Source of the DNA: Burkholderiales bacterium
GTDB lineage: Bacteria; Pseudomonadota; Gammaproteobacteria; Burkholderiales; SG8-39
Assembly: GCA_027493935.1 (NCBI GenBank)
Contig: JAOSJV010000010.1
Coordinates: 654,387-718,386, forward strand
Reading direction: 5' to 3'
Length of the DNA stretch: 64,000 nucleotides
Part shown: positions 1-64,000 of the stretch, piece after piece
How the letters are laid out: the number at the start of each line of letters is the position of its first letter
Numbering within the stretch: position 1 is the stretch's first letter
Notes under the pieces: generated by a model
What the model saw: the letters and a program-made list of their open reading frames with translations, nothing else
Databases searched by the model: none
What the model was told of the DNA's origin: nothing
Position numbers and translations under genes: made by a program

Positions 1-7
1 CGCTCCT

Positions 8-937
8 CTATCCGGCGAGCGCCGCGTCGACGATCCCTGCCGAAAGGAGCACGGTGAGCTGCACGAGCGACGCGAAGAAGTTGCCGAGCGCCCGCTTGCG
101 GGTGGGATTCGCGGCGAGCCGCAGGCTCATGAGCACAAAGAGCGCCCCGCCCGCCGCCGCGCCAGCGCCGTAGATCCAGCCCATGCCGTACGCCAGCGGC
201 ACGAATGACAGCGCGACGAGCGCGAGAGTGTGCGCGAGGATCGCAAGCGCACAGGCGCGGTCGCCGACCACCACCGGGAGCATCGGCACGCCGGCGGCCG
301 CGTAATCGTCGCGGCACACCATCGCCAGGCTCCAGAAGTGCGGCGGCGTCCACAGGAACAGCACCACCGCCAGGACAAGCGGCACTGCCGGCAGGCCGTC
401 GGGCACGACCGCCGCGGCGCCCGCCAGCACTGCGAAGCTGCCTGCCAGCCCGCCGATCACGATGTTCCACCACGTCCGGCGCTTGAGCCAGACGGTGTAG
501 ACCACCGCGTAGACGAACGCGCCGAGGAAGGTGTAGAGCGCAGCGAGCCAGTTGGTCGCGAGCGCCGCCGCGGCCACCGATGCCACGGTGAGCGCCGCGA
601 GCAGCGCCGGGAAGCGGCGGTCGTGCGCGAGCGCGCCAGTCACGAACGGGCGCGTCATGGTGCGCTTCATGCGCGCGTCGAGATCGCGCTCGTACCACTG
701 GTTGAAGCCGCCGGCGGCGGCCGCGGACACGAACACTGCCAGGCCGAGCACCGCGATCTGCCAGCCCGCGGGCGCCGCGCCGGGGGTCATCGCGAGCCCG
801 GCGAGGGCGGTGAACCCGATGACGACCCCGATGCGCAACTTGAACAGCCCGACCACCGTCGCAGCCGCGGCGAGCGCCCGATGGGGGGCCCGCCCGGCGC
901 CGGCCCCGGAAGGTGCGGTTTCGGTGAAGCTTGCCAT
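8..937 (-). CDS. ctaB: Protoheme IX farnesyltransferase (heme o synthase)
   Basis: Multi-TM protein with UbiA/CtaB motifs FNQWYERDLDARMKRTMTRP, YTVWLKRRT and LWTPPHFWSL; last gene of the heme-copper oxidase operon. Confidence 0.93.
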   Translation of the reverse strand: MASFTETAPSGAGAGRAPHRALAAAATVVGLFKLRIGVVIGFTALAGLAMTPGAAPAGWQIAVLGLAVFVSAAAAGGFNQWYERDLDARMKRTMTRPFVTGALAHDRRFPALLAALTVASVAAAALATNWLAALYTFLGAFVYAVVYTVWLKRRTWWNIVIGGLAGSFAVLAGAAAVVPDGLPAVPLVLAVVLFLWTPPHFWSLAMVCRDDYAAAGVPMLPVVVGDRACALAILAHTLALVALSFVPLAYGMGWIYGAGAAAGGALFVLMSLRLAANPTRKRALGNFFASLVQLTVLLSAGIVDAALAG

Positions 938-1018
938 CTCCGCATCTCCTGTGTGGTGCTCCCGTTCCCGTCCGCAGAGCTGCGCTCGCGGGGGACTTGC
1001 CCGCCCCCCTCTCGCGCG

Positions 1019-1043
1019 AGATCCCCGCTTGCGTGGGGATGAC
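1019..1043. repeat. REP/dRS3-like palindrome, single copy
   Basis: Reverse complement reads GTCATCCCCACGCAAGCGGGGATCT, the same family as GTCATTCCCGCG..GGAATCC at 24.15, 29.48 and 48.58 kb. Confidence 0.6.
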
Positions 1044-1076
1044 GCTGCGCGCGCGGCTGTCGCCGCTTGCGCAGCG

Positions 1077-2805
1077 TCACTTCAGCGGCCAGACGGTGGA
1101 CAGGTACTTCCAGTTGATGAAGTAGTACAGCACGAAGGCCACCAGGAACACGATCGCCAGGACGAACGTGCCCGAGGCGGACCAGGCGTGCGTGCCCACG
1201 CCGCCGGTCCCGGTGAGCGATGCGGCCACCGAACCGGTCGGCGCCGGCGCGACGCCATCGCGCGCCCGCACGTGCTGGAAGCCGGGCGTCTCGATCTTCT
1301 TGCCGAGGAACACCGAGTAGACGGTGACCAGCAGGTACATCGCACCGCCCACGACCGCGAGCACACCGCCGATCCCCATCAGTCCGATCATCAGCCACGC
1401 GGTGCCGGGGGAACTCGAAACCGAGCGGGTTGCCGGAGAAGGCGACGTCCCAGTGCCGGCGCGGTACGCCGAGCGTGCCCGCGCCCATCATGAACAGCGA
1501 GAACACCGTCATGCCCAGACCGAACACGTAGGGCTGCCACTTGGCCACCCCCGGGAACGCCATCTCGCGCCGGAAGAGCACCGGGATGAGGAAGTAGGTG
1601 ATCCCCATGAAGGCCATGGTCGTACCGAGCACGACCGTCGCGTGGAAGTGGCCCGGCACGTAGAACGTGTTGTGCATGATCAGGTTCAGCTGCTCGGTGC
1701 CGAGGATCACCCCGGAGATCCCGCCGAGGAAGCCGAAGCCGATGATGCTGATGAAGATCGACGAGAACACCGGGTTGCCCCACGGCGCCTTGCGCAGCCA
1801 CTCGAACAGGCCCTTGTTGAAGCCCTTCTGGCGCTGCGCCACCTCGATCGCCCCCGGCACCGTCAGGCCGTGCACCATCGACGCCAGCACGGCGAGGTAG
1901 AACGCGTAGCTCGTGTTGAGGATCTTCCACTTCGAGGTGAGGCCCGGATCGGCCAGCAGGTGGTGCGCGCTCGCGATCGTGATGAACAGGATGTAGAGCA
2001 GGAAAGCCGTGCGGCTCACCTTCTCGCTCATCGGCTTGGCGCCGAACAGGATCGCCGCGCCCGCGTACCATACCGCCACGTGCGCCGACACGTTGATCTG
2101 CTGCGAGCTGTGGCCGAAGGCCCAGAAAATGTGGCGGTACATCAGCGAGTCGATGGTCGGCACCATCCCGATCGACCACAGGAAGGTCGGGATCAGGATG
2201 ATGGCGCCGGAGGCGATCGTGAATACCGCGATGATCGCCGCGGTGAGCGCGCCGAAGGTGACGAGCGGCACCGAGCCGTTGTAGGTGCGCTCGGATTTGC
2301 CCACCGCCAAGGTGGCGAAGAAAACGAAGCAGCCGATCAGGGCGCCGACCGCGAACAGGATCAGCCCGAGATAGAACGTCCAGTGCGCGCCCATCGGCGC
2401 GTAGGCCGTGAACATCACGCTCGAGTCCTGGCGTACGAACACCGCATAGTTGTTCATCAGCCAGCCGATCACCATCAGCCAGAAGCCGGCCCACGCCCAG
2501 CGCGGCGCCGCCAGCCGGCAGTTGAGCAGCGTCGAGCCGGCGAAGTACAGCACCGCGATCTCGAAGAAGATGATCCAGAACACGAGCATGTTCAGCCCGT
2601 GGCCGGTGAGCACCATGTAGAACGCGTCGGGCGCGAGCAGGTGCACCGTCTGCCAGCGGGTCAGCGTCACCAGCAGCGCGAGGATGCCGCCGACCAGCAG
2701 CGCGACCACGCCGACCACCGCGTTCCAGCGGATCAGCGCGTCGGCCGGCTGATGGAACTTGAGGCCCGTCGTCGGGCAGGTCCGGAACATTCGATTGACA
2801 GCCAT
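1077..2805 (-). CDS. Heme-copper oxidase superfamily subunit I, eNOR-like nitric oxide reductase (frameshift at ~1407-1411)
   Basis: All six His ligands present (TGHG, FGH, AHH, GHFH). Helix VI reads FGHSSQQINV, with Gln instead of Tyr at H+4. Removing one base in a G5 run joins 787..2805 to 1077..1391 (GFEFPGTAWLMIGLMG). Confidence 0.85.
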
Positions 2806-2820
2806 GGCCGCGCCTCCCTC

Positions 2821-3378
2821 TTACTTCTTGTCGGTGACGTACAGCTTGCTCACCATCGTGTGATGGTTGATGCCGCAGTACTCGTTGCAGATGATCGAGT
2901 ACGTGCCCGCCTTGGTCGGCTGCACGGTGAGGATATGCTCGTAGTTCGGGTGCACCTGGATGTTGATGTTCTCCGGCTGCAGCGAGAAGCCGTGCAGCCA
3001 GTCGAGCGACATCAGGTGCAGGCGGTAGGTCTGGCCGGCCTCGAGCTCGAGGATCGGCTCCCACTGCCAGAGCCGGGCGACGAGATAGACGTCGCTGCCC
3101 GCGGGCGGCTTCACGACCGGGATCTTGACTTCGTTCAGCCCGGTCTCCTCGCGCACCTTGTACTTGCCGACCATCTCCTGCACCTTCGCCGTGAAGCCCT
3201 CCGGGGTGTTGCGGTAGGCCTCGTTCGAGAGGTTCTGCTTACCGAACACGTGCCAGTACGGCATCATGAAGAACAGGAACATGCACCAGACGAAAGCCAT
3301 CAAGATCCAGGTGATCTCCACCTTCTCGATCGGCTCCTTCCACCACAGCCGGTTGGACGGCGGCTGAATCGCGCTCAT
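2821..3378 (-). CDS. Heme-copper oxidase subunit II with CuA site (eNOR subunit II)
   Basis: One TM helix plus cupredoxin domain: WLHGFS...CNEYCGINHHTM. Confidence 0.9.
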   Translation of the reverse strand: MSAIQPPSNRLWWKEPIEKVEITWILMAFVWCMFLFFMMPYWHVFGKQNLSNEAYRNTPEGFTAKVQEMVGKYKVREETGLNEVKIPVVKPPAGSDVYLVARLWQWEPILELEAGQTYRLHLMSLDWLHGFSLQPENINIQVHPNYEHILTVQPTKAGTYSIICNEYCGINHHTMVSKLYVTDKK

Positions 3379-3415
3379 CTCGCTCTCCTATAGGACGTAC
3401 GTTCGCCGCGCCGCT

Positions 3416-3592
3416 TCAGGGCGCGATGGGAACGCTGACGATTTCCATCACGCCCCAGATGAGGTACAGCACCGTCGGAACCACCACGCCGAGAAAGAGC
3501 AGCATCCACGGATTGTCGAGCAGCTGCTGCATGAACGGCTCGGGCTCTTCCGGGATCTCCTCGTACGCGAGCGGCTGGTTTTTCTCGGCCAT
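3416..3592 (-). CDS. Small single-TM protein, probable accessory subunit of the eNOR-like oxidase
   Basis: 58 aa with an acidic N-terminus and hydrophobic helix (LDNPWMLLFLGVVVPTVLYLIWG); AGGAG RBS; first gene of the operon. Confidence 0.75.
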   Translation of the reverse strand: MAEKNQPLAYEEIPEEPEPFMQQLLDNPWMLLFLGVVVPTVLYLIWGVMEIVSVPIAP

Positions 3593-3713
3593 GATTGCTC
3601 TCCTTTGCAGAAACGGTTCTTGCCCGCCGCCGGCCGCGCCGATCGCATGCGACCAGCGTCCGCCTTGCGGCCTTTCGCTGCCGGAATCTACGGCACGCGA
3701 CCCGCAGCCGAAT

Positions 3714-3727
3714 TTGATGTGACTCAA
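3714..3727. promoter_or_regulatory. FNR/DNR-type box
   Basis: TTGAT-GTGA-CTCAA in the divergent eNOR/ctaA promoter region. Confidence 0.75.
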
Positions 3728-3752
3728 ATAAACCCCAGTGCTGATGGGCGGT

Positions 3753-3766
3753 TTGATCCATGTCAA
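3753..3766. promoter_or_regulatory. FNR/DNR-type box
   Basis: TTGAT-CCAT-GTCAA, the second box in the same intergenic region. Confidence 0.75.
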
Positions 3767-3804
3767 AATCCGTGCGGTCGCCGCATCGAATCATCCGCAT
3801 CGCC

Positions 3805-4894
3805 GTGTCGGATCGAACGTCGCTCGCCTTGCGCTCGCCCACCACAGTTCCGCTGCGCGGCGCGGCGCCCGAGCGCGCCGTGGCAGCCTGGCTGCTCGTT
3901 TGCGCCGCGCTCGTGTTCGCGATGGTCGTCGTGGGGGGCGTCACCCGGCTCACCCACTCCGGTCTGTCGATCGTCGAGTGGCAGCCGATCGTGGGCACCC
4001 TGCCGCCGCTGTCCGATGCCGATTGGATCGCGACCTTCGAGAAATACAGGCAGACGCCCGAGTACCTTCAGGTCAACCGGGGCATGAGCCTGGCGCAGTT
4101 CAAAGGCATCTTCTGGTGGGAGTACTTCCACCGACTGCTCGGCCGGCTGATCGGCATCGTGTTCTTGGTCCCGTTCGTCTGGTTCTGGATTCGCGGCCGG
4201 ATCGGCCGGCCGCTCGCCTGGAAGCTCCTCGGCGTGTTCGTGCTCGGCGGCCTGCAAGGCGCGATGGGCTGGTACATGGTGATGAGCGGGCTCGTCGACG
4301 ATCCGCGCGTGTCGCACTTCCGGCTGACCGCGCATCTCTCGATCGCCTTCCTGATCTTCGCCGCGCTCCTGTGGATCGCGATGAGCCTCCTCGCCCCGCG
4401 GCCGGCGGCCGGGCCGGGTGCGCGCGGGCCCGCCCGGCTCGGGTGGTGGATCACCGGCTTGATCGCGTACATGGTCGTCAGCGGCGGCTTCGTGGCGGGA
4501 ATCCGCGCCGGGAAGGCCTACAACACCTTCCCCCTCATGAACGGGCACGTGGTGCCGCCCGAGATCTTCATGATCGAACCCTGGTGGCAGAACTTCTTCT
4601 ACAACATGGCCACGGTCCAGTTCGACCACCGCCTCCGGGGCGTGGATGCTCGCGCTCCTGGTGCCGTGGTTCTGGCTGCGCACCCGCCGGACCGAGCTGC
4701 CGGTGCGCGCGCGCATCGCCGCCCACCTGCTCCTCGCCGCGCTCGTGGTCCAGATCACGCTCGGCATCACGACGCTACTGCTCGGCGTGCCGGTCGCGCT
4801 CGGGGCCGCGCATCAGGGCGGCGCAGTCGTGCTGCTCGCCGCGGCGTTGCTCGCGAACCACGCCCTGCGGAGGACCGGAGACGCGAAGGCGTGA
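3805..4894 (+). CDS. ctaA: Heme A synthase, COX15/CtaA family (frameshift at ~4635; start uncertain)
   Basis: [32 protein letters not shown] motifs. The C-terminus ([16 protein letters not shown]) continues in ORF 4646..4894. Confidence 0.9.
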
Positions 4895-5007
4895 CGGCGT
4901 CGCACGCCGTCACGCGCCGCGTCCGGTGCGGCCGCACGCCTTCGTCCCGGAACGCAGCGGCCTCCCGGCAGCGGTCCGGCGCCGCGCGCTCACCCGCCGG
5001 CCGGCGC

Positions 5008-5615
5008 TCAGCCGGCGGCGAGCGCCACGAGCTCGGGGTCGTCGAAATGGTCGATCAGGATGCGCCGCACCCGTTCCTGCCACAGTGCGCGGAACTCGCG
5101 CTGCTCGGCGGCGCTGGCGCCGCCCGCGGCGACGCGCGGCATCAGTGCCTTCAGCCGCGGCTCGGCGGGGACGCGCTCCGGCCGGAAGCCGGCAACCACG
5201 GCGGCGCCGGTGTCTAGCCGCACGAACCGCGCCTCGCCTCCTGTCGCGGCGTTGAAATGAAGCAGATCTCTGCGGTCGAACCGGCCGCCGATCCCTTTGA
5301 ACCCGCCGGCCTGGGCTGCACCGGTGAGCAGGCCGACGACGTGCGCGATCACGCCCGTCACGCCGCTCGCGAGGTCGTCGCGGAGCTCGACCCGGATCGC
5401 GCCGCGCTCGGGCCGCGCCGCGCCGTAGAGCCGCTCGAGCGCCTTCGCGGTCATGAGATAGGCGCCGGCGACGGTGGGGCAAGAGTGGCCGGCGAGGCGC
5501 ACCGCGTCGGCGTAGCAATACTCGACGAGGCCCTCGTCGGCCGCGCCGAGGAACTCGGCAAGCGGATCGTACATGACGATGCTGCGAACATCGCCGAAAA
5601 AGGGGGATGGCTCAT
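5008..5615 (-). CDS. FmdE-like putative metal-binding protein (probable frameshift at ~5597-5601)
   Basis: [12 protein letters not shown] motif. Adding one base in the A5 run gives [19 protein letters not shown], with an ATGA overlap on the upstream stop. Confidence 0.65.
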
Positions 5616-6076
5616 GTCGCTTTCCTCTCGTTCGCGTCGACCGGCGGGCGCGCGTCGGCGGACGCCGGCTCGCCGGGCTCGCGCAGGCTCGCGCTCGCCA
5701 AGCCGAGCCAGACCATCGCCGCGATCATGCACAACCCGCCGACCGGCACCAGCAGTGGCGGCAGGCCGAGCGCGGCCGTGGCGAGGATTCCGACGGGCAA
5801 CAGCATGCCGGCGAGCGCGAGCCAGGAGATGCAGCGCGCCGAGGACGCGCCGATCGGCAGCCGCACAAGCGCGTAGCCGACGACGACGTTGATCAGGGCG
5901 AACAGGCCGCCGTGCGCGTGCGCCATGCGCGCCTCGAGGTGCTTGCCGTCCGCGTAGTCGGCGATCCACGCCTCCTTGCCGGGCGCGAGGTCGCGCAGAT
6001 AGATCAGCACGAATCCGTAGAGCATGAAGCCGGCGAGAAACAGGAAGCCGGCGGCGAGATTCTTCTTGCCCTGCAT
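5612..6076 (-). CDS. Hypothetical 4-TM membrane protein with AHAHG motif
   Basis: AGGAGG RBS; MQGKKNLAAGFLFL...EARMAHAHGGLFALIN; hydrophobic pattern. Confidence 0.7.
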   Translation of the reverse strand: MQGKKNLAAGFLFLAGFMLYGFVLIYLRDLAPGKEAWIADYADGKHLEARMAHAHGGLFALINVVVGYALVRLPIGASSARCISWLALAGMLLPVGILATAALGLPPLLVPVGGLCMIAAMVWLGLASASLREPGEPASADARPPVDANERKAT

Positions 6077-6223
6077 GAAGTCCTCCTTCGCGCGTGCCTG
6101 CGCAGCCCGATGCGCGCCACGTCCTCCAGCGCGCGGCCGCGGCGATCGCCGCCCGCCGCTGCGTGCACAGGCTACGCCGCGCGGCACCCCGCCCGATGAC
6201 GCAGATCTCCGGCGCACGTGCGG

Positions 6224-7438
6224 TCAGCCGCCGGCCTGCGGCGTCGTGCGCAGCCGCCGTTCCGCCGGCCGGCTCGCGAGCGCGCACGCGACTCCCGCAA
6301 CGGCCATGACGAGCATCAGCGAGACTACGCTATCCCAGCTCGTGCCGTGCGAGCGCACCGCCGCGAGCGCGGGCGGACCGAAGAGCTGGCCGGCGTTGCT
6401 GCCCATGACCATGAGGCCGCCCACGCTGCCGACAAGCGCTGGCGAGGGCGCGTACACGGGTGCGGCGGCGAGCGCGGCGGCCGGGATGAGGCCGCCGGCG
6501 ACGCCGAACAGCGCGCCGAAGGCGAGCCGCGCCACCGGCGGCAGCACGCCGCCGAAGATCCCCAGCTCGGCCACTCCCATGCCCGCGCTGCCGACCGCAA
6601 GCAGCAGCCACAGCGGAACGCCGCGGCGCATCGCGCGCGCGCCCACGTAGCTGCCGGCTGCGTTGCACGCGAGCACCGCGGCGGGCACTGCGGCGGCGAG
6701 CGCGAGGCCGGTGCCCCACGTTTCGGTGACCATCGTCGGCAGCCAGACCATGAGCGAGATGTGCTGCGCGGCGTAGAGCCCGAAGCACGCCGCCACCAGA
6801 GCGGCGCCGGGCGCGGCCACCGCGCGACCGACGCTCGACACGAGCCCGGAACGGGCGGCCCGCGGCGCAAGCGGTCGCCATGCGCGGGTCGCCCAATGGA
6901 ACGCCGCCGCCCACAGCGCGGCAACGGCCGCCACGCTCAACCACAGCATTCGCCAGCCGAGGTGCTCGACGAGCGGCGGCGAGAGGAGCAGCAGTCCGCC
7001 GAACCCGATCGGCATGTAGGCAGCCCAGACCCCCAGCGCCCAGCGACGGTCCGCGGCGGCGGTGGCGTGCGCGATGAGCGCCCCACCGGCGACGGTGGCG
7101 GCGGCGAACCCTAGACCCTCGACGAAGCGGGCGACGAGCAAGGTCGCGGCGTTCGGCGCGAACCCGCCGAGCACACCGCCCGCGGCGAACGCAGCGAGCC
7201 CGCCGAGGACCAGCCGGCGCTTGCCGACGAGGTCGGCGATACCGCCGGCCGCGATGCCGAGCGCAAAGCTCACCACGGAGATGAGCGATGCGATCCAGCC
7301 CGCCGTGACCAGATCGACGCCGAGCTCGGCGCGAATGAGCGGCAGCGCCGCCGGCAGCTTGCCGACGTGCGCCGCTGCGACGATACCTGCGCCGAAGGTC
7401 ATCCAGACGACCGGCCAGCGGGTCGCAACCGCGGTCAT
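6224..7438 (-). CDS. MFS transporter
   Basis: About 12 TM helices; MFS motif A GGIADLVGKRR; ARFVEGLG. Confidence 0.85.
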   Translation of the reverse strand: MTAVATRWPVVWMTFGAGIVAAAHVGKLPAALPLIRAELGVDLVTAGWIASLISVVSFALGIAAGGIADLVGKRRLVLGGLAAFAAGGVLGGFAPNAATLLVARFVEGLGFAAATVAGGALIAHATAAADRRWALGVWAAYMPIGFGGLLLLSPPLVEHLGWRMLWLSVAAVAALWAAAFHWATRAWRPLAPRAARSGLVSSVGRAVAAPGAALVAACFGLYAAQHISLMVWLPTMVTETWGTGLALAAAVPAAVLACNAAGSYVGARAMRRGVPLWLLLAVGSAGMGVAELGIFGGVLPPVARLAFGALFGVAGGLIPAAALAAAPVYAPSPALVGSVGGLMVMGSNAGQLFGPPALAAVRSHGTSWDSVVSLMLVMAVAGVACALASRPAERRLRTTPQAGG

Positions 7439-7534
7439 GGCACCGGGGGCGGCGCGTACACGCGCCACTGCGCTACCCGAGCCCGCCGGTCGAACCGCGG
7501 GCACCGCACGCGACTCTCCCGGGGCTTCACGCGC

Positions 7535-9818
7535 TCAGCAGCCCGTGAGCACGATCGGCTCGAGCGCATCGCCTTGCGGCAGGACGCGGCCGATCGCGGC
7601 CGCGCTCGCGTAGCCGAGCGCGCGCAGCGCCCGCACGCAGGGCTCGGCGCGCTCGGCCGGTACGCTCGCGAGCAGCCCGCCGGCGGTCTGCGGATCGAAG
7701 ATGAGCGGATAGTGCGGATGGCTCGCCGCCGCCCCCGTTGCGCAGCGCGCGGCGCAGCCGCACGTTGGCCGGCGCGAGCGAGCTCGCGATCCCCGCGGCA
7801 GCCGTCTCCGCGGCGCCCGCGAGCAGCGGCAGCGCCGCGAGGTCGAGCTCGGCGTCGACGCCCGAGGGCCGGGTCATCTCCACCAGGTGCCCGAGCAGCC
7901 CGAAGCCGGTGAGGTCGGTGCAGGCGGTGGCGCCGTGCTCGCGCAGGCACTGCGCGCCGAGGCGGTTCGACTGCGCCATCGATTCGAGCGCGGCGTCGAT
8001 CCAGCGGCCGCGCGCCCGCAGCCGGGCGTGCGCGGCGAACAGCGTCCCGGTGCCGATCGGCTTGGTGAGGACGAGCACGTCGCCGGGGCGCATGCCGCCC
8101 TTGCGCATCACCTGCGCGAGGTCCTCGTCGATCAGTCCGTTGACCGCGAAGCCGAGCGCGAGCTCGCGGCCCTCGCCGGTGTGCCCGCCGACCAGGGCGC
8201 AGCCTGCCTCGTTCAGCACCTCGATCGCGCCCGCCATCATCTGGAACACCGCGTCCTCGACCTTCGCCTCGAGCCCGGGCGGCACGGTCGCGATCGCGGT
8301 GGCCGACTGCGCCGCCGCACCCATCGCGTAGATGTCGCCGAGCGCGTGGTTGGCCGCCACCTTGCCGAAGAGATACGGGTCGTCGACGAAGGCGCGGAAG
8401 AAGTCCACGGTGTGGACCAACGCCTTGCCCGGGGGCACGCGCACCACCGCCGCATCGTCGGGCGCGTGCAACCCGATCAGCACGTCGTCGCGCTCGACCG
8501 GCCGCAGCGCGCCGAGCGCGCGCGAGAGCACGCTCGCGCCGACCTTCGCGCCGCAGCCGCCACAGCGCATCGCGACGGCCGAGATCGCCTGTAGCGCCTC
8601 CTCGTCCGCGAGCTCGACCGCCGCGGCGCCGGCCGTCTGCGGGGACGATGCTTCCATCGCCGGCAGATCGGCGAACTTCGCCATGAAGCGGCGGTCGATC
8701 CAGTCCTTCCAGCGCCACACCCAGGCGCCGGCGAATCCGAGCGCGCCGCGCGAGGCCACCGCGCAGCGGTCACCGGTGCTGATGAGCGCGAGCCAGCGCC
8801 GTTGCGGCCGGAAGCTTCGCAGCCGCCTGCCCTCGACCGCGCGGCGCAAGTTCTCGGCGAGCGGCGACCCCTGGCGCACGGCGAACACGCCGGCTTTCTC
8901 GCGCGGATGGTCCGCCATCGTCGCCGCGTCGCCGGCGGCGAAGACCGCCGGGTCGGTGAGCGTCTGCAGCGTGTCCTCGACCAGGAGAAAGCCCTGCGGG
9001 TCGAGCGCGAGGCCGGTGTCGCGCAGCCACGCGGCACCGCCCGCCTGGGTCACCCACACGATCTCGTCGGCCGCAACGTCCTCGCCCGAAGCGGTGTGCA
9101 GCCGCCCGGGCGCGACCTCGCTCACCTCGGCGCCGCAATGCAACGCAACGCCGCGCGCGGCGAGCGCCCGCTCGAAGCGCCGGCGCACGCCGCGATTGTG
9201 CGTCGGCAGGATCCGCGCCTCGGCGCCGAACAGGTGGAACGCGAGCGCGTCGGGGTCGCGGCCGAGCGCGCGCAGCTCGTTGCGCAGGCGGTGCTGCATC
9301 GCGAGCGTGAGCTCGACGCCGCCGGCGCCAGCACCGACGACCGCGATGGTGGTGCGCCCGGCGTGGCCGCGCACGCGCTCGAGCAACGCGAGCCAGCGCG
9401 CATTGAAAGCGTGGATCGGCTTCACCGGCACCGCATGATCCGCGGCGCCGGGCACCTCGCCCACTCGCGGCGTCGAGCCGATGTTGATCGAGAGCAGATC
9501 GTACGGCACCGGCGGGCGGCCGCGGCAGAGCACCCGGCGCGTCGCGCGGTCGATGCCGATCGCCTCGGCGCGGTAGAAGCGCGCGCGCGCGAACTCCGCC
9601 AGCCGCCTGAGATCGATGTGCACCTCGTCGTAGCCGTAGTGGCCGGCGATGTAGCCGGGGAGCATCCCCGAGTAGGGCGTGTGCGAGTCGGTGCAGACGA
9701 GCGTCAGGCGCACCCCCGCGAGCGGGCGCATGCCGAAGCGCTTGAGCACGGCGACGTGGCTGTGCCCGCCGCCGACCAGCACGATGTCCCGCAGGACCGG
9801 TTGTTCAGACGATTGCAT
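7535..9818 (-). CDS. selD: Selenide,water dikinase (SelD) fused to an N-terminal FAD-dependent pyridine nucleotide-disulfide oxidoreductase (frameshift at ~7732-7736)
   Basis: N-terminal VLVGGGHSH and VVGAGAGG; C-terminal [45 protein letters not shown] is restored after removing one base. Confidence 0.88.
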
Positions 9819-10002
9819 CGCGGTCCGACCTCTCGACTCGGTAAAGGCATCCACCGAGTCGGCTCCCCCGCCCGGCGGCGCGCCACCGCTGCAGCGACGC
9901 GCCAAGGCGCATGCTAGCAGTCCCTCCGCCAAGCCCGCGCGCCGCGTCAGCCGCTTCGCCATCGCCCGATCCGGCATCTTGATTGGCAGCTGCTGTACCC
10001 GC

Positions 10003-10019
10003 TGTAAGTGGCATGTAAG
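10003..10019 (+). promoter_or_regulatory. TGTAAG direct repeat with 11-bp period upstream of the sNOR-like operon
   Basis: TGTAAG at 10003 and 10014, about 50 bp upstream of the start codon. Confidence 0.35.
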
Positions 10020-10070
10020 AGCGGGATCGTACAGAAGCATCCAACCGAAGCGAACGGAGGAGAGCGTTCC

Positions 10071-11036
10071 ATGCGCAGTCTCTTGATGCCCGCTCTGATA
10101 TTCACGCTGGCGCTCGCCGGCCCGGCCCGCGCCGACCCGGCGGCCGAGGGCAAGGTCCTGTTCGAGCAGAAATGCGCCTCGTGCCACACCATCGGCGGCG
10201 GCGACCGCATCGGGCCGGACCTGCACGGCGTCGCCGAGCGCCGGCCGCAGGAGTGGCTGCTGCGCTTCGTCACCGAGCCGGACAAGATGATCGCGGCCAA
10301 GGACGAGGTCGCGGTGCGCCTGTACGAGAAGTACAACCGCATCATCATGCCCAACCTCGGTCTCGCCGAGAACGACGCGCGCGCGCTGCTCGCGCACATC
10401 CAGGCGGCGAGCTCGGCCACCCCGCCGGCTGCGGCAGCCCCGCCGACACCGCTGCGTATGCCGCGGCCGCAGCTCATCGCGCCGCAGTCCACCATTCTCG
10501 TGGCTTTCCTCGCGCTTGCGGCCGTGATCATCGCGGTCTTCGCCTGGGTCGCGCTCAGCACCCGCTCGCCCGCCGAGGTCGACGTGAAAAAGGCGTACGG
10601 GGTGCGCAAGATCTTCTTCGTCACCGCCAGCGTCGTGCTCGTCGCGCTGCTCATCGCGACGCTGCCGCGCGCGCCGTACGCCGGCGCCGACGTCAAGCCG
10701 GACCGCATCGTGCACGTCGCCGCGCGGCAATTCGACTTCGTTTTCTCCGACGAGCCGATCGTCAGCGCGTCCGACCTCGGCCGCGTGCCGACCATCCAGC
10801 GGCTCGAGCTGAAAGCGGGCGCGCTGGTCGAGTTCCGCGTCACCGCGCTCGACGTGAACCACGGATTCGGCCTGTACGGGCCGCAGCGCCAGCTCCTCGC
10901 CCAGACCCAGGCGATGCCGGGCTACGTCAACCGGCTGGTGGTGCGGCTCGCCGAGCCCGGCCAGTACAAGGTGTTCTGCCTCGAGTACTGCGCCGCCGGG
11001 CACCATCTCATGCAGTCCGGCGTCACGGTGAACTGA
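10071..11036 (+). CDS. Cytochrome c - CuA subunit II fusion (sNOR NorS-like)
   Basis: Signal peptide, CASCH heme c motif with distal MP, Pro/Ala linker, 2 TM helices, CuA domain (VNHGFG...CLEYCAAGHHLM); GGAGGAG RBS. Confidence 0.88.
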   Translation: MRSLLMPALIFTLALAGPARADPAAEGKVLFEQKCASCHTIGGGDRIGPDLHGVAERRPQEWLLRFVTEPDKMIAAKDEVAVRLYEKYNRIIMPNLGLAENDARALLAHIQAASSATPPAAAAPPTPLRMPRPQLIAPQSTILVAFLALAAVIIAVFAWVALSTRSPAEVDVKKAYGVRKIFFVTASVVLVALLIATLPRAPYAGADVKPDRIVHVAARQFDFVFSDEPIVSASDLGRVPTIQRLELKAGALVEFRVTALDVNHGFGLYGPQRQLLAQTQAMPGYVNRLVVRLAEPGQYKVFCLEYCAAGHHLMQSGVTVN

Positions 11037-11060
11037 GGCGACCCAGGAAGGAAATCGACG

Positions 11061-12482
11061 ATGCGCGCCATCTATTCGCAAACGCTCTACTGGATCGCGG
11101 TCACCTTCGTGCTGTTCCCGATCCTCGTCCTGCTCGGCATCTACATGCGCACGGTCCAGGCCGGGGGACTCGCCGGGCTCGACGCGTGGTTCTATCCGAT
11201 GATGACGCTGCACGGCGTCGGCATGGTCGGGGTCTGGTACGTGGCCTCGATGGCCTGCGCCGCCAACGTGCTGGCGAAGTACGTCGCGCCGTCGCCGGCA
11301 ATCGGGCGGCTCGCGCTCGTCGGCACGGTGATCGGCGTGGTGCTGCTGCTCGTCTGCGTGTTCCTGGGCCGGTTCGCCGCCGGCTGGTACTTCCTGTACC
11401 CGCTGCCGTTCAAGGGCGAGTGGCCGGCCTGGGCGGCGGTGGTGTTCCTGCTCTCGCTCACCGTGCTCGGCGCCACCTGGCTCGTCTGGTCGCTCGATCT
11501 CCTGCGCGCGATCGCTTCCAAGTACTCGCTGTCGCAGGCGCTCGGCTGGCACTATCTCTCCGGCAGCGGCGAGCTGGCGCTGCCGCCCGCGGTCCTGATC
11601 ATCACCGTCAGCCTGATCGCCTCGGTCGCGGCGCTGGTCGCCGGCGTGGTGGTGCTGGTGCTGTTCTACTTCGAGCTGCTGATCGGCGCGCCGAGCGACG
11701 CGCTGCTCATGAAGAACCTGATCTTCTTCTTCGGCCACACGCTGGTGAACCTCGCCATGTACCTCGGCGTGGCGCTCGCCTACGAGGTGCTGCCGCAATA
11801 CGCCGGACGGCCGTGGAAGACCAACAAGATCGTGGTGATCTCGTGGAACACCGTGCTCCTGATCGTGCTCGTCGCGTACTTCCACCACCTCTACATGGAC
11901 TTCGTGCAGCCCGGCGTGCTGCAGTACATCGGCCAGATCGCCTCGTACGCGAGCGCGATCCCGGCCGCGGTGGTCACGATCTTCGGCGCGCTGCTGCTCG
12001 TCTACCGCGCGAAGATGCGCTGGAACCTGGCCTCGATCCTGTTCTACCTCGGCCTGGTGGGCTGGGCGATCGGCGGGGTCGGCGCGGTGATCGATTCCAC
12101 CATCAGCGCCAACGTGCGGTTGCACAACACGCTGTGGGTGCCGGCGCACTTCCACACCTACATGGTGGCGGGGCTGGTGTTCCTGGTGGTGGCCTACTTC
12201 TATCACGCGTGCCAGGAGGCGAGCGCCGCGCCCGAATCCACCGGCTACCACAAGCTGCTCGCGGCGCTGCTGGTGATCGGCGCCTACGGCTTCTTTCTCA
12301 TGTTCTACCTGTCCGGGGCCTACTCGGTGCCGCGGCGCTTCGCGCTCTACCCGGCGGAGCTCGGGCACGGCGCGGTGTACTCGGGCATCGCGGCGGCCTT
12401 TGCGGCGGTGTTCCTGCTCGGCTTCGTCCTGTACCTCGTCGAGACCGGGCGGCGCTGGCTCAAGGCGGTGCAGGCGGCCTGA
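11061..12482 (+). CDS. Heme-copper oxidase superfamily subunit I, sNOR (NorY)-like nitric oxide reductase
   Basis: TLHG, FFGHTLVN (Asn instead of Tyr at H+4), YFHH and PAHFH motifs; followed by an SCO gene as in norSY-senC. Confidence 0.82.
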   Translation: MRAIYSQTLYWIAVTFVLFPILVLLGIYMRTVQAGGLAGLDAWFYPMMTLHGVGMVGVWYVASMACAANVLAKYVAPSPAIGRLALVGTVIGVVLLLVCVFLGRFAAGWYFLYPLPFKGEWPAWAAVVFLLSLTVLGATWLVWSLDLLRAIASKYSLSQALGWHYLSGSGELALPPAVLIITVSLIASVAALVAGVVVLVLFYFELLIGAPSDALLMKNLIFFFGHTLVNLAMYLGVALAYEVLPQYAGRPWKTNKIVVISWNTVLLIVLVAYFHHLYMDFVQPGVLQYIGQIASYASAIPAAVVTIFGALLLVYRAKMRWNLASILFYLGLVGWAIGGVGAVIDSTISANVRLHNTLWVPAHFHTYMVAGLVFLVVAYFYHACQEASAAPESTGYHKLLAALLVIGAYGFFLMFYLSGAYSVPRRFALYPAELGHGAVYSGIAAAFAAVFLLGFVLYLVETGRRWLKAVQAA

Positions 12483-12486
12483 GCCC

Positions 12487-13261
12487 GTGCGCCGAGCGCT
12501 GCACGGCGTGCTGACCGCGCTCGCGCTGACGCTCGCCGCCGCGTGCGGCGCAGCGACGCCGCCGCTCGGCGTCTCGCGCGCGGAACACCGGCTCGTCGAG
12601 CGCGCGGTGCCCGACATCCCGCTGCGGCTCGCCGACGGCCGCGCGCTGCGCATGTCGGACCTCGCCGCTGGCAAGCCGCTCCTGGTCGCCTTCTTCTACC
12701 GCCGCTGCACCGGGGTATGCACGCCGTTCCTGGAATGGGTGCGCGACGCGGTGCGCGAGACGGGTGGTCTGGGCACCGACTACCGGGTGCTCGCGCTCAG
12801 CTTCGACGACGCCGACACGGTCGCCGACGTGCGGGCGCAGGCCGAGACGCTGGGCCTCGCCCAGGCCGCGGGCTGGTCGTTCGCGGTCGCCGAGCGTGCG
12901 GCGCTCGCACGGGTCACCGGAGCGCTCGAGTTCTGGTACCGGCGCGACCCGACGACCGGGCAGTACGACCACCCCGCGCTGCTGGTGGGGCTCGATCGCG
13001 GACGGGTGGTGCGCGCGCTGGTCGGCGGTCCGGACGGGCGGGAGCGGCTGCGCGCGATGGTCTGGGAGCTGCGCGGCAATTTCATCCCGTTCTACAAGGT
13101 GCCGGGGCAGACGCCGCTCGCCTGCCTCGCGTTCGATCCCGACACCGGCAAGACCCGGCCTCGACTGGGGCCTGCTCCTGCTGGTGCTGCCGGCGCTCGC
13201 GGCGATCGGCGCCGCGCTCGCCGTATTCCTCGCTCCCGTGCGGTGGCGTCGAGTCGCCTGA
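12487..13261 (+). CDS. SCO1/SenC family copper chaperone (frameshift at ~13154)
   Basis: FFYRRCTGVCTP (CxxxC) and YDHP His; the C-terminal TM helix DWGLLLLVLPAL is in a shifted frame. Confidence 0.82.
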
Positions 13262-13314
13262 CTGCATGCGCGGCGGCGCGGCTGCCCCCCCGGGCGCAGC
13301 CGCGCGTTGTGCGC

Positions 13315-14151
13315 TCAGTCCTTCAGCAGGCCGTCGAAAAGGCTCATCACGTCGGCATCGGCCACGTGCTTGGCCCGGAGGTCGGCGGTCGTGTATGCGG
13401 CGCTGCGCGCGATGGCGGCGTCGAAGCCGCTGCGCGCGTCCTGGAATGTCACCAGGCTCACCGACGGCGCACCGAGCTGCTGCGCGCGCCCGATGCGCGA
13501 AACGCAGCTGCCATCACGGTAGCGGGAATCCGCGGTGCCGTGCAGGATCTTGACCGGCGCAGACGGCTTCCACGTGCTGCGCGCGACACCGCCGAAAGCG
13601 TCGTCGAGGGCGCAGCTCGGGTAGAAGGCGACCGCGGCCTTGAACGGGCTCGCACCGCCCGCGCTGCGCGATGCGTCCACTGCCGCGAGCGCACCGCTCG
13701 CGCCGTGCGACCACCCGATCAGGCCGACGCGGTCCGCGTGCGCGATCCCGGTCGCCGCGAGGAAGCGGTAGGCGGCATCGGCGTCGGCGGCGCGCTCGGC
13801 GGTCGCGGCACCCCCGCGATCACAGCTCACCTGCGTCTCGCGGGGCGTGTCGCTGTCGACGAGAAGCGCCGCATAACCGGCTGCAGCCAGGCGCTCGCCC
13901 CACGTGCGGTAGGACTCTCCGGCGGCCTGCGCCGGCGCGCCGATCGCCTCGGCACAGCCCGGCAGCATGACCACGGCCGGATGCGGGCCACGATCGGCCG
14001 GCCGGAAGAGCGTCCCCGGGATCATCCGTCCCTGCGGGTTAGTGAACGCCACCTCCTGCGTCGTGGCGATGCTTGCCTGCGCGGCGCCCACGAGACCCGC
14101 GAAAGCGGCAGCGACGGCGGCACTGGCAACGGTCTTGTTCATGCGGGTCAT
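13315..14151 (-). CDS. Secreted dienelactone hydrolase family protein (catalytic His apparently missing)
   Basis: Signal peptide; GWSHG nucleophile elbow; AFYPSC; ILHGTAD; DARSGFD where H-G-F is expected. Confidence 0.75.
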   Translation of the reverse strand: MTRMNKTVASAAVAAAFAGLVGAAQASIATTQEVAFTNPQGRMIPGTLFRPADRGPHPAVVMLPGCAEAIGAPAQAAGESYRTWGERLAAAGYAALLVDSDTPRETQVSCDRGGAATAERAADADAAYRFLAATGIAHADRVGLIGWSHGASGALAAVDASRSAGGASPFKAAVAFYPSCALDDAFGGVARSTWKPSAPVKILHGTADSRYRDGSCVSRIGRAQQLGAPSVSLVTFQDARSGFDAAIARSAAYTTADLRAKHVADADVMSLFDGLLKD

Positions 14152-14192
14152 GGCGATTTCCTTGGATTGGTTGGTCCGACGACCCGGTTTCC

Positions 14193-14207
14193 GCAAGCAA
14201 TGTGCCA
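14193..14207 (-). promoter_or_regulatory. Sigma-54 (-24/-12) promoter
   Basis: Minus strand TGGCAC-ATTGC-TTGC, about 40 bp upstream of the hydrolase start; AT-rich IHF-like tract at 14210-14245. Confidence 0.7.
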
Positions 14208-14401
14208 CTGCAATAATCTATCTAAGAAACAAAATGTTAAATCGATAAGCCGATCCATGATCCGAGGTTCGAGTGTTCGCGATCGCGCACACGGGAGCGC
14301 GGTTCCAGACACAGCGCACTGAAAAGTAAGGTAAATCCGGTGTCGGTCGCTGCGGACAGCGCGCCTCACCGCCCTCGCAGGCCCATGACGAGGAACGACG
14401 G

Positions 14402-15202
14402 ATGGATTTTCTGCCACCCGCCAAGCTGCTCGACGAGATCGAGACGGCGAGCAAGAAGAAAGCCGGCCTGCCGGTGCGCAACATGCTGCTCACCGGCTTT
14501 CTGTCCGGCGCGCTGCTCGCGTACGCCACCGCCTTTGCGTTCAAGGTCTCCGACGGGCTGCCGGGCGGGGCCACCTGGCTCGTCGCCGGAGCCGTGTTCC
14601 CGGTGGGCTTCGCAATCATCACCCTCCTCGGGCTGGAGCTCGCCACCGGCAATTTCGCGCTGATGGCGGTCGGTGTTGCGCGCGGCGGCACGTCCGTTCG
14701 GCAGACGCTGCGCAACTGGACCTGGGTCTATCTGGGGAACTTCGCCGGCAGCGTGTTCGTGGGCGGCCTGCTCGCCGTCGCACTCACCGCCGCCTTCACC
14801 CACGGCGGCGGCCCGCTCGGCGAGCGCATCGTCGCCGTGGCCGAGTCCAAGACCCTCGCCTATGCGCACGCCGGCGGCGCCGGCTGGCTCACCGCATTCG
14901 TCGAGGGCGTCCTGTGCAACTGGATGGTCACGCTCGGCTCGGTGCTCGGGCTGAGCTCGACCTCGAGCATCGGCAAGATCGCCGGCGTGTGGCTGCCGAT
15001 CTCGGTGTTCTTCGCGCTCGCGCTCGAGCACTCGATCGTCAACATGTTCGTCATCCCGACCGCGATGGTGCTGGGCGCGCCCATCAGCGCCGGGCAATGG
15101 CTGTGGTGGAACCAGCTTCCGGTGACACTCGGCAACATCGTCGGCGGCGCGGTGCTCACCGGCCTGCTGCTGCACCACGGTCACCGCATGGCACGCGCGT
15201 AG
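14402..15202 (+). CDS. Formate/nitrite transporter (FNT) family channel
   Basis: FPVGF, ELATGN, NFAGS, GVLCNWMV, EHSIVNM and TLGNIVGG motifs. Confidence 0.92.
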   Translation: MDFLPPAKLLDEIETASKKKAGLPVRNMLLTGFLSGALLAYATAFAFKVSDGLPGGATWLVAGAVFPVGFAIITLLGLELATGNFALMAVGVARGGTSVRQTLRNWTWVYLGNFAGSVFVGGLLAVALTAAFTHGGGPLGERIVAVAESKTLAYAHAGGAGWLTAFVEGVLCNWMVTLGSVLGLSSTSSIGKIAGVWLPISVFFALALEHSIVNMFVIPTAMVLGAPISAGQWLWWNQLPVTLGNIVGGAVLTGLLLHHGHRMARA

Positions 15203-15227
15203 CGGCGCAGGCCCGCGCGGCGCCGCT

Positions 15228-16877
15228 TCAGTGCAGCAGCTTCTCGAGCGCGCGGATGCGCGCGGGCGGCTCCATGTCGAGGTGCTTGCGCAGTGCAGCA
15301 CGGCAGCACTCGTACTGCTGGCGCGCCTCGACGACGCGGCCGGCGCTCGCGAGCTGGGCGACGAGCAGCTCGTACAGGTCGAGCGCCACCGGCTCGAAAT
15401 CGAGCGCGGTGCGCAGCGTCCAGATGGCCTCGTCGGTGTGCCCCCAGCGGATGCGCATGGCGGCGAGCGAGCGGGCGGCGTCGAGATACATGTGCCGCAG
15501 CCGGACGCGGTGGGTCTCGAGCGATTCGTCCTCGGTGTCGTCGGCGAACAGGTCGCCGCGGAAGAGCCGGACCGCGTCCTCGAGCAGGCCGAGCGCACGC
15601 TGCTCCGCGCCTTCGCGCTGCGCGCTGCGCGCAGTGGCGATGAAATCGAGGAAGTCGAACAGATCGACCGAGTGCGGCGCCTCCGTGTTGAAAAAGTAGT
15701 GATCGTCGCGGCACACGATGTACTCGGAGGCGCGCGCCCCTCGCCCGGATTCGATCGCCGAGCGCAGCGCGTTCACCACGCCGTGCAGCCGGTTGGCGCC
15801 CGCGCGCGGCGACGCCTCGGGCCAGAGCAGCTCGACGAGCCGGTCGCGATGCACCGGAATGCCGCGCCGCAGCACGAGCTGCTTCAGCAGCTGCAGCGCC
15901 TTGCGGCGCGCGAACGCGTCGGGGGCCAGTTTTTGCCCGCTGCGGAAGATCTCGAACGGACCGAAGCAGCGCAGGGCGAGGCGTGCCGAGGGCAGGTCGG
16001 TGCAGCGCGTCGGCAGCACGCGGCGCGGCACCGCGAGCGGAATGATCGACCGCACCGCCTCGAGCACGCGTACGCCCCATTCCATCGGCACCGAACCATC
16101 GCGCCAGCCCACGCCCACGTACCCGAGCGGACGGCCGCCCTCGACCAGCGGGACGCCGAGAAACGAGCGGATCCCGCAGCGCTTGACCTCGCCGCGCAGG
16201 AACAGGCGGTCTTTCTGGAACCGGTTTGTGAAGAGCGGCTTCTGCAGCAGCGTCACGGTGCCCGGGTAGCCGGCGCCGAGCGGCATGTGCGTGAGCTGCA
16301 TGAACGCTTCGCGATCGTAGCCCTCGCAGTCCACGAGAAAGACCTCCTTCCCGGCGGTGTCGAGCACGAAGAGCTCGCAGTCGTCGGCGGCGCAGACACG
16401 GCGCAGGCCCTCGAGCGTGCTCTCGATGGAGCCCAGGCGCTCGGCGAGCGCGCCGCGGATCACCACCGCTTCCAGCCACGCGCTGCCGAACCCCCGGCCG
16501 TCACGTGCGACAGGGGGAAACCACACCAGCGCACCGTGCGACGGGTCGGACAGCGGCAGGATGGCGCAGTGCATCGGCGGCGACGCCTCGGACCGCGCGT
16601 CGCGCGCGAGCGCGGACCGCGCCCCGTTCGCACCGGGACAGCGCGCACACCGCGCGTCGGGCCGGCCGTGATGGCGCTCGGCCACGACGTCCCAGCAGAA
16701 CCGTCCCACCGCCGACTTGGCGGGCACGCGCAACGCCCGCGCGGTGGCATCCGGCCACGCCCGGATGCGGAACCGGCCGTCCACCCAGAAAAAAGGGACG
16801 AAACGGCTCGCCCCGCTCCAGCTCACCCGAGACAGGCAATCAACGACCCCGCGCCTTTGATCGTGCGCACCGATCAT
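15228..16877 (-). CDS. Transcriptional regulator: Cys-rich PAS-like + GAF + winged-helix/BTAD (SARP-like); start uncertain
   Basis: LRCFGPFEI, RDRLVELLWPE, VDLFDF, LFRGDLF and LDMEP BTAD signature; GAF segment (GAGYPG, SFLGVPL); N-terminal FCWDV..CARCP..HC. Confidence 0.8.
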   Translation of the reverse strand: MIGAHDQRRGVVDCLSRVSWSGASRFVPFFWVDGRFRIRAWPDATARALRVPAKSAVGRFCWDVVAERHHGRPDARCARCPGANGARSALARDARSEASPPMHCAILPLSDPSHGALVWFPPVARDGRGFGSAWLEAVVIRGALAERLGSIESTLEGLRRVCAADDCELFVLDTAGKEVFLVDCEGYDREAFMQLTHMPLGAGYPGTVTLLQKPLFTNRFQKDRLFLRGEVKRCGIRSFLGVPLVEGGRPLGYVGVGWRDGSVPMEWGVRVLEAVRSIIPLAVPRRVLPTRCTDLPSARLALRCFGPFEIFRSGQKLAPDAFARRKALQLLKQLVLRRGIPVHRDRLVELLWPEASPRAGANRLHGVVNALRSAIESGRGARASEYIVCRDDHYFFNTEAPHSVDLFDFLDFIATARSAQREGAEQRALGLLEDAVRLFRGDLFADDTEDESLETHRVRLRHMYLDAARSLAAMRIRWGHTDEAIWTLRTALDFEPVALDLYELLVAQLASAGRVVEARQQYECCRAALRKHLDMEPPARIRALEKLLH

Positions 16878-17075
16878 ACTCCCGATTCGCGCAACCTCCG
16901 GCGCGGGCGGCGGTGGTGATCCGGCCGGGCACGGCAGGCGCCGGGGATGACGCACCCGCCGCCGCGTCGGGCACCCGCACGACCGGACGCCGTCGTTGGC
17001 GGCCAAGCGCGCAGCGCCGGTTTCATCTGCGTCACGCCCGCACCCCTGTACGGGTGGCGCAGGCGCCGGCCAAAG

Positions 17076-17204
17076 CAAGTAGGAACACCGTGCGCGAGCC
17101 CTCCCCGCGAGGGATCGGCACTCCGAGTGTGCCTATCGGGGGCGGGAATCCTCGAGGCTCTCGATCGCGCTCGCGCTGGGATCCCGCGCCGTGCTGACTA
17201 CTTG
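17076..17204. repeat. 129-bp element with imperfect terminal inverted repeats (MITE-like)
   Basis: Left end CAAGTAGGAACACCGTGCGCG versus right-end reverse complement CAAGTAGTCAGCACGGCGCGG; internal hairpin GGCAC..GTGCC. Confidence 0.4.
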
Positions 17205-17250
17205 GGCGACGGACCACGCACGAATGACGACCTTCTGCTGCGCTTCTCGG

Positions 17251-17622
17251 TCAGCCCGGTCGGCGGCCTCGCGGGGTCCCCTCGAGGTACTCCCTGAGCA
17301 CCGCCGCACTGCTGCGCTCGGGCGCGCGTGCCGCGAACACGAGCGTCACCGGACCGCGGCGCAACGCTTCGCGCAGCGGCGCCAGCGCCGCGTCGTGCTG
17401 CGCGAGCTCGTCCAGATAGCGGCGACGGAACTCGGGCCATTTCGCTGCATCGTGGCCGTACCACGTGCGCAGCGCGGCGCTCGGCGCCACGTCCTTCAGC
17501 CACGTCTCGACCGCGAGCGCTTCCTTGGTCACGCCGCGCGGCCAGAGACGCTCGACCAGGAACCGCCTGCCGTCGGCGCGCCCGGCCGGTTCGTAGGCGC
17601 GCTTTAGCCGGATTCGCCCCAT
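17251..17622 (-). CDS. DUF488/YeaO family protein
   Basis: IRLKRAYE..DGRRFLVERLWPRG..WLKDVAPS..LRTWYGH. Confidence 0.88.
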   Translation of the reverse strand: MGRIRLKRAYEPAGRADGRRFLVERLWPRGVTKEALAVETWLKDVAPSAALRTWYGHDAAKWPEFRRRYLDELAQHDAALAPLREALRRGPVTLVFAARAPERSSAAVLREYLEGTPRGRRPG

Positions 17623-17764
17623 GGCGTCGATTCTACGGCGCGCCGCGGCGGGCGGCACGCCGGCGGGGACTGCGCGGCCCGGGCTGCGCAGCCCGTGTCG
17701 GAAGCGTCGGCGCGCTAGAATCGCCGCCGCCGCAATCCGCGGCCCGACCTAGGGAGTGCAGAGC

Positions 17765-18019
17765 ATGAACGCCGTGCGCAGTGCCATCGCAGTCTTTGCC
17801 ATCGCCGTAGCGAACTCGGCCTGGGCCTACCAAGTCACCGGACCGGTACTGGAGGTAACCGACGCGAAGATCGTGGTGCAAAAGGGCAAGGAGAAGTGGG
17901 AGATCGCCCGCACGCCGGGCACCAAGGTCAGCGGCAACCTGAAGGTGGGCGCTCAGGTCACCGTCGAGTACTCGATGACCGCAAAATCCATCGACGTCAA
18001 GCCGGCCAAGGGCAAGTAG
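17765..18019 (+). CDS. Small secreted beta-rich hypothetical protein (OB-fold-like)
   Basis: Signal peptide ending AWA; YQVTGPVLEVTD..LKVGAQVTVEY; GGGAG RBS. Confidence 0.75.
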   Translation: MNAVRSAIAVFAIAVANSAWAYQVTGPVLEVTDAKIVVQKGKEKWEIARTPGTKVSGNLKVGAQVTVEYSMTAKSIDVKPAKGK

Positions 18020-18075
18020 CAGCGCACGCGGGTACGGCCGGGGGCATGGCTGCTGCCGGCCCCCCGGGGCGCCGG

Positions 18076-19635
18076 TCAGTGGCTGGTGCCCTCCGAGCGC
18101 GTGATCTTGTTGTGGACGTTGTACTTGCCCACCGGCCGCCTCATCGGCAGTCGCTTCACTTCCCGGAACGTCGCCGCGTCGTAGATTACGAGCGCGCCGT
18201 CCATCTCCCATACCGAGACCAGCGCATGGCGGCCGTCGCGCGTGAACTCGACGTGCGCGGCGGTCTTCCCGGGAGCGGGCGTCACCGACGCCACCACCTC
18301 GAGCGAGCGCTTGTCGATGATCTGCAGCGTGTCCTTCTTCGGGCTCATCATCGCGTCCACCCAGGCGTAGGGTGTGGCCTCGTGGCTGCGCATGAAGAAG
18401 CCCGGGCCATTGGTCGGGATCTGCCGCACCAGTTGCCAGCGCTTGACGTCGATCACGCTGACCACACCCTCCTTGAGATTGGGCGTGGCCATCACCCGCG
18501 AGCCGCCGTGCTCCCACGTGATGCCCGAGCCGAGGTGGGGCATGCCCGGCAGGTCGAGGTCGGCGATCTTGCGGCGCACGTCGAGGTGTACCACCTGGCC
18601 CTTGCGGCCCTCGCTGCGCGAGGCGCCCATCAACTGGCTGTAGTCCGGCGTGAAGAAGAAGTCGTCCAGGTAGTCCTGCAGCATCGAGCGGCGCGGGTTG
18701 AGGAAGCCGGGGACGAACGCGCCCTCCCGGTACCGGAAATCGTGGATCATCCCGGTCGGAATCTCGGGCGCCTTCGGGTCGTAGCTGATCTCCCAGACCT
18801 CCGGGATGTCCTTCAGCGCGGCGACGAAGCTCCTGCGCGGGGCGGCGGTATACACCGCGGACACGCGCGAGGTGCGCTCGCCCTTGCCGTCGACCACAGC
18901 CAGCAGCTTCACCGGGCGAAGGTCCGCGTCCAGCACCACGAGCGTGTGCGGCAGGTAGTTGCCCACCATCACGTGCTTCCCGTCGCCCGACACCGCGGCG
19001 TTGCGGGTGTTCAGACCGGCGCGGATCTCGGCGATCATGCGCAGGTTCCACAGGTCGTACTTCGAGATCCAGCCGTCGCGCGAGGCGAAATAGACGAAGC
19101 GGCCATCGGGCGAGAACTTGGGCCCGCCGTGCAGCGCGTAGCGGCTGGCGAAGCGCGCGAGCGGCGTGAAGCGGTCGCCGTCGAGGACCGTGACGTGATG
19201 GTCGCCCGCCTCCACGACCACGAAGAGGTTCAGCGGGTCGGCGTCGAACGCGGGCTTCGCCGGCAGCAGCGCGGTATCGGCGTGTACCACGCGCGAGGCC
19301 CGGATGTCGTCGAGCCCCCACTCGGGTTTCGTCGCCGGCTCGGCGTAGACGTAGGCGACCAGCGCGTCGATCTCGTCCGGCGCGAGCCTGTCCGCGAAGC
19401 CCGGCATTTGCGTGGCGACGCGGCCCTCGGCGATGACCTGCGCCGCGGCCGGCCTGCGCAGCCGCTCCAGATTCGACGGCAGCAGCGCCGGGCCCGTGCC
19501 GCCGAAGCGGTCGGCCCCATGGCATGCGGCGCAGTGCTCCGCGTACAGTTCGGCGGCCGCACTCACCGCCGCGGCCGGCGGCACGGTTGCGGCGAGCGCC
19601 AGCGCTAGCATCATCGCCGCACGCGCGCGCCTCAT
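18076..19635 (-). CDS. nirN: NirN, cytochrome c/d1-domain protein of heme d1 maturation
   Basis: CAACH heme c motif plus d1 beta-propeller (LHGGPKFS, MPHLGSG, FFMRSHE, GKYNV); last gene of the nir operon. Confidence 0.92.
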   Translation of the reverse strand: MRRARAAMMLALALAATVPPAAAVSAAAELYAEHCAACHGADRFGGTGPALLPSNLERLRRPAAAQVIAEGRVATQMPGFADRLAPDEIDALVAYVYAEPATKPEWGLDDIRASRVVHADTALLPAKPAFDADPLNLFVVVEAGDHHVTVLDGDRFTPLARFASRYALHGGPKFSPDGRFVYFASRDGWISKYDLWNLRMIAEIRAGLNTRNAAVSGDGKHVMVGNYLPHTLVVLDADLRPVKLLAVVDGKGERTSRVSAVYTAAPRRSFVAALKDIPEVWEISYDPKAPEIPTGMIHDFRYREGAFVPGFLNPRRSMLQDYLDDFFFTPDYSQLMGASRSEGRKGQVVHLDVRRKIADLDLPGMPHLGSGITWEHGGSRVMATPNLKEGVVSVIDVKRWQLVRQIPTNGPGFFMRSHEATPYAWVDAMMSPKKDTLQIIDKRSLEVVASVTPAPGKTAAHVEFTRDGRHALVSVWEMDGALVIYDAATFREVKRLPMRRPVGKYNVHNKITRSEGTSH

Positions 19636-20831
19636 GTCGCCGCCGCCTTTCTGCGGCTATACGGCGACACCGACAATCGCGCGCGCTCGGGCGCGACGCC
19701 GATCTCCTCGTCGTCCAGGTAGCAGCCCGGGTCCTCCTCCCACGCGTCGCCGGTCAGGCTGCGCGCGCGGGTGCGGGTGTTCCCACCGCACACGTCGAAG
19801 TAGGCGCACGCGCCGCAGCGGCCCTTGATCGAGCGCGGGCTCGCCTTGAGGCCCGCCATGATCGGGTCGGAGTCGTCCCGCCAGATCTCCGAGAAGGCCC
19901 GCTGGCGCACATTGCCGAGCGTGTAGTCCCACCAGTAGGTGTCCGGATGCACGTCGCCGATGTTGTCGATGTTCGCGACGTTCACGCCGGAGCTGTTGCC
20001 GCCCCACTGCGCGAGCTTCGCGCGCACGTGCGCTTCCATGTGCGGCAGGTTGCGCCGCACCCACAAGAGAAAGTACACGCCGTCGGCGTCGTTGTTGCCG
20101 GTCACGAACTCCTTTGCGAGACCGCGCGACTGGCGGTCCCAGCACGTGTCGAACAGGAGATCCATCGCGCGGCGCGTGGTGGCGAGGTAGGCGTCGTGCC
20201 GACGGTTCACGTTGCCTCGTCCGGCGTAATTCAGATGCGACAGGTAGAACTTGTCGATGCCCTCGGACTCGGTCAGCGCGAGAAGCCATGGCAGGTCGTC
20301 GCGATTCGCCTCGGTCAGCGTGAAGCGAACGCCGATCTTGATGCCGGCGTCGCGGCAGCGGCGCAGCGCGTCGATCGAGGCGTCGAACGCACCGGCCTTG
20401 CGCCGGAACCGGTCGTGGGTCGCGCGCCGCCCGTCCAGACTGATGCCGACGTAGTCGAAGCCGACCTCGGCGACGCGGGCCACGTGCGGCGCGTCCATCA
20501 GCGTGCCGTTGGTCGAGAGCGCGGTATAGAACCCCTCGGCTCTCGCGCGGTGCGCGATGTCGAAGATGTCTGGCCTGAGCAGCGGCTCGCCGCCGGAGAG
20601 AATGAGCACCGGCACGCCGAAGCGCTTGAGGTCGTCCATGACGCCGAACACCTCTGCGGTGGACAGCTCGCCCGGGAAGTCGATGTCGGCGGACACCGAG
20701 TAGCAGTGCCGGCACGTCAGGTTGCACCGCCGGATCAGGTTCCAGATCACCACCGGTCCCGGTGGATTGCGCTTCGGCCCCACCGGCGTCGGCGCTGCCA
20801 GCTCCTGCATGAATTGCGAGACGCGGAACAT
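19632..20831 (-). CDS. nirJ: Heme d1 biosynthesis radical SAM protein NirJ
   Basis: GPVVIWNLIRRCNLTCRHCY; C-terminal SPASM-type cysteines. Confidence 0.93.
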   Translation of the reverse strand: MFRVSQFMQELAAPTPVGPKRNPPGPVVIWNLIRRCNLTCRHCYSVSADIDFPGELSTAEVFGVMDDLKRFGVPVLILSGGEPLLRPDIFDIAHRARAEGFYTALSTNGTLMDAPHVARVAEVGFDYVGISLDGRRATHDRFRRKAGAFDASIDALRRCRDAGIKIGVRFTLTEANRDDLPWLLALTESEGIDKFYLSHLNYAGRGNVNRRHDAYLATTRRAMDLLFDTCWDRQSRGLAKEFVTGNNDADGVYFLLWVRRNLPHMEAHVRAKLAQWGGNSSGVNVANIDNIGDVHPDTYWWDYTLGNVRQRAFSEIWRDDSDPIMAGLKASPRSIKGRCGACAYFDVCGGNTRTRARSLTGDAWEEDPGCYLDDEEIGVAPERARLSVSPYSRRKAAAT

Positions 20832-20848
20832 CGCAGGTTTCTCCTTTT

Positions 20849-20956
20849 CCCCTCCTCTCCGAGGGGTGCCGGCGAAGCCGGCGGGGTGGTGACCGCCGAT
20901 CGGGACTCGAGCCACCCCGGCTGCTTCGCAGCCACCCCTGCTCGAAAAGGAGGGGA
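20849..20956. repeat. Palindromic repeat family 2, copy 1
   Basis: CCCCTCCT...GCCGGCGAAGCCGGCGGGGTGGT...ACCCCGGCTGCTTCGCAGCCACCCCT...AGGAGGGG; an inverted related copy lies at 46691-46803. Confidence 0.7.
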
Positions 20957-20976
20957 AAAGGAACCAGGCAACGCCT

Positions 20977-21477
20977 TCACTCCGCTCTCAACCGCAACCC
21001 CGTCTTCTTCAGGATCCGCCTGCTGTAGAGCACCTCGTGCGCGCGCGCCGCGTCGCCGAGCAGCGCGGCGATCTCGCCGACGTGCGCGCCGACCTCGTCG
21101 CGCGTGCGGCCGTGGACCATCGCGAACAGGTTGTAGCGCCAGCGCGGCGGCACGCGCGGCCGGCGATAGCAGTGGCTCACGAACGCGAGCGCGCCCACCT
21201 GCGGGCCGAGCGCCGCAATGCGGTCGTCCGCGACGTCCCACACCGACATGCCGTTCGCCGGGTAGCCGAGCGCGTAGTGGTTCGGCACCGCGGCGATGCG
21301 CCGGATCACGCCGAGCGACTTCATGCGGGCGAGCCGCGCCATCACCTCCTCGGCCGACAGCCCGAGCGAGCGCGCCACCGCGTGGTAGGGCTCGACGGCG
21401 AGCGGCAGTCCGCCCTGCGTCGCGAGGATGATCGCGCGGTCGGTCTGATCCAGCCGGATCTCGGCGGGCGCGTTCAT
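20977..21477 (-). CDS. nirH: Siroheme decarboxylase subunit NirH
   Basis: Lrp/AsnC-like; VPNHYALGY, VSHCYRR, YNLFAMVH, ILKKTG. Confidence 0.9.
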   Translation of the reverse strand: MNAPAEIRLDQTDRAIILATQGGLPLAVEPYHAVARSLGLSAEEVMARLARMKSLGVIRRIAAVPNHYALGYPANGMSVWDVADDRIAALGPQVGALAFVSHCYRRPRVPPRWRYNLFAMVHGRTRDEVGAHVGEIAALLGDAARAHEVLYSRRILKKTGLRLRAE

Positions 21478-21479
21478 TG

Positions 21480-21923
21480 CTACACGGCGATGCGCAGATC
21501 GAGGAAGTACTCGTCGAGCTTGGGCAGGTCGAGCACCGCGAGCCCCGTCTCCCGCTCGATGTCGGCGATCACGCGGGCAACCGCCTCGGGCCGCTCGCAC
21601 GCAACCACGAACCACATATTGAGCGCGTGCTCGCGCTCGTAGTTGTGCGCCACTTCCGGGTGCGCGTTCACGAGCGCGGCCACGCGATCGAAATCCGCGG
21701 CCGGGACGCTCATCGCGGCGAGCGTGAAGGCGCCGCCCATCGCCGTCGCGTCGTACATCGGGCCGAAGCGCGTGAGCGCACCGTCGGCGAGCAGGCGCGC
21801 GATGCGCGCGAGGAGCGCGTCCTCCTCCACGTCGAGCGCGGCGGCCACCGGTGCAAACGGCCGCGCGGCGACCTCGACGCCGTGCTGCAGCCGGTTCACG
21901 ACGGCGCGGTCGAGCTCATCCAT
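21480..21923 (-). CDS. nirG: Siroheme decarboxylase subunit NirG
   Basis: RFGPMYD, VAHNYEREH, NMWFV. Confidence 0.9.
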   Translation of the reverse strand: MDELDRAVVNRLQHGVEVAARPFAPVAAALDVEEDALLARIARLLADGALTRFGPMYDATAMGGAFTLAAMSVPAADFDRVAALVNAHPEVAHNYEREHALNMWFVVACERPEAVARVIADIERETGLAVLDLPKLDEYFLDLRIAV

Positions 21924-22956
21924 GGCGCAGCTCCGCCGGCACGCCGTAGCGCGCGCCCGTCTGCTTGAAGCGGCGCAGGCTGAACAGCGCTGCGTGCGGA
22001 TGGTGCCCTAGCCCGTGGCGCGCCTCGATGCCGGCGAGCTTGCCGAGCACCTCCGGACGCGACCTGCCGTGCAGCATGCAGTACAGGTTGTAGCGCCAGT
22101 GCGGCGCAGCCCGCTCCCGCCGGTAGCACAGCGTGACTGCCGGCTCGTCGGCGAGCCCGCGCCCGACCGCGCTCACTTCCGCGTCGGGCACGTCCCAGAC
22201 GCACATTGCGTTCGCGCCGAACCCGAGCTCGTGATGACGCACGACGACGCCGAACCGCCGGATCAGCCCGAGGGCCTGCCAGGCGGCAAGCGTCTCCAGG
22301 ACCGCACCCTCGCTCACCCCGGCGCGCCCCGCGAGCACCGCGAACGGGCGCGGGACGAGGTCGAGTCCGTCCTGCAGCGCGGCGACCAGCCGCTGCCCCG
22401 ACGGGCTGACCGCGATGCGCGGCGGCGGCCCGCCCGATACGCGCTTCGGAAGCTCGGCAGCGCCCGATCGACGGCCTGCCAGCGCGCGACCGTCCCCTGG
22501 CGCTGCGCGCCGGCCGGCGAGGTCGAAGCCGAGATCGATGTGGAACTCCTCCACGAGCGGCAGCGAGAGCACCTCGATGCCGGTCGTCTCGCCGATCGCG
22601 CGCAGCACCTGGCGCAACCGGCCCGCGTCGGGCGCGGCGGCGACGAACCACAGGTTGAGCCGGTGTTCGCGCTCGTAGTTGTGGTTGACCTCGCGAAAGC
22701 CGGAGACGTAGCGCGCAACCGTGGCGAGCCGCCCGGCCGGAACCGCCATCGCCGCCAGCGACGAGGCGCCGATCGCATTCGGGCGGAAGACCGCGCCGAC
22801 CCGGCTGACCGCGCCGTGCGTCCTGAGCCGCGCGAGCGTCTCGAGCACCGAATCGCAGGATGTGCCCAGACGGCGGGCGATCGCGGCATACGGCTCGGAC
22901 ACCAGCGGGAAGTCGCGCTGGAAGTCGTTCAGCAGCCTGAACTCGAGCTCGCCCAT
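21916..22956 (-). CDS. nirD: Fused siroheme decarboxylase NirD-NirL
   Basis: Two Lrp-like halves: FQRDFPL..VNHNYEREH and RRFGVVVRHHELG..TLCYRR..YCMLHG..FKQTG. Confidence 0.88.
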   Translation of the reverse strand: MGELEFRLLNDFQRDFPLVSEPYAAIARRLGTSCDSVLETLARLRTHGAVSRVGAVFRPNAIGASSLAAMAVPAGRLATVARYVSGFREVNHNYEREHRLNLWFVAAAPDAGRLRQVLRAIGETTGIEVLSLPLVEEFHIDLGFDLAGRRAAPGDGRALAGRRSGAAELPKRVSGGPPPRIAVSPSGQRLVAALQDGLDLVPRPFAVLAGRAGVSEGAVLETLAAWQALGLIRRFGVVVRHHELGFGANAMCVWDVPDAEVSAVGRGLADEPAVTLCYRRERAAPHWRYNLYCMLHGRSRPEVLGKLAGIEARHGLGHHPHAALFSLRRFKQTGARYGVPAELRHG

Positions 22957-22958
22957 GG

Positions 22959-24254
22959 TCACAGGCCGATCTTTCGCGCGCGCCAGGTGAAGAAGATCCC
23001 GCTCGGGCTCTGCGCCGGCAGCTCGGCGAGCTTGCGGAAGCTCGCCGTGTCGTAGACGACGACGCGGTGCGAATCGCGCGCCGAGATCCAGATCTGGTCG
23101 CCGCGCGCGGTGAATTCCATGTGCAGGACGGTCTTGCCGGGCTCGAGCGACTCCACCGGCGCGAGCGTGGCGACGTCGATCACCTGCACGACGCCGTTGC
23201 GCGGGAACGCGAAGTTGACCCACACCTGGCGGCCGTCCGGCCGCGCCATGACGAACACCGGTTGGCCGTGCACCGCGATCTCGGCGGTCTGCTTCCAGGT
23301 GCGCCGGTCGACCACCAGCACGGCGTGCCTGCCGATCGCCGGCAGGAAGGCATAGTCGCCGGCGATCGCCCAGCCGCGAAGATGCGGCATCTTGTAGACG
23401 GGCAGCTTCTCGCCGCCGCGGCCGTAGCCGTCGAGGATGCGCCGCACGCCGGCGTCGAGGTCTTGCATGTCGAGCAGCGCGAGGCCGTCCTCGCCGAACA
23501 GCCCCGCGATGTAATGCCTCCCGTCCGGGGTGATCAGCGCATCGTAGGGCAGGCTGCCGACGTTGGCGAACTTGCGCACCCGCGGGCGCCGCGGATCGGC
23601 CACATCGGCGACCCAGATCGCGTCGGCCTCGAACAGGCTGAAGACGAACCGATCGCCCGGCGCGTCGGCGATGCCGACCACCTTCGCACGCTTGCCTTCG
23701 GACCCGTAGGTCGACGGGATCTCGGACAGGAGCTCGAGCGAGGCGGCGTCGAAGATCTTGACCCCGCCCGGATCGTAGTTCGCGACCGCGACGAGGCGAC
23801 CGTCCTTGGAAATCGCGCCGCCGATCGAGTTGCCCGCCTGCACCGTCCGGGCGAGCGTCCTGCGCGCGACGATGTCGATCTTCGTGAGACCGCCGTCGCG
23901 CCCGAACACGAATGCGTGCCGGCCGTCGGGCGAGTAGACGATCGCCGCGTGCGAGAGGTCGCCCAGGCCCTCGATGCGCGCGAGGCTCGCGTGCTTCGCC
24001 TGGTCCACCACCTGGACGCTGCCGGTGGCGCGCTCGATCACGACACCGAGCCGGTCGGTGGACTGCGGCACCACCGGCGCGCAGGCCGCGAGGGCGAGCG
24101 CGGCGGCCGCGACCAGGAGCCCCCTAGGGAAGCTCTGAACAACCTCGTCATTCCCGCGCGAGCAGGAATCCAGTGCAAGCGCAATCAACCGCTCCCAGGA
24201 TGCCCGGTTTCGCTGGGATGACTTGATCAGAGGTTCCCTACTGGCGCGTCTCAT
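22959..24254 (-). CDS. nirF: Heme d1 biosynthesis lipoprotein NirF, with an in-frame 38-aa MITE insertion in its signal peptide
   Basis: Lipobox LAAC; GDLSHA, PVYKMPHLRGW, GQPVF, PSGIFF. Confidence 0.92.
   Translation of the reverse strand: MRRASREPLIKSSQRNRASWERLIALALDSCSRGNDEVVQSFPRGLLVAAAALALAACAPVVPQSTDRLGVVIERATGSVQVVDQAKHASLARIEGLGDLSHAAIVYSPDGRHAFVFGRDGGLTKIDIVARRTLARTVQAGNSIGGAISKDGRLVAVANYDPGGVKIFDAASLELLSEIPSTYGSEGKRAKVVGIADAPGDRFVFSLFEADAIWVADVADPRRPRVRKFANVGSLPYDALITPDGRHYIAGLFGEDGLALLDMQDLDAGVRRILDGYGRGGEKLPVYKMPHLRGWAIAGDYAFLPAIGRHAVLVVDRRTWKQTAEIAVHGQPVFVMARPDGRQVWVNFAFPRNGVVQVIDVATLAPVESLEPGKTVLHMEFTARGDQIWISARDSHRVVVYDTASFRKLAELPAQSPSGIFFTWRARKIGL
24127..24238. mobile_element. 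112-bp non-autonomous MITE with a REP doublet, flanked by TA
   Basis: TA|GGGAAGCTCTGAACAA ... TTGATCAGAGGTTCCC|TA (16-bp TIR, 2 mismatches); internal GTCATTCCCGCG..GGAATCC and GGATGCCCGG..GGGATGAC. Confidence 0.8.
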
Positions 24255-24618
24255 CGCGCAATCCGTTCTGCAGCTGATCCACGATCCAGGCCGCCTCCGC
24301 CTCGCTCACGAATGGCCGCCAGGGCGGCATCGCGGTGCCAGGCCGCCCGTTGACGATCGTGAGCGCGAGGCTCTCGGCCGGCTTGTCGCGCAGGGCGTCG
24401 GGCGTGAGCGGCGGCCCCAGCCCGCCTTTGAGCATCATGCCGTGGCAGGACCCGCAGTCCTGGCGCACGAGCGTGACGAGCTCGCGCTGCCGTTCCACGC
24501 GCGGTCCCGCGCCGCCGCCGGCAGCCGCAGCGGCCGTCACGGCGAGCGCGGCGGAGGTCACGATCAGGAGGGCTGGGAGGAGTCGCACGGCGCAGGTCAC
24601 GGTCCGGATTACCGCCAT
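24238..24618 (-). CDS. nirC: Cytochrome c55X NirC (start uncertain)
   Basis: RQDCGSCHG..KGGLGPPL..GRPGTAMPPW. Confidence 0.92.
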   Translation of the reverse strand: MAVIRTVTCAVRLLPALLIVTSAALAVTAAAAAGGGAGPRVERQRELVTLVRQDCGSCHGMMLKGGLGPPLTPDALRDKPAESLALTIVNGRPGTAMPPWRPFVSEAEAAWIVDQLQNGLRDETRQ

Positions 24619-24644
24619 GATCCGGATTTGCGCCGCCGGCGAAT

Positions 24645-24658
24645 TTGATGCACCTCAA
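24645..24658. promoter_or_regulatory. FNR/DNR-type box upstream of nirC
   Basis: TTGAT-GCAC-CTCAA located between the nirS terminator and nirC. Confidence 0.7.
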
Positions 24659-24701
24659 GCACGCTGCACGGCACGCAACCGCGTTTCTCCCGCACACCGG
24701 C

Positions 24702-24728
24702 AAAAAAACGGGGGCGTCGCGTCCCCGC
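24702..24728 (-). terminator. Rho-independent terminator of nirS
   Basis: Minus strand CGGGGACGCGACGCCCCCG followed by T7. Confidence 0.75.
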
Positions 24729-24772
24729 TTCCGCCGGCCGCGCGCGGCGGCCGGCTCCCCTTGCGAGCGCCC

Positions 24773-26533
<1,761 letters not shown>

Positions 26534-26605
26534 TCAGCGCGATTGGAGATCAGGACGGATTCGCATTCACCTCGACCAATGTAGGGATACCCGGAGCGCC
26601 CGACC

Positions 26606-26619
26606 TTGACTTGCGTCAA
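26606..26619. promoter_or_regulatory. FNR/DNR-type box upstream of nirS
   Basis: TTGAC-TTGC-GTCAA. Confidence 0.8.
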
Positions 26620-26670
26620 ACAGCGTGCCGTCTGGAGCAGGAGGACATACCCTGACGCTGCCGCGCACGT

Positions 26671-28415
26671 TCAGCGCCCGGGGCGGCCGGCGTCGTCGGC
26701 CGGCGGATGCTCGTCGGGGATTCCTCCGGCGGCGGAGGGCTCCATCGCCTGCACCAGCTCGCGCGCGCGCGAGGCCCGCTCGTGCCGCTTGCGGCGCTCG
26801 ACCAGCGGCATGCACTTGTTGTTGTCGTAATAGGTCACCTGGCAGTCGAGGCAATAGTGGCACTCGTTGGCGTTGATCTCGCCGGTCTGGCGGATCGCGC
26901 TCACCTCGCACTCGCGCGCGCAGATCTGGCACGGCCGGCCGCACTCCTTGCGCCGGCGCAACCACCAGTCGAACACGCGGAACCGCCCGGGGATCGAGAG
27001 CGCCGCGCCGAGCGGACAGAGGTACTTGCAGAAGAACTTGCGGTTTGCCGCCGCGATCGCGAGCAGCGCTCCGGCGTAGAGCAGGAACGGCCACTCGCGC
27101 TGGAACCGAAGGACGATCGTGGTCTTGAACGGCTCGATCTCGGCGAAGCGCGCCGCCTCGGTGAGCGACTGCAGCGAGATGCCGAAGAGCAGGATGAGCA
27201 CCAGGTACTTCACCGCCGTCAGCCGCTCGTGCACCACCTCCGAGAAGTCGAGCTGGCGCACCCCGAGCCGCCGTGCGAGCTGGTTGCCGAGCTCCTGCAG
27301 CGCACCGTACGGGCACAGCCAGCCGCAGTACACGCCGCGGCCCCAGAGGAGCAGCGTGAGGGCGACGAAGCCCCACAGGATGAAGAGCATCGGATCGATC
27401 AGGAAATTCTCCCAGCGGAAGTCGTGCGTCACCGCATGCACGAAAGTGAGCACGTGAACCACCGAGAGCTGCGCGAGCGTGTACCAGCCGATGAAGAAGA
27501 GGGTGTAGAGCAGGAAGCCGCGCCGCACGTACCACAGCAGCGCGGGACGCCGCGCGAGCCAGTCCTGGAACACCAGGATCGCGGCGAGCGCGAGCAGCCC
27601 GAGCACCAGCAGCGCGATCCGGCCGGTGCTCTCGCGCCACACCTGTTTCCACAATGGCTCCGCCTCGAACGACTGCGCTTCGGAAACCGACGGCACGGCG
27701 CGCATCTGTACCGCCGGCGGCTGCGTCCGTGCCTGGGCGGCGGACGCCGCTGCCGGCGGGGCGCGCGGTGCCGGCGGCTCGGCGGCTACCGTCCGCCCGG
27801 GCGGCGCGGCAGGCGTACCGACACTGGCGGGTGCCGGCGCCGCTTCGCCCCCCGGTCGCAGGCCGCGCGACTCCGCGACGATGCGCGCGGCGCGGGTGAC
27901 GGTCGCGTTCTGGACCATGACCGTGATCGTCGCCCCGGAGATCGTATCCACGGCGACGTGGCCCGCGCGCGGCGCCCCGACCGTGATGTTGTCGAACACC
28001 GACTTTCCGACGTACTGGTCGGTGAACGCCTTCAGGCGCGCCTCCGAGATGCCGACGGCGAGGATCGGCTCCTGGTGCTCGACGATCGCGACCCCGGTGA
28101 TGCGCCCGGCGAGATCGAAGCCGACCAGCGTATTGATCGGCTCGCCCGAATAGGCGGGGATCTGCACCACGTCGTTGGTGAGCAGCAGATAGCCGATCAG
28201 TCCCTCGGCGCGATAGACGGGCGCCGCGCGCGGCTCGCCCTCGAATGCGCCGAAACGGTCGGCCGCCGGAAAGAAGGCGCGCGCCTGTGGGAAGCGCGCC
28301 AGCGCGGATTCGGCGCGCGCGGCGCCGATCGCGCCGCACGCGAGCGCATACGCGATGAGCAGCGCCCCAGGGCACGCAGGGGCGCTCGGCGGCGCGGGAG
28401 CGATCTCGGCGGCAT
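26671..28415 (-). CDS. nirI: NosR/NirI family FMN-binding, iron-sulfur membrane protein (probable frameshift at ~28366-28369)
   Basis: [13 protein letters not shown]-binding motif; [42 protein letters not shown]. The frame is open upstream of 28170, and one added base gives the signal peptide [20 protein letters not shown]. Confidence 0.85.
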
Positions 28416-28454
28416 TCGGAGCGCATATTGGAATGGCCCCCGCCCGGCGCGCCT

Positions 28455-28495
28455 TTGACGTGCGTCAAACGCGACGGCGATTTGACCCGCGTCAA
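28455..28495. promoter_or_regulatory. Two FNR/DNR-type boxes in the divergent nirI/nirE promoter
   Basis: TTGAC-GTGC-GTCAA (28455-28468) and TTGAC-CCGC-GTCAA (28482-28495). Confidence 0.8.
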
Positions 28496-28552
28496 AGTCG
28501 CCTCCGGAGCGGCCACATAGATTGCAGGGACACGGTGGGCAGGAGAGATCGG

Positions 28553-29461
28553 GTGGGCGATTCGGACAAGAAGAACCTTGCACCGGAGCTGCAAGCGGCG
28601 CGGGGCGACGACGCCGCGCCGCGTGTGCGCGCGGCGCGCCGGACTGCGGCCCGCCGCGGCAGCGCGGTCGGCTCAGCGGGCGAGGGGGTCGTGTACCTCG
28701 TCGGCGCCGGGCCCGGCGACCCGGAGCTCCTCACGCTGAAGGCGGCGCGGCTGCTGCAGCAAGCCGACGTCTGCGTCTACGACCACCTGGTGAGCAACGA
28801 CGTGCTCGGCCTGGTGCGCCGCGACGCCGAGCTCGTCTACGCCGGCAAGGAGAAGTCGAACCACGCGCTGCCGCAGTCGGATATCAACGCGCTGCTCGTC
28901 GCGCTCGCGCGCAAGGGCAAGCGGGTGCTGCGCCTGAAGGGTGGCGATCCGTTCATCTTCGGCCGCGGTGGCGAGGAGATGCAGTTCCTCGCCGAGCACG
29001 GCGTGCCGTTCGAGGTGGTTCCGGGCGTGACCTCGGCGAGCGGCGCCTCGGCCTACGGCGGCATCCCGCTCACGCACCGCGACTACGCGCAGGCGTGCGT
29101 GTTCGTCACCGGCCACCGCAAGAACGGCACGTGCGATCTCGACTGGCCGATGCTCGCCCGCTCCAACCAGACGGTGGTGTTCTACATGGGGCTGGGGCAG
29201 ATCGCGGAGATCTGCGAGCAGCTCAAGGCCCACGGCCTGCCCGCGGACTGGCCCGCCGCCGCGGTGGAGCGTGCGAGCACGGCGAAGCAGCGCGTCGTGA
29301 CCGGCACCCTGTCGACGCTGCCCGGCCGGACGGCGCACGCAGGCGTACGCGCGCCGGCGCTGATCATCGTCGGCGAGGTCGTGAAGCTGCGTACCGAGCT
29401 CGGCTGGTTCGACACCGACGCCGAGCGCCAGATTACCCACCCCGAACCCGCGCACGCCTAG
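28553..29461 (+). CDS. nirE: Uroporphyrinogen-III C-methyltransferase (NirE/CobA)
   Basis: [43 protein letters not shown]; adjacent to the nir cluster. Confidence 0.92.
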
Positions 29462-29570
29462 AAAGCTCTGCGCGAGGTCGTCATTCCCGCGCAAGCGGGA
29501 ATCCAAAGCACGCGCAGTCAATGGCTTGCTGGATCCCGCTGCCGCGGGGATGACCAGCGCGGAGGCTTGC
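29461..29570. mobile_element. 110-bp degenerate copy of the TA-flanked REP-doublet MITE
   Basis: TA|GAAAGCTCTG..TCGTCATTCCCGCGCAAGCGGGAATCCA...TGGATCCCGCTGCCGCGGGGATGAC..GAGGCTTGC|TA. Confidence 0.68.
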
Positions 29571-29829
29571 TACCCTCGCGGCTGCCGTCGGCGCCGTGCT
29601 CGTGCAACCACTGGTCGAGGTCGGCATCGCCGTCCTCGTCCGGCGCGAGCCACTCGTCGAGCGCGTCCTCGCCCGGCGCCTCCATCGACGGGATGAAGCG
29701 CTCGCGGGCCGAGGCGGGCACGGCGCGCGGCGCTGCGGCCTTCCGGCCCGTGTCCCGGTCGGCGGCAAGACCGCTGGTCGTCCGGTGGCGTGCTGGGGCC
29801 GCACGGCCTGCACGCTTCGATTTCGTCAT
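29518..29829 (-). CDS. Small hypothetical protein with basic N-terminus and acidic LDxWL repeats
   Basis: Strong AGGAGG RBS; LDEWL...LDQWL; the C-terminus runs into the MITE. Confidence 0.5.
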   Translation of the reverse strand: MTKSKRAGRAAPARHRTTSGLAADRDTGRKAAAPRAVPASARERFIPSMEAPGEDALDEWLAPDEDGDADLDQWLHEHGADGSREGSKPPRWSSPRQRDPASH

Positions 29830-30336
29830 TGCTACCTCCTCTCCGGCGTCGGGTCTCTAGTCATCGCGCTCGATCCTCGCCCGCGCCGGTATGCCGTCTT
29901 GTGCTGTTGCTGTCTTCGCGCGAGAGCTTCCCGTGCAGAAGCGTCCGCCTCGCATCGCGCCGCGCGCAACGCACCGCGAACGCAGACCGCATCGTACTAC
30001 CATCCAGCCGTCATAACGCAATCAGTTTTTTTGTGGCGCGATCATTTCGCGACGATCGCGCACGACGCGAAGCAAGCACCGCGCCGGATCGCGCCGAGTC
30101 GAGGGCGCGCGCGTGCGCGCTCGCCGCCGCACGGCACGGCATTCGACGCGACGAAGCGCTCACTCTCGAGCTGATGATCGCGCCGACGCCAATCGAAACG
30201 GCGCCGCCGGTTGATCGTACTGGCGACCGAAGCGCAGGCGTCCGACGCACTCGCGCGTATCGCGCGGCGATGCAGTCCTCCGACGCGATGCGGCGCATTG
30301 CGCGAGCTCCTGCAGACAACCGGTAGAATCAACGAC

Positions 30337-31329
<993 letters not shown>

Positions 31330-31351
31330 ATCCTCGGCTGGGCGCCGATCG

Positions 31352-31882
31352 ATGCTGCCTCGTTTCGCGCCGGGTATCGCCCTCGCGCTGGCCTTGTGGC
31401 TCGGACCCGCCGCGGCGCAGAAGACCCGGCCGGATGCCCCGTTCATCCCGACGCCGCCCGCGGTCGTGGCCGAGATGCTGCGAGTGGCGGCGGTCGGCGC
31501 CTACGACGTCGTCTACGACCTCGGCTCCGGCGACGGGCGCATCGTGATCGCGGCGGCGAAGGAGCGCGGGGCGCACGGCGTGGGCATCGAGCTCGATCCG
31601 GCGCTCGTCGCGCGCGCCCAAGAGGAGGCGCAGCGCGCCGGCGTGGCGGACCGCGTCCGGTTCGTCCGGCAGGATCTCTTCCAGGCCGACCTGTCGGAGG
31701 CGACCGTGGTCGCGCTCTACCTCCTCCCGGTCCTGAACCACGCGCTCGGCCCGAAGCTGCAGGATCTGCGGCCGGGCACGCGCATCGTCTCGCACGACTT
31801 CGCGATCGGCGACTGGGAGCCCGACCACGTCTCGGTGGTGCAAGGCAAGCGCGTGTACCTCTGGATCGTCCGGCGCCGTTAG
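31352..31882 (+). CDS. Class I SAM-dependent methyltransferase with signal-peptide-like N-terminus
   Basis: APFIPTP, VYDLGSGDGRI, GIELD, RIVSHDF. Confidence 0.85.
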   Translation: MLPRFAPGIALALALWLGPAAAQKTRPDAPFIPTPPAVVAEMLRVAAVGAYDVVYDLGSGDGRIVIAAAKERGAHGVGIELDPALVARAQEEAQRAGVADRVRFVRQDLFQADLSEATVVALYLLPVLNHALGPKLQDLRPGTRIVSHDFAIGDWEPDHVSVVQGKRVYLWIVRRR

Positions 31883-31899
31883 GCGGCCGCGCAGGCGCG

Positions 31900-33850
31900 T
31901 CAGCGATGCACCGCCGGCGTGAGCACGAGGTGGAACCGCGACGAGTCGACGTGGACGAGCTCGCGCAGCCCGTCGCTCACCACGACCGAGATGCGGTCGC
32001 CGTGCCGCGCGAGACGTCGCAGCAGCCGCTCCAGGTGCGCGCGCTCGTGCTCGCGGAACGCTTCGATGCGCAGCGTGAGCGTGGCCGCGCTGCGGCGCAG
32101 GACGCGCTCCACCGGCCGCGCCGCACGCGCGAAGAAGCGCCGGTCGGGCCAGTCTTTCACCTCGAGTTCGAGCGCCGGCGAAGCCGTGTGCTCGCCGCCT
32201 AACCAGGTCAGCGCCACCTTGCCCCTCGCGCACGTAGCGCGCGAGGGCGCGTGAGACCGCCCGGCCGAGGCGATCGGCGGCGGCGGCGTGCCGCGCGACC
32301 GCGACGTCGAAGTGGCGCCGCACGTAGTCGCGCATGGCGAGTGCGCAGATCCAATCGAGGATTGCGAGCGGGATCTTGCGCGGCGCCGCGAGCGGCAGGC
32401 TGCGCAGGAAGTGATAGATGCGCCGCGGACCGCCGGGGATCAGGCCCCTGGCAGCGAACCGCCATAGGATCAGCGCGCGCTCGCGCGGCCCGTACGAGCC
32501 GCGGTAGAGCGGACGCCCCATGTGCGCGGCCTTGGCGCGCACGCGGTCGGCAATCGCGCGGTCGTCGAGCAGACGCGCATAAAGCTCGCGATACCCCGAG
32601 ACCATCTGTTCGTAGCCCATGCGCTTCGGCACCACGTTCGTGCCAAGCTTGCAGTTGTCCGAATGGGCGTCGTCCGGGATCAGCCGTCCCTCGCGCTCGA
32701 GCCTGGCCCACAGCGGCGTCTTGGGCAACGCCTTCAGCAGCCCGACCATCGCCGCCTGGATGCCCGAGTCCTGGATGAAGCGGTATTGATGCTCGAAGGC
32801 GTCCAGCGTGTCGTTGTCGAATCCGACGATGAAGCCGGCCAGCACGTCGATGCCGTGCCCGTAGATGCGCCGCACCGAGGTGAGCGCGTCCTCGTTCATG
32901 TTCTGCGTCTTGTGCGTCTCCTTCAAGCTCGCCGCGTCGGGCGACTCGATGCCGATGAACACCCACTCGAACCCGGCGGCGCGGAACAGCTCGAGCAGCT
33001 CGGCGTCCTGCGCCAGGTTGATCGACGCCTCGGTGCCGAACGAGAAGCGCCAGCCGTGGCGGCGCTGGTACTCGACCAGGAAGCGCAGCAGCGTCTTCGC
33101 CGCCGCCTTGTTGCCGATCAGATTGTCGTCGACGAAGAAGACGTTGCGCACGCCGCGCCGGCGCAGCTCGTCGAGCTCGCGGCCGACCTGCTCGGGACGC
33201 TTGAAGCGCGGCTTGCGGCCGAACATGACGATGATGTCGCAGAACTCGCAGCGATACGGGCAGCCGCGCGAGAACTGCAGCGTGGCGGTGGTGTACTGCT
33301 CGAGCCGGAGCAGATCGAAGCGCGGTACCGGAGAGTCCCCGAGCGATACCGCCCCGGTCTCGCGGTAGAGCGCGCGCGGCCGGCCGGCCGCGAATTCGCG
33401 GCAGAACTCGGGCCAGATGTACTCGGCCTCGCCGCACACGACCGTGTCGGCGTGCGCCGCGTAGGCCTCCGGGCAGAGCGAGGCGTAGCTGCCGCCGGCC
33501 ACGACGTAGAAGCCACGGTTGCGGTAGTAAGCGAGAAGCTCCTTCTGCCGCGGGTGCTGCACCCCCATGCCGCACACGCCGACGATGTCCGCCGCCGGCG
33601 CGAGCGGCACCGACTCGACGTTCTCGTCGACGATCGTCACCTCCCAATCGGCCGGGCAGAGCGCGGCGAGCGTCGCGAGCCCGAGCGGGGGGTTGACGGC
33701 CCGCTTGCCCGGCAGAATCTCGCCCACCGCCCAGCGGAAGCTCCAGAAGCTCTCGGGGAAGCGCGGATTGATCAGAAGCAGCCGCACCGGCCGGGCAGGC
33801 GCTGCGCCGTGCGCTTCGCCGGCCGCCCCTGGTGGATGTGCGTCGTTCAT
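31900..33850 (-). CDS. B12-binding radical SAM protein with C-terminal extension (frameshift at ~32222)
   Basis: PPLGLATLAA, VAGGSY, SRGCPYRCEFC, FVDDN, GIES, GFIVGFD; the C-terminus continues in 31900..32217. Confidence 0.85.
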
Positions 33851-34094
33851 TGTGATTGTCGTCCGCCGTGCGGCAAGCCGCGCCGTGGAACAGGCCATCA
33901 TGGCGACCCCGGGTGTCCCGCGCCGTGATCCACATCACGCGGTCCGCCGGTCTCGCGCAGAGGCGCCGCCTTCCCGAAATCCATCATCCGCGCGCGGGAT
34001 TCAACGGATAGGGCGTCCCCGGGGTTGCACACCGCCCCGTGTATCCTGCGAGCTCTGCGGCCGCGCCTCGTGCGGCCCATCCTCCGAGGAGCGC

Positions 34095-34799
34095 ATGAAC
34101 GCCAACAAACCGATCGCCGCCGACACGGCGGCCCCCGTCTCGGCGCGGATCCGGACGCGGCTCGTCGCCTCCGGAAAGCGCTTCCACGCCAACGACAACA
34201 TCGCCGAGTTCATCGAGGGCGAGGCCGAGCTCGCCGCGCTCGAGGCGGAGGTGGCAGCCAGGGCGCAGGCGCTGCTCGAGACGCTGGTGATCGACACCGA
34301 GAGCGACCACAACACCCAGGGCACCGCGCACCGGATGGCGCGGATGTTCCTGCACGAGGTGTTCCGCGGCCGCTACCACCCGATGCCCGCGGTCACCGAG
34401 TTCCCCAATGCCGAGCGGGTGAACGAGCTGATGATCGTCGGCCCGGTCACCGTGCGCAGCGCGTGCTCGCATCACCTGGTGCCGATCCTCGGCAAGCTGT
34501 GGATCGGCGTGCTGCCGAACGAGCGCTCGAACCTGATCGGCCTGTCGAAGTACTCGCGCATCGCCAACTGGATCATGAGCCGGCCGCAGATCCAGGAAGA
34601 GGCGGTGATGCAGCTCGCCGATCTGCTCGAGTCGCGCATGCGCCCCGACGGCCTCGCTCTCGTGATCGAGGCCGATCACTTCTGCACCCAGTGGCGCGGG
34701 GTGAAGGACGAGTCGCACATGGTGAACAGCGTGATGCGAGGCGCGTTCCTGCAGAACACGGCGCTGCGACGCGAATTCCTGCAGCTCGTGCGTTCCTGA
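34095..34799 (+). CDS. folE: GTP cyclohydrolase I
   Basis: SACSHHLVP, GLSKYSR, RPQIQE, HFCTQWRGV. Confidence 0.93.
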   Translation: MNANKPIAADTAAPVSARIRTRLVASGKRFHANDNIAEFIEGEAELAALEAEVAARAQALLETLVIDTESDHNTQGTAHRMARMFLHEVFRGRYHPMPAVTEFPNAERVNELMIVGPVTVRSACSHHLVPILGKLWIGVLPNERSNLIGLSKYSRIANWIMSRPQIQEEAVMQLADLLESRMRPDGLALVIEADHFCTQWRGVKDESHMVNSVMRGAFLQNTALRREFLQLVRS

Positions 34800-34815
34800 G
34801 CCGGCGCGCTTTCGC

Positions 34816-37800
34816 TCAAGCCGTGCTGGCTCGCGGCGCCTCGCTGCGCAGCGCTTGCACGAGTTCGCCGCGCCGCGCTCGCGCGCGCTCGAGCGATCTT
34901 GCGCGCACCGGCCCGAAGCCGCGCACGCGCTCGGGCAGCGCAGCGAGTTCGATTGCCGCCGCGTGCGTGCCGGCGTCGAGCCGCAAGAGGGCCGTCTCGA
35001 GCGCAGCCTCGTATTCCTCGCGCTCGGCAACCGCCGCCCTGTGCTCGGCCTGGCGCGCGAACGGATCGAGCGCCCCGCCGCGCAGGCCGCGCAGACGCGC
35101 GAGCAAGGCGAACGCCGGTGCAGCCCACGCGCCGAGCGAGCGCTTGCGCGTCTCGCCGGTGCGCGGGTCGCGCGCGCCGAGCCAGGCCGGTGCGACGTGC
35201 CAGCGCACGCGGTAGTCGCCCTCGAACGCCGCGTCGAGCCGGGCACGGAACGCCGGGCTCGCGAATACGCGCGCCACCTCGTACTCGTCCTTGTGCGCCA
35301 GCACGCGGTAATAGCCGCGCGCGACCGCCTCGGCGAGGGCGCTCGTCCCGAGGCGTTCGGCTTCGGCAGCGCGCACCCGCGCGACCAGCGCCCGGTAGCC
35401 CTGCGCAAGGCGTTCGCCCTGGTAGACGGCCAGCCGCCGTGCGCGGTCATCGACCAGCGCATCGAGCGCGGGCGGCGGCACGTCCTCGCCCACGAGCCGC
35501 GCGACGCCCTGCGGATCGGCCGCCGCCCGGCGTCCCCACCGGAACGCGCGCTGGTTCGGCGCGACTGCCACGCCGTTCAGCTCGATCGCGCGCAGGATCG
35601 CGTCCTCCGAGAGGGGGATCAAGCCGCGCTGCCAGGCGTAGCCGAGCAGCAGCACGTTCGCCGTGATCGGATCTCCCGTGAGCGCGGCCGCCAGCCGGTG
35701 GGCGTCGACGAGGTGCACCGCCCCCGGGGCGAGAGCGCGCTCGATCGTTGCGCGCAGCTCCGCGCCCGGGAAACGCCGCTCGGGCGCGAGCAGCAGTTCG
35801 CCGGTCGCGGTCGGCGCGACGTTCACCACCGCGCGCGTCGTTCCCTCGCGCATGCACGCGAGCGTCTCGCAGCTCGCAGTCGTGACGAGATCGCAACCGA
35901 GCACGACGTGCGCCTCGCCGGTGGCGATGCGCGCGGCATGGAGCTTCTCGGGCGCGGCGCAGACGCGCACGTGCGACGCAACCGCGCCGCCCTTCTGCGC
36001 CAGCCCCGCCTGGTCGAGCACCGTGGCGCCCTTGCCTTCCAGATGCGCGGCCATGCCGAGGATCGCGCCGATCGTCACCACGCCGGTACCGCCGATCCCG
36101 GCCACCAGGATGCCGTACGGCTCGGCGGCCTGCGGCAGCGCGGGCGCCGGCGGCGCGGGCAGCGCGGGCTCGTCGAGCGACGCCGCGGCCGGCTTGCGCA
36201 GCCGTCCGCCTTCGACCGTGACGAGCGCCGGGCAGTGGCCGGCAAGGCAGCCGTAGTCCTTGTTGCACGCATGCTGGTCGATCGCGTGGCGCGTTCCGAG
36301 CGGAGTCTCGACGTGCACAATCGCAAGGCAGTTCGACTTGGCGGCGCAGTCGCCGCAGTTCTCGCACACTTCCGGGTCGATCCACACCCAACGCGCCGGG
36401 TCGGCGAGCTCGCCGCGCCGGCGCCGGCGGCGCTTCTCGGCGGCGCAGGTCTGGTCGTAGATGATGGCCGAGACGTCCGGGTACTCGCGCAGCTCGCGCT
36501 GCACGCGCTCGAGCGCCTCGCGCGGCAGCACCGGCACGCCCGGCGGCAGCCCGGCGTCGCGACCGTAGCGCTGCGGCTCTTCGGCGACGACGACGATGCG
36601 CTCGACTCCCTCGTCGGCGAGCTGTCGCGCGATGCGGGGCACCGACAGCGGTCCCTCGACCGGCTGCCCACCGGTCATCGCCACCGCGTCGTTGTAGAGG
36701 ATCTTGTAGGTGACCGGGGTGTGTGTCGCGACCGCAGCCCGGATCGCGAGCGAACCCGAGTGATAGTAGGTGCCGTCGCCCATGTTGACGAACACGTGCT
36801 GCGTATCGGTGAAGCGGCGCACGCCGGTCCACGTCGCGCCTTCGCCCCCCATGTGACTGATGGTCCGCGTCTCGCGCCCCATCCATACCGCCATCAGGTG
36901 GCAGCCGACGCCGCCGAGCGCGACGCTGCCTTCGGGCACGCGCGTCGAGGCGTTGTGCGGGCAGCCGGGGCAGAACCAGGGCGCGCGTGCGAGCACGGTC
37001 GGCGTCGCGCGCAGCGCGCGCGCCTTGTGGTCGAGAAGCGCGAGCCGGTCCCTGATCCGGCTGGAGGTGTAGAAGCGCGCGAGGCGCGAGGCGATCGCGC
37101 GCGCGACGATTGCCGGGTTGTGGTCCATCAGCGGCGGCAGCAGCCACTCGCCATGCGGCAGTGCCCACTCGCCCTTCTCGTCGAACTTGCCGACCACGCG
37201 CGGGCGCACGTCCTCGCGCCAGTTGTAGAGTTCCTCCTTGATCTGGTACTCGATCAGGTGGCGCTTCTCCTCGATCACCAGGATTTCCTCGAGCCCCTCG
37301 GCGAAGCGGCGCACGCCCTCGGCCTCGAGCGGCCAGCTCATGCCGACCTTGTAGAGCCGGATGCCGATCTCGCGCGCGGCCGCCTCGTCGATGCCGAGAT
37401 CGTCGAGCGCCTGGCGCACGTCGAGATAGCTCTTGCCGGCGGTGACGATGCCCAGACGCGCACGCGGGCTGTCCCACACGATGCGGTCGAGCCTGTTCGC
37501 GCGCGCGTAGGCGAGCGCGGCATACACCTTGTACTGGTGCATGCGGTATTCCTGCGCGTGCACCGGATCGGGCCAGCGCAGGTTGAGGCCGTCGGGCGGC
37601 AGTTCGAAATCGGTCGGAAGCCGCGCGCGCACGCGGTCGGGATCGAGCACGACCGAGGCCGAGCTCTCGGCAAGATCGCCGACGAGCTTCAATGCAACCC
37701 AGCAGCCCGAGTAGCGCGACATCGCCCAGCCGTGCAGGCCCAAGTCGAGAATCTCCTGCACCGAAGCGGGCGCGAGCACCGGCATCGCGCAGGCCTTGAA

Positions 37801-38300
37801 GACGTGCTCGCTCTGGTGTGCGTGCGCCGATGATTTCGCCGCGTGGTCGTCGCCGGCGACCGCAAGCACGCCGCCGTGGCGCGCGGTGCCGGCGAAGTTG
37901 GCGTGCTTGAACACGTCGCCCGAGCGGTCGACGCCCGGGCCCTTGCCGTACCACATCCCGAACACGCCGTCGTAGCGCGCGCCGCGGAAGAGCGCGAGCT
38001 GCTGGGTGCCCCAGAGGGCGGTCGCGGCGAGATCCTCGTTCACCCCCCGGCTCGAACACGACATGGTGCGTCTCGAGGTGCGCGCGCGCCTGCCAGAACG
38101 CCTGGTCGAGGGCCCCCGAGCGGCGAGCCGCGATAGCCCGAAACGTATCCCGCAGTGTTCAGCCCGGCGGCGCGGTCGCGCGCGCCCTGCAGCATCGGCA
38201 GGCGCACCAGCGCCTGCATCGCGGTGAGGAACACCGACCCGCGCTCGAGCGCGTACTTGTCGTCGAGCGTGACCTGCCTAAGGCCTGCCGGCGCGTTCAT
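34816..38300 (-). CDS. Indolepyruvate:ferredoxin oxidoreductase family, fused alpha/beta, paralogue 1 (frameshifts at ~38115 and ~38045)
   Basis: SGYRGSPLGG, GVNEDLAAT, FCPGCPHN, GDGTYYHSG, NDAVAMTGGQ, CENCGDC, GIGGTGV, KDEYEVAR. Confidence 0.9.
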
Positions 38301-38423
38301 GGGATCGTCTCCACACGTTCCGTGCGTCCTCGCCTCCGCCGGCTCGCGCCGGCGGAAGTTCCAGGTAGCGGGCGGCGGTCAGTGGGCAGGGGGCATTGAA
38401 GCTCCTGTCGGCGCACGCCTCGC

Positions 38424-38450
38424 GCCCGCCGTCCGCTGCCCGCTGTCCGC
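38424..38450. repeat. Degenerate heptamer tandem run at a gene junction
   Basis: CCCGCCG TCCGCTG CCCGCTG TCCGCTC just downstream of the CoA transferase. Confidence 0.5.
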
Positions 38451-38456
38451 TCTTGC

Positions 38457-39649
38457 TCACCCGCATGCCACCGCCCCGGCCTGCGCCAGCGCGTCGATCT
38501 CGCCGTCGCGGTAGCCCGCCTCGCGCAGGCAAGCGCGGGTGTGCGCGCCGTACTTTCCCGGGAACGCAAGCTCGCGCCGCAACCCCGGCCAGTCCACTGC
38601 GGCCGGCTGCATGCGTACCGTTCGTCCGTCGGGCATGCGCGTCAGGGTAAGCTTCTCGTGCAGCGCCGCAAGTGCGCGCACCTGCGGGATGGTGTTGATC
38701 TGCGCGTTCGGGATGGTCGCGCGCGCGAGATCTGCGGCGAGCTCGGCGCTCGGGTGCCGCGCCGTGATCGCCGCGATCTCGCGCAAGATCGCCTTGCGCT
38801 CCGCCTGTCGGCCCTCGTTCGTCTCGCGCACCGGGTTGGCGAGCGGCGCGAACCTCGGCAGCGCGGTGAGCCGCCGCCACTGCGCGTCGTTGCCGATCGC
38901 CATGTAGATGAACCCATCGCGCGTCGGATACACGCTCGTCGGGATGAACTTGCGGTGCTCGTTGCCGGCGCGGGTGATCTCGTCGGGCCGGCAATCGAAG
39001 TCGACGAGCGGCAGGGTCGTGATCAGCCACGACGCCGCTGCCTGCAGCATGGACACGTGAATCGCGCGGCCCTCGCCCGTCTCGGCGCGCTCGGCGAGCG
39101 CGAGCATCACGCCGGCGTACACCTCGTCGCCCGCCTTGAGATCGATCAGCGGCACGCCGGAGAGCATCGGCGGGCCGTCCGGGTCGCCGGTGAGCTCCAT
39201 GTAGCCGACCATCGCCTGCAGCACCGGGTCGTAGCCGGGCGTGCCCGGATAATCCGGCCCGAGCGCAGAGATGCCGGCCCAGATGATGTCGCGCTTGGCC
39301 CGCTTGAGCGTCTCGTAGTCGATTCCGAAAGGCTGGTAGCGCTCCGGCAGCGTGTTGCAGCAGAAGACGTCCGCCCCGAGCGCCGCGACCATGCGGTGCA
39401 GCGCCTCGCGGCCGCGCGGGTCCTTCAGATTGAGCGCGACGGCCTGCTTGCCGACGTTCGGCGCGATGAAGTAGCTGCGGCGGTCGTCGTCGGCGACGCG
39501 GCTGCCGATGTAGCGGTTCGGATCCCCGGCAGTCCGCCGCCGCCGACCGCCTCGATCTTGATCACGCGCCAGCCGAGCTGGGCGAAGCGCAGCGTCGCGT
39601 ACGGCAGCGAAAGCGCCTGCTCCATGCTGACCACCGTGCGCGGCTTCAT
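38457..39649 (-). CDS. iaaL: Family III CoA transferase (CaiB/BaiF), IaaL-like (frameshift at ~39525)
   Basis: [32 protein letters not shown]; position after the Mo enzyme matches the iaa operon. Confidence 0.78.
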
Positions 39650-39680
39650 CGGTCGCGACCCTCGCGGCTCCGCCCGTCCT

Positions 39681-42077
39681 TCACTGCCCACTGCCCGCTG
39701 TCGACCGCTCGCACGCGCCCTGCGCATGGAGCGCGCGGTACACGTTCTCCGGCGTGAACGGCAGCTTGTAGATCCGCACGCCGGTCGCGTTGTAGATCGC
39801 GTTCGCGGTGGCCGCGGCGATGCAGATCGCCGGCGCCTCGCCCACGCCCTTCGCGCCGCGCGGGCCCTCGCCGTCCAAGGTCTCGATGAAGCTGATGTCC
39901 ATCTCCGGGATCTCGGGCGCGGTGACGAGCTTGTAGTCGCGGAACGCCGGATTACGGGTGGCGCCGTTCTCGATCACGAGTTCCTCGGTGAGCGCGTAGC
40001 CCTGGCCCATCACCACGCCGCCCTCGATCTGGCCCTCGATGCCGAGGCGGTTCAGCACCCGGCCGACGTCGTGCGCACCCCACACGTGCTTCATCCGGAC
40101 GATGCCGGTCTCGGTGTCGACCTCGACCTCGATCACCTGCGACGCCCACGCGTAGGCCGCCGACACGTCGCCCTTGAAGCCCTTGTCCTGGTGCTGCGAC
40201 GGCGGCTCGTAGTAGTGCGTGGTCATGACGAGCTCGGCCTTGTCCGAGAAGTGCAGCGAGCGCAGCAGCTTGGCGAGCGGCATGATCGCCTCGCCGTCGG
40301 CCGCCAGCACGATCATCCCGTTGCGCAGGTCGAGTACGGCGGCGTCGTGCCCGGTGACCTTCGCGGCGGCGGCCATGATCTTCTCGCGCGCCTTGCGCGC
40401 CGCACCGATCGCCGAGTTGCCGGCGATGAAGGTGGTGCGGCTCGCGTGCACGCCGACGTCCCACGGCGTGATGTCGGTGTCGTTGTTCACCACCGTCACC
40501 GCGTCGAGCGGCACGCCCAGCTCCTCGCAGACGAGCTGCGCGAGAACCGTCTCCGAGCCCTGGCCGATCTCGGAGGCGCCGGTCATCAGCGTGACGTGCG
40601 CGAAATCGTCGATCTTGAGGATCGTGCCGCAACCGTCCGAGGGATAGATCTTTGCTCCACCGCCGACGTGCAGCATCGAGGCGATGCCGACTCCGCGCTT
40701 GTAGCGGCCGGGTTTACCCCACTGTGCGCGGTACTCGCGGTGCTTGCGCTGGAAGTCGCTGCGGCTCGCCACCGTGCGCACGCAGTCCTTGAAGCCGCAG
40801 CTCTTGAAGTGCATCCCCTGTCCGGTCACCTCGCCCGGGTCCTGCGCGTTCCTGAGCCGGAACTCGAGCGGGTCGATGCCGAGCGCCTCGGCGAGCTTGT
40901 CCATGTGGCTCTCGACCGCAAAGGTGCCCTGCAGGTTACCGTAGCCGCGGAACGAGCCGGCGTAAGGGTTGTTGGTGTAGATCGCGCTGGTGTGGTATTT
41001 GCAATTCGGCACGCGATACAGCGACGAGATCGTCTGCATGATCACGAACGGCGTCGTGGCGCCCCACGACGTGTAGGCGCCATTGTCGTGCAGTGTCTCG
41101 ACCTCGCGGAAGGTGAGCGTGCCGTCCCGCTTCGCGCCGCTTCGCAGCCGCAGCACCACCGGCTGCCGGGTCGGCGAGACGGCGAACTCCTCCTCGCGCG
41201 TGAAGACGAGCTTCACCGGGCGCCTGGTCGCCCGCGCGAGGAAGATCGCGATCGGCTCGAACGGGTAGATGTCGAGCTTCGAGCCGAAGCCGCCGCCGAT
41301 CGGCGGCTGGATGATGCGGATGCGGCCCGGGTCGATGCCGAGCACGTCGGCGAACTCGCGCTTGTGCAGGAACGGCACCTGGGTCTGCGAGTAGAGCGTG
41401 AGCCCGCCGGCCGCGTCGAACTCGGCGATCACACCCGAGACGCCCATGCAGCAGTGCGTCACGTAGTGGAGCTGGAACGTGTCCTCGATCACGACGTCGG
41501 ACTCGGCCTCGCCCTGCGCCAGGTCGCCGTGCGCGTAATCGAAGGTCATCGCGACGTTGCCTTCCTTGCCCTCGTGCAGCAGCGGCGCACCGCGCTTGGC
41601 GGCCTCGGCGGCATCGAACAGCGGCGGCAGGTCCTCGTACTCGACCTCGATGAGCTTGAGCGCCGCGGCGGCGATTTCGGGCGAATCGGCCGCCACCGCC
41701 GCGATCTCGTCGCGCAGGCTGCGCACCCGGTCGCTCTTCAACGGCAGGTGGTCCTTGCCGACGCCGAGCGGGCGCTGGTAGGGCACGTCGGCCGCGGTGA
41801 TGACGGCGTGCACGCCGGGCAGCGCGCGCGCCTTCGAGACGTCGATGCGCTTGATGCGCGCATGCACCCGCGCCGAGCGCAGGATCTTCGCGTGCAGCTG
41901 CCCCGGCAGGTTCATATCGTGGATGTAGCGGGTCTTTCCGCTCGCCTTGTCCGGCGCGTCGAGCTTCGCGATGCGCTTGCCGATCAGAGAGTCCTTCGCG
42001 ATCTGCTTGGCGCCCGCCGGCGAACGCGCCTCGTGCGGCGCGACCGTCTCGACCTGGGCTTCGGGTGCGATTCCCAT
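39681..42077 (-). CDS. iaaK: Xanthine dehydrogenase family molybdopterin subunit, IaaK-like
   Basis: [31 protein letters not shown]. Confidence 0.8.
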
Positions 42078-42082
42078 CGTGC

Positions 42083-42559
42083 TCACTCCTTCGGCTGCGC
42101 GGCCGCCGCGATGGCGTCCACGATCTTCACGTAACCGGTGCAGCGGCAGAGGTTGCCCTCGATGCCGCGCTTGATCGCCTCGCGATCGAGACTGGCGCCG
42201 AGCGAGTCGATGAGGTGCTTCGCCTGCACCATCATCCCAGGCGTGCAGAATCCGCACTGCACCGCCCCCGCCTGCACGAACGCGTCGCGCAGGCGCTCGC
42301 CGACCGGCGTGTCCACGACGCCCTCGACAGTGGTGACCGATCGGCCGTCACAGTCCGCCGCGAACATCAGGCAGGAGTTCAGCGACAGCCCGTCGACGAT
42401 GACCGTGCACGCGCCGCACTCGCCCTCGCCGCACGCGTACTTGGTGCCGGTCAGCCCGATCACCTCGCGCAGCATGGCGAGCGTGCTCATGTCCGGCGCC
42501 ACCGCAACCGTGCGCTCGGTGCCGTTCAACGTGAAGCTGATCTCAACCTTCGGCGACAT
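42083..42559 (-). CDS. iaaJ: XDH family 2x[2Fe-2S] subunit, IaaJ-like
   Basis: CGEGECGACTV, QCGFCTPG, GNLCRCTGY. Confidence 0.8.
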   Translation of the reverse strand: MSPKVEISFTLNGTERTVAVAPDMSTLAMLREVIGLTGTKYACGEGECGACTVIVDGLSLNSCLMFAADCDGRSVTTVEGVVDTPVGERLRDAFVQAGAVQCGFCTPGMMVQAKHLIDSLGASLDREAIKRGIEGNLCRCTGYVKIVDAIAAAAQPKE

Positions 42560-43406
42560 CTGTCAGCATCCTCTTGACCATGTTGTGCACGAGCTCGCGG
42601 CGGTACCACGCGGAGGCGCGCACGTCCGAGATCGGCCGCGCGTCGTCGCGTGCGGCAGCGGCCGCCGCCTCGATGACCCCGGTCTCCAGCGGCCGGCCCT
42701 CGAGCGCCGCCTCCGCGCCGGGGCTGCGCATCGGCGTCGGCGCCACCGCACCGAGTGCGAGCCGCACCTGACGCAGCGTCCGTCCTTCCCTCACGGCAGC
42801 GAGCCCGAGCGAGATGGCCGAGATGTCGAGGCCCAGCCGCGTGCCGAACTTGTAGAAGCGCTGCACGCTCCCGGCCGCCGGCAGCGGCACGAGCACGGCC
42901 GTCAGCAGCTCCATCGGCTCGCGCCGCGTTCTGCCCGGGCCGACGACGAATTCGGCGAGCGGCACGGTCCGCGTGGACACCGCACCATTCGGCTTGGACG
43001 CGAGCTCGACCGCGGCACCGAGCGCGACGAGCGGCACCAGCGTGTCGCCGGCCGGCGAGGCGTTGCATACGTTTCCGCCGAGCGTGGCTGCGTTCCTGAT
43101 CTGGCTGCTCGCGAAGTGCTCGCACGCCTCGCCGAGGATCGGCAGGTGCCGGCGCACGAGCTCGCTCGCCATCAACTCGCTGATCGTCGTCAGGGCACCG
43201 ATGTGCAGCGCGCCGTTGGCGAGCACCACCCCGTGCAGCTCCGCGACCCGCCGCACGTTGACCAGCCGACGCCCGAGCGGCGTCTTGCCCGACTGGCTCT
43301 GCGGCATGAGATCGGTGCCACCGGCGAGGATCGTCGCCCGGCCGCCACGCATCGCCTCGAGCGCCTCGTCGAGGCGCTTCGGTGCGACGTAAGTATCGAC
43401 TGTCAT
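42543..43406 (-). CDS. iaaI: XDH family FAD subunit, IaaI-like
   Basis: LAGGTDL, IRNAATLGGN, ASPAGD; no HcrB-type Cys-rich [4Fe-4S] insert. Confidence 0.8.
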   Translation of the reverse strand: MTVDTYVAPKRLDEALEAMRGGRATILAGGTDLMPQSQSGKTPLGRRLVNVRRVAELHGVVLANGALHIGALTTISELMASELVRRHLPILGEACEHFASSQIRNAATLGGNVCNASPAGDTLVPLVALGAAVELASKPNGAVSTRTVPLAEFVVGPGRTRREPMELLTAVLVPLPAAGSVQRFYKFGTRLGLDISAISLGLAAVREGRTLRQVRLALGAVAPTPMRSPGAEAALEGRPLETGVIEAAAAAARDDARPISDVRASAWYRRELVHNMVKRMLTDVAEG

Positions 43407-43420
43407 GTACTCACCTTGTT

Positions 43421-43453
43421 TCCACCGTCCACCGTCCACTGCCGACTGTCCAC
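43421..43453. repeat. Heptamer tandem run at a gene junction
   Basis: TCCACCG TCCACCG TCCACTG CCGACTG TCCAC. Confidence 0.6.
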
Positions 43454-43455
43454 GT

Positions 43456-45066
43456 TCAGAACCTGATCGGCTCCCGATACGTGCCGTACACACCGACGAG
43501 CTCGCGCGTGATCTCGCCGACGCTCGCATACGCCTTCACCGCATCGACGATCGCCGGCATCACGTTCGCGCCCGCCTGCGCATCGGCGCGTACCTGCGCG
43601 AGCGCGAGCTTCGCCCGTCCGGCGTCGCGTCGCCCGCGCGCCCGCTCGAGCGCGGCGATCTGCGCGCGCGCATCCTCCTCCTTGTACGGATGCAGCTCGA
43701 CGTGCGGCGCCTCCTCCTCGATGCGGTGTCGGTTCACTCCGGTCTTCGCGAACCGTCCCTGCTCGATCGCGCACTGCATGGCGTAGGCCTGCGCCGACAC
43801 CTGCGCCTGGATCGCCCCCTCGGCGACGAGCTTGACGATTCCGCCACGCGCCTCGACGTCGGCCATGATTTCCTCCATCTTGGCGCGCATCTGGTTGGTG
43901 AGCGTCTCGACGTACCACGACCCGCCGAGAGGATCCACGGTGTCGGTCAGCCCCATCTCGTCGATCAGGAGCTGCATCGTGCGCAGCGAGATGCGCTGCG
44001 CGTACTCGCTCGGAATGGTGTATGCCTCGTCGTAGCAGCAAAGCGCCATCGTCTGCGCACCCGACAGCGCCGCGATCAGCGCGTAGTAGGCGCCCCGCAC
44101 GATGTTGATCTCGGGCTGCTCGAAGGTGAGCCCGCCGCCACCGCCGCCAGCGATCATGCGCAGCCACATCGAGTGCGGATCGGTCGCGCCGTAGTGCTCC
44201 TTGACGATCTTCGCCCACAGGCCGCGGCCGGCGCGGAACTTCGCGACCTGCTCGAAGATGTTGCCGAACACGTTGAAGTTGTACGAGAGCCGGCCGGCGA
44301 ACTCGTCGATCGCCAGGCCGCGCCTGAGCGTCTCGTCGGCGTAGGCCCTCGCGATGCAGAAGGCGAAGGCCATCTCCTGCGCGGGCGTCGCACCCGACTC
44401 GCGCATGTGGTAGCCGCACACCGAGACCGGCGTGTACTTCGGCGCGTATCGCGCGCAGTACTCGATCGTGTCGCCGACGAGCTTCACCGACGGCTCGACC
44501 GGGAAGATCCAGGTGCCGCGGCCGACGAACTCCTTGAGGATGTCGTTCTGCGCCGTGCCGCGGAGCTTCTTCACGTCGTAGCCGCGCTTCTCGGCCATCG
44601 CGAGGTACATCGCGATCAGGATCGCCGCCGCGCCGTTGATCGTGAGCGAGACCGTGATCGCGTCGAGGTCGATCCCCTCGAACGCGGTCTCGAAGTCCTC
44701 GAGCGTGTCGACCGCCATCCCGACGCGCCCGACCTCGCCCTCGGCGAGCGGGTCGTCCGAGTCGAGCCCGATCTGCGTCGGCAGGTCGAAGGCGACGTTG
44801 AGGCCGGTCTGGCCGTTCGCGATCAGGTACTTGAAGCGCTGGTTGGTGTCCGCCGCGTTGCCGAATCCGGTGTACTGGCGCATGGTCCACGGCCGCCTGC
44901 GGTACATCAGCGGGTGGATGCCGCGCGTGTAAGGGTATTCGCCAGGCTGGCCGATCATGCCGAGCCCGCCGGTCGCTTCCACATCGGCCGCGGTGTAGAG
45001 CGGCTTCACCTCGATGCCGGACTCGTTCAGGACGGCGCCCGGCTGCGGGCGGGTCATGTCGTTCAT
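43456..45066 (-). CDS. iaaH: Coenzyme B12-dependent acyl-CoA mutase large subunit, IaaH-like
   Basis: PYTRG, WTMRQYTGFG, AFDLPTQ, QNDILKE, GYHMRE, DPLGGS. Confidence 0.8.
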   Translation of the reverse strand: MNDMTRPQPGAVLNESGIEVKPLYTAADVEATGGLGMIGQPGEYPYTRGIHPLMYRRRPWTMRQYTGFGNAADTNQRFKYLIANGQTGLNVAFDLPTQIGLDSDDPLAEGEVGRVGMAVDTLEDFETAFEGIDLDAITVSLTINGAAAILIAMYLAMAEKRGYDVKKLRGTAQNDILKEFVGRGTWIFPVEPSVKLVGDTIEYCARYAPKYTPVSVCGYHMRESGATPAQEMAFAFCIARAYADETLRRGLAIDEFAGRLSYNFNVFGNIFEQVAKFRAGRGLWAKIVKEHYGATDPHSMWLRMIAGGGGGGLTFEQPEINIVRGAYYALIAALSGAQTMALCCYDEAYTIPSEYAQRISLRTMQLLIDEMGLTDTVDPLGGSWYVETLTNQMRAKMEEIMADVEARGGIVKLVAEGAIQAQVSAQAYAMQCAIEQGRFAKTGVNRHRIEEEAPHVELHPYKEEDARAQIAALERARGRRDAGRAKLALAQVRADAQAGANVMPAIVDAVKAYASVGEITRELVGVYGTYREPIRF

Positions 45067-45458
45067 GCCGCGTTCTCCCGGATGTAATTGACGATGTCGT
45101 CGAGCTTCGCGCCGGTGGGAAAGACGCCGCGGAACCCGAGCGCGCGGAGCTCGTCGTGATCCTGCCGCGGGATGTTGCCGCCGATCATCCAGAGCTTGTC
45201 CGCAAGGCCGTTCGCCTCGAGCAGCGGCTTCAGCTTGCGGCAGAACGGCAGGTGCGCGCCGGCCATGCTCGAGAGCGCGATCACGTCGGCGTCCTCCTCG
45301 AGCGCGATGCGCGCAACCTGCTCGGGCGTCTGCCGGAGGCCCGTGTAGACCACCTCCAAGCCGGCGTCCATCAGCGCGCGCACCACGACCTTCGCGCCTT
45401 GGTCGTGACCGTCCAGGCCCGGCTTCGCCAGCACCACCTTGATCCGCTTACCGCTCAC
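45063..45458 (-). CDS. iaaG: Cobalamin-binding small subunit of the mutase, IaaG-like
   Basis: KPGLDGHDQGAK (DxHxxG), LSS, GG motifs. Confidence 0.8.
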   Translation of the reverse strand: MSGKRIKVVLAKPGLDGHDQGAKVVVRALMDAGLEVVYTGLRQTPEQVARIALEEDADVIALSSMAGAHLPFCRKLKPLLEANGLADKLWMIGGNIPRQDHDELRALGFRGVFPTGAKLDDIVNYIRENAA

Positions 45459-45531
45459 GGCGCGCCCCGGATCCCGCCGCTGCGCGCGGTCCACTGCCTG
45501 CCGCCCGCCGTACAACTTCCGCTGTCCACTT

Positions 45532-46668
45532 TCATCCCTCAGAGACCTCTTTCGCGATGATCAGTTTCAGGATTTCGCTCGTCCCGCCACCGATCAGCGT
45601 GAAGCGCACGTCGCGCAGGTAACGCTGCACCGGGTACTCCATCGCGTAGCCGTAGGAGGCGAGCACGCGCGCCGCCTGGTCGCACACGGCGGCCGCGGTC
45701 TCGGAAGCGAAGAGCTTCGCCATCGCCGCTTCCTTGTGATGCGGGCGGTCGACGTCCTTCAGCCACGCCGCGTAGTAGACGAGCTGCCGCGCCGCCTCGA
45801 GCGGCGTCGCCATCTCGGCGAGCTTGAGCTGGATCGCCTGAAAGCGGTCGATCGGCTTGCCGAACTGCTTGCGTTCGGCCGCGTAGCGGGTGGCCTCGGC
45901 GAGCGCGGCGCGCGCGACGCCGAGCGCGATCGCGCCGGTGATGATGCGGATCTCGGCGAGCAGCCTGCGCAGATGACTCTCGCCGTCGCCCTCCTCGCGC
46001 GAGAGCCGGTGCGAGTGCGGGACGAAGCATTCGTCGAGCGCGAGCTCGGAGGTCGGCAGCGCCCAGACGCCCATCTTCTCGATCGCCCGCCCGATCGCGA
46101 GCCCAGCGAAGGAGCGCTCGACCAGGAAGATCGTGAGCTTCGCCTCCTCGCCCGCGCGCGCGAACACGGTGAAGAAGTCGGCCACCGGGGCCGACGTGAC
46201 CCAGATCTTCTGGCCGGTGAGCACGTAGCCGCCGTCGACCTTGCGCGCGCGCGTGGCGATTCCGCCGAGGTCGGTCCCGGCGTTCGGCTCGGTCATGCAA
46301 ACCGCGCCGACCTTCTCGCCGGCAAGCGCGGGCTTGAACAGCCGCTCGACGATGTCGGCGTTGCCGAGCGTGTGCAGGAACTTGGTGCCCATCAGCGACT
46401 GCATCGCCGCGCACCCGGCGAGCGAGACCGAGCCGCGCGCGACCTCCTCTAGCGCGAGGCAGAAGGTCACCAGGTCGAGTCCGGAGCCGCCGATCTCTTC
46501 CGGGTAGCGGATGCCGAAGAAGCCGAGCCCGGCGAGCTCGCGGAAGAGCGCGCGCGGGAACTCGTGGGCGGCGTCGAGCGCGGCGGCCTGCGGCGCGATG
46601 CGTTCGTCGCAGAACCGCGCGAACACGTCGCGCACCTGCCGCTGCTCGTCGGTCAGCTCGAAGTCCAT
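45532..46668 (-). CDS. iaaF: Acyl-CoA dehydrogenase, IaaF-like
   Basis: MTEPNAGTD, GQKIWVT, RKQFGKPI, IGGGTSEI. Confidence 0.8.
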   Translation of the reverse strand: MDFELTDEQRQVRDVFARFCDERIAPQAAALDAAHEFPRALFRELAGLGFFGIRYPEEIGGSGLDLVTFCLALEEVARGSVSLAGCAAMQSLMGTKFLHTLGNADIVERLFKPALAGEKVGAVCMTEPNAGTDLGGIATRARKVDGGYVLTGQKIWVTSAPVADFFTVFARAGEEAKLTIFLVERSFAGLAIGRAIEKMGVWALPTSELALDECFVPHSHRLSREEGDGESHLRRLLAEIRIITGAIALGVARAALAEATRYAAERKQFGKPIDRFQAIQLKLAEMATPLEAARQLVYYAAWLKDVDRPHHKEAAMAKLFASETAAAVCDQAARVLASYGYAMEYPVQRYLRDVRFTLIGGGTSEILKLIIAKEVSEG

Positions 46669-46690
46669 TGTCCCGGTGCTTCATCCATTT

Positions 46691-46803
46691 TCCCCTCCTC
46701 GCCGAAGAGGGGGGGCCGCGCAAGCGGCCGGGGTGGTGTCTGCGTCTGCCGCTTCCACAACCACCCCGCCGGCTTCGCCGGCACCCCTTGGAAGGGAGGG
46801 GAA
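46691..46803. repeat. Palindromic repeat family 2, copy 2 (inverted relative to 20849-20956)
   Basis: Shares ACCACCCCGCCGGCTTCGCCGGCACCCCT with the reverse complement of copy 1; TCCCCTCC/GGAGGGGA ends. Confidence 0.7.
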
Positions 46804-46841
46804 CGGCATACCGCCGCGCTGCAATCCTCAATGTCGACTCC

Positions 46842-48536
46842 TCACCCTTCACCCCTCGCTCCCCACTCTCTCAGTCCGTAGATCTCGCGCGCGGCGCGAT
46901 CGGAGATGACGCCGTTGCGCAGCTCCTTCTTCACCAGCGCTCGGTCGCGCTTTGCCGGGTCGCCGTAGCCGCCGCCGCCGCCCGCCTGCTGGTGGTAGAT
47001 CGTGCCCTTCGGCACGCCCGTGATGAGGTCCTTGTTCTTCGGCGTCACCTCGCGCCCGTCCGGGTACCGCAGCTTGATGAAGTTGAGCGTCCCGTCGCCG
47101 CCGCCGAACAGGCCGAACGCGGGCTCGAAGTCGCCGTCGCCGAAGGTGACGAGCTGGGTGTCCTCCGAGCCGATCTCGAACACCGTCTCGACGCCGAGGC
47201 CGCCGCGCCATTGCCCGACGCCGGCCGAGTCGGTGATGTATTCGTGCCGCAGCAGCCGGTGCGGGGTCTGCTGCTCGAACATCTCGTAGTCCTGGTCGAG
47301 CACGCCGCCCGAGGCGTCGATCATGCCGATATGGTCGTAGCCGTCGGTGCCGAGCATCGCGCCCGAGCCGCCCTTCAGCCCCATGAATCCGATGTCGACG
47401 TAGGGCTCGCGCTTCTCCGGATCGAGCCCGGTGGTGAGCGAGCAGAGCAGGTTGTTCCAGCCCGCGGTCACGCGGTCGGGCATCACCGACGCGAGCGCGC
47501 GCTGGATCGCGTCGGCGTTCGGCGGGCACAGGTGATTGCCGAAGGTGGTCGCCTTGGGGTAGGCGGCGTTGAGGATCGTGCCCTCGGGGATCACGATCTC
47601 GATCGGCTCGACCATGCCCTCGTTGTGAGGAATGTCCGGGTTCACCATCTGCAGCAGCGTGAGGATCGTCGCCGAGGCGCTCGAAGTGAACGTGCCGTTC
47701 ACGAACCCGTTGGTCTGCGCGTCGGTGCGCGAGTAGTCGAAGCGGATCGAGCGGTCCCGCACGTCGATGTCGACGCGGATGGTGAATTTCGTGCCGGGAT
47801 GGCGGCCGTCGTAGTAGACGTAGCCCTCGCCGGAGTAGCGGCCGTTCGGGATCTTCTCGATCTCGGCCTCCATCATCCTGCGCGTCGCCTCGAACAGCGC
47901 CTGCTTGTGCGTCTCGAAGCTCTCCAGGCCGTACTTGCGGATGAGGTCGAGCACCCGTCGCTCGCCGACCCTGCACGCGCCGATCTCGGCCTTCATGTCG
48001 TGCTGGACGATGTCCAGGCGGATGTTGGCAAAGATCAGCTCCCAGACGTCCTTGCGCAGCCGGCCCTTGTCGTAGACCTTCACCGGCGGGATGCGCAGCG
48101 CCTCCTGCCAGACCTCGACCGCGTTCGGGTTGTAGCCGCCGCGCACCGCGCCGCCGATGTCGGCCTGGTGGCCCTTCACCGCGGTCCACGCGACGAGCCT
48201 GCCTTCGTGGAACACAGGCGTGTACACCGCGACGTCGTTGTTCTGGTTGCCGAGGCTGAAGACGTCGTTGTGGAAGATGACGTCGCCCGGATGGATGTCG
48301 TCGCCGAAGTACTTGATGATGTACTTGCACACCGGCGCGAGCGAGAAGGCGAGGATCGGCAGGTTCTCGGTCTGCTCGAGCATGCGCCCCTCGGCGTCGT
48401 ACAGCCCGGTCACGTAGTCCTTCGCCTCGCACAGGATCGGCGAGCGCGTGGTCTTCTCCATCGAGATCGACATCTCGTCGGTGATCGACCTGAAGGTGCG
48501 CGCATACACGGAAAGCAGGATCGGATCGATACTCAT
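46842..48536 (-). CDS. iaaE: Hydantoinase B/oxoprolinase family, IaaE-like
   Basis: HQADIGG, WQEALRIPP, DSAGVGQWRGG, GGGGGYGDP. Confidence 0.8.
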   Translation of the reverse strand: MSIDPILLSVYARTFRSITDEMSISMEKTTRSPILCEAKDYVTGLYDAEGRMLEQTENLPILAFSLAPVCKYIIKYFGDDIHPGDVIFHNDVFSLGNQNNDVAVYTPVFHEGRLVAWTAVKGHQADIGGAVRGGYNPNAVEVWQEALRIPPVKVYDKGRLRKDVWELIFANIRLDIVQHDMKAEIGACRVGERRVLDLIRKYGLESFETHKQALFEATRRMMEAEIEKIPNGRYSGEGYVYYDGRHPGTKFTIRVDIDVRDRSIRFDYSRTDAQTNGFVNGTFTSSASATILTLLQMVNPDIPHNEGMVEPIEIVIPEGTILNAAYPKATTFGNHLCPPNADAIQRALASVMPDRVTAGWNNLLCSLTTGLDPEKREPYVDIGFMGLKGGSGAMLGTDGYDHIGMIDASGGVLDQDYEMFEQQTPHRLLRHEYITDSAGVGQWRGGLGVETVFEIGSEDTQLVTFGDGDFEPAFGLFGGGDGTLNFIKLRYPDGREVTPKNKDLITGVPKGTIYHQQAGGGGGYGDPAKRDRALVKKELRNGVISDRAAREIYGLREWGARGEG

Positions 48537-48538
48537 GC

Positions 48539-48643
48539 GTCATTCCCCGCTGTGTCGCCATTCCCCGCGGTGCCGCCATTCCCGCGCAAGCCGGAATCCA
48601 TTTGCGGCGCGGCTTCGCGGCCTCCCGCCGACGCGGGAGCGAC
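48539..48643. repeat. REP/dRS3-like cluster between hydantoinase A and B
   Basis: Three G(T/C)CATTCCC starts ending in CATTCCCGCGCAAGCCGGAATCCA, then an inverted partner CTCCCGCCGACGCGGGAG. Confidence 0.65.
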
Positions 48644-48674
48644 GTGCCACATGCGCTCGTTCATCGCGTGCTCC

Positions 48675-50792
48675 TCAGGCAACCGCTTCTTCGGCGCGCA
48701 GGCGCACGAGATCCTCGCGTCCCTTGCGGTACACGGCAAACGATCCCAGCGCATCGACCGCGCAGTCGTAGCCGGCCGAAACGAAAACCGCGGTGGTGAT
48801 CTCCTCGACCATCGCCGGCCCCGCAATGCGGTTGCCGTAGCGCAGCCGATGGCCGTCGTAGACCGGCACCGGCTGGAACTGCTTCGTCTCCGGGATGTAC
48901 ATGCTGCGCCGGCCCTTGAGCGCGTGCGCGGCGTCCTCGCCACCCCACGCTTCCGCGCGGTAGCGCGGGCGCGCGGTTTCGCCGACCGCCTGCACGCGCA
49001 CGTTGATGATCTCGACCGGCGTCCCCTCCTCGGCGAGCGCATAGCCGTAGAGCCGCTCGTGCTCGACGTGGAATGCGCGCGCGATCGCGTCGGCGTCGCG
49101 TCGCGCGATCGCCGCTTCCGGCACCGCGAACGAGACTTCGTGGTACTGCTTGATGTAGCGGCAGTCGAGCTTCACGTGCGCGCGCCGCCGCGCCTCGGGC
49201 ACTCCCTCCTCGGCGAGCAGGCGCGCGCCTTCGGCGGCCATCTCGTCGACCATGCGCGCCAGGCGCGCCCAATCGAGGCTTTCCAGCCGCCCGACGAAGG
49301 TGCGCACGAAGTCGTGCTTGAGGTCGGAGAGCAGCATGCCGAACGCGCACAGGACCGAGCTCTCGCGCGGCACGATCTGCAGCGGAATCTCGAGCTCGGA
49401 TGCGATCAGGCAGGAGTGGATCGGCCCCGCGCCGCCGGCCGCGACGAGCGGGAACTCGCGCGGGTCGAAGCCGCGCTTGATCGTCACCTCGCGCACGCCC
49501 TGCGCCATGTTGTTGCACACGACGCGGTACATGCCGGCCGCCGCCTCCTCGACCGCGAGCCCCATCGGCCCGGCCACGTGCGCCTCGATCGCCCGCCGCG
49601 CGGCAGCCGCGTCGAGCCGCATCTTGCCGCCAGCGAAGTACCCGGGATCGAGGTAGCCGAGCACGAGGTTCGCGTCGGTGGTCGTCGGCAGCGCGCCGCC
49701 CTTGCCGTAGCAGGCCGGGCCCGGATCGGCGCCCGCGCTCGCCGGTCCCATGCGCAGCAAGCCGCCCTCGTCGATCCAGCCGATCGAGCCGCCGCCGGCG
49801 CCGATCGTGTGGATGTCGAGCATCGGCAGCGCGGTCTTCAGCCGCGCGATCTCGCCCTCGGTCACGAGCATCGGCGCGCCGACCGCGACGGAGGCCTCGA
49901 AGCTGGTGCCGCCCATGTCCACCGTGATCGCCAGGTCGCGCCCGTGCGCGCCGGCGTAGAACAGCCCGGCGCCGGGGCCGCCGGCCGGGCCGGAGAGCAG
50001 CGTGAGCGCGGCCTTCTCGCGCGCGACCTGCGGCGTGACGACGCCGCCGTTTGACTGCATGATGAGCAGCGCGCCGCGGAAGCCCGCCTCCTTCAGCCGG
50101 CCGACGAGCTGGTCGAGGTACCGGTTGAGCTTCGGACCGACGTACGAGTTGAGCGCGGTCGTGGACACGCGCTCGTAGAAGCGGATCGAGGGCAGGAGGT
50201 CGGCGGACACCGTGAGGTAGGCGCCCGGCAGCGCCTTGCGCACGAGCTCGGCGGCCGCGTGCTCGTGCGCCGGATTCGCGAAGGCGTTCATGAAGCAGAT
50301 CGACACGGCCTCGACGCCCTCGGCGCGGAACAGGTCGATCGCCGCACGCACGTCCTCGACCGCGAGCGGCTCGACCTCGCACCCGGTGCGGTCGAGCCGG
50401 CCGCCGACGCCGGCGCGCAGGTAGCGCGGCACCAGGGGCTCGATGTTGGTATAGCGGTTGTTGTACTGCTCCTCGCGGATGCCGCGGCGCATCTCGAGCG
50501 CGTCGCGCACCCCGCGCGTGGTGATCAGGCCGGACTTGGCACCGGTGCGCGTGAGCACCGCGTTCGTCGCGACAGTGGTGCCGTGCACGATGGTGTCGAT
50601 CGCCGGCGCGAACGCCGCGAGCGGCTGCGGCGGATCCTGGCTCGCCGCGATCTCGGCCAGCCCTTCGACCACGGCAATCGACGGGTCGGCCGGCGTCGAA
50701 AGCGTCTTGTGGATCGCGGGCTCGGCGCCGTCGCGCGTCACGATGAAGTCGGTGAACGTTCCACCCACGTCTATGCCGATCTTGAGGCTCAT
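48675..50792 (-). CDS. iaaC: Hydantoinase A/oxoprolinase family (ATP-dependent), IaaC-like
   Basis: IDVGGTFTD, HGTTVATN, LSGPAGG, DMGGTS, GAGGGS, GADPGPACY. Confidence 0.8.
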   Translation of the reverse strand: MSLKIGIDVGGTFTDFIVTRDGAEPAIHKTLSTPADPSIAVVEGLAEIAASQDPPQPLAAFAPAIDTIVHGTTVATNAVLTRTGAKSGLITTRGVRDALEMRRGIREEQYNNRYTNIEPLVPRYLRAGVGGRLDRTGCEVEPLAVEDVRAAIDLFRAEGVEAVSICFMNAFANPAHEHAAAELVRKALPGAYLTVSADLLPSIRFYERVSTTALNSYVGPKLNRYLDQLVGRLKEAGFRGALLIMQSNGGVVTPQVAREKAALTLLSGPAGGPGAGLFYAGAHGRDLAITVDMGGTSFEASVAVGAPMLVTEGEIARLKTALPMLDIHTIGAGGGSIGWIDEGGLLRMGPASAGADPGPACYGKGGALPTTTDANLVLGYLDPGYFAGGKMRLDAAAARRAIEAHVAGPMGLAVEEAAAGMYRVVCNNMAQGVREVTIKRGFDPREFPLVAAGGAGPIHSCLIASELEIPLQIVPRESSVLCAFGMLLSDLKHDFVRTFVGRLESLDWARLARMVDEMAAEGARLLAEEGVPEARRRAHVKLDCRYIKQYHEVSFAVPEAAIARRDADAIARAFHVEHERLYGYALAEEGTPVEIINVRVQAVGETARPRYRAEAWGGEDAAHALKGRRSMYIPETKQFQPVPVYDGHRLRYGNRIAGPAMVEEITTAVFVSAGYDCAVDALGSFAVYRKGREDLVRLRAEEAVA

Positions 50793-52321
50793 GCCATCGC
50801 TCCTTTGCGCGCCGCGTCCATCGCGATCTCGCGCACGTCCGCCTTCTGCACCTTGCCGAGCGCGGTGCGCGGGAGGGCGTCGACGAAGATCACCGCGCGC
50901 GGGTGCTTGTACCGCGCCACCCTTCCTTCGAGCAGGGCGAGCACCTCGTGCGCCTCGAGCCTGCGGCCGGCCTTGGGCACGACCACCGCCACTACCGCCT
51001 CGCCCCAGCGCTCGTCGGGACGCCCGACCACCGCGACCTCGGCGATCGCGTCGTGCTCCGCGAGCACGTTCTCGATCTCGGCCGGATACACGTTCTCGCC
51101 GCCCGAGATGATCATGTCCTTGATGCGCCCGTCGACGGTGAGCCAGCCCTCGTCGTCGAAGTGGCCGACGTCGCCGGTATGGAACCAGCCGTCGCGCAGC
51201 GCCGCTTCACTCGCAGCGGGGTCACCCCAGTACCCGGCCATGACGTTCGGGCCGCGCACGACGATCTCGCCGCTCGCTGCGGCGGGCACGTCGTTGCCGG
51301 CCGCGTCGACCACCCGGCACTCGCAGTGGGGCGCGGCCCGGCCCGCCGAGCCCGCCTTGCGCCGTGCTTCGGCGGCGCGCACGTAGGTGGCGATCGGCGC
51401 GGTCTCGGTCGAGCCGTACACCGACACGAGCGGGACGCCGCGCGCGTGCACGCGCTCGTAGTCGCGCGGCGGCACGATCTGCGAGCCGGTGGTGATCATG
51501 CGCAGGCTGCCGAGATCGGCCTGCGACCAGCGCGGGTGCGCGGCGAGCGCGGCGATCTGCGCCGGCACCAGCACCGTCAGGGTAATGCGCTCGCGCTCGA
51601 TCGCCTCGAGCGTCGCGCCCGGATCGAACTTCGGGTGCAGCGTGACCGTCGCGCCCGCGTGCAGCGCCGGCAGCGTCAGGATGTTCAGGCCGCCGACGTG
51701 GAACAGCGGCAGCGTGGTCAGCACCCGGTCGGTGCTCGCCAGGTCGTGCATGTGCGTGCTGTTCACCGCGTTGTAGAAAAGCGCGGACTGGCTGAGCACC
51801 ACGCCCTTCGGCCGGCCGGTCGAGCCCGAGGTGTAGGAGATCAGCACCGGGCTGTCGTCGTGCGCCGATGCGGCCGGCACCGCGCGGCCCGCACCCGCGG
51901 CGAGAAAGTCCTCGTAGCGCTCCCAGCCTGCGGCCGCGCCCAGGGCGACGAAGCGCATGGGCGCGAGGCTGGCGCGTACGCCGTCGATCGCGGCTGCGAA
52001 CGCGGGCTCGGCAACGAGCAGCCTCGGCGCGCAGTCGGCGAGCGTCGCCCGGTGCTCGGGCGGCGCGAGGCGCCAGTTGAGCGGCACGCACAGCGCCCCC
52101 AGGCGCGCGCAGGCGAAGAGGAGCGCGAGCGCCTCCGGGTTGTTTAGGCCGAGGAACGCCGCGCGGTCGCCCGCGCCGAGGCCCGCGGCGTCGAGCGCGC
52201 CCGCCAGCGCGTCAATCTTGCGCGCGAGCCCGGCGTACGAGATGTCCTGCCCCTCGAAGCGCAGCGCGGGCTTCGTCGGCGCGAAGCCCGCGTTGGCGTG
52301 GATCCAGCGCGCGAGATCCAT
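50789..52321 (-). CDS. iaaB: AMP-forming acyl-CoA ligase, IaaB-like
   Basis: YTSGSTGRPKG, YGSTET, TGD, GRIKDMIISGGENVYP, GKVQK. Confidence 0.8.
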   Translation of the reverse strand: MDLARWIHANAGFAPTKPALRFEGQDISYAGLARKIDALAGALDAAGLGAGDRAAFLGLNNPEALALLFACARLGALCVPLNWRLAPPEHRATLADCAPRLLVAEPAFAAAIDGVRASLAPMRFVALGAAAGWERYEDFLAAGAGRAVPAASAHDDSPVLISYTSGSTGRPKGVVLSQSALFYNAVNSTHMHDLASTDRVLTTLPLFHVGGLNILTLPALHAGATVTLHPKFDPGATLEAIERERITLTVLVPAQIAALAAHPRWSQADLGSLRMITTGSQIVPPRDYERVHARGVPLVSVYGSTETAPIATYVRAAEARRKAGSAGRAAPHCECRVVDAAGNDVPAAASGEIVVRGPNVMAGYWGDPAASEAALRDGWFHTGDVGHFDDEGWLTVDGRIKDMIISGGENVYPAEIENVLAEHDAIAEVAVVGRPDERWGEAVVAVVVPKAGRRLEAHEVLALLEGRVARYKHPRAVIFVDALPRTALGKVQKADVREIAMDAARKGAMA

Positions 52322-52420
52322 GGCCTAGGCCCGACCTCCGGCTCGTCCCTTCCCCTGGAGCGGCGCGGCCGAGGCAGGGGGTGCCGACGCGCTGACGTGC
52401 AACGAGCGGACCATCGCCGA

Positions 52421-53630
52421 TCACCCCGCGTCGCCGACTTCCACGACGATCGCCATGCCGGTGTCGCCGGCCGCGCAGCCGGAAAATAGACCCCAGCCGC
52501 CGCCGCGCAGTGCGAGCTCCTCGATGAGCTCGATCACCGACCGCGTACCCATCGGCGCCTGCGGGTGTCCCCAGACGAGCGACGAGCCGTAGTTGTTCAT
52601 CTGCCGGAGGTCCGCCCCGGTGACCTTCGCGAACAGGAGATCGTTCACCGCGAACGGATTGTGGGTCTTGATCGCATCCATCTGGCCGATCGTGCGGCCG
52701 GCCTGAGCGAGCGCGCGCTCGGCGGCGGGCGCGACCGCCTCGGGCATGTAGGCGAGCTCGGCCCGCGCCTGACCGATGCCATGGACGCGCACCACGATCT
52801 TCGGATCGCGCGCGAGCTCGCGGGCGCGCTCGGGCGTAGCGAGCACGATCGCGGCGCTGCCGTCGGCAGGATGGGTCTGGCCGCCGAAGGTCACGGTGCC
52901 GTTCGGCAGGACCGGCTTGAGCTTGGCGAGACCCTCGGCCGTGGACATGTTGACCCCTTCGTCGCCTTCGAGCACCGCGGCGGTCTTCTTGAACCCCGGC
53001 GCCGGCACCTCGAACGGCAGCGTCATGTAGCGCTTCAGGAAAGCGTTGCCGTCGGCCGTCGCCATCCGGTACTGCTCCTCGCGCCGCAGGACGAGCTCGT
53101 GCTGCTCGGCGGTATTGAAGCGGTGACGCGCCGCCACGTTCTCGGCGGTCTGGATCATCGCGTGCGGCCCGAGCGGATCGCAGTTGAAATTGTCCATCAC
53201 CCAATCCTCGTGCGCGCCGGTGCCGCCCGGCCCCTTCGGATTCGGGTAGTAGAGGTGCGGCCCGTTCGAGGTGCGGTCGCAGGTCGCGGCGAGCGCGGTG
53301 CGCGCGGCGCCGGTCTCAATCTCCTGCACGACCGTCGCGATGGTGCGCACGCCGGTCGCGCACGCCTGCATGACGGTCGGCCCGCCGACGCGGCCCATGC
53401 CGACCAAGCCGGTGAACCAGGGCGTGCCGAAGAACGAGTGCTTCTGCGGAACCGGAGATGCCGAGCGCGGCGAAGTCGAACGCCTCGGCCGGGATGCTGC
53501 GCTTCGCGAGCTCCAGGCGCGCGACGTGGGCGGCGAACTCGATCGAGGGCAGGTTGGCGAGCGCGCCCTGCCAGCGCGCAAACGGCGTGCTCCAGTAGGC
53601 GCCGTAGGGGATCTGTGCCTTATAGGCCAT
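52421..53630 (-). CDS. iaaA: Thiolase family protein, IaaA-like (frameshift at ~53452)
   Basis: QACATG catalytic Cys, KTHNPF, GHPQAPMG, GCAAGDTG; N-terminus in 53316..53630. Confidence 0.8.
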
Positions 53631-53660
53631 GGCGTGGTCTCCTTTCGCTGATCCAGGTCG

Positions 53661-54350
53661 TCACTTTCCGCCGGCTGCCGGCGCCTCGCTGCGCGCGTAG
53701 GGCATGAGCGCGCGCTTGGCGCGCTCGAGCTGCTGGTGCATCGCGCGCGCGGCCGACTCCGTATCGCCCGCGCGCAGCGCCTGCGCGATCTCCCGCATGC
53801 CGGCGAGCGCGCCGGCGCGCACCGCGGCGTCGGCGAGGGTGAGCGCGCGCAGATAGCGCACGTGGTCGGCGTAGAGGCCGATCGCGCGCACGAGCCGCCG
53901 GTTGGCGACCAGCGCGATCCAGGCCTCGCGGAAGCGGCCGTTCGCGGCGATGAAGCGGTCGGCGTCGCCTGCCGCGTGCGCCGCTTCGGCCTCGGTGAGC
54001 GCGTCATCGAGCGGCGCGCGCGCCGCCGGGTCGGCCGCGCAGCGCGCTGCATGGCGCATCGCCTCGGGCTCGAGGAGCCCCCGCACCGCGTAGATATCGT
54101 CGACGTCGTCGGGCGTCAGCCCGGGCACCGCGAAGCTGCGCCCGTCCGCCTCGACCAGCCCCTCGCTCGCGAGCCGTGCGAGCGCCTCGCGCACCGGTGT
54201 GCGCGAGACCCCGAGCTGGGTGGCGAGCATCACCTCCTGCAGCCGCCGACTCGGCCCGATCCGACCGGTGCGCAGCTGCTCGCGCAGGGTCTCGTAGACC
54301 CGGTCCGCCAGCGCCACCGGCCGCTCCAGCGGCTTCAACGCCCGTTCCAA
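53661..54350 (-). CDS. GntR/FadR family transcriptional regulator (IaaR-like)
   Basis: LATQLGVSRTPVREAL HTH plus FCD domain; TTG start after AGGAGG. Confidence 0.88.
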   Translation of the reverse strand: MERALKPLERPVALADRVYETLREQLRTGRIGPSRRLQEVMLATQLGVSRTPVREALARLASEGLVEADGRSFAVPGLTPDDVDDIYAVRGLLEPEAMRHAARCAADPAARAPLDDALTEAEAAHAAGDADRFIAANGRFREAWIALVANRRLVRAIGLYADHVRYLRALTLADAAVRAGALAGMREIAQALRAGDTESAARAMHQQLERAKRALMPYARSEAPAAGGK

Positions 54351-54401
54351 CCCTCCTCCTTGCGACACGCGCCGCATCTGCCACTCGGGCAGATGCAACG
54401 A

Positions 54402-54418
54402 ATGTGTACTGTATACAT
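54402..54418. promoter_or_regulatory. Putative GntR/FadR operator
   Basis: TGTGTAC-TGTATACA palindromic boxes about 55 bp upstream of the GntR gene. Confidence 0.55.
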
Positions 54419-54577
54419 CGAGCCCCAGCCCAAGTCACGCTGCGGTGCGCAAATCGTGATCTAGACGAAATTCCCGGGTCAACGCACGGCTAAATGTGAA
54501 TGCTCGCTAACAATCGCCCTCATGGACTGAACTCGAATTCCTTCTCAAAGACAGCCAGTTAGGAAAAAACACTACAA

Positions 54578-55523
54578 TCAGCCGCACGCGACGATCAGCT
54601 TTCCCCGGGCATGTCCGGTCTCCGACGCGCGGTAGGCTTGAGGAAGATCCTCGAAGCGAAAAATGGTCCCCACCTGGGGTTGGATTACGCCCTGAACCGC
54701 CCAGTCGAACAGCCGCGCGAGCCGTTCCGGGGTCGGCTGGATACGCGAGCGGATCACCGTGACATCCGCGCGCGCGACTCCGGCCGGCACCGGGGCGGCA
54801 GCGAGCGCGACAAGAACGCCGCCCGGCCGGAGCGCGGCGAGGGGAGCGTGCGTGCACTGCCCCGCCCGCCGTGTCGAGCACGACGTCGCACGGACCCGCC
54901 ACGGCGACGAAATCCTCGGCGGCGTAATCGATGACGCGGGCGGCGCCGAGCGCCAGGCAGTGATCGCGGTTCGCCGCGCTGCAGGTCGCGAGCACTTCCG
55001 CGCCGAGGTGGCGCGCGATCTGGACCGCGACATTCCCGACTCCGCCCGCCCCGCCGTGCACCAGCACCCGCTGGCCGGGGCGCACGCGCGCATCCTCGAC
55101 GAGCGGGATATAGGCCGAGAGGCCCGAGACGCACAGGCACACGGCGGCGGCCGGCGCAAGCCCCGCCGGTAGCGGCGCGGCCTGCGCCGCTGGCAGGATC
55201 GCGCACTCGGCGTGCGTGCCGTCATTGGCCGGGTCGGCGACACCGGCAACCGCCTGTCCGTGTCCGATGCCGGTCACGCCCGCGCCGAGCGCGATGACGG
55301 CGCCCGCGCAGTCGCGCCCGAGCACGCGCGGGAACGCGAGCGGAAACACGTCGCGCAGGTGTCCGGCCCGCATCTTCCAGTCGATCGGGTTCACGCTCGC
55401 GGCCGCGACCCGAACGAGGATCTCCCCGGGCCCCGGCACGGGTACCGCCACCCGGTCGAGCGCGAGCACCTCCGCACCGCCGTAGCGGTGAATCCGCCAG
55501 GCGCGCATGTCCTGCGCCGTCAT
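54578..55523 (-). CDS. NADP-dependent oxidoreductase (MDR/quinone oxidoreductase family; frameshift at ~54841-54844)
   Basis: ASVNPIDWK, VLVHGGAGGVG, GHARGKLI; ATGA overlap with the dctM stop. Confidence 0.85.
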
Positions 55524-56836
55524 CGGTGCGAGAGCTGCGGCAGGAAGGTCGCGAGCGGCGGATAGAGGATGATCGCCGCGATCAGCAGCATCACGCAGGC
55601 GACGAACGGTGCCGCCGCGAAGTAGATGTCGCGCATGGTGGTGCCAGGCGGCGCGACGCCCTTCATGACGAAGAGGAGCAGGCCGAACGGCGGCGTGGTG
55701 TAGCCGATCTCGAGCGAGAGCAGCATGATCAGGCCGAACCAGATCTGGTCGAACCCGAGCTCGAGCGCGAGCGGGAAGAACACCGGCGCGGTGAGCAGCA
55801 TCATCGAGAGCTGATCCATGAAGCAGCCGAGAAAGAGGATGATGCCGAGCATGATCAGCAGCATCCCGAGCGGCGGCACCTCGAAGCCGATGAAGTAGTC
55901 GATCAGGCCGCTGCTCGCGCCGGAGAAGGCGAGAAGCTGGCTGAACGTCGCCGACCCGAAGATGATCAGGAACGCCATCGTGGTGACCCGCAAGGCCGCA
56001 TCCACCGAGAGCTTGAACGCCTTCCACGTCAGGCAGCGGAACCCGACCGCGAGCAGCATCACCGCAAAGCACCCGATTGCGGCCGCCTCGGTCGGCGTCG
56101 CCCAGCCGACGACCATGACGCCGATGACCACGACGATCACGACGAACATCGGCAGGATGTCGCTGACGACCAGGCGCAGCTTCTCGCGGAGCGTCGCCTG
56201 CCCGGCCGCGTAGCGCGGCGCCGCGCCGGGATCGAGCAGCGTCCACACGAAGATCAGCACGGTGTAGGCGCTCGCCAGCACCAGCCCCGGGACCACGCCG
56301 GCGAGGAGCAGGTCGCCGACGTCGATGCGCCCGAGCGTGGCGAGCAGCACCGCGAGCGCCGACGGCGGGATGATCACCGCGAGCCCGCCGGTACCCATGA
56401 TCGGTCCGATCGACAGGTACTTGTTGTACCCGCGCTTCATCATGTCGGGCACCATCAGCGAGCCGAGCAGCGCGGTCGAGCCCATGCTCGAGCCCGACAG
56501 CGCGGCGAAGCCGGTGCCGCCGGCCACGGTGACGTACGCGAGGCGGCCCGGCACGTTCCCCATCAGCCGGTCCACCGCGTTGAACATCCGCGCCGCGAGG
56601 CCGGTGTGATAGAAAAGATCACCCATCAGCAGGAACATCGGGATCGGCACCAGCGCGAAGCTCGTCATCGCGCCGAAGCCGTTGGTGAGCATCTGCACGA
56701 CGCCCCGGCCGCCGCCCATGAAGATCCACGCGCCGACGACGTTCGCGCCGAGAAACGCGACCGCCACCGGCATGCCGAACAGCATGAGGGCGACGATCAG
56801 CCCGAACAGCAGCGCCGCCGCCCAGTACCACTCCAC
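55520..56836 (-). CDS. dctM: TRAP transporter large permease
   Basis: GMPVA, FAALSGSS, IIPPS, TPTEAAA, TPPFG. Confidence 0.92.
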   Translation of the reverse strand: MEWYWAAALLFGLIVALMLFGMPVAVAFLGANVVGAWIFMGGGRGVVQMLTNGFGAMTSFALVPIPMFLLMGDLFYHTGLAARMFNAVDRLMGNVPGRLAYVTVAGGTGFAALSGSSMGSTALLGSLMVPDMMKRGYNKYLSIGPIMGTGGLAVIIPPSALAVLLATLGRIDVGDLLLAGVVPGLVLASAYTVLIFVWTLLDPGAAPRYAAGQATLREKLRLVVSDILPMFVVIVVVIGVMVVGWATPTEAAAIGCFAVMLLAVGFRCLTWKAFKLSVDAALRVTTMAFLIIFGSATFSQLLAFSGASSGLIDYFIGFEVPPLGMLLIMLGIILFLGCFMDQLSMMLLTAPVFFPLALELGFDQIWFGLIMLLSLEIGYTTPPFGLLLFVMKGVAPPGTTMRDIYFAAAPFVACVMLLIAAIILYPPLATFLPQLSHR

Positions 56837-56839
56837 GGA

Positions 56840-57362
56840 TCAGTCTCTCGCGCCGCGCGACCGCTCGCCGGCGATCGCTCCGTAGACGCTCTCGCCGCGC
56901 GCGAGGAAGCGCCCGAACTCGACCGCCATCATGCCGAAGCAGAGCGGCATGAACGCCATCAGCATCCAGCGCGGCATGTCGAGCGAGCGCACGTCCTTCT
57001 CGCTCTGCACGTAGTCCTTGACCGTCACCTCGCCGCCGTACCAGGCGAGCACCAGGCACACGACGATGCACGCGATCGTGATCAGCCGCATCTGGACGCG
57101 CTGCGCCGCGGGCGGCATGTGGTGCAGCACGAGCTCGATGAAGACGTGCCCCTTCTCGCGCACCAGCCAGGGCGAGCCGAGGAGCGGCAACGAGGAGCAG
57201 CGCGTACTCGTTGAAGGTGAAGAGGTGCGCCGAGCTCTGCGTCCCGAGGTTGCGCAGCGCGACGTCGGTGACGATCGAGACCATCATCGCCACCATCAGC
57301 ACGCCGGCGGCGAGCGCCATGCCGTAGAGGAGCAATTCGTAGGTTCTCGCGAGCGCGCGCAT
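56840..57362 (-). CDS. dctQ: TRAP transporter small permease (frameshift at ~57187)
   Basis: Four TM helices, DVALR, KGHVFIE; lies between dctP and dctM. Confidence 0.85.
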
Positions 57363-57454
57363 GGCGCAGCATTCTCCGGTCCGCGCGGCCGCGCCGCGCG
57401 GCTGGCGGCCGGACGCCGCGCCGGAGGACGGCGCGGCGCGGCAGCCGGTTCAGG

Positions 57455-58454
57455 TCAGTTCGGCGTGAAGAGCTGGATCATGCGGTCGTAGTTTTCCATA
57501 CCGCCCGCCTTCTCGACGCGCTCCTTCATGCGCGCGAGCGTCGAGGCGCGCGCGCCCGCGAGGTAGCGCTTCGCGGCCTCGGGGCTCATGGTCACGACCT
57601 TCAGGCCGCGCCTCTCGAGCTCGGCGAACTCCTTCACGCGCAGCTCCGCGAGCGCCTTCACGCTCGCGACCTCGTGCTCGATCGCGACCTTCTGCAAAAT
57701 CTCGCGCGACTTCGGGCTGAGCGAGCTCCACCTCTTCTGGTTCACGACCACGCCGAGGTCGGTCGAGAAGAACGCCGGCTCGATCCGGTACTTGAGGTAC
57801 TTGTCCCAGTTCAGGTCCATGATCCCGATCTGGGTCCAGCCGCTCGCGTCCACCGTGCCGCGCTCGAGCGCGGTGTAGTGCTCGGTCGACGGGATGGTGA
57901 TCGGCGACGCGCCGAGCGTCTTCTCGAAGAACGCGTTGTAGATCGGGTTGCCGCGCAGCTTGACGCCGCGCAGGTCGAGATTGCCCTGCGCGTCGAACTT
58001 CGGCTCCTTCACGGACCAGATGTTGAACTTGATGCCGCTGTCCATCCAGCCGAGGTAGTGCACCCCCATGCGCTTCTGGTGGATCTGGTTGAACAGCTCG
58101 GTGCCGCCGTTCTTGCGCGCGGCCGGCCCGTCGATCGTGCTGGCGACCATCGCGTCGCACTCCGGGCAGCGCCGCGGCGTAGAACGAGCACGGGCCATAG
58201 ATCATGTCGACCACGCCGTCGCGCACCGCGTTGCCCTGCTGGAACATGCCGATCGCCTCGGGGCCGCCGCGCAACTGGATCGCGAACACCCCCTTGCCCG
58301 CGGCGTTGGCCTTCTCGACGAACTCGATGAAGCTCTTCGAGTAGACCACGGTCTTCGGGAACGCGTAGACCGCGCTGATGGTGTCGGCGGCGAGCGCCGG
58401 CAGCGCGGTGAGCCCGGCGGCGACGAGCGCTGCAAGGGTCGCGGTTCTCTTCAT
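57455..58454 (-). CDS. dctP: TRAP transporter substrate-binding protein (frameshift at ~58163)
   Basis: Signal peptide; GGPEAI; DLRGVKLR; YTALERGTVD. Confidence 0.88.
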
Positions 58455-58616
58455 GGCTTCCTCCTCCGTTCGGATGACCTGCGGCGCATTGTTCGTGTCC
58501 GAGCGCCGGTCGTCCCGCCGCGGCGCGCCGCGCGCGCATTATCTGCGCTCGCTGGCCGTCCCGCAACCCGCCGCGCGCGAGCCCGTATAAACTTGCCGGC
58601 CCCCAACGTCGAGAAG

Positions 58617-61600
58617 ATGATGAACGCTCCGCCGACCTTGCGCCCGATCACGCTGGAGGACAAGTATTCGATCGAGCGCGGCACGGTGTTTCTGAGCGCG
58701 ATCCAGGCGCTGGTTCGCCTGCCGATGCTGCAACGCAGCCGCGACGCGCGCGCGGGGCTCGACACGGCCGGCTTCGTCTCCGGCTACCGCGGCTCTCCGC
58801 TCGGTGGTCTCGACGTCGCGCTCGCGCGCGCGCGAGCGCATCTCGAGCGTCACCGGATCCGCTTCCAGCCGGGCGTGAACGAGGACCTGGCCGCCACCGC
58901 AGTGTGGGGCACGCAGCAGGTGGGGCTCTTCCCCGGCGCGCGCCACGACGGCGTGTTCGCCATGTGGTACGGCAAGGCGCCCGGCGCGGACCGGTCGGGC
59001 GACGTGTTCCGTCACGGCAATGCGGCCGGCGCGGCGCGCCACGGCGGCGTGCTGCTCGCGACCGGCGACGATCCGGCGGCGCGCTCGACGACGGTCGCCG
59101 ACCAGACCGATCTCCTGTACGAGGCGCTCGCGATCCCGGTGCTCGCGCCGGCGTCGGTGCAGGACGTTCTCGACCTCGGCCTGCACGGCTTCGCGCTCTC
59201 GCGCTTCTCGGGCTGCTGGGTCGCGCTCAAGCTGGTGGCCGACGTGGCTGAGAGCTCCGCGGTGGCGGCGATCGATCCGGAGCGCCCGGCAATCGCGCTT
59301 CCGGACGACTTCACGATGCCCGCGGGCGGGCTGAACATCCGCTCCCCCTGACTGGATGCTGGATGCCGAGGCACGCCTCAAGGAGCACAAGCTCTTCGCC
59401 GCCGTGGCCTACGCGCGCGCGAACGCGCTCGTGCGCGTGACGCTCGACGGCCCGCGCGCGCGGCTCGGCGTCGCGGCGGCGGGGAAAGCCTACGCCGACC
59501 TGCGCCAGGCGCTCGCCATGCTCGGCATCGACGATGCCGCGGCGCGCGACCTCGGCCTTCGCATCCTCAAGGTGGACATGCCCTGGCCGCTCGAGCCCGA
59601 GGCGGTGCGCAGTTTCGCCGCGGGGCTCGAAGAGATCCTGGTGGTCGAGGAGAAGCGCCCGCTGGTCGAGGAGCAGATCAAGGAGCAGCTCTTCCACTGG
59701 CCGGAGCGCGAGCGGCCGCGGGTCACCGGCAAGCGCGCCGGCGCCGGCCAGTGGGAGCCCGACCCCGAATGGGTGATCCCGCCGACCGGCGAGTCTCGCC
59801 GGCGATCGTCGCGCGCGCGCTCGCGCGTCGCCTCCTGCAGTTCCGTCCCGCGGAGGCGCTCCACGCGCGCCTCGCCGCGCTCGAGGCGCCGGCGCCGGCG
59901 CCAGTCGCGGCCGGCGCGCCGCGCACGCCCTGGTTCTGCTCTGGCTGCCCGCACAACATCTCGACCCGAGTGCCCGAAGGCAGCCGCGCGACCGCCGGCA
60001 TCGGCTGCCACTCGATGGCCGTGTGGATGGACCGCAACACGTCGACCTGGACGCACATGGGCGGCGAGGGCGCCCCGTGGATCGGCCAGGCGCCCTACAC
60101 CGAGACCCGGCACATCTTCGCCAATCTCGGCGACGGCACCTACTTCCATTCAGGGCACCTCGCGGTGCGCGCCGCCGTCGCCGCGAAGGTCCCGATCACC
60201 TACAAGATCCTGTTCAACGACGCGGTCGCGATGACCGGCGGGCAGGCGGTCGACGGCGAGCTCTCGGTGCCGGCCATCACGCGGCAGATGGCCGCCGAGG
60301 GCGTCGGGCGAATCGCGGTGGCGAGCGACGAGCCGCACAAGTACGCAGGCGCGGACCTCGCGCCCGGCACGACGGTGCACCACCGGGACGCGCTCGACCA
60401 CGTGCAACGCGAGCTGCGCGACTGGTCGATTGAGCGCGGCGCCGTCTCGGTGCTGGTCTACGACCAGACCTGTGCCGCCGAGAAGCGGCGCCGGCGCAAG
60501 CGCGGCGCCTACCCCGATCCCGCGCGGCGCGCCTTCATCAACACCCTGGTGTGCGAAGGCTGCGGCGACTGTTCCACGCAGTCGAACTGCCTCGCGATCG
60601 AGCCGGTCGAGACCGATCTCGGCGTCAAGCGCCGCATCAACCAGTCGGCGTGCAACAAGGACTACTCCTGCCTGAAGGGCTTCTGCCCGTCGTTCGTCAC
60701 CGTCGAGGGCGGCGCGCTGTGGCGTGGCCGCGAGGCGGCCGGTCGGGCAACCGACTGGCCGATCCTGCCCGAGCCGGCGCGCCCCGCGCTCGACGCGCCG
60801 TACGCGCTGCTCGTCACCGGCATCGGCGGCACCGGCGTGGTCACCATCGGCGCGCTGCTCGGCATGGCCGCGCATCTCGAGGGAAAGGGCGCATCGGTGC
60901 TCGACGTCACCGGTCTCGCGCAGAAGGGCGGCGCGGTGACCTCGCACGTGCGCTTCGCCGCTCGCCCCGGGGAGATCCACGCCGCGCGCATCGGCCAGGG
61001 CGAGGCCGATGCGGTGCTCGCGTGCGATCTCGTCGTCGCCAATGGCGCCGACGCGCGCAGCCGGATGCGCGCGGGGCGCACGCGGCTCGTCGGCAACAGC
61101 GCGGTCGCGCCGACCGCCGACTTCACGCTCGCGCAGGCGATCACCCGCACCGCGGAGGCGCTCGCGGCGGACCTCACCGGGCTGCTCGGCGCCGAGCGCG
61201 TGGCGTTCGTACCCGCGGCGCGTCTCGCCGCCGCGTTGCTCGGCGATGCGATCGCCACCAACCTCTTCATGCTCGGCTTCGCGTACCAACGCGGTCTCGT
61301 TCCGGTCGAGGCCGCGGCGATCGAGCGTGCGATCGAGCTCAACGCCGTGGCGGTCGAGGCCAACCGCAGCGCCTTCGCCTGGGGCCGGCGCGCGGCGCAC
61401 GACCTCGCCGCGGTGGAGGCGCTCGCCGCGCCGGCCGAGGTCACCGCGCTCGCCGGTGCGCCCGCGCACGGCCTTGATGAGATCGTCGAGCGCCGCGCGG
61501 CCATGCTCGCCGGGTACCAGGACGCGGCGCTCGCCCGGAAGTATCGCGCGCTCGTCGAGCGGGTGCGCGCCGCCGAGCGCCCGCTCGGCAGCACCCGCCT

Positions 61601-62123
61601 CGCCGAGGCGGTGGCGCACGGCTACGCGAAGCTCCTCGCCTACAAGGACGAGTACGAGGTCGCCCGGCTCTACGTGCATCCGGAGTTCCGGGCGAGCCTC
61701 GACGCGGCCTTCGAGGGCGACTACCGCGTGCGCTTCCATCTCGCGCCCCCGCTCCTCGCGGGGCGCGATCCGGCGACCGGCGCTCCGCGCAAGATCGCAT
61801 TCGGCCCGTGGATCGCGCCGCTGCTGCGGCTGCTCGCTCGGCTGAAGGTCCTGCGCGGCACCGCCTTCGACCCGTTCGGCTGGTCGGCGGAGCGGCGCGC
61901 CGAGCGCGCACTCGTCACCGATTACGAGAAGCTCGTCAAGGAGCTGCTCGCCGGGCTCGACCCGCAGCGTCTCGCGATCGCGGTCGAGCTTGCGGCGCTG
62001 CCCGAGTCGATCCGCGGCTTCGGGCACGTCAAGGCCGCGGCGATCTCGGCAGCGAAACGGCGCGAGACCGAGCTTCTCGCTGCGCTGCGTGCGCCGGCGG
62101 CGCTGCTAGACTTGGCGCGATGA
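58617..62123 (+). CDS. Indolepyruvate:ferredoxin oxidoreductase family, fused alpha/beta, paralogue 2 (frameshifts at ~59347 and ~59797)
   Basis: SGYRGSPLGG, GVNEDLAAT, FCSGCPHN, GDGTYFHSG, CEGCGDC, KDEYEVAR across three frames. Confidence 0.9.
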
Positions 62124-63516
62124 CCACCTCGCAGAGCGCGCATCCGACCGGCCCGGCGTTCGACGCCGAGATGCGCACGCTGCTGGGCGAGCGCTACTCG
62201 ATCGCACGCGCGGTGCGCGAGCATCACGGTCGCGACGAGTCGCACTTCCCCCGTGCGCGCCCGACGCGGTCGCGTTCCCGCACTCGACCGAGGAGGTGCG
62301 CGACATCGTCGGCATCTGCCGCCGGCACCGCGTGCCGATGATCCCGTTCGGCGCCGGCACCTCGGTCGAGGGTCACGTGCTGCCGGTGCGCGGCGGGGTC
62401 ACGATCGACCTCTCGCAGATGAACCGCATCGTCGCGGTGCACGCGGAGGACCTCGACGCGACCGTCGAGGCCGGGGTCACGCGCACGCAGCTGAACGAGG
62501 ACCTGCGCGACACCGGGCTCTTCTTCGCGATCGATCCGGGCGCCGAGGCGACGCTCGGCGGCATGGCGGCCACGCGCGCCTCGGGGACGAACGCGGTGCG
62601 CTACGGCACGATGCGCGACAACGTGCTCGCGGTGACGGCGGTCATGGCCGACGGCCGCGTCGTGCGCACCGCGCGGCGCGCGCGCAAGTCATCGGCGGGC
62701 TACGACCTCACGCGGCTCTTCGTCGGCTCCGAGGGCACGCTCGCGATCATCACCGAGCTCACGGTGCGCCTGCACCCGGTGCAGGAGGCGGTGTCGGCGG
62801 CGACCTGCTCGTTCCCGACCACCAGGGCGGCGGTGGACAGCGTCATCCAGATCATCCAGACCGGGATCCCGGTGGCGCGCTGCGAGTTCCTCGATGCGCT
62901 CGCGGTCGCGGCGATCAACCGCCACCTCAGGACCGCCTACCCGGAGCGCATGACGCTCTTCCTCGAGTTCCACGGCAGCGCGGCCGGCGTGGCCGAGCAG
63001 GCCGGGCGGGTGCAGGAGATCGCGCGCGAGCACGGCGGCAGCGACTTCCAGTGGGCGATCAAGCCCGAGGAGCGCTCGCGCCTCTGGCACGCACGCCACA
63101 ACCTCTACTTCGCGGGCCTGCAGCTCAAGCCGGGCGGGCGCTACGTGTCGACCGACGTCTGCGTACCGATCTCGCGGCTCTCCGACTGCCTGGTCGAGAC
63201 CGAGCGCGACGTGCGCGCGGCGCGCCTTCCGATCGTCGTGGTCGGGCACGTCGGCGACGGCAACTTCCATCTCGGGATCCTGTTCGATCCCGACAAGCCG
63301 GCCGAGCTCGCCGAGGCGAGCGCGATCAACGAGCGCCTGGTCGCGCGCGCGCTCGCGATGGACGGCACCTGCACCGGCGAGCACGGCATCGGCCTCGGCA
63401 AGATGCGCCACCTCGTCGACGAGCACGGCGAGGCGACCGTCTCGGTGATGCGCGACATCAAGCGCGCGCTCGACCCGGACGATCTGCTCAACCCCGGCAA
63501 GGTGGTCGAGCTCTGA
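62120..63516 (+). CDS. FAD-linked oxidase, D-lactate dehydrogenase/GlcD family (frameshift at ~62250)
   Basis: PFGAGTSVEG, IDPGAEATLGGM, GSEGTL, HVGDGNFH, GEHGIG, LNPGK. Confidence 0.9.
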
Positions 63517-63527
63517 AGGAACGCGCG

Positions 63528-64000
63528 ATGAAGATCACGGTTCTCGACGACTACCAGGACACCGTGCGCACGCTCGCCTGCTTCGGCCTGATGGCCGGGC
63601 ACGAAGTGACGGTCTGGAACGATCACGTCGACGACGTCGGCGCGCTCGCCGGGCGGCTGCGCGACACCGAGGCGCTCGCGCTCTTCCGCGAGCGCACGCC
63701 GATCCGTGCGCCGCTCCTCGAGCGGCTCGACCGGCTGCGCATCATCAGCCAGACGAGCGTCTATCCGCACATCGACGTCGAGGCGTGCACGCGGCGCGGC
63801 GTGGTCGTGTCCTCGTACATGGGGCGCGGGCAGCCGTCCTACGCGACCGCCGAGCTCACCTGGGGCCTGGTCATCGCCGCGATGCGCCGCATCCCGCAGG
63901 AGACGGCTGCGCTGAAGGCGGGGCGCTGGCAGGCCTTCCCGGTCGGCACCGGTTTGCGCGGCAAGACCCTCGGCGTCTGGGGCTACGGGCGGATCGGCGC
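63528..64000 (+). CDS. D-2-hydroxyacid dehydrogenase family protein (truncated by window end)
   Basis: MKITVLDDYQ, FRERT, HIDVEAC, TAELTWGL, LRGKTLGVWGYGRIG; absent from the ORF track because it has no stop in the window. Confidence 0.88.
   Translation, partial: MKITVLDDYQDTVRTLACFGLMAGHEVTVWNDHVDDVGALAGRLRDTEALALFRERTPIRAPLLERLDRLRIISQTSVYPHIDVEACTRRGVVVSSYMGRGQPSYATAELTWGLVIAAMRRIPQETAALKAGRWQAFPVGTGLRGKTLGVWGYGRIG

What the first reader, a model, noticed from the sequence alone, without database searches (positions are those of the whole stretch)
8..29461. Denitrification region pairing NirS with two different non-canonical NO reductases (eNOR-like and sNOR-like) and no cNOR/qNOR
Seen: a full nirS/heme d1 cluster, two heme-copper oxidase operons lacking the active-site Tyr (H+4 = Gln in one, Asn in the other), an FNT channel and six FNR-type boxes. 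No norBC/norZ gene is in the window. Known: eNOR and sNOR are B-family-derived NO reductases that pipelines routinely label as cytochrome c oxidase. Inference: NO made by NirS is reduced by two CuA-fed enzymes under separate control (FNR boxes at eNOR, none visible at sNOR). A standard norB screen would score this organism as an incomplete denitrifier.
Basis: partly seen in the sequence, partly recalled or inferred. Interest (0 to 1): 0.85.

Follow-up and report, generated by a model that had tools for sequence, protein, structure and literature searches.

The report
NirS cluster with eNOR and sNOR
A sludge bacterium keeps its nitrite reductase genes beside two unusual copper-fed nitric oxide reductases of already described families, so it is a sound but ordinary example of denitrifiers that standard gene screens misjudge.

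Summary
The window carries a full nirS/heme d1 cluster, an FNT channel, six FNR-type boxes (0.12 expected) and two CuA-type heme-copper operons. Their subunits I have Gln (787-2805) or Asn (11061-12482) where oxygen reductases have the cross-linked Tyr.

In my trees the first lies in a fully supported all-Gln clade next to B-family oxidases. The second lies in a 99%-supported clade (21 Asn, 1 His) that includes the subunit II-I-senC cluster of an amoA-bearing genome. Both fit the published eNOR and sNOR criteria.

No norB/norZ, nosZ or globin was found in the 86.6%-complete genome. A third, nNOR-like enzyme lies on another contig.

The eNOR subunit I frame is broken in the window at about 1407. 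Contigs from three independent DNA runs lack that base, so this is an assembly error.

NirS-eNOR linkage is usual in the genus. The sNOR and nNOR-like genes are rare additions, shared with one other genome of 150 searched in the family.

The families, genomes with several NORs, and mislabelling as cytochrome oxidase are all in print. This is a new member of a known kind. Function remains inferred.

The parts
8..937 (-). ctaB/heme O synthase (UbiA family), last gene of the eNOR operon that lies in the window
   Evidence: Pfam UbiA 169.9 bits. Conserved after eNOR subunit I in G046 and G024.
1077..2805 (-). eNOR-type subunit I. The window's frame breaks in a G5 run at 1403-1407, and the C-terminal part continues in the frame that ends at 1077.
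   Evidence: COX1 221 bits. GHSSQQ, AHH and GHFH motifs. Frame change seen. Three DNA runs lack one base at 1407. Read-through frame is 575 aa against 574-aa homologues. Lies in the 100* Gln clade.
2821..3378 (-). eNOR-type subunit II with a full CuA site (H...CxxxCxxxHxxM)
   Evidence: COX2 match. Motifs HGFSL and CNEYCGINHHTM read.
3416..3592 (-). 58-aa single-helix ORF heading the eNOR operon, a possible small subunit
   Evidence: Frame plot and translation. Conserved at this place in G046 (67% identity) and G024 (64%).
3714..3766 (.). two FNR/Dnr-type boxes (3714-3727, 3753-3766) between the eNOR operon and ctaA
3760..4894 (+). ctaA heme A synthase, divergent from the eNOR operon. The window's frame is broken at 4635.
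   Evidence: COX15-CtaA 322 bits. One base is left out at 4635 in the contigs of three DNA runs.
10071..11036 (+). sNOR-type subunit II: N-terminal cytochrome c (CASCH), a membrane helix and a CuA cupredoxin domain
   Evidence: Cytochrom_C plus COX2. CLEYCAAGHHLM motif. Start codon and ribosome-binding site read. Present in 77 of 80 named loci.
11061..12482 (+). sNOR-type subunit I (473 aa): GHTLVN, FHH, AHFH, E242
   Evidence: COX1 169 bits. Sequence. Lies in the 99* Asn clade with the type found in ammonia oxidisers. The S309 equivalent is Ala and position 242 is acidic.
12487..13261 (+). SCO1/SenC-like copper chaperone (CTGVC). The frame shifts near 13100 in the window.
   Evidence: Frame plot and translations. 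Homologue follows subunit I in 76 of 80 named loci and in the amoA-bearing genome.
13315..14208 (-). dienelactone hydrolase family gene, part of the sNOR module shared with G024
14402..15202 (+). FNT (formate/nitrite) channel
   Evidence: Form_Nir_trans 230 bits. An FNT gene lies within 6 kb of the sNOR genes in 6 of 80 named loci.
15228..17078 (-). GAF, winged-helix and BTAD regulator, candidate regulator of the sNOR module
   Evidence: Pfam. Next to the sNOR module in G024 and in 10 of 80 named loci.
18076..24618 (-). heme d1 genes nirN, nirJ, nirH, nirG, nirDL and nirF, plus a small cytochrome c
   Evidence: Pfam
24645..24658 (.). FNR/Dnr-type box between nirS and the cytochrome c gene
24773..26521 (-). 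nirS, cytochrome cd1 nitrite reductase
   Evidence: Cytochrom_D1 508 bits plus a cytochrome c domain
26606..26619 (.). FNR/Dnr-type box about 90 bp upstream of the nirS start
26671..28170 (-). NosR/NirI-like membrane FMN/Fe-S protein
   Evidence: FMN_bind plus Fer4_5. NCBIfam NosR 617 bits, below its cut-off of 1000.
28455..28495 (.). two FNR/Dnr-type boxes (28455-28468, 28482-28495) between the nosR-like gene and nirE
28355..29461 (+). nirE (uroporphyrinogen-III methyltransferase). The true start is probably later than 28355.
   Evidence: TP_methylase 195 bits, with the domain starting at residue 113

Best explanation
The first 29.5 kb of the window is a denitrification island of a betaproteobacterium (order Burkholderiales by the names on its closest homologues) found in bioreactor and activated-sludge metagenomes.

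Proposed mechanism (inferred):
- Periplasmic NirS, with its heme d1 made by nirE and nirFDLGHJN, reduces nitrite to NO. The FNT channel probably moves nitrite across the membrane.
- Membrane heme-copper enzymes descended from B-family oxidases, which have lost the cross-linked Tyr needed for O2 reduction, then reduce NO to N2O.
- The eNOR-type enzyme consists of a small subunit, a CuA subunit II and a subunit I with Gln. It is encoded with heme O and heme A synthases and a copper chaperone, and it keeps a ba3-like K-type proton path.
- The sNOR-type enzyme has a subunit II in which cytochrome c is fused to CuA, a subunit I with Asn and a conserved Glu, and its own SenC.
- Electrons arrive from periplasmic cytochrome c through CuA.
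- FNR/Dnr-type boxes place nirS, the d1 genes and eNOR in one low-oxygen/NO regulon.
- The sNOR module has no such box and travels with a GAF-BTAD regulator, so it is probably controlled separately.
- No NosZ was found, so the predicted end product is N2O.

Shown here: gene content, motifs, clade membership, box positions, synteny, and absence of norB, nosZ and globin from the assembly.

Inferred, not shown: NO reductase activity, electron donors, proton uptake and regulation.
For: - Gene map by Pfam and NCBIfam.
- Gln236 and Asn230 align with Tyr237 of ba3 and the Tyr of aa3 oxidases. All His ligands are kept.
- CuA motifs are present in both subunits II.
- eNOR-type subunit I: the best solved relatives are B-family oxidases (E about 1e-45, against 1e-12 for the A family). 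It lies in a 100* clade of 5 of 5 Gln rows. S309, Y248, S261 and T315 of ba3 are kept. 119 of 120 close homologues have QQ at this site.
- sNOR-type subunit I: it lies in a 99* clade of 22 rows (21 Asn, 1 His), together with the subunit II-I-senC-orf cluster of an amoA-bearing genome. The S309 equivalent is A, V or I in 20 of 22 rows, and position 242 is E or D in 22 of 22, as PMC11214002 describes for sNOR. Asn is present in 76 of 80 named loci (2 have His, 2 were unreadable).
- Six FNR-type boxes, all within this island.
- Genome-wide: narG present. No norB/norZ, no nosZ and no globin were found.
- nirS and eNOR lie 9-23 kb apart on one contig in 4 of 6 congeners.
- An RNA library holds contigs from both operons. 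This is weak evidence, because DNA carry-over is not excluded.
Against: - No enzyme activity or regulated expression could be tested.
- According to PMC11214002, sNOR activity is proposed and has not been shown for any member.
- No labelled eNOR, sNOR or bNOR reference sequence (for example Rhodothermus marinus) could be put in the tree. The sNOR anchor rests on my inference that genome G273 is an ammonia oxidiser (amoA hit, locus GC 46%).
- Only 1 of 5 amoA-bearing genomes had the sNOR-type gene.
- By sequence, the sNOR-type subunit I is closer to solved A-family chains (2e-13) than to ba3 (about 1e-7).
- Only 1 of 80 named sNOR loci has nirS within 6 kb.
- The genome is 86.6% complete and holds 6,304 N. 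One congener (G070) has both norB and nosZ.
- The trees used a quick search with SH-aLRT support only, and they contain long branches.
Confidence: 0.72

Rival explanations
1. One or both enzymes are not respiratory NO reductases. The Asn-type enzyme in particular could have another role, such as NO detoxification only, another substrate, or a low-turnover oxidase-like activity. In that case NirS-derived NO would be handled mainly by the eNOR-type enzyme or by the nNOR-like enzyme on contig C1.
For: - PMC11214002 calls sNOR 'proposed'.
- Only 1 of 80 named sNOR loci has nirS within 6 kb.
- The sNOR module has no FNR-type box.
- It was absent from all 6 congeners that carry nirS.
Against: - The Tyr needed for O2 chemistry is absent in 22 of 22 clade rows.
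- Per PMC11214002, the active site is the same as in the biochemically shown bNOR.
- Here and in Sulfuritalea sp. PRO1 the module sits inside a nir region with an FNT channel.
Confidence: 0.15
2. A canonical cNOR or qNOR exists in the unassembled or masked part of the genome and carries most of the NO reduction. The two operons would then be accessory.
For: - Completeness is 86.6% and the contigs hold 6,304 N.
- Congener G070 has a NorB-type gene (HMWVE, GHHYFW, SHGH) and nosZ.
Against: - The COX1 family search and tblastn with the G070 NorB found only CcoN, at 21% identity.
- In congeners G014 (100% complete), G046 and G090, every COX1 match whose motifs I read was not NorB. The matches whose motifs I did not read include a 154-residue fragment at a contig end in G014.
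- G024, which shares the eNOR, sNOR and nNOR-like genes, also shows no NorB.
Confidence: 0.1
3. The eNOR-type subunit I is a pseudogene, meaning the frameshift at 1403-1407 is real.
For: The window's own sequence changes frame there.
Against: - Every contig covering the site in three DNA runs from three studies lacks one base.
- The read-through frame is 575 aa, and 84 of its last 100 residues are identical to a 574-aa homologue.
- The same runs show four more single- or two-base differences from the window, as expected for homopolymer errors.
Confidence: 0.03

Closest known systems
eNOR (Rhodothermus marinus enzyme; family of Murali et al. 2024, PMC11214002; Gln criterion in PMC8756737)
   Same: - Gln at the Tyr site.
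- CuA subunit II.
- B-family kinship.
- K-channel-like residues.
- ctaA and ctaB in the gene cluster.
- Found in wastewater Betaproteobacteria.
   Different: - No labelled eNOR sequence could be compared, so identity to the characterised enzyme is unknown.
- Here the operon continues into SCO1, two cytochrome b/Fe-S genes, a flavin reductase and a second heme-copper paralogue.
sNOR (norSY-senC type of ammonia oxidisers; the gene names are recalled, the family is from PMC11214002)
   Same: - Asn at the Tyr site.
- S309 missing.
- Conserved acidic residue.
- Gene order CuA subunit II, then subunit I, then SenC.
- 39-40% identity to the gene of an amoA-bearing genome, and the same 99* clade.
   Different: - Subunit II carries an N-terminal cytochrome c domain that the 174-aa subunit II of the amoA-bearing genome lacks.
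- It belongs to the larger FFFGH-TLVN / YFHHLYMD subclade rather than the YFFGH-VxIN / YPHHLLMD subclade.
bNOR / qCuANOR of Bacillus azotoformans
   Same: Same active-site residue (Asn) according to PMC11214002 and PMC8756737.
   Different: Per PMC11214002, bNOR is confined to Bacillales and is not closely related to sNOR. No bNOR sequence was available for testing.
ba3-type (B-family) cytochrome c oxidase of Thermus thermophilus
   Same: - Fold.
- Six His ligands.
- CuA subunit II.
- Most of the K-channel, for the eNOR-type enzyme.
   Different: Tyr237 is replaced by Gln or Asn, so four-electron O2 reduction is not expected.
cNOR / qNOR (NorBC, NorZ)
   Same: Same predicted reaction: 2 NO to N2O, next to NirS.
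   Different: - Different branch of the superfamily.
- Glu at the H+4 position.
- No CuA.
- No proton channel.
- None found in this genome.

Membership tests
eNOR | Gln in place of the cross-linked Tyr of subunit I (criterion used in PMC8756737) | tested here: met
   Gln236 aligns with Tyr237 of ba3. 5 of 5 clade rows have Gln, as do 119 of 120 close homologues.
eNOR | Three CuB/FeB His and both heme His ligands retained | tested here: met
   GH, AHH and GHFH are present.
eNOR | Adjacent CuA-binding subunit II | tested here: met
   HGFSL ... CNEYCGINHHTM.
eNOR | Placement in the eNOR clade of an HCO tree with labelled references | tested here: inconclusive
   It lies in a 100* all-Gln clade beside Tyr-bearing B-family rows, and its best solved relatives are ba3 types. 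No labelled eNOR sequence was obtainable, and the reference set sits in supplements that are closed.
eNOR | K-channel-like polar residues as in the B family | tested here: met
   S309, Y248, S261 and T315 are kept. T312 is His and Y244 is Val.
eNOR | Heme A-type cofactor; NO reductase but not O2 reductase activity | not testable with these tools
   Context only: ctaA and ctaB flank the operon.
sNOR | Asn in place of the cross-linked Tyr | tested here: met
   Asn230 lies under the Tyr of aa3 oxidase. 21 of 22 clade rows have Asn, as do 76 of 80 named loci.
sNOR | The S309 equivalent is missing and a family-specific conserved Glu is present (PMC11214002) | tested here: met
   A, V or I in 20 of 22 rows. 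E or D at position 242 in 22 of 22 rows and in no row of the other groups.
sNOR | CuA-binding subunit II | tested here: met
   NHGFGL ... CLEYCAAGHHLM.
sNOR | Same clade as the enzyme of ammonia-oxidising bacteria | tested here: met
   99* clade with the subunit II-I-senC-orf cluster of G273, a genome with amoA. That G273 is an ammonia oxidiser is my inference, and only 1 of 5 amoA-bearing genomes had the gene.
sNOR | NO reductase activity | not testable with these tools
   Per PMC11214002 this has not been shown for any member.
bNOR | Separate clade confined to Bacillales | not tested
   No bNOR sequence was at hand. The host here is a betaproteobacterium by the names on its homologues.
nNOR (gene on contig C1, outside the window) | Glu at the Tyr site, low-spin heme ligated by His and Met, CuA subunit II, kinship with the B side of the superfamily (PMC11214002) | tested here: met
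   AHNLME and GHTM motifs, with CLEYCGIAHHGM in the upstream 130-aa gene. Both motifs are kept in 120 of 120 homologues. It groups with the sNOR clade and not with CcoN or NorB, but on a long branch. No labelled reference was available.
cNOR/qNOR | NorB-type subunit I (Glu at H+4, GHHYFW, HGH, no CuA partner) | tested here: not met
   None among the 7 COX1 matches in the genome. tblastn with a congener's NorB found only CcoN.

The most novel reading that the evidence does not exclude
This organism, and one other genome (G024) of the 150 searched in its family, may reduce NO only with B-family-derived, CuA-fed and possibly proton-motive enzymes. These are eNOR plus sNOR and nNOR-like modules that appear laterally acquired: 87-89% identity between the two genomes, against 73% for eNOR.

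In addition, the conserved eNOR gene cluster ends in a fourth heme-copper paralogue whose metal site reads His / Glu-His instead of His / His-His. It is encoded with two cytochrome b/Fe-S proteins and an NAD(P)H-type flavin reductase. It could be an undescribed enzyme family with its own electron input.
Probability: 0.3. Interest if true: 0.6.

Novelty: new member of a known kind. Interest (0 to 1): 0.32.

Why it matters
The region is a clean, well-linked example of a nitrite-reducing bacterium from wastewater systems whose NO-reducing step is invisible to norB-based screens and to NCBI naming. Its homologues are called 'cbb3-type cytochrome c oxidase subunit I'.

Its genotype (NarG, NirS, several non-canonical NORs, no NosZ found) predicts N2O release. 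That is useful for annotation and for N2O budgets of treatment plants.

It does not change the picture. The families and the screening problem are already published, and recent surveys already classify eNOR, sNOR and nNOR (PMC12569097, passages read).

Tried and rejected
- **Labelled references.** A scan of named genomes with an sNOR alignment kept only the best 80 of at least 574 relatives (43-87% identity).
- **Protein atlas**. It gave only generic 'cbb3-type oxidase' clusters.
- **NCBIfam**. It has no model for any of these enzymes; all matches lie far below their cut-offs.
- **nos_propeller Pfam search**. Nothing rang anywhere, so it was uninformative. I replaced it with TIGR04244 and TIGR04246. 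TIGR04244 found nosZ in congener G070.
- **RNA contigs of run X15.** They cover parts of both operons. Contigs cannot show level, strand or induction, and DNA carry-over is not excluded.
- **ORFs rejected.** ORF 3375-3998(-) is rejected as a gene: its translation is Arg-rich and the frame plot does not support it. The 1715-aa ORF 7527-12674(-) is real only from about 9820 down to 7535, where it is a SelD fusion.
- **Sigma-54 site before the sNOR operon.** Considered from the sequence and not supported.
- **Supplements of PMC11214002** (family lists, reference alignment). Closed. They may already list this species.


Full report
**What is in the window.**

The DNA has about 70% G+C, so plain ORF lists are full of false frames. 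I chose genes by codon-position G+C and then by Pfam and NCBIfam.

From 8 to 29461 the window holds, in order:
- ctaB (8-937, minus strand)
- a heme-copper subunit I (787-2805, -)
- a CuA subunit II (2821-3378, -)
- a 58-aa one-helix ORF (3416-3592, -)
- ctaA (3760 onwards, plus strand)
- two unnamed ORFs
- an MFS transporter
- a SelD-oxidoreductase fusion (about 7535-9820, -)
- a cytochrome c-CuA subunit II (10071-11036, +)
- a second subunit I (11061-12482, +)
- a SenC-like gene (12487-13261, +)
- a dienelactone hydrolase gene
- an FNT channel (14402-15202, +)
- a GAF-BTAD regulator
- DUF488
- nirN, J, H, G, DL, F, a cytochrome c gene, nirS (24773-26521, -), a nosR/nirI-like gene and nirE

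The remaining 30-64 kb is unrelated catabolism.

**The observation.**

Subunit I number one reads GHSSQQ...AHH...GHFH. Number two reads GHTLVN...FHH...AHFH. HMMER alignments to solved oxidases put Gln236 under Tyr237 of Thermus ba3 and Asn230 under the Tyr of an aa3 oxidase. Both subunits II have the full CuA pattern.

TTGAY-N5-TCAA occurs at six sites, all inside the island (3714, 3753, 24645, 26606, 28455, 28482). The expectation is 0.12 for the whole window, and 0 of 100 shuffles reached this. With the stricter TTGAT-N4-ATCAA and one mismatch, three sites remain, against 0.19 expected. No box lies in the 250 bp before the second operon.

**A flaw in the window, not in the organism.**

The first subunit I leaves its frame at a G5 run (1403-1407). 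The true C-terminus continues in the frame that ends at 1077.

I laid contigs of three DNA runs from three studies and of one RNA run on 1-12600. Every contig across the site in the three DNA runs lacks one base at 1407. With that base left out, the frame is 575 aa. 84 of its last 100 residues are identical to a 574-aa homologue, whereas the uncorrected tail shares 19 of 190.

The same runs differ from the window at:
- 2815 (+C, intergenic)
- 4635 (-1, ctaA)
- 5601 (+G, which would join two ORFs)
- 7731 (+CC, the SelD fusion)

So the window carries homopolymer-type assembly errors. One of the DNA runs may be the window's own source, but the other two come from different studies.

**Family placement.**

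Table A4 of PMC8756737 (passage read) gives the residue at the Tyr site for each family:

| Residue | Family |
|---|---|
| Y | oxygen reductases |
| E | cNOR, qNOR |
| N | sNOR, CuANOR |
| Q | eNOR |
| D | gNOR |

PMC11214002 (Results read) adds several points:
- eNOR, sNOR, nNOR and gNOR derive from the B family and have CuA-type subunits.
- eNOR keeps a ba3-like K channel.
- sNOR lacks S309 and has its own conserved Glu.
- nNOR has the cNOR-type site with a His/Met low-spin heme.

For a tree I gathered the following rows:
- The window's two proteins.
- Relatives from genomes of the same family and genus.
- 18 of the 80 named loci found with an sNOR alignment.
- The gene of an amoA-bearing genome.
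- 21 of the 24 near-full-length rows among 150 representatives of a whole-library search. The other 126 are fragments. P0138, P0142 and P0276 were left out of the first tree.
- The genome's own A-family, CcoN and nNOR-like proteins.
- A congener's NorB.

The tree (52 rows, 494 columns, IQ-TREE quick search, SH-aLRT only) gave these results:
- The Gln enzyme lies in a 100* clade of five all-Gln rows. Beside it are four rows reading Q-Y, in which the Tyr is kept. Together these are sister (98*) to 13 classical B-family rows, all with Tyr.
- The Asn enzyme lies in a 99* clade of 22 rows (21 Asn, 1 His). This clade includes the YFFGH-VxIN type found in the amoA-bearing genome, where the cluster is CuA subunit II, subunit I, SenC and a membrane ORF.

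Column counts on the same alignment match the published text:
- S309 is Ser in 5 of 5 eNOR-clade rows, but A, V or I in 20 of 22 sNOR-clade rows.
- Position 242 is E or D in 22 of 22 sNOR-clade rows and in none of the others.

Asn is present in 76 of the 80 named loci. Two have His and two could not be read.

Caveats:
- No labelled eNOR, sNOR or bNOR sequence was available, because the reference sets are in closed supplements.
- The ammonia-oxidiser status of G273 is my inference.
- Only 1 of 5 amoA-bearing genomes had the gene.
- The sNOR-type protein is closer to solved A-family chains than to ba3 by E-value.
- The trees contain long branches.

**The rest of the genome.**

The window is G000:C10:654387-718386. 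The assembly has 5.19 Mb in 17 contigs, is 86.6% complete and holds 6,304 N.

The COX1 family has seven matches:
1. An A-family oxidase.
2. CcoN.
3. The eNOR-type subunit I in the window.
4. The sNOR-type subunit I in the window.
5. A 510-aa protein on C1 (2420394-2421926).
6. A weak match 5.3 kb upstream of the window.
7. A 132-aa fragment-like protein.

The C1 protein reads AHNLME (Glu at the Tyr site) and GHTM (His/Met). It follows a 130-aa CuA subunit II and lies near a heme O synthase gene. All 120 listed homologues keep both motifs. This fits the published description of nNOR.

No NorB or NorZ was found. tblastn with a congener's NorB hit only CcoN, at 21% identity. Other results:
- narG is present.
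- No napA match reached its cut-off.
- No nosZ of either clade was found. TIGR04244 did find nosZ in congener G070, which serves as a working control.
- No globin was found.
- Two NnrS genes are present.

**How common is the arrangement.**

Counts come from 150 other genomes of the same family:
- An eNOR-type gene of at least 71% identity is in 57. Seven more have only about 30%-identical B-type genes.
- An sNOR-type gene is in 9: two at 76-87% and seven at 36-42%. One of the seven is the unpublished G115, which enters this count only.
- The nNOR-like gene is in 1.
- None of the 6 congeners has the sNOR-type or nNOR-like gene.
- 4 of the 6 congeners have eNOR, and in those four nirS lies 9-23 kb from it on the same contig.
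- Three of the 150 have both eNOR and an sNOR-type gene (G024, G113, G144).
- Only G024, from another genus, has all three. Its eNOR and sNOR genes lie 15 kb apart on one contig.
- G024 shows no NorB and no clade I nosZ.

Between G000 and G024 the sNOR-type and nNOR-like proteins are 87% and 89% identical, while eNOR is 73% (congeners: 87-92%). I read this as lateral spread of the two accessory modules. That is an inference.

Around the sNOR genes in the 80 named loci:

| Gene within 6 kb | Loci (of 80) |
|---|---|
| Subunit II | 77 |
| SenC | 76 |
| GAF-BTAD regulator | 10 |
| FNT channel | 6 |
| nirS | 1 (Sulfuritalea sp. PRO1) |

**Mechanism and control.**

The boxes put nirS, the d1 genes, nirE/nosR and the eNOR operon (with divergent ctaA) under an FNR/Dnr-type factor. 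A Crp/FNR gene and a hemerythrin gene lie upstream of the window.

According to PMC11214002, eNOR uses a heme A variant whose synthesis needs O2, and it works in microoxic denitrification. The ctaA and ctaB genes here fit that picture.

The sNOR module has no box and keeps a GAF-BTAD regulator beside it in G024 and in 10 named loci. This supports separate control but does not show it.

An RNA library holds error-free contigs over parts of both operons. I count this as weak evidence.

**Novelty.**

The following are in print:
- The eNOR, sNOR and nNOR families.
- Organisms with several NORs (PMC11214002).
- Genomes with only non-canonical NORs that KEGG-type screens would call incomplete denitrifiers, with the NOR genes labelled coxA (bioRxiv 10.1101/2024.05.17.594689, passages read).
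- Large surveys that already classify these families (PMC12569097, methods passages read).

My searches found no paper on this particular organism or on the eNOR-sNOR-nNOR trio. The closed supplements of PMC11214002 may list it. I therefore rate this as a new member of a known kind, with modest interest.

**A by-product.**

The eNOR operon continues upstream of the window, on the minus strand of C10: SCO1, a cytochrome b-2Fe2S fusion, an NAD/FAD reductase, a 166-aa ORF, a cytochrome b-4Fe4S fusion and a 492-aa heme-copper-like protein. This order is conserved in G046 and, rearranged, in G024.

Across 120 homologues the last protein keeps WGGGH[VA]LQF (119 of 120), S-V-E-H (Glu in 113, His in 120) and PAHYH (120 of 120). 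At least 6,397 relatives have E at or below 1e-10. It falls in the 99* group that also holds the eNOR clade (long branch). I did not search the literature for it.

Noticed in passing
outside the window: G000:C10:647652-649130 (-), = L143:7655-9130: A 492-aa heme-copper-like paralogue (COX1 only 34 bits) with Phe at the Tyr site and Glu-His where others have His-His. Its motifs are conserved in 113-120 of 120 homologues, and it has at least 6,397 relatives. It closes a conserved cluster: eNOR, ctaB, SCO1, cytochrome b/2Fe-2S, flavin reductase, orf166, cytochrome b/4Fe-4S. In a tree it groups with the eNOR side.
   Followed up: partly
outside the window: G000:C1:2419973-2421926 (+), = L005: An nNOR-like pair: a 130-aa CuA subunit II and a 510-aa subunit I with Glu at the Tyr site and a His/Met heme ligand pair, next to a heme O synthase and a P-type ATPase. 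It was found in only 1 of 150 family genomes (G024, 89% identity).
   Followed up: partly
window 1407, 2815, 4635, 5601, 7731; also about 13100: The window differs by one or two bases from the contigs of three independent DNA runs at five places. These break ctaA, the eNOR subunit I, a SelD fusion and probably one gene at 5008-6217. A further frame change in the SenC-like gene near 13100 lies outside the stretch that was laid.
   Followed up: partly
window 7535-9820 (-): A fusion of an FAD-dependent pyridine nucleotide-disulfide oxidoreductase-like domain with selenide, water dikinase (SelD, with Cys in the GCGAK motif). I named it from the translation alone and did not confirm it by a family search.
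   Followed up: no
representatives P0134, P0140, P0146, P0166: The nearest neighbours of the all-Gln eNOR clade read GH-x-x-Q-Y. They keep the Tyr while sharing the preceding Gln and His312. They may be the oxygen-reducing kin from which the Gln type arose.
   Followed up: partly
representatives P0199, P0220, P0239, P0266; loci L136-L138: Another group of heme-copper homologues, some of them in the same bacterial family. They read Y-H instead of H-H and Y-x-H instead of H-x-H, so they appear to lack one metal ligand and the proximal heme ligand.
   Followed up: no
G000 versus G024 (L139, L140, L150): The sNOR-type and nNOR-like proteins are 87% and 89% identical between two genera whose eNOR proteins are 73% identical. 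This suggests the two accessory modules spread laterally together.
   Followed up: partly
genomes G168, G273, G316, G357, G436: Only 1 of 5 amoA-bearing genomes of one genus had an sNOR-type gene. The published statement is that most ammonia oxidisers have one.
   Followed up: no
outside the window: L143:2439-5796: Upstream neighbours of the island: a 132-aa four-helix protein with weak COX1/NnrS likeness, a GcvH-like protein, SirB, a hemerythrin-domain protein and a Crp/FNR regulator. The last is a candidate reader of the six boxes.
   Followed up: no
congener G070 (L043; C84:38149-40032): One of the six congeners carries a NorB-type gene and a clade I nosZ in addition to eNOR. Within the genus, therefore, both genotypes occur: complete (nosZ present) and N2O-ending (no nosZ found).
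   Followed up: partly

Follow-up and report, generated by a model that had tools for sequence, protein, structure and literature searches.

An eNOR-type operon and a divergent heme a synthase gene in the denitrification gene island of a wastewater betaproteobacterium

Analysis of a stretch of 64,000 nucleotides from a wastewater betaproteobacterium (hereafter the window, to which all positions refer) revealed an operon of the eNOR type and a divergent ctaA gene, which together occupy positions 8-4894. The operon lies on the minus strand in the order small ORF, subunit II, subunit I, ctaB and sco1, and ctaA lies on the plus strand; an earlier sequence-only reading of this DNA had placed ctaB in the operon and ctaA divergent from it, and this layout was confirmed. 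The first gene of the operon is a conserved ORF of 58 aa (3416-3592) with a single membrane pass, which is kept in related loci and whose ATG is preceded by an AGGAGA-type ribosome-binding site. Since this ORF heads the operon, the intergenic region shared with ctaA comprises positions 3593-3759. Subunit II (2821-3378, 185 aa) consists of one N-terminal membrane helix and a cupredoxin domain with a CuA site, and a non-coding spacer (2806-2820) separates it from subunit I (1077-2805; PF00115, 223.6 bits), which as written is divided over two frames, 2805-1402 and 1406-1077. The heme o synthase gene ctaB (8-937, 309 aa; TIGR01473, 250.3 bits against a cut-off of 210.3; PF01040, UbiA) is the final operon gene within the window and adjoins sco1 (SCO1/SenC). 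The heme a synthase gene ctaA (COX15 family, PF02628) spans 3760-4894, its start being uncertain, and is also written in two frames, 3760-4638 and 4637-4894. From these features we consider it very probable that the locus encodes an intact nitric oxide reductase of the eNOR family together with genes for the assembly of its cofactors, the NO reductase function being assigned from sequence.

In the window as written the subunit I frame changes in a run of five G (plus strand, 1407-1411) and the ctaA frame changes at a CC (4635-4636), and comparison with short-read contigs indicated one surplus base at each site. Contigs from DNA runs of three studies (X1, X2 and X3, one of which may be the sample of the window's own assembly) have one base fewer at 1407 and one fewer at 4635, which restores both frames, and over the stretches at both sites they are otherwise identical to the window. 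The contigs of four runs (X1, X2, X3 and the RNA run X16) all insert a C after 2815, so the spacer is one base short in the window. With the extra base removed subunit I has about 575 aa, and over 100 homologs with lengths of 570-576 aa continue without interruption across the position of its break, those of 90% identity reading ...GFEFPGTAWLMIGL... there. Both parts of subunit I were found in 79 of the 80 related loci described below, with the C-terminal part starting 0 to about 50 bases from the end of the first part in the rows listed; the question of a shared frame was examined manually at a single locus. Because the contigs of three studies lack the extra base at both sites, the breaks in subunit I and ctaA are assembly indels and not gene breaks. 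A truly frameshifted subunit I and ctaA in a decaying operon would agree with the presence of both frameshifts in the window as written and with a read-through ORF of 672 aa deposited in the protein collection. Such decay is hardly credible given the contigs, the position of the third indel in a spacer of 15 nt, and the finding of three indels and zero substitutions in 4.1 kb, which is the signature of consensus errors. A frame scan also yielded 165 further frameshift candidates on the contig of 880 kb, 89 of them beside a homopolymer of at least 4, and the genome is only 86.6% complete although the assembly consists of just 17 contigs. The assembly is full of single-base indels, so its apparent pseudogenes are not to be trusted.

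Inspection of subunit I showed that it reads ...WAFGHSSQQINV..., a segment that contains H232 and Q236. The six canonical histidines, H69, H232, H281, H282, H386 and H388, are present and invariant in an alignment of nine sequences, and with the CuA ligands of subunit II also complete the claim of the sequence-only reading that all ligands are intact holds, as does its description of helix VI of this heme-copper subunit as FGHSSQQINV. The GHSSQQ motif of helix VI runs H232-S-S-Q-Q236 and is followed by Y247, S309 and H312. The GHPxVY signature of B-family (ba3) enzymes is absent, and four residues after the CuB histidine, at the position of the cross-link tyrosine, Gln236 replaces Tyr. For the eNOR of Rhodothermus marinus DSM 4252 (Murali et al. 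2024, PMC11214002) Dataset S1 gives the residues Q-245, Y-256, S-318, H-321 and E-(II)21, and Dataset S5 lists eNOR as devoid of the cross-link Tyr that is present in all of B1-B9. All five residues are matched here, by Q236, Y247, S309, H312 and subunit II E21, with a constant offset of 9 for the four in subunit I and the same 11 residues between Gln and Tyr, in a comparison made through the published residue numbers and an indirect link via Castellaniella defragrans. The K-channel analogue (S309, H312, Y247 and subunit II E21) is complete.

Membership in two other groups of NO reductases was considered and ruled out. According to the available text of PMC11214002, cNOR and qNOR have a Glu as fourth FeB ligand, no CuA subunit and no cytoplasmic proton channel, and they do not accommodate the CuA subunit and K-channel analogue found here. 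The sNOR/bNOR enzymes are, like this one, derived from the B family, CuA-linked and devoid of the Tyr, but they carry Asn rather than Gln at its position; their signature fits a second heme-copper enzyme of the window (10008-12482), an sNOR-like one in which the gene at 11061-12482 encodes N230, Y234, Y241, E242 and T306.

The CuA pattern of subunit II is intact, with H129 and C164-N-E-Y-C168-G-I-N-H172-H-T-M175, E166 included; the protein matches TIGR02866 (CoxB) and PF00116, both under the cut-off, and was found at 79 of 80 related loci. In 78 of the 80 the 58-aa ORF immediately precedes subunit II, with 40-86% identity, and it probably encodes a small third subunit; it has no match among the Pfam or NCBIfam profiles. 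A ctaB gene follows subunit I in 59 of the 80 loci, and a divergent ctaA is found in 33 of them. The ctaA product matches PF02628 with 321.8 bits over profile positions 2-251 and 45.9 bits over 253-321, and it matches the heme A synthase profile NF045570 under the cut-off. The heme o and heme a synthases had been described as dedicated to this enzyme, which is half borne out: ctaA is the sole canonical COX15 gene found in the 86.6% complete assembly, but ctaB is present in three copies in the genome, that of the operon among them.

To place the protein among its relatives, species-representative genomes were searched with five QQ sequences as query, and relatives are encoded in 583 of the 599 matched stretches. 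The best 80 loci were kept, all of at least 69% identity, a set that comprises neither R. marinus, Accumulibacter nor the other listed eNOR members. GHS[SA]QQ was present in all 80 (79 GHSSQQ and one GHSAQQ) and S-x-x-H in 76. The phylogenetic tree showed that the QQ proteins, one haloarchaeal protein included, form a clade with 100/100 support apart from the HPxVY B-family oxidases; no published eNOR accession (e.g. WP_012842681.1) was among the sequences in this tree. The link to the published family runs through C. defragrans, whose genome has seven PF00115 matches, the 70%-identical homolog being the only B-type one, and for which the dataset of PMC11214002 counts ENOR=1 and no enzyme of the B family. 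No named R. marinus protein emerged when the clusters of six distant representatives were looked up. One protein, P0159, has Tyr at 245 together with Y256, S318 and H321 (R. marinus numbering); this was treated as a coincidence, as position 245 is Gln in Dataset S1 and eNOR is entered as lacking the Tyr in Dataset S5. The assignment to eNOR proposed by the sequence-only reading is supported by all the testable features of the sequence, namely the residues, the CuA subunit II, the ctaB/ctaA/sco1 context and the QQ clade. Judged by its sequence the protein is a typical member of the published eNOR family; no departure from the family was found and nothing in it is new.

Among known systems the eNOR family itself is the closest, with Gln for Tyr and channel residues at equal spacing when compared via residue numbers, and with a CuA subunit II, linked ctaB, sco1 and ctaA, and occurrence in wastewater Burkholderiales as further shared features. 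The gene order found here agrees with the descriptions of heme o/a synthesis genes and sco1 in the available text of PMC11214002 and in the accessible part of the preprint 10.64898/2026.01.22.701106. As far as that preprint could be consulted, Ferrigenium straubiae has the same order of eNOR II, eNOR I, heme o synthase and sco1, after which come a fusion of cytochrome b, Fe-S, FAD and NAD parts and a cytochrome b/Fe-S protein, genes that also lie just left of the window; the operon described there differs in being without ctaA, which is divergent here. The best solved relative is the ba3 oxidase of Thermus thermophilus (B1; PDB 1EHK, 3S8F), matched at E about 1e-49 over residues 60-502 with the homolog P0005, which is 90% identical; a sequence search of the PDB with P0005 yielded ba3 and A-family oxidases alone and no solved eNOR structure. 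The ba3 enzyme shares the six histidines, the CuA subunit, the K-channel analogue and the Tyr at the ba3 Y248 position. It differs in having GHPIVY with the cross-linked Y237 where Q236 stands here, in having T312 where H312 stands here, and in a helix VI-VIII spacing of 61 as against 62.

Two sequences resembling the FNR/Dnr/NnrR box were identified in the divergent promoter region. The first, TTGATGTGACTCAA (3714-3727), has one mismatch to TTGAT-N4-ATCAA, which we take to be the FNR box consensus, and the second, TTGATCCATGTCAA (3753-3766), overlaps the first ATG of the ctaA frame. The candidate starts of ctaA extend from 3760 to about 3880, with the onset of coding signal near 3788 in the frame scan, and because of the overlap with the second box the real start probably lies further downstream than the first ATG. 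The 64 kb window has only three sites with one mismatch to the consensus, two of which lie in the divergent region. The pattern TTGA-N6-TCAA is present in 31 of the 33 relatives that have a divergent ctaA, and in the 300 nt preceding the small ORF it was found at 56 of 71 loci as against 0 of 80 control stretches. Expression under low O2 or NO, as the sequence-only reading had proposed, would fit the two boxes and their retention in these relatives. The small ORF, both subunits and ctaB are partly covered by contigs of the RNA run X16, a cover to be read with the caveat that DNA can occur in RNA libraries; in ctaA these contigs stop at 3791, where missing contig cover says nothing on expression.

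The eNOR locus sits in a denitrification gene island. A cluster of the nirS-nirCFDLGHJN type, a NosR/NirI-like gene, nirE and a nitrite transporter occupy 14420-29428, nirS lying about 15-25 kb from eNOR, and narG is found elsewhere in the genome. Seven PF00115 matches were obtained in this genome, none of which looks like cNOR or qNOR by its active-site motif; an nNOR-like enzyme is encoded on contig C1. Searches for nirK (TIGR02376) gave only sub-threshold cupredoxin matches in the genome, and those for nosZ (TIGR04244, TIGR04246) gave the same in the 86.6% complete assembly. The organism, a denitrifier of wastewater or bioreactors, has nirS and three NOR-type enzymes of B-family derivation, and since no nosZ was found at this completeness it is a candidate N2O emitter.

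We asked whether the enzyme could instead reduce O2, as a B-family variant whose lost helix VI Tyr is made good by one on a different helix, as in cbb3. Several tyrosines could be thought to serve: Y223 is present in 80 of 80 loci and Y300 and Y303 (helix VIII) in 75 of 76 of the QQ clade, and the sister group that retains the helix VI Tyr lacks all three, while Y271 is invariant (80 of 80) but common to that sister group as well. The Tyr-retaining sister sequences are archaeal, and have Y271 without Y223, Y300 and Y303. In cbb3 the cross-link Tyr belongs to helix VII, where it comes six residues ahead of the His pair, and the alignment by sequence position showed at this place Leu in 76, Ile in 4 and Tyr in none of the 80 loci, with Ile275 here; the genome's own cbb3 CcoN does carry Tyr there (Y-M-W-A-G-P-H-H). 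Y271 would lie ten residues, about 15 Å, below the His pair. The gene is moreover situated in a nirS island behind FNR-type boxes, and according to the available text of PMC11214002 the eNOR of R. marinus did not reduce O2 when given a range of donors. An O2 reductase is therefore very unlikely. It is also improbable, if slightly less so, that Y300 and Y303 (helix VIII), Y223 (helix VI) and Y271 (helix VII) form a new arrangement of proton or electron donors that replaces the His-Tyr cofactor; if true, this would add a third independent solution to the helix VI Tyr of A and B oxidases and the helix VII Tyr of cbb3, and eNOR chemistry or a residual reaction with O2 would depend on a Tyr from another helix.

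A related question is whether the enzyme reduces NO for detoxification, or catalyses another reaction of nitrogen oxides, with the sNOR-like or the nNOR-like enzyme as the respiratory step. The genome does encode these two further B-derived NOR-like enzymes, and a detoxification role is raised in the accessible part of the preprint 10.64898/2026.01.22.701106. The conserved K-channel analogue and the CuA entry point, on the other hand, suit a respiratory enzyme, the RNA library contigs cover parts of the operon, and abundant eNOR transcripts under denitrifying conditions are described for Accumulibacter and Ferrigenium in the portions available of PMC11214002 and of the same preprint. A role outside respiration accordingly appears improbable to us.

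In the favoured reading, a respiratory eNOR, the electrons of a periplasmic donor would enter at CuA in subunit II and pass through a low-spin heme (H69 and H388) to a binuclear site formed by a high-spin heme (H386) and a metal, its identity inferred, with H232, H281 and H282 as ligands. At this site two NO would be reduced to N2O, an activity predicted from family knowledge and from the R. marinus enzyme, which according to the available text of PMC11214002 reduces NO and not O2 and has heme As at each of its two heme positions. Gln236 would take the place of the cross-linked Tyr needed for O2 reduction. Protons may be taken up through the K-channel analogue from subunit II E21 via Y247, H312 and S309 to Q236, and owing to this channel NO reduction may be electrogenic. 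A cd1 nitrite reductase (nirS), encoded 15-25 kb away, would be the source of NO, and a regulator of the FNR/Dnr/NnrR type probably drives both divergent units at low O2 or with NO. The ctaB and ctaA products would supply an a-type heme (putatively heme a or As), so that the enzyme would be matured only when some O2 is present.

The sequence-only reading had regarded this link between heme a, CtaA and O2 as a notable point, but it is not a new one: it already appears in the text of PMC11214002 that was available and is discussed in the accessible part of 10.64898/2026.01.22.701106. In print since 2024 are the eNOR family, its Gln-for-Tyr site, the a-type heme, the CtaA linkage and the requirement for some O2 that follows from it, and the genomes of hundreds of species contain close relatives. 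The locus matters little for science at large, and its use is mainly practical, as a warning about indels, as a candidate source of N2O and for annotation. Relatives are annotated publicly as 'cbb3-type cytochrome c oxidase subunit I', and under that name the capacity for NO reduction is easily missed.

Analysis of the flagged region revealed five genes, of which four share the minus strand and the fifth diverges from them on the plus strand. The minus-strand genes code for a predicted small single-pass membrane protein of 58 aa (3592..3416), a subunit II of 185 aa (3378..2821) with the complete CuA pattern H129, C164, E166, C168, H172 and M175, the heme-copper subunit I (2805..1077) and the heme o synthase ctaB (937..8; TIGR01473, 250 bits against a cut-off of 210), and the plus-strand gene is ctaA, a COX15-family heme a synthase (about 3760..4894). 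Helix VI of subunit I reads W-A-F-G-H232-S-S-Q-Q236-I-N-V, and the His residues are H69, H232, H281, H282, H386 and H388. Helix VI, these six His and the CuA pattern confirmed the GHSSQQ heme-copper locus that the sequence-only reading had placed at 1077..4894.

Murali et al. 2024 (PMC11214002, Dataset S1) give the eNOR signature, in R. marinus numbering, as Q-245, Y-256, S-318, H-321 and subunit II E-21, Q-245 occupying the position of ba3 Y-237. Compared through these published residue numbers, the window subunit I carries Q236, Y247, S309 and H312, each numbered 9 lower than its R. marinus counterpart, and E21 is found in subunit II; the Tyr-to-Ser spacing is 62 in both the R. marinus and the window protein, whereas it is 61 in T. 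thermophilus ba3. According to Dataset S5 of the same paper, eNOR retains two of three hole-hopping residues and is without the cross-link Tyr, which every B1-B9 subfamily keeps. Of 599 stretches matched in species-representative genomes, 583 encoded relatives, and all 80 loci kept (identity 69-91%) read GHS[SA]QQ in helix VI (79 GHSSQQ, one GHSAQQ). One of them belongs to Castellaniella defragrans DSM 12141 (70% identity to the window protein), for which Dataset S6 (PMC11214002) gives A=1, C=2, cNOR=1, qNOR=1, ENOR=1 and zero B-family enzymes; the only B-type protein among the seven PF00115 matches of its genome is the homolog of the window protein. The phylogenetic tree of 25 representatives showed that the QQ proteins, one haloarchaeal sequence among them, formed a clade with 100/100 support, nested among archaeal GH..QY sequences that retain the Tyr and apart from the GHPxVY B-family oxidases. 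The best solved relative was T. thermophilus ba3 (E about 1e-49), and a PDB sequence search found no eNOR chain. Judged by these sequence features, the locus belongs to the eNOR family as an ordinary member, and the eNOR-like character first proposed for it is supported.

The GH..QY representatives include P0159, P0165, P0171 and P0189, some of them from Hodarchaeales and Thermoproteota MAGs, and they make up a grade inside which the eNOR clade lies. In these sequences the cross-link Tyr is retained, and the residue immediately ahead of it is already the invariant Gln. They also share the S-x-x-H motif with the eNOR clade, and by sequence they look like Tyr-retaining relatives from which eNOR arose.

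A compensating Tyr from another helix, named in the sequence-only reading as one finding that would refute an NO reductase, was sought at sequence positions. In cbb3 oxidases the Tyr precedes the His pair of helix VII by six residues. At this position the window protein has Ile275 and the 80 loci have Leu (76) or Ile (4), Tyr occurring in none (0/80); the genome's own CcoN has Tyr there. Four Tyr are invariant in the QQ clade. Y223 and Y271 were kept in 80/80 loci, and Y300 and Y303 of helix VIII occurred together in 75 of 76. Y223, Y300 and Y303 are lacking in the Tyr-retaining sister sequences, which share Y271; this residue, which precedes the His pair by ten positions, is also invariant in a nine-sequence alignment of subunit I relatives, and we estimate that it lies too deep to reach H232. 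By analogy, the R. marinus eNOR, which does not reduce O2 (PMC11214002), argues against a functional substitute Tyr.

As written, the window carries a frame change in subunit I within a G5 run (plus strand, 1407-1411) and another in ctaA at 4635-4636. Over 100 homologs (570-576 aa, identity up to 90%) have no break at the subunit I site, where they read ...GFEFPGTAWLMIGL... In 79 of the 80 related loci both subunit I parts were present; in the rows listed, the second starts where the first ends or no more than about 50 bases from there, and a shared frame was checked by hand in one locus. Logan contigs of three public short-read DNA runs from three studies, one possibly the source sample and the other two independent, showed one base fewer at 1407, one fewer at 4635 and, in the subunit II/subunit I spacer, an extra C following 2815, and were otherwise identical to the window over these stretches. 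Three indels and zero substitutions in the 4.1 kb compared have the look of consensus error. By these results, of which the contigs of the three runs are decisive, both frameshifts are assembly errors and not real. A codon-usage Viterbi frame scan with our own script, a heuristic whose count is rough, found both sites again and flagged, across the 880 kb contig (804 coding segments of at least 300 nt), 165 similar frame switches that stay on one strand and have no stop close by; 89 of these adjoin a homopolymer of four or more. Examples are found at window 7719, 32222 and 39518, the first within a pyridine-nucleotide-disulfide-oxidoreductase/SelD-type gene beside a C5 run. The assembly (17 contigs, completeness 86.6%) looks full of single-base indels, and its apparent pseudogenes need checking against reads.

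Gene order was kept across the 80 related loci, many of them cut by contig ends: the small ORF was present in 78, subunit II in 79, ctaB downstream in 59 and the divergent ctaA in 33. The operon runs on past ctaB into the stretch directly left of the window (contig positions 640001-654600), which carries sco1, a cytochrome b/2Fe-2S/FAD/NAD fusion that a probable indel splits, a 166-aa gene of unknown function, a likewise split cytochrome b/4Fe-4S/FlpD protein, a divergent HCO-like gene of 492 aa lacking the His pair of helix VII, a divergent second COX15-like gene and a DUF2249 gene. The cytochrome b/2Fe-2S gene occurred in 61 and FlpD in 23 of the 80 loci, and the same left-flank gene set is described for Ferrigenium straubiae (preprint 10.64898/2026.01.22.701106). 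Downstream of ctaA, on the minus strand, lie an FmdE-domain protein (5008-5574) and an unannotated membrane protein of 201 aa (5612-6217); because this pair was found in 0/80 related loci, it stands outside the conserved cluster.

The small ORF and the first ATG in the ctaA frame are 167 bp apart. The intervening DNA contains two one-mismatch sites (3714-3727 and 3753-3766) to TTGAT-N4-ATCAA, which we take to be the FNR/Dnr/NnrR box consensus, and only three such sites occur in the 64 kb. The second overlaps the ATG at 3760, and the true ctaA start is therefore probably further downstream. Of 33 relatives with ctaA, 31 carry TTGA-N6-TCAA in the divergent region; of 71 loci with sufficient sequence, 56 have it no more than 300 nt upstream of the small ORF, and of 80 control stretches taken within subunit I none contains it. 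These predicted, conserved boxes support the suggested expression at low O2 or with NO.

Both heme synthases had been called dedicated. The genome holds three ctaB copies, the others lying beside an A-family oxidase on contig C14 and beside an nNOR-like gene on contig C1, so that a ctaB specific to the eNOR operon is plausible. The single canonical COX15 gene found in the genome is this ctaA, the other COX15 match (109 bits) being linked to the HCO-like gene left of the window; ctaA may thus also serve the A-family oxidase rather than being dedicated. The link between heme a and O2, put forward as notable, is already in print, since PMC11214002 reports modified heme a at both heme sites of eNOR and microoxic conditions needed for its expression, and the 2026 preprint 10.64898/2026.01.22.701106 discusses the same O2 puzzle.

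In the proposed mechanism, electrons would enter at CuA and, by way of the low-spin heme (H69/H388), reach the binuclear site of high-spin heme (H386) and His3-bound metal (H232, H281, H282), where two NO would be converted to N2O; Gln236 would stand in place of the Tyr required for four-electron O2 reduction. Protons would come from the cytoplasm via E21 of subunit II, Y247, H312 and S309, and the reaction may thus conserve energy. The a-type heme would be supplied by ctaB and ctaA, and as CtaA needs O2, maturation would need microoxic conditions. Residues, conservation and context of the locus were observed directly; NO reduction, heme As and absence of O2 reduction are ascribed to the window enzyme by analogy with the R. 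marinus work (PMC11214002).

A second B-derived NOR-type operon, sNOR-like, lies in the window at 10008-12482 (plus strand). Its CuA subunit II (10008-11036) is fused to a cytochrome c; its subunit I (473 aa, 11061-12482) reads GHTLVN, and N230, Y234, Y241, E242 and T306 in it match all five Dataset S1 residues for sNOR at the right spacing. Outside the window, an nNOR-like HCO (C1:2420346-2421923, plus strand) reads AHNLME, with Glu where the Tyr would stand, and has Tyr at +11 and +17. Its G-H-T-M instead of G-H-x-H implies that His and Met ligate the low-spin heme; two listed nNOR channel residues are unmatched, and a CuA-type subunit II and ctaB adjoin it. By sequence, the genome thus appears to hold eNOR, sNOR-like and nNOR-like enzymes together. 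No cNOR or qNOR was seen among its seven PF00115 matches, judged by active-site motifs alone, and neither nirK nor nosZ of clade I or II gave a match above threshold in the 86.6% complete genome; if the absence of nosZ is not due to the missing 13%, denitrification would end at N2O. narG is present elsewhere in the genome. A denitrification island (14420-29428) comprises a formate/nitrite transporter (14420-15193), a GAF-BTAD regulator (15234-16787) and a full nirS cluster (18085-29428), read from Pfam domains as nirN, nirJ, nirH, nirG, nirDL, nirF, a c-type cytochrome, nirS (24776-26500), a NosR/NirI-like gene and nirE. TTGAC-N4-GTCAA boxes occur at 26606, 28455 and 28482. The stretch was found, at least in part, in twenty runs from 12 studies, the sources being bioreactor, sludge, activated-sludge and biofilm metagenomes.

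Follow-up and report, generated by a model that had tools for sequence, protein, structure and literature searches.

Which reaction is carried out by a heme-copper enzyme whose CuA subunit bears a cytochrome c at its N terminus, and does that cytochrome admit the electrons? The question is raised by an operon at positions 10071-13261 of a 64,000-nucleotide stretch of DNA (the window) from a Burkholderiales bacterium (GCA_027493935.1), which codes for three proteins: a subunit II, a subunit I and a Sco-like chaperone. This three-gene order recurs in almost all of 80 related loci, more than chance would give. Taken as a whole, the operon is best read as encoding a cytochrome-c-dependent heme-copper oxidoreductase of the sNOR family, a putative NO reductase with a tethered N-terminal cytochrome c, a reading to which we assign a probability of roughly 0.7. 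The layout set out in the original prediction, namely signal peptide, cytochrome c (CASCH), Pro/Ala linker, two transmembrane (TM) segments, CuA, a subunit I with GHTLVN and SCO, was recovered with every element in its expected place.

Subunit II (10071..11036, plus strand; 321 aa) starts 9 nt downstream of a ribosome-binding site, GGAGGAG, and comprises a signal peptide (aa 1-21), a class I cytochrome c (22-116), a Pro/Ala linker (117-138), a TM hairpin (139-200) and a CuA cupredoxin (205-321). Searches with Pfam matched Cytochrom_C (PF00034) at residues 24-112 (E 1.3e-9) and COX2 (PF00116) at residues 221-315 (E 6.9e-5), the latter with 23.2 bits barely exceeding its cut-off of 22. The cytochrome c domain (10134..10418, plus strand) carries C35xxC38H39, GPDL at 48-51, W62 and M93-P94, and among 38 homologues C35-A-S-C38-H39 and M93-P94 are invariant or nearly so. 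In the CuA domain (10683..11033, plus strand) the ligands H264, C303, E305, C307, H311 and M314 do not vary across 38 sequences; together with the PF00116 match and structural comparison, they identify the CuA-binding cupredoxin subunit II expected of an sNOR. An AlphaFold2 model of the protein (mean pLDDT 84.3, pTM 0.71) shows a helical cytochrome domain (23-116), a low-confidence linker (117-138), two long helices (139-163 and 172-200) and a beta-sandwich (212-320). In Foldseek, the TM-plus-cupredoxin part matched best to oxidase subunit II chains that have two TM segments. Its interhelical loop is rich in K/R (STRSPAEVDVKKAYGVRK) and is read as cytoplasmic on that account. Unfused homologues align from residue ~130-150 of subunit II onward, so that both helices are present in them as well. 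No NCBIfam model reached its cut-off on subunit II or subunit I, which leaves both without a family-level name from that source; annotation-based surveys would miss the fused sNOR.

Among the structures recovered, chain B of the caa3 oxidase of Thermus thermophilus (2YEV) ranks fifth in Foldseek for the TM-plus-cupredoxin part and is also a sequence match for the CuA part. Like the protein described here, it is a CuA subunit II fused to a class I cytochrome c. In caa3 oxidases, however, the fused cytochrome c is C-terminal to CuA, in agreement with the match ranges, and acts as a built-in electron donor, whereas here residues 24-112 precede the CuA match at 221-315; the cytochrome thus lies on the opposite side of CuA, as had been proposed. 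The two enzymes also differ in kind, caa3 being an A-family O2 reductase with a Tyr cofactor, in place of which the window enzyme has Asn230.

Subunit I (11061..12482, plus strand; 473 aa; PF00115, E 1.7e-49) possesses all six canonical His ligands of heme-copper oxidoreductases (H51, H226, H275, H276, H363 and H365), conserved in 83-85 of 85 relatives. Its GHTLVN motif (residues 225-230) puts Asn230 at the position of the cross-linked Tyr, and the same Asn occurs in 84 of the 85 relatives. This Tyr-to-Asn exchange is part of how sNOR is defined in Dataset S1 of Murali et al. (2024) and in Table A4 of PMC8756737. Conservation extends to Y234 (85/85), Y241 (84/85), E/D242 (84/85) and T306 (T in 69, S in 16). 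The sNOR signature published in that dataset, numbered as in the B. azotoformans sNOR, consists of N-243, Y-247, Y-254, E-255 and T-319; Y234, Y241, E242 and T306 correspond to the last four, the channel residues, at a constant offset of 13, an equivalence drawn from spacing rather than from alignment with the reference protein. In the subunit I tree, a quick search with SH-aLRT support only, outgroups on very long branches and eNOR, bNOR, gNOR, nNOR and B-family references confined to the genome's own paralogues, the window falls into a clade of 41 rows (SH-aLRT 96) that also holds locus L029. The subunit I of L029 is OFW14006.1, listed as SNOR in Dataset S4 of Murali et al. (2024). Signature residues, tree and co-clustering with this published representative together argue for placing subunit I in the sNOR family of heme-copper oxidases and in no other, the point on which the original prediction had staked its reading of the enzyme.

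Several NO reductase families have been proposed, sNOR among them, and enzymes of this sort have a bearing on the N2O that microbes emit. NO reductase activity of sNOR is put forward as a proposal by Murali et al. (2024), and NO is likewise the putative substrate of the window enzyme. The bNOR (CuANOR) of Bacillus azotoformans, the only biochemically characterized enzyme with an active site of this make-up, resembles it, by the account of Murali et al. (2024), in the Asn at the Tyr position, in its CuA subunit and in a conserved channel; the same authors treat it as a family of its own, convergent and confined to Bacillales.

Likenesses are also found with the sNOR of ammonia-oxidizing bacteria (AOB) and of the wider family of Murali et al. 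(2024): the Asn-for-Tyr, Y, Y, E, T signature of subunit I, a CuA subunit II with two TM segments, a Sco/SenC gene directly downstream and, often, an adjoining formate/nitrite transporter (FNT). The window subunit I is nonetheless only 37-41% identical to the AOB-like branch, and in an amoA-bearing genome of the same order the sNOR subunit II is, by comparison, a plain, unfused CuA protein of 174 aa without a heme motif. The analogy drawn at the outset with norSY-senC holds for three genes and fails for the fourth: in norSY-senC-orf1 of AOB an orf1 follows, whereas the gene after the present operon is a convergent dienelactone-hydrolase gene and no orf1-like gene was seen there. An orf1-type gene is present in three of the related loci (L083, L087 and L090). 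Further departures from norSY-senC-orf1 are the N-terminal cytochrome c, a divergent, C-terminally anchored Sco-like protein and a SARP-like regulator.

The best-surviving alternative, which we nevertheless judge unlikely, holds that the enzyme is mainly a high-affinity, B-family-like terminal O2 reductase with a tethered cytochrome c, and that NO reduction is a side reaction. Such a role has been argued for the sNOR of Nitrosomonas europaea from its 2.7- to 10.8-fold induction at O2 limitation and its B-type affiliation (Sedlacek et al. 2020, PMC6967387). It would also suit the metal site of subunit I, which has three CuB-type His but lacks an additional Glu ligand, and the nesting of the sNOR family among oxygen reductases reported by Murali et al. 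(2024). Yet the cross-linked Tyr that is given in the same study as required for O2 reduction is precisely the residue exchanged for Asn in this enzyme and nearly all its relatives. The genomic setting also points away from O2: the operon is flanked on one side by an eNOR-like operon that includes ctaA and ctaB (0-5.2 kb of the window) and on the other by a cluster of nirS, nirF, nirN, nirJ and nirE (18-29.5 kb), and the genome is already equipped with two high-scoring oxidases of the COX1 family.

The host had been called a heterotrophic denitrifier. That label is borne out in part: the genome encodes narG, the nirS cluster and the eNOR-like enzyme, but a RuBisCO large subunit as well, and nosZ was not found in the 86.6%-complete assembly, in which TIGR04246 and TIGR04244 matched only the CuA domains of two subunit II genes (the profile PF18764 gave no match, its controls being silent as well). 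For nirK, the genome yielded only sub-cut-off multicopper matches, and within the same 86.6%-complete assembly no enzyme recognizable as cNOR or qNOR was found. Downstream of the operon lies an FNT gene (NirC-like; 14402..15202, plus strand; PF01226, E 3.2e-68). With tblastn matches in 14 related loci, including the AOB-like L083 and L087, FNT is a frequent neighbor of sNOR operons.

On the preferred reading, that of a cytochrome-c-dependent sNOR, Sec export and signal-peptide cleavage would place the N-terminal class I cytochrome c in the periplasm, where a Pro/Ala linker of ~22-35 residues would tether it to the first of the two membrane helices; with the CuA cupredoxin following the second helix, both redox domains would be periplasmic. 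Heme c would be the entry point for electrons delivered by the bc1 complex or a soluble cytochrome c; from there they would travel by way of CuA and the low-spin heme of subunit I to the high-spin heme/CuB site, where Asn230 stands in place of the Tyr needed for O2 reduction and the reaction 2NO + 2e- + 2H+ -> N2O + H2O would proceed. The residues Y234-Y241-E242-T306 may carry protons in from the cytoplasm, and the Sco-like protein may load or reduce CuA. A predicted complex of the CuA domain (205-321) with the cytochrome c domain (22-118), the heme riding along, scored 0.02 against a mark of 0.32, which speaks neither for nor against docking. If the scheme holds, a covalently attached cytochrome c tells the source of sNOR electrons, and a built-in, spectroscopically visible donor should make assays, and flash or stopped-flow kinetics, easier.

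Less probable still is a reading in which the cytochrome is no catalytic entry point but a maturation or maintenance module that, with the Sco-like protein, maintains the CuA cysteines or copper in a reduced state. Among solved structures, the module is indeed closest to the cytochrome domain of a SCO1/SenC-cytochrome c protein (2L4D_A, E 7.4e-21, query residues 26-115), and a Sco-like gene is always co-encoded. The resemblance to 2L4D is confined, however, to the cytochrome domain, which is fused there to Sco and here to the CuA subunit. Unfused sNORs, moreover, keep their Sco-like gene without a cytochrome c at the locus: a separate homologous cytochrome beside their operons was represented only by weak, ~25%-identity matches in two Fervidibacter loci. 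Finally, in another sNOR branch the cytochrome c is fused to the C-terminal side of CuA (loci L090 and L091, COX2 at 104-170 followed by Cytochrom_C at 206-287), which mirrors caa3, where the fused cytochrome is the point of electron entry. This C-terminal fusion is independent of the N-terminal one, and again ties the sNOR CuA to c-type cytochromes.

How far the N-terminal fusion extends bears on the claim that it represents a distinct sNOR architecture. Of 81 loci compared (the window and the 80 best of 300 relatives), 38 have it, all of them within the one clade, which spans seven phyla; the count is of kindred rather than independent loci. The fused reading frame recurs in 37 other genomes and in at least 120 protein clusters at 90% identity, the best 120 being those listed. 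Branches outside this clade have no N-terminal cytochrome c (L090 and L091 carrying the C-terminal one), and an 11-locus branch that includes the amoA-bearing genome is sister to the rest of the tree, on which the fusion needs 2 changes; L071 shows an apparent loss. Its frequency, its confinement to one clade and this small number of changes argue, by comparison of sequences, that the N-terminal fusion is under selection. The claim of a distinct architecture stands insofar as the design is real, and falls insofar as it is the rule in one large clade, abundant in databases, and not peculiar to one genome: a clade-typical, modest variant rather than a one-off. No account of an sNOR subunit II with a fused cytochrome c turned up in the literature searched, which for Murali et al. 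(2024) covered the main text, where the word "fused" is absent, and datasets. An sNOR outside ammonia oxidizers is no novelty in itself, such enzymes having already been published for non-nitrifying denitrifiers (Murali et al. 2024, Dataset S8). Some longer matches in 50%-identity clusters (P0163, P0166 and others), considered as longer fused forms, proved to be multi-heme cytochromes without a CuA motif.

The third gene of the operon encodes a Sco/SenC-like copper chaperone (12487..13261, plus strand), with a GTG start at 12487 and a PF02630 score of 23.8 bits, barely over the cut-off of 22.8. Across 72 sequences its RCxGxCxP motif, a His and a C-terminal TM anchor are conserved. The SCO gene of the original prediction is thus of the Sco family, but as a divergent member with a membrane anchor at its C terminus. 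A lipoprotein reading of its N terminus was set aside because relatives do not conserve the Cys concerned. At 13159 the window has one base too many, which shifts the C-terminal membrane helix out of frame, where relatives read FDPxTGxxRLDWGLLLL in frame; this base is missing in all covering contigs of three DNA runs (X2, X3 and X4), which are independent metagenome assemblies. The proposed operon end at 13261 is consequently correct if that one base is skipped, but not in the frame of the assembly. The idea that the fusion arose from faulty assembly or gene calling, or that the operon is a cluster of decaying pseudogenes, could appeal to this indel-type frame break and to a second one near 1390-1400, in the eNOR-like subunit I, but has next to nothing left to stand on, being already refuted for the fusion by an X4 contig (9800-11625, 2 differences) that spans the whole fused gene, by an X2 contig (10128-11876, 1 difference), and by the recurrence of the fused frame in the genomes and clusters noted above, while decay is countered by the absence of the 13159 base from the independent runs. 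Contigs from a metatranscriptome library cover parts of all three operon genes, and the RNA contigs of run X15 are interrupted by gaps; the operon is possibly expressed, bearing in mind that such libraries can contain DNA.

Control of the operon probably lies with a Cys4-GAF-SARP-like regulator (15228..16880, minus strand), convergent with the operon, that would drive transcription by way of TGTAAG repeats. Its start at 16880 is taken from where homologues begin aligning. The protein combines an N-terminal domain with four conserved Cys, a GAF domain, an OmpR-type winged helix and a BTAD domain (Pfam: GAF_2, 5.2e-10; Trans_reg_C, 1e-4; BTAD, 2.1e-22); NCBIfam SARP models gave only 44-50 bits against cut-offs of 500-1430, whereas Pfam found both BTAD and Trans_reg_C. 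It shares the winged helix and BTAD with SARP (AfsR/BTAD) activators, but differs from them in its four-Cys and GAF domains, in its Gram-negative hosts, Proteobacteria included, and in having a respiratory operon as neighbor. Homologues lie immediately downstream of the operon in 21 related loci.

The candidate operator is a direct repeat, TGTAAG-N5-TGTAAG (10003..10019, plus strand), with an 11-nt period, located 68 nt ahead of the start codon of subunit II and overlapping the -35 region; 8 nt beyond it stands a conserved CGTACA. With no more than 1 mismatch allowed, the repeat is the sole match in the 64-kb window, and 0 of 100 shuffles produced one. Allowing up to 2 mismatches, the repeat occurs at -45 to -89 in 22 of the 38 fused loci: in 21/21 of those with the regulator detected, and in 1/17 of those without it. 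A direct repeat of 11-nt spacing beside a -10-like element is the classic SARP layout, and the repeat is a putative operator of the neighboring SARP-like regulator. Nothing points directly to control of the classic denitrification type, as no FNR/DNR box lies upstream: TTGAT-N4-ATCAA (at least 8/10, within 300 nt upstream) was met in 3/38 fused loci and not in the window. A sigma-54 promoter was also rejected, the TGGCA near the repeat having the wrong GG-to-GC spacing (by eye) and not being conserved in two other loci (L011 and L013). The conserved pair of regulator and operator offers a testable route to the signal that turns sNOR on, and thereby bears on the dispute over whether sNOR reduces NO or scavenges O2.

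A wider reading joins these observations, and we hold it tentatively, as more doubtful than the enzyme assignment itself: the fused clade would be a mobile, self-contained NO-handling module, a c-type cytochrome would be the donor for all sNORs, and sNOR and eNOR would be main sources of N2O. Were it true, the horizontally mobile module would consist of a CuA subunit with its cytochrome c, the sNOR catalytic subunit, a membrane-anchored Sco and a dedicated activator, the last being a SARP-like, Fe-S/GAF-sensing protein that reads TGTAAG repeats. The N- and C-terminal fusions would then serve as a "Rosetta stone", disclosing a c-type cytochrome as the physiological donor of all sNORs. For such organisms sNOR and eNOR would be the main N2O sources in activated sludge, a proposal that draws on the lack of any cNOR, qNOR or nosZ found in this genome and on the occurrence of near-identical DNA in wastewater metagenomes of 13 studies. 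Among the Proteobacteria and Acidobacteriota of sludge, groundwater and soil, the fused form is the common one.

The three genes of the operon at window 10071-13261 run in one direction within DNA of about 70% G+C, and the order originally noted (N-terminal cytochrome c, CuA-bearing subunit II, subunit I, SCO) is confirmed. The first gene (10071-11036; 321 residues, with a GGAGGAG site 9 nt before the start) encodes a subunit II in which Pfam places Cytochrom_C at residues 24-112 (E 1.3e-9) and COX2 at residues 221-315 (E 6.9e-5, barely over the cut-off). An AlphaFold2 model with 38 homologues as input (mean pLDDT 84.3, pTM 0.71) comprises a helical domain (23-116), a poorly ordered segment (117-138), two long helices (139-163 and 172-200) and a beta-sandwich (212-320); its top Foldseek matches are cytochrome oxidase subunit II chains with two helices, the caa3 chain 2YEV_B ranking fifth. 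Invariant or nearly so among homologues are the heme motif C35xxC38H39, GPDL at 48-51, W62 and M93(P94), together with the CuA ligands H264, C303, E305, C307, H311 and M314. The second gene (11061-12482) encodes a 473-residue subunit I of the COX1 family (E 1.7e-49), and the third, from a GTG start at 12487, a divergent Sco/SenC protein (PF02630, 23.8 bits) in which RCxGxCxP and one His are conserved and a membrane helix lies at the C-terminus.

The assignment of subunit I to the sNOR family, as had been proposed, is sound, since it rests both on signature residues and on a clade shared with a published member. Murali et al. 2024 (Dataset S1) define the signature as N-243, replacing the cross-linked Tyr, with Y-247, Y-254, E-255 and T-319, and the residue at the Tyr position is listed as N in sNOR and Q in eNOR (PMC8756737 Table A4). 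Subunit I carries G225-H-T-L-V-N230, Y234, Y241-E242 and T306, at a constant offset of 13 from the published numbers. Among 85 relatives, N230 and Y241 are each found in 84, Y234 in all, E/D242 in 84 and T/S306 in all, and the six canonical His in 83-85. Scanning a single genome for each species gave 300 relatives, of which the best 80 were taken; a sample of 400 further genomes from the same order added 11 (37-41% identity) whose helix VI motif is FFGHVFINAxIYMxVIxVYE, and one of these genomes has an amoA/pmoA-family gene. In a quick IQ-TREE analysis of 96 rows these 11 form a sister branch to the other 81, with an approximate root because the only outgroups are paralogues from this genome, whose branches are very long. 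The window falls in a 41-row clade (SH-aLRT 96) that includes the related locus L029, whose subunit I is identical in sequence to OFW14006.1, one of 13 sequences labelled SNOR in Murali Dataset S4.

The cytochrome c fusion was originally presented as a possibly distinct sNOR architecture; family and layout were right, but its rarity was overstated, as it is standard in a large sub-clade. A CxxCH lies about 265-285 residues before the CuA motif in 38 of 81 rows (80 loci and the window), while 36 have an unfused subunit II of about 175-280 residues and contig ends truncate the remaining 7. In protein searches, the best 120 listed 90%-identity cluster matches of subunit II (265-364 aa) all contain PF00034 at 83-100% query coverage, and at least five full-length fused representatives occur among the 50%-level clusters. 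All 38 fused rows lie inside the 41-row clade, the other three being two cut loci and the unfused L071, so that the tree needs one gain and one loss of the fusion. By record titles the clade covers seven phyla (Pseudomonadota, Acidobacteriota, Bdellovibrionota, Myxococcota, Binatota, Spirochaetota and Verrucomicrobiota), which argues for lateral spread. Alignments of unfused forms start at query residue 130-150 or thereabouts and keep both membrane helices; gain of a periplasmic domain at the N-terminus therefore required no more than a linker plus a signal peptide. The module itself is also similar to ActA of Alternative Complex III (6BTM_A, E 6.9e-14), and tri- to penta-heme cytochromes lacking CuA repeat it in tandem (P0163, P0166, P0175, P0178, P0180 and others).

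Seven loci of the 11-row sister branch have an unfused subunit II, among them that of the amoA-bearing genome, where it is 174 aa long with COX2 as the sole domain. Subunit II of two related loci, L090 (4524-5462, minus strand) and L091, instead bears a C-terminal cytochrome c (COX2 at 104-170, then Cytochrom_C at 206-287). This order is caa3-like and, as the window's cytochrome domain used as a query gives no match to the L090/L091 cytochrome, it is a second, independent fusion at the opposite end. Neither fusion is described in the literature found, the SI Appendix of Murali et al. 2024 lying outside that scope; the fused sub-clade, large and unnamed, has been counted in print without description. 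Occurrence of sNOR outside ammonia oxidisers is already on record, as Murali Dataset S8 includes many non-nitrifiers, such as Steroidobacter denitrificans and the SCUD01 genome, which corresponds to our related locus L012.

We regard a cytochrome-c-dependent sNOR with a tethered donor as the best reading, with a probability of roughly 0.7. Electrons would pass from heme c to CuA, then to the low-spin heme and to the heme/CuB site with Asn230, and the Sco-like protein would serve CuA. The main competing view, that sNORs are high-affinity oxidases, has been argued for N. europaea in PMC6967387, but the missing Tyr and the nir and eNOR-like neighbourhood speak against it here. The best match of the cytochrome among solved structures, a Sco-cytochrome c fusion (2L4D), suggests a role in CuA maturation, but this fits poorly with the domain's attachment to the CuA subunit itself and with the C-terminal fusion that arose independently in L090/L091.

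That the fusion might be an assembly artefact is refuted by comparison of window 9800-13400 with contigs of three metagenome DNA runs: independent contigs spanning 9800-11625 and 10128-11876, with 1-2 differences from the window, carry the fused frame. An extra base at 13159 breaks the Sco-like frame immediately before its membrane anchor; as this base is missing from all three runs and FDPxTGxxRLDWGLLLL is in frame in every relative, we attribute the frameshift to an assembly error or, at the very most, to a lesion peculiar to this strain. DNA nearly identical to window 10071-13300 occurs in metagenomes from sludge, bioreactors and biofilms, 13 studies in all (83-98% of sampled words). One metatranscriptome library has contigs over 10005-10759, 11419-11911, 12159-12314 and 12656-12844, a weak hint of operon expression; 42% of sampled words of 10071-13300 are present in one such library.

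Convergent with the operon is a regulator (15228 to about 16880, minus strand) with GAF, OmpR-type winged-helix and BTAD domains, a weak resemblance to SARP models and four conserved Cys in its N-terminal domain; 21 related loci have a homologue immediately after the Sco-like gene. The direct repeat TGTAAGTGGCATGTAAG lies 68 nt upstream of subunit II (10003-10019); the window has no other such site, and none of 100 shuffles gave one. Of the 38 fused loci, 22 have TGTAAG-N5-TGTAAG, with up to 2 mismatches, between -45 and -89: 21/21 loci with a detected regulator versus 1/17 without, counts that overstate independence because the loci are kin and the flanks searched are limited to 4 kb. Over 1.44 Mb of locus sequence, with both strands counted, there are 36 matches, of which such positions account for 21, and CGTACA is conserved 8-10 nt after the repeat. 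SARP activators use 11-nt direct repeats adjoining a -10-like element, the layout seen here. The regulator is predicted to bind the repeat, and its signal may be NO or O2, sensed either by the GAF domain or by an Fe-S cluster.

A second operon of alternative NO-reductase type, resembling that of eNOR, occupies window 8-5217 upstream. It encodes, on the minus strand, a subunit I (787-2805), in which helix VI reads GHSSQQ, Gln takes the place of the Tyr and a Tyr stands at +15, and a subunit II with CuA (2821-3378); ctaB (8-937) and ctaA (3760-5217) flank the two. The eNOR-like subunit I gene has a second frame break like that at 13159, near 1390-1400, beyond which the membrane-helix C-terminus carries on in the frame of 1077-1487. 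Divergent from the sNOR operon is a large fusion protein in which a pyridine-nucleotide-disulfide oxidoreductase domain precedes selenophosphate-synthetase-like AIRS/AIRS_C domains (7527-9830, minus). Downstream lies an FNT nitrite/formate channel gene (14402-15202); FNT genes adjoin sNOR operons of different branches (L002, L007, L008, L027-L029, L033, L083, L087 and others), that of the AOB-like L083 being 67% identical to the window's.

An apparently complete cd1 nitrite reductase cluster follows (18076-29458), with nirN (18076-19653), a nirJ-like radical SAM gene (19632-20984), a NirD/L-type gene (21480-22004), nirF (22959-24302), a small cytochrome c (24238-24651), nirS (24773-26530), a NosR/NirI-like FMN/Fe-S protein (26671-28461) and a uroporphyrin methylase (28217-29458). 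Of the label "heterotrophic denitrifier", the second word is supported by narG (contig C11) and the nirS cluster, while the first is uncertain given a RuBisCO large subunit gene at C1:293535-294461. In the source genome (G000, 86.6% complete) nirK gave no match at the cut-off, and amoA was not found by a family search that does recover it in another genome (G126). As narG and the nir cluster are present and nosZ was not found in this assembly, denitrification may end at N2O in what is possibly a facultative autotroph. Just outside the window, in the coordinates of locus L092, lie genes for a hemerythrin (8376-8951), a CRP/FNR-type regulator (8955-9797), a canonical SCO1 (17397-18386) and, some 5.4 kb before the window begins, a degenerate membrane protein resembling COX1 (11656-13314, minus; PF00115, 34 bits) without the CuB HH ligand pair. 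Elsewhere in the genome, a COX1-family protein to which no NCBIfam model gives a name (C1:2420394-2421923, or L093:1395-2924) has helix VI FAHNLME, with Glu at the Tyr position; Glu is the residue given for nNOR (Murali Dataset S1), and this protein may be a third alternative NOR type.
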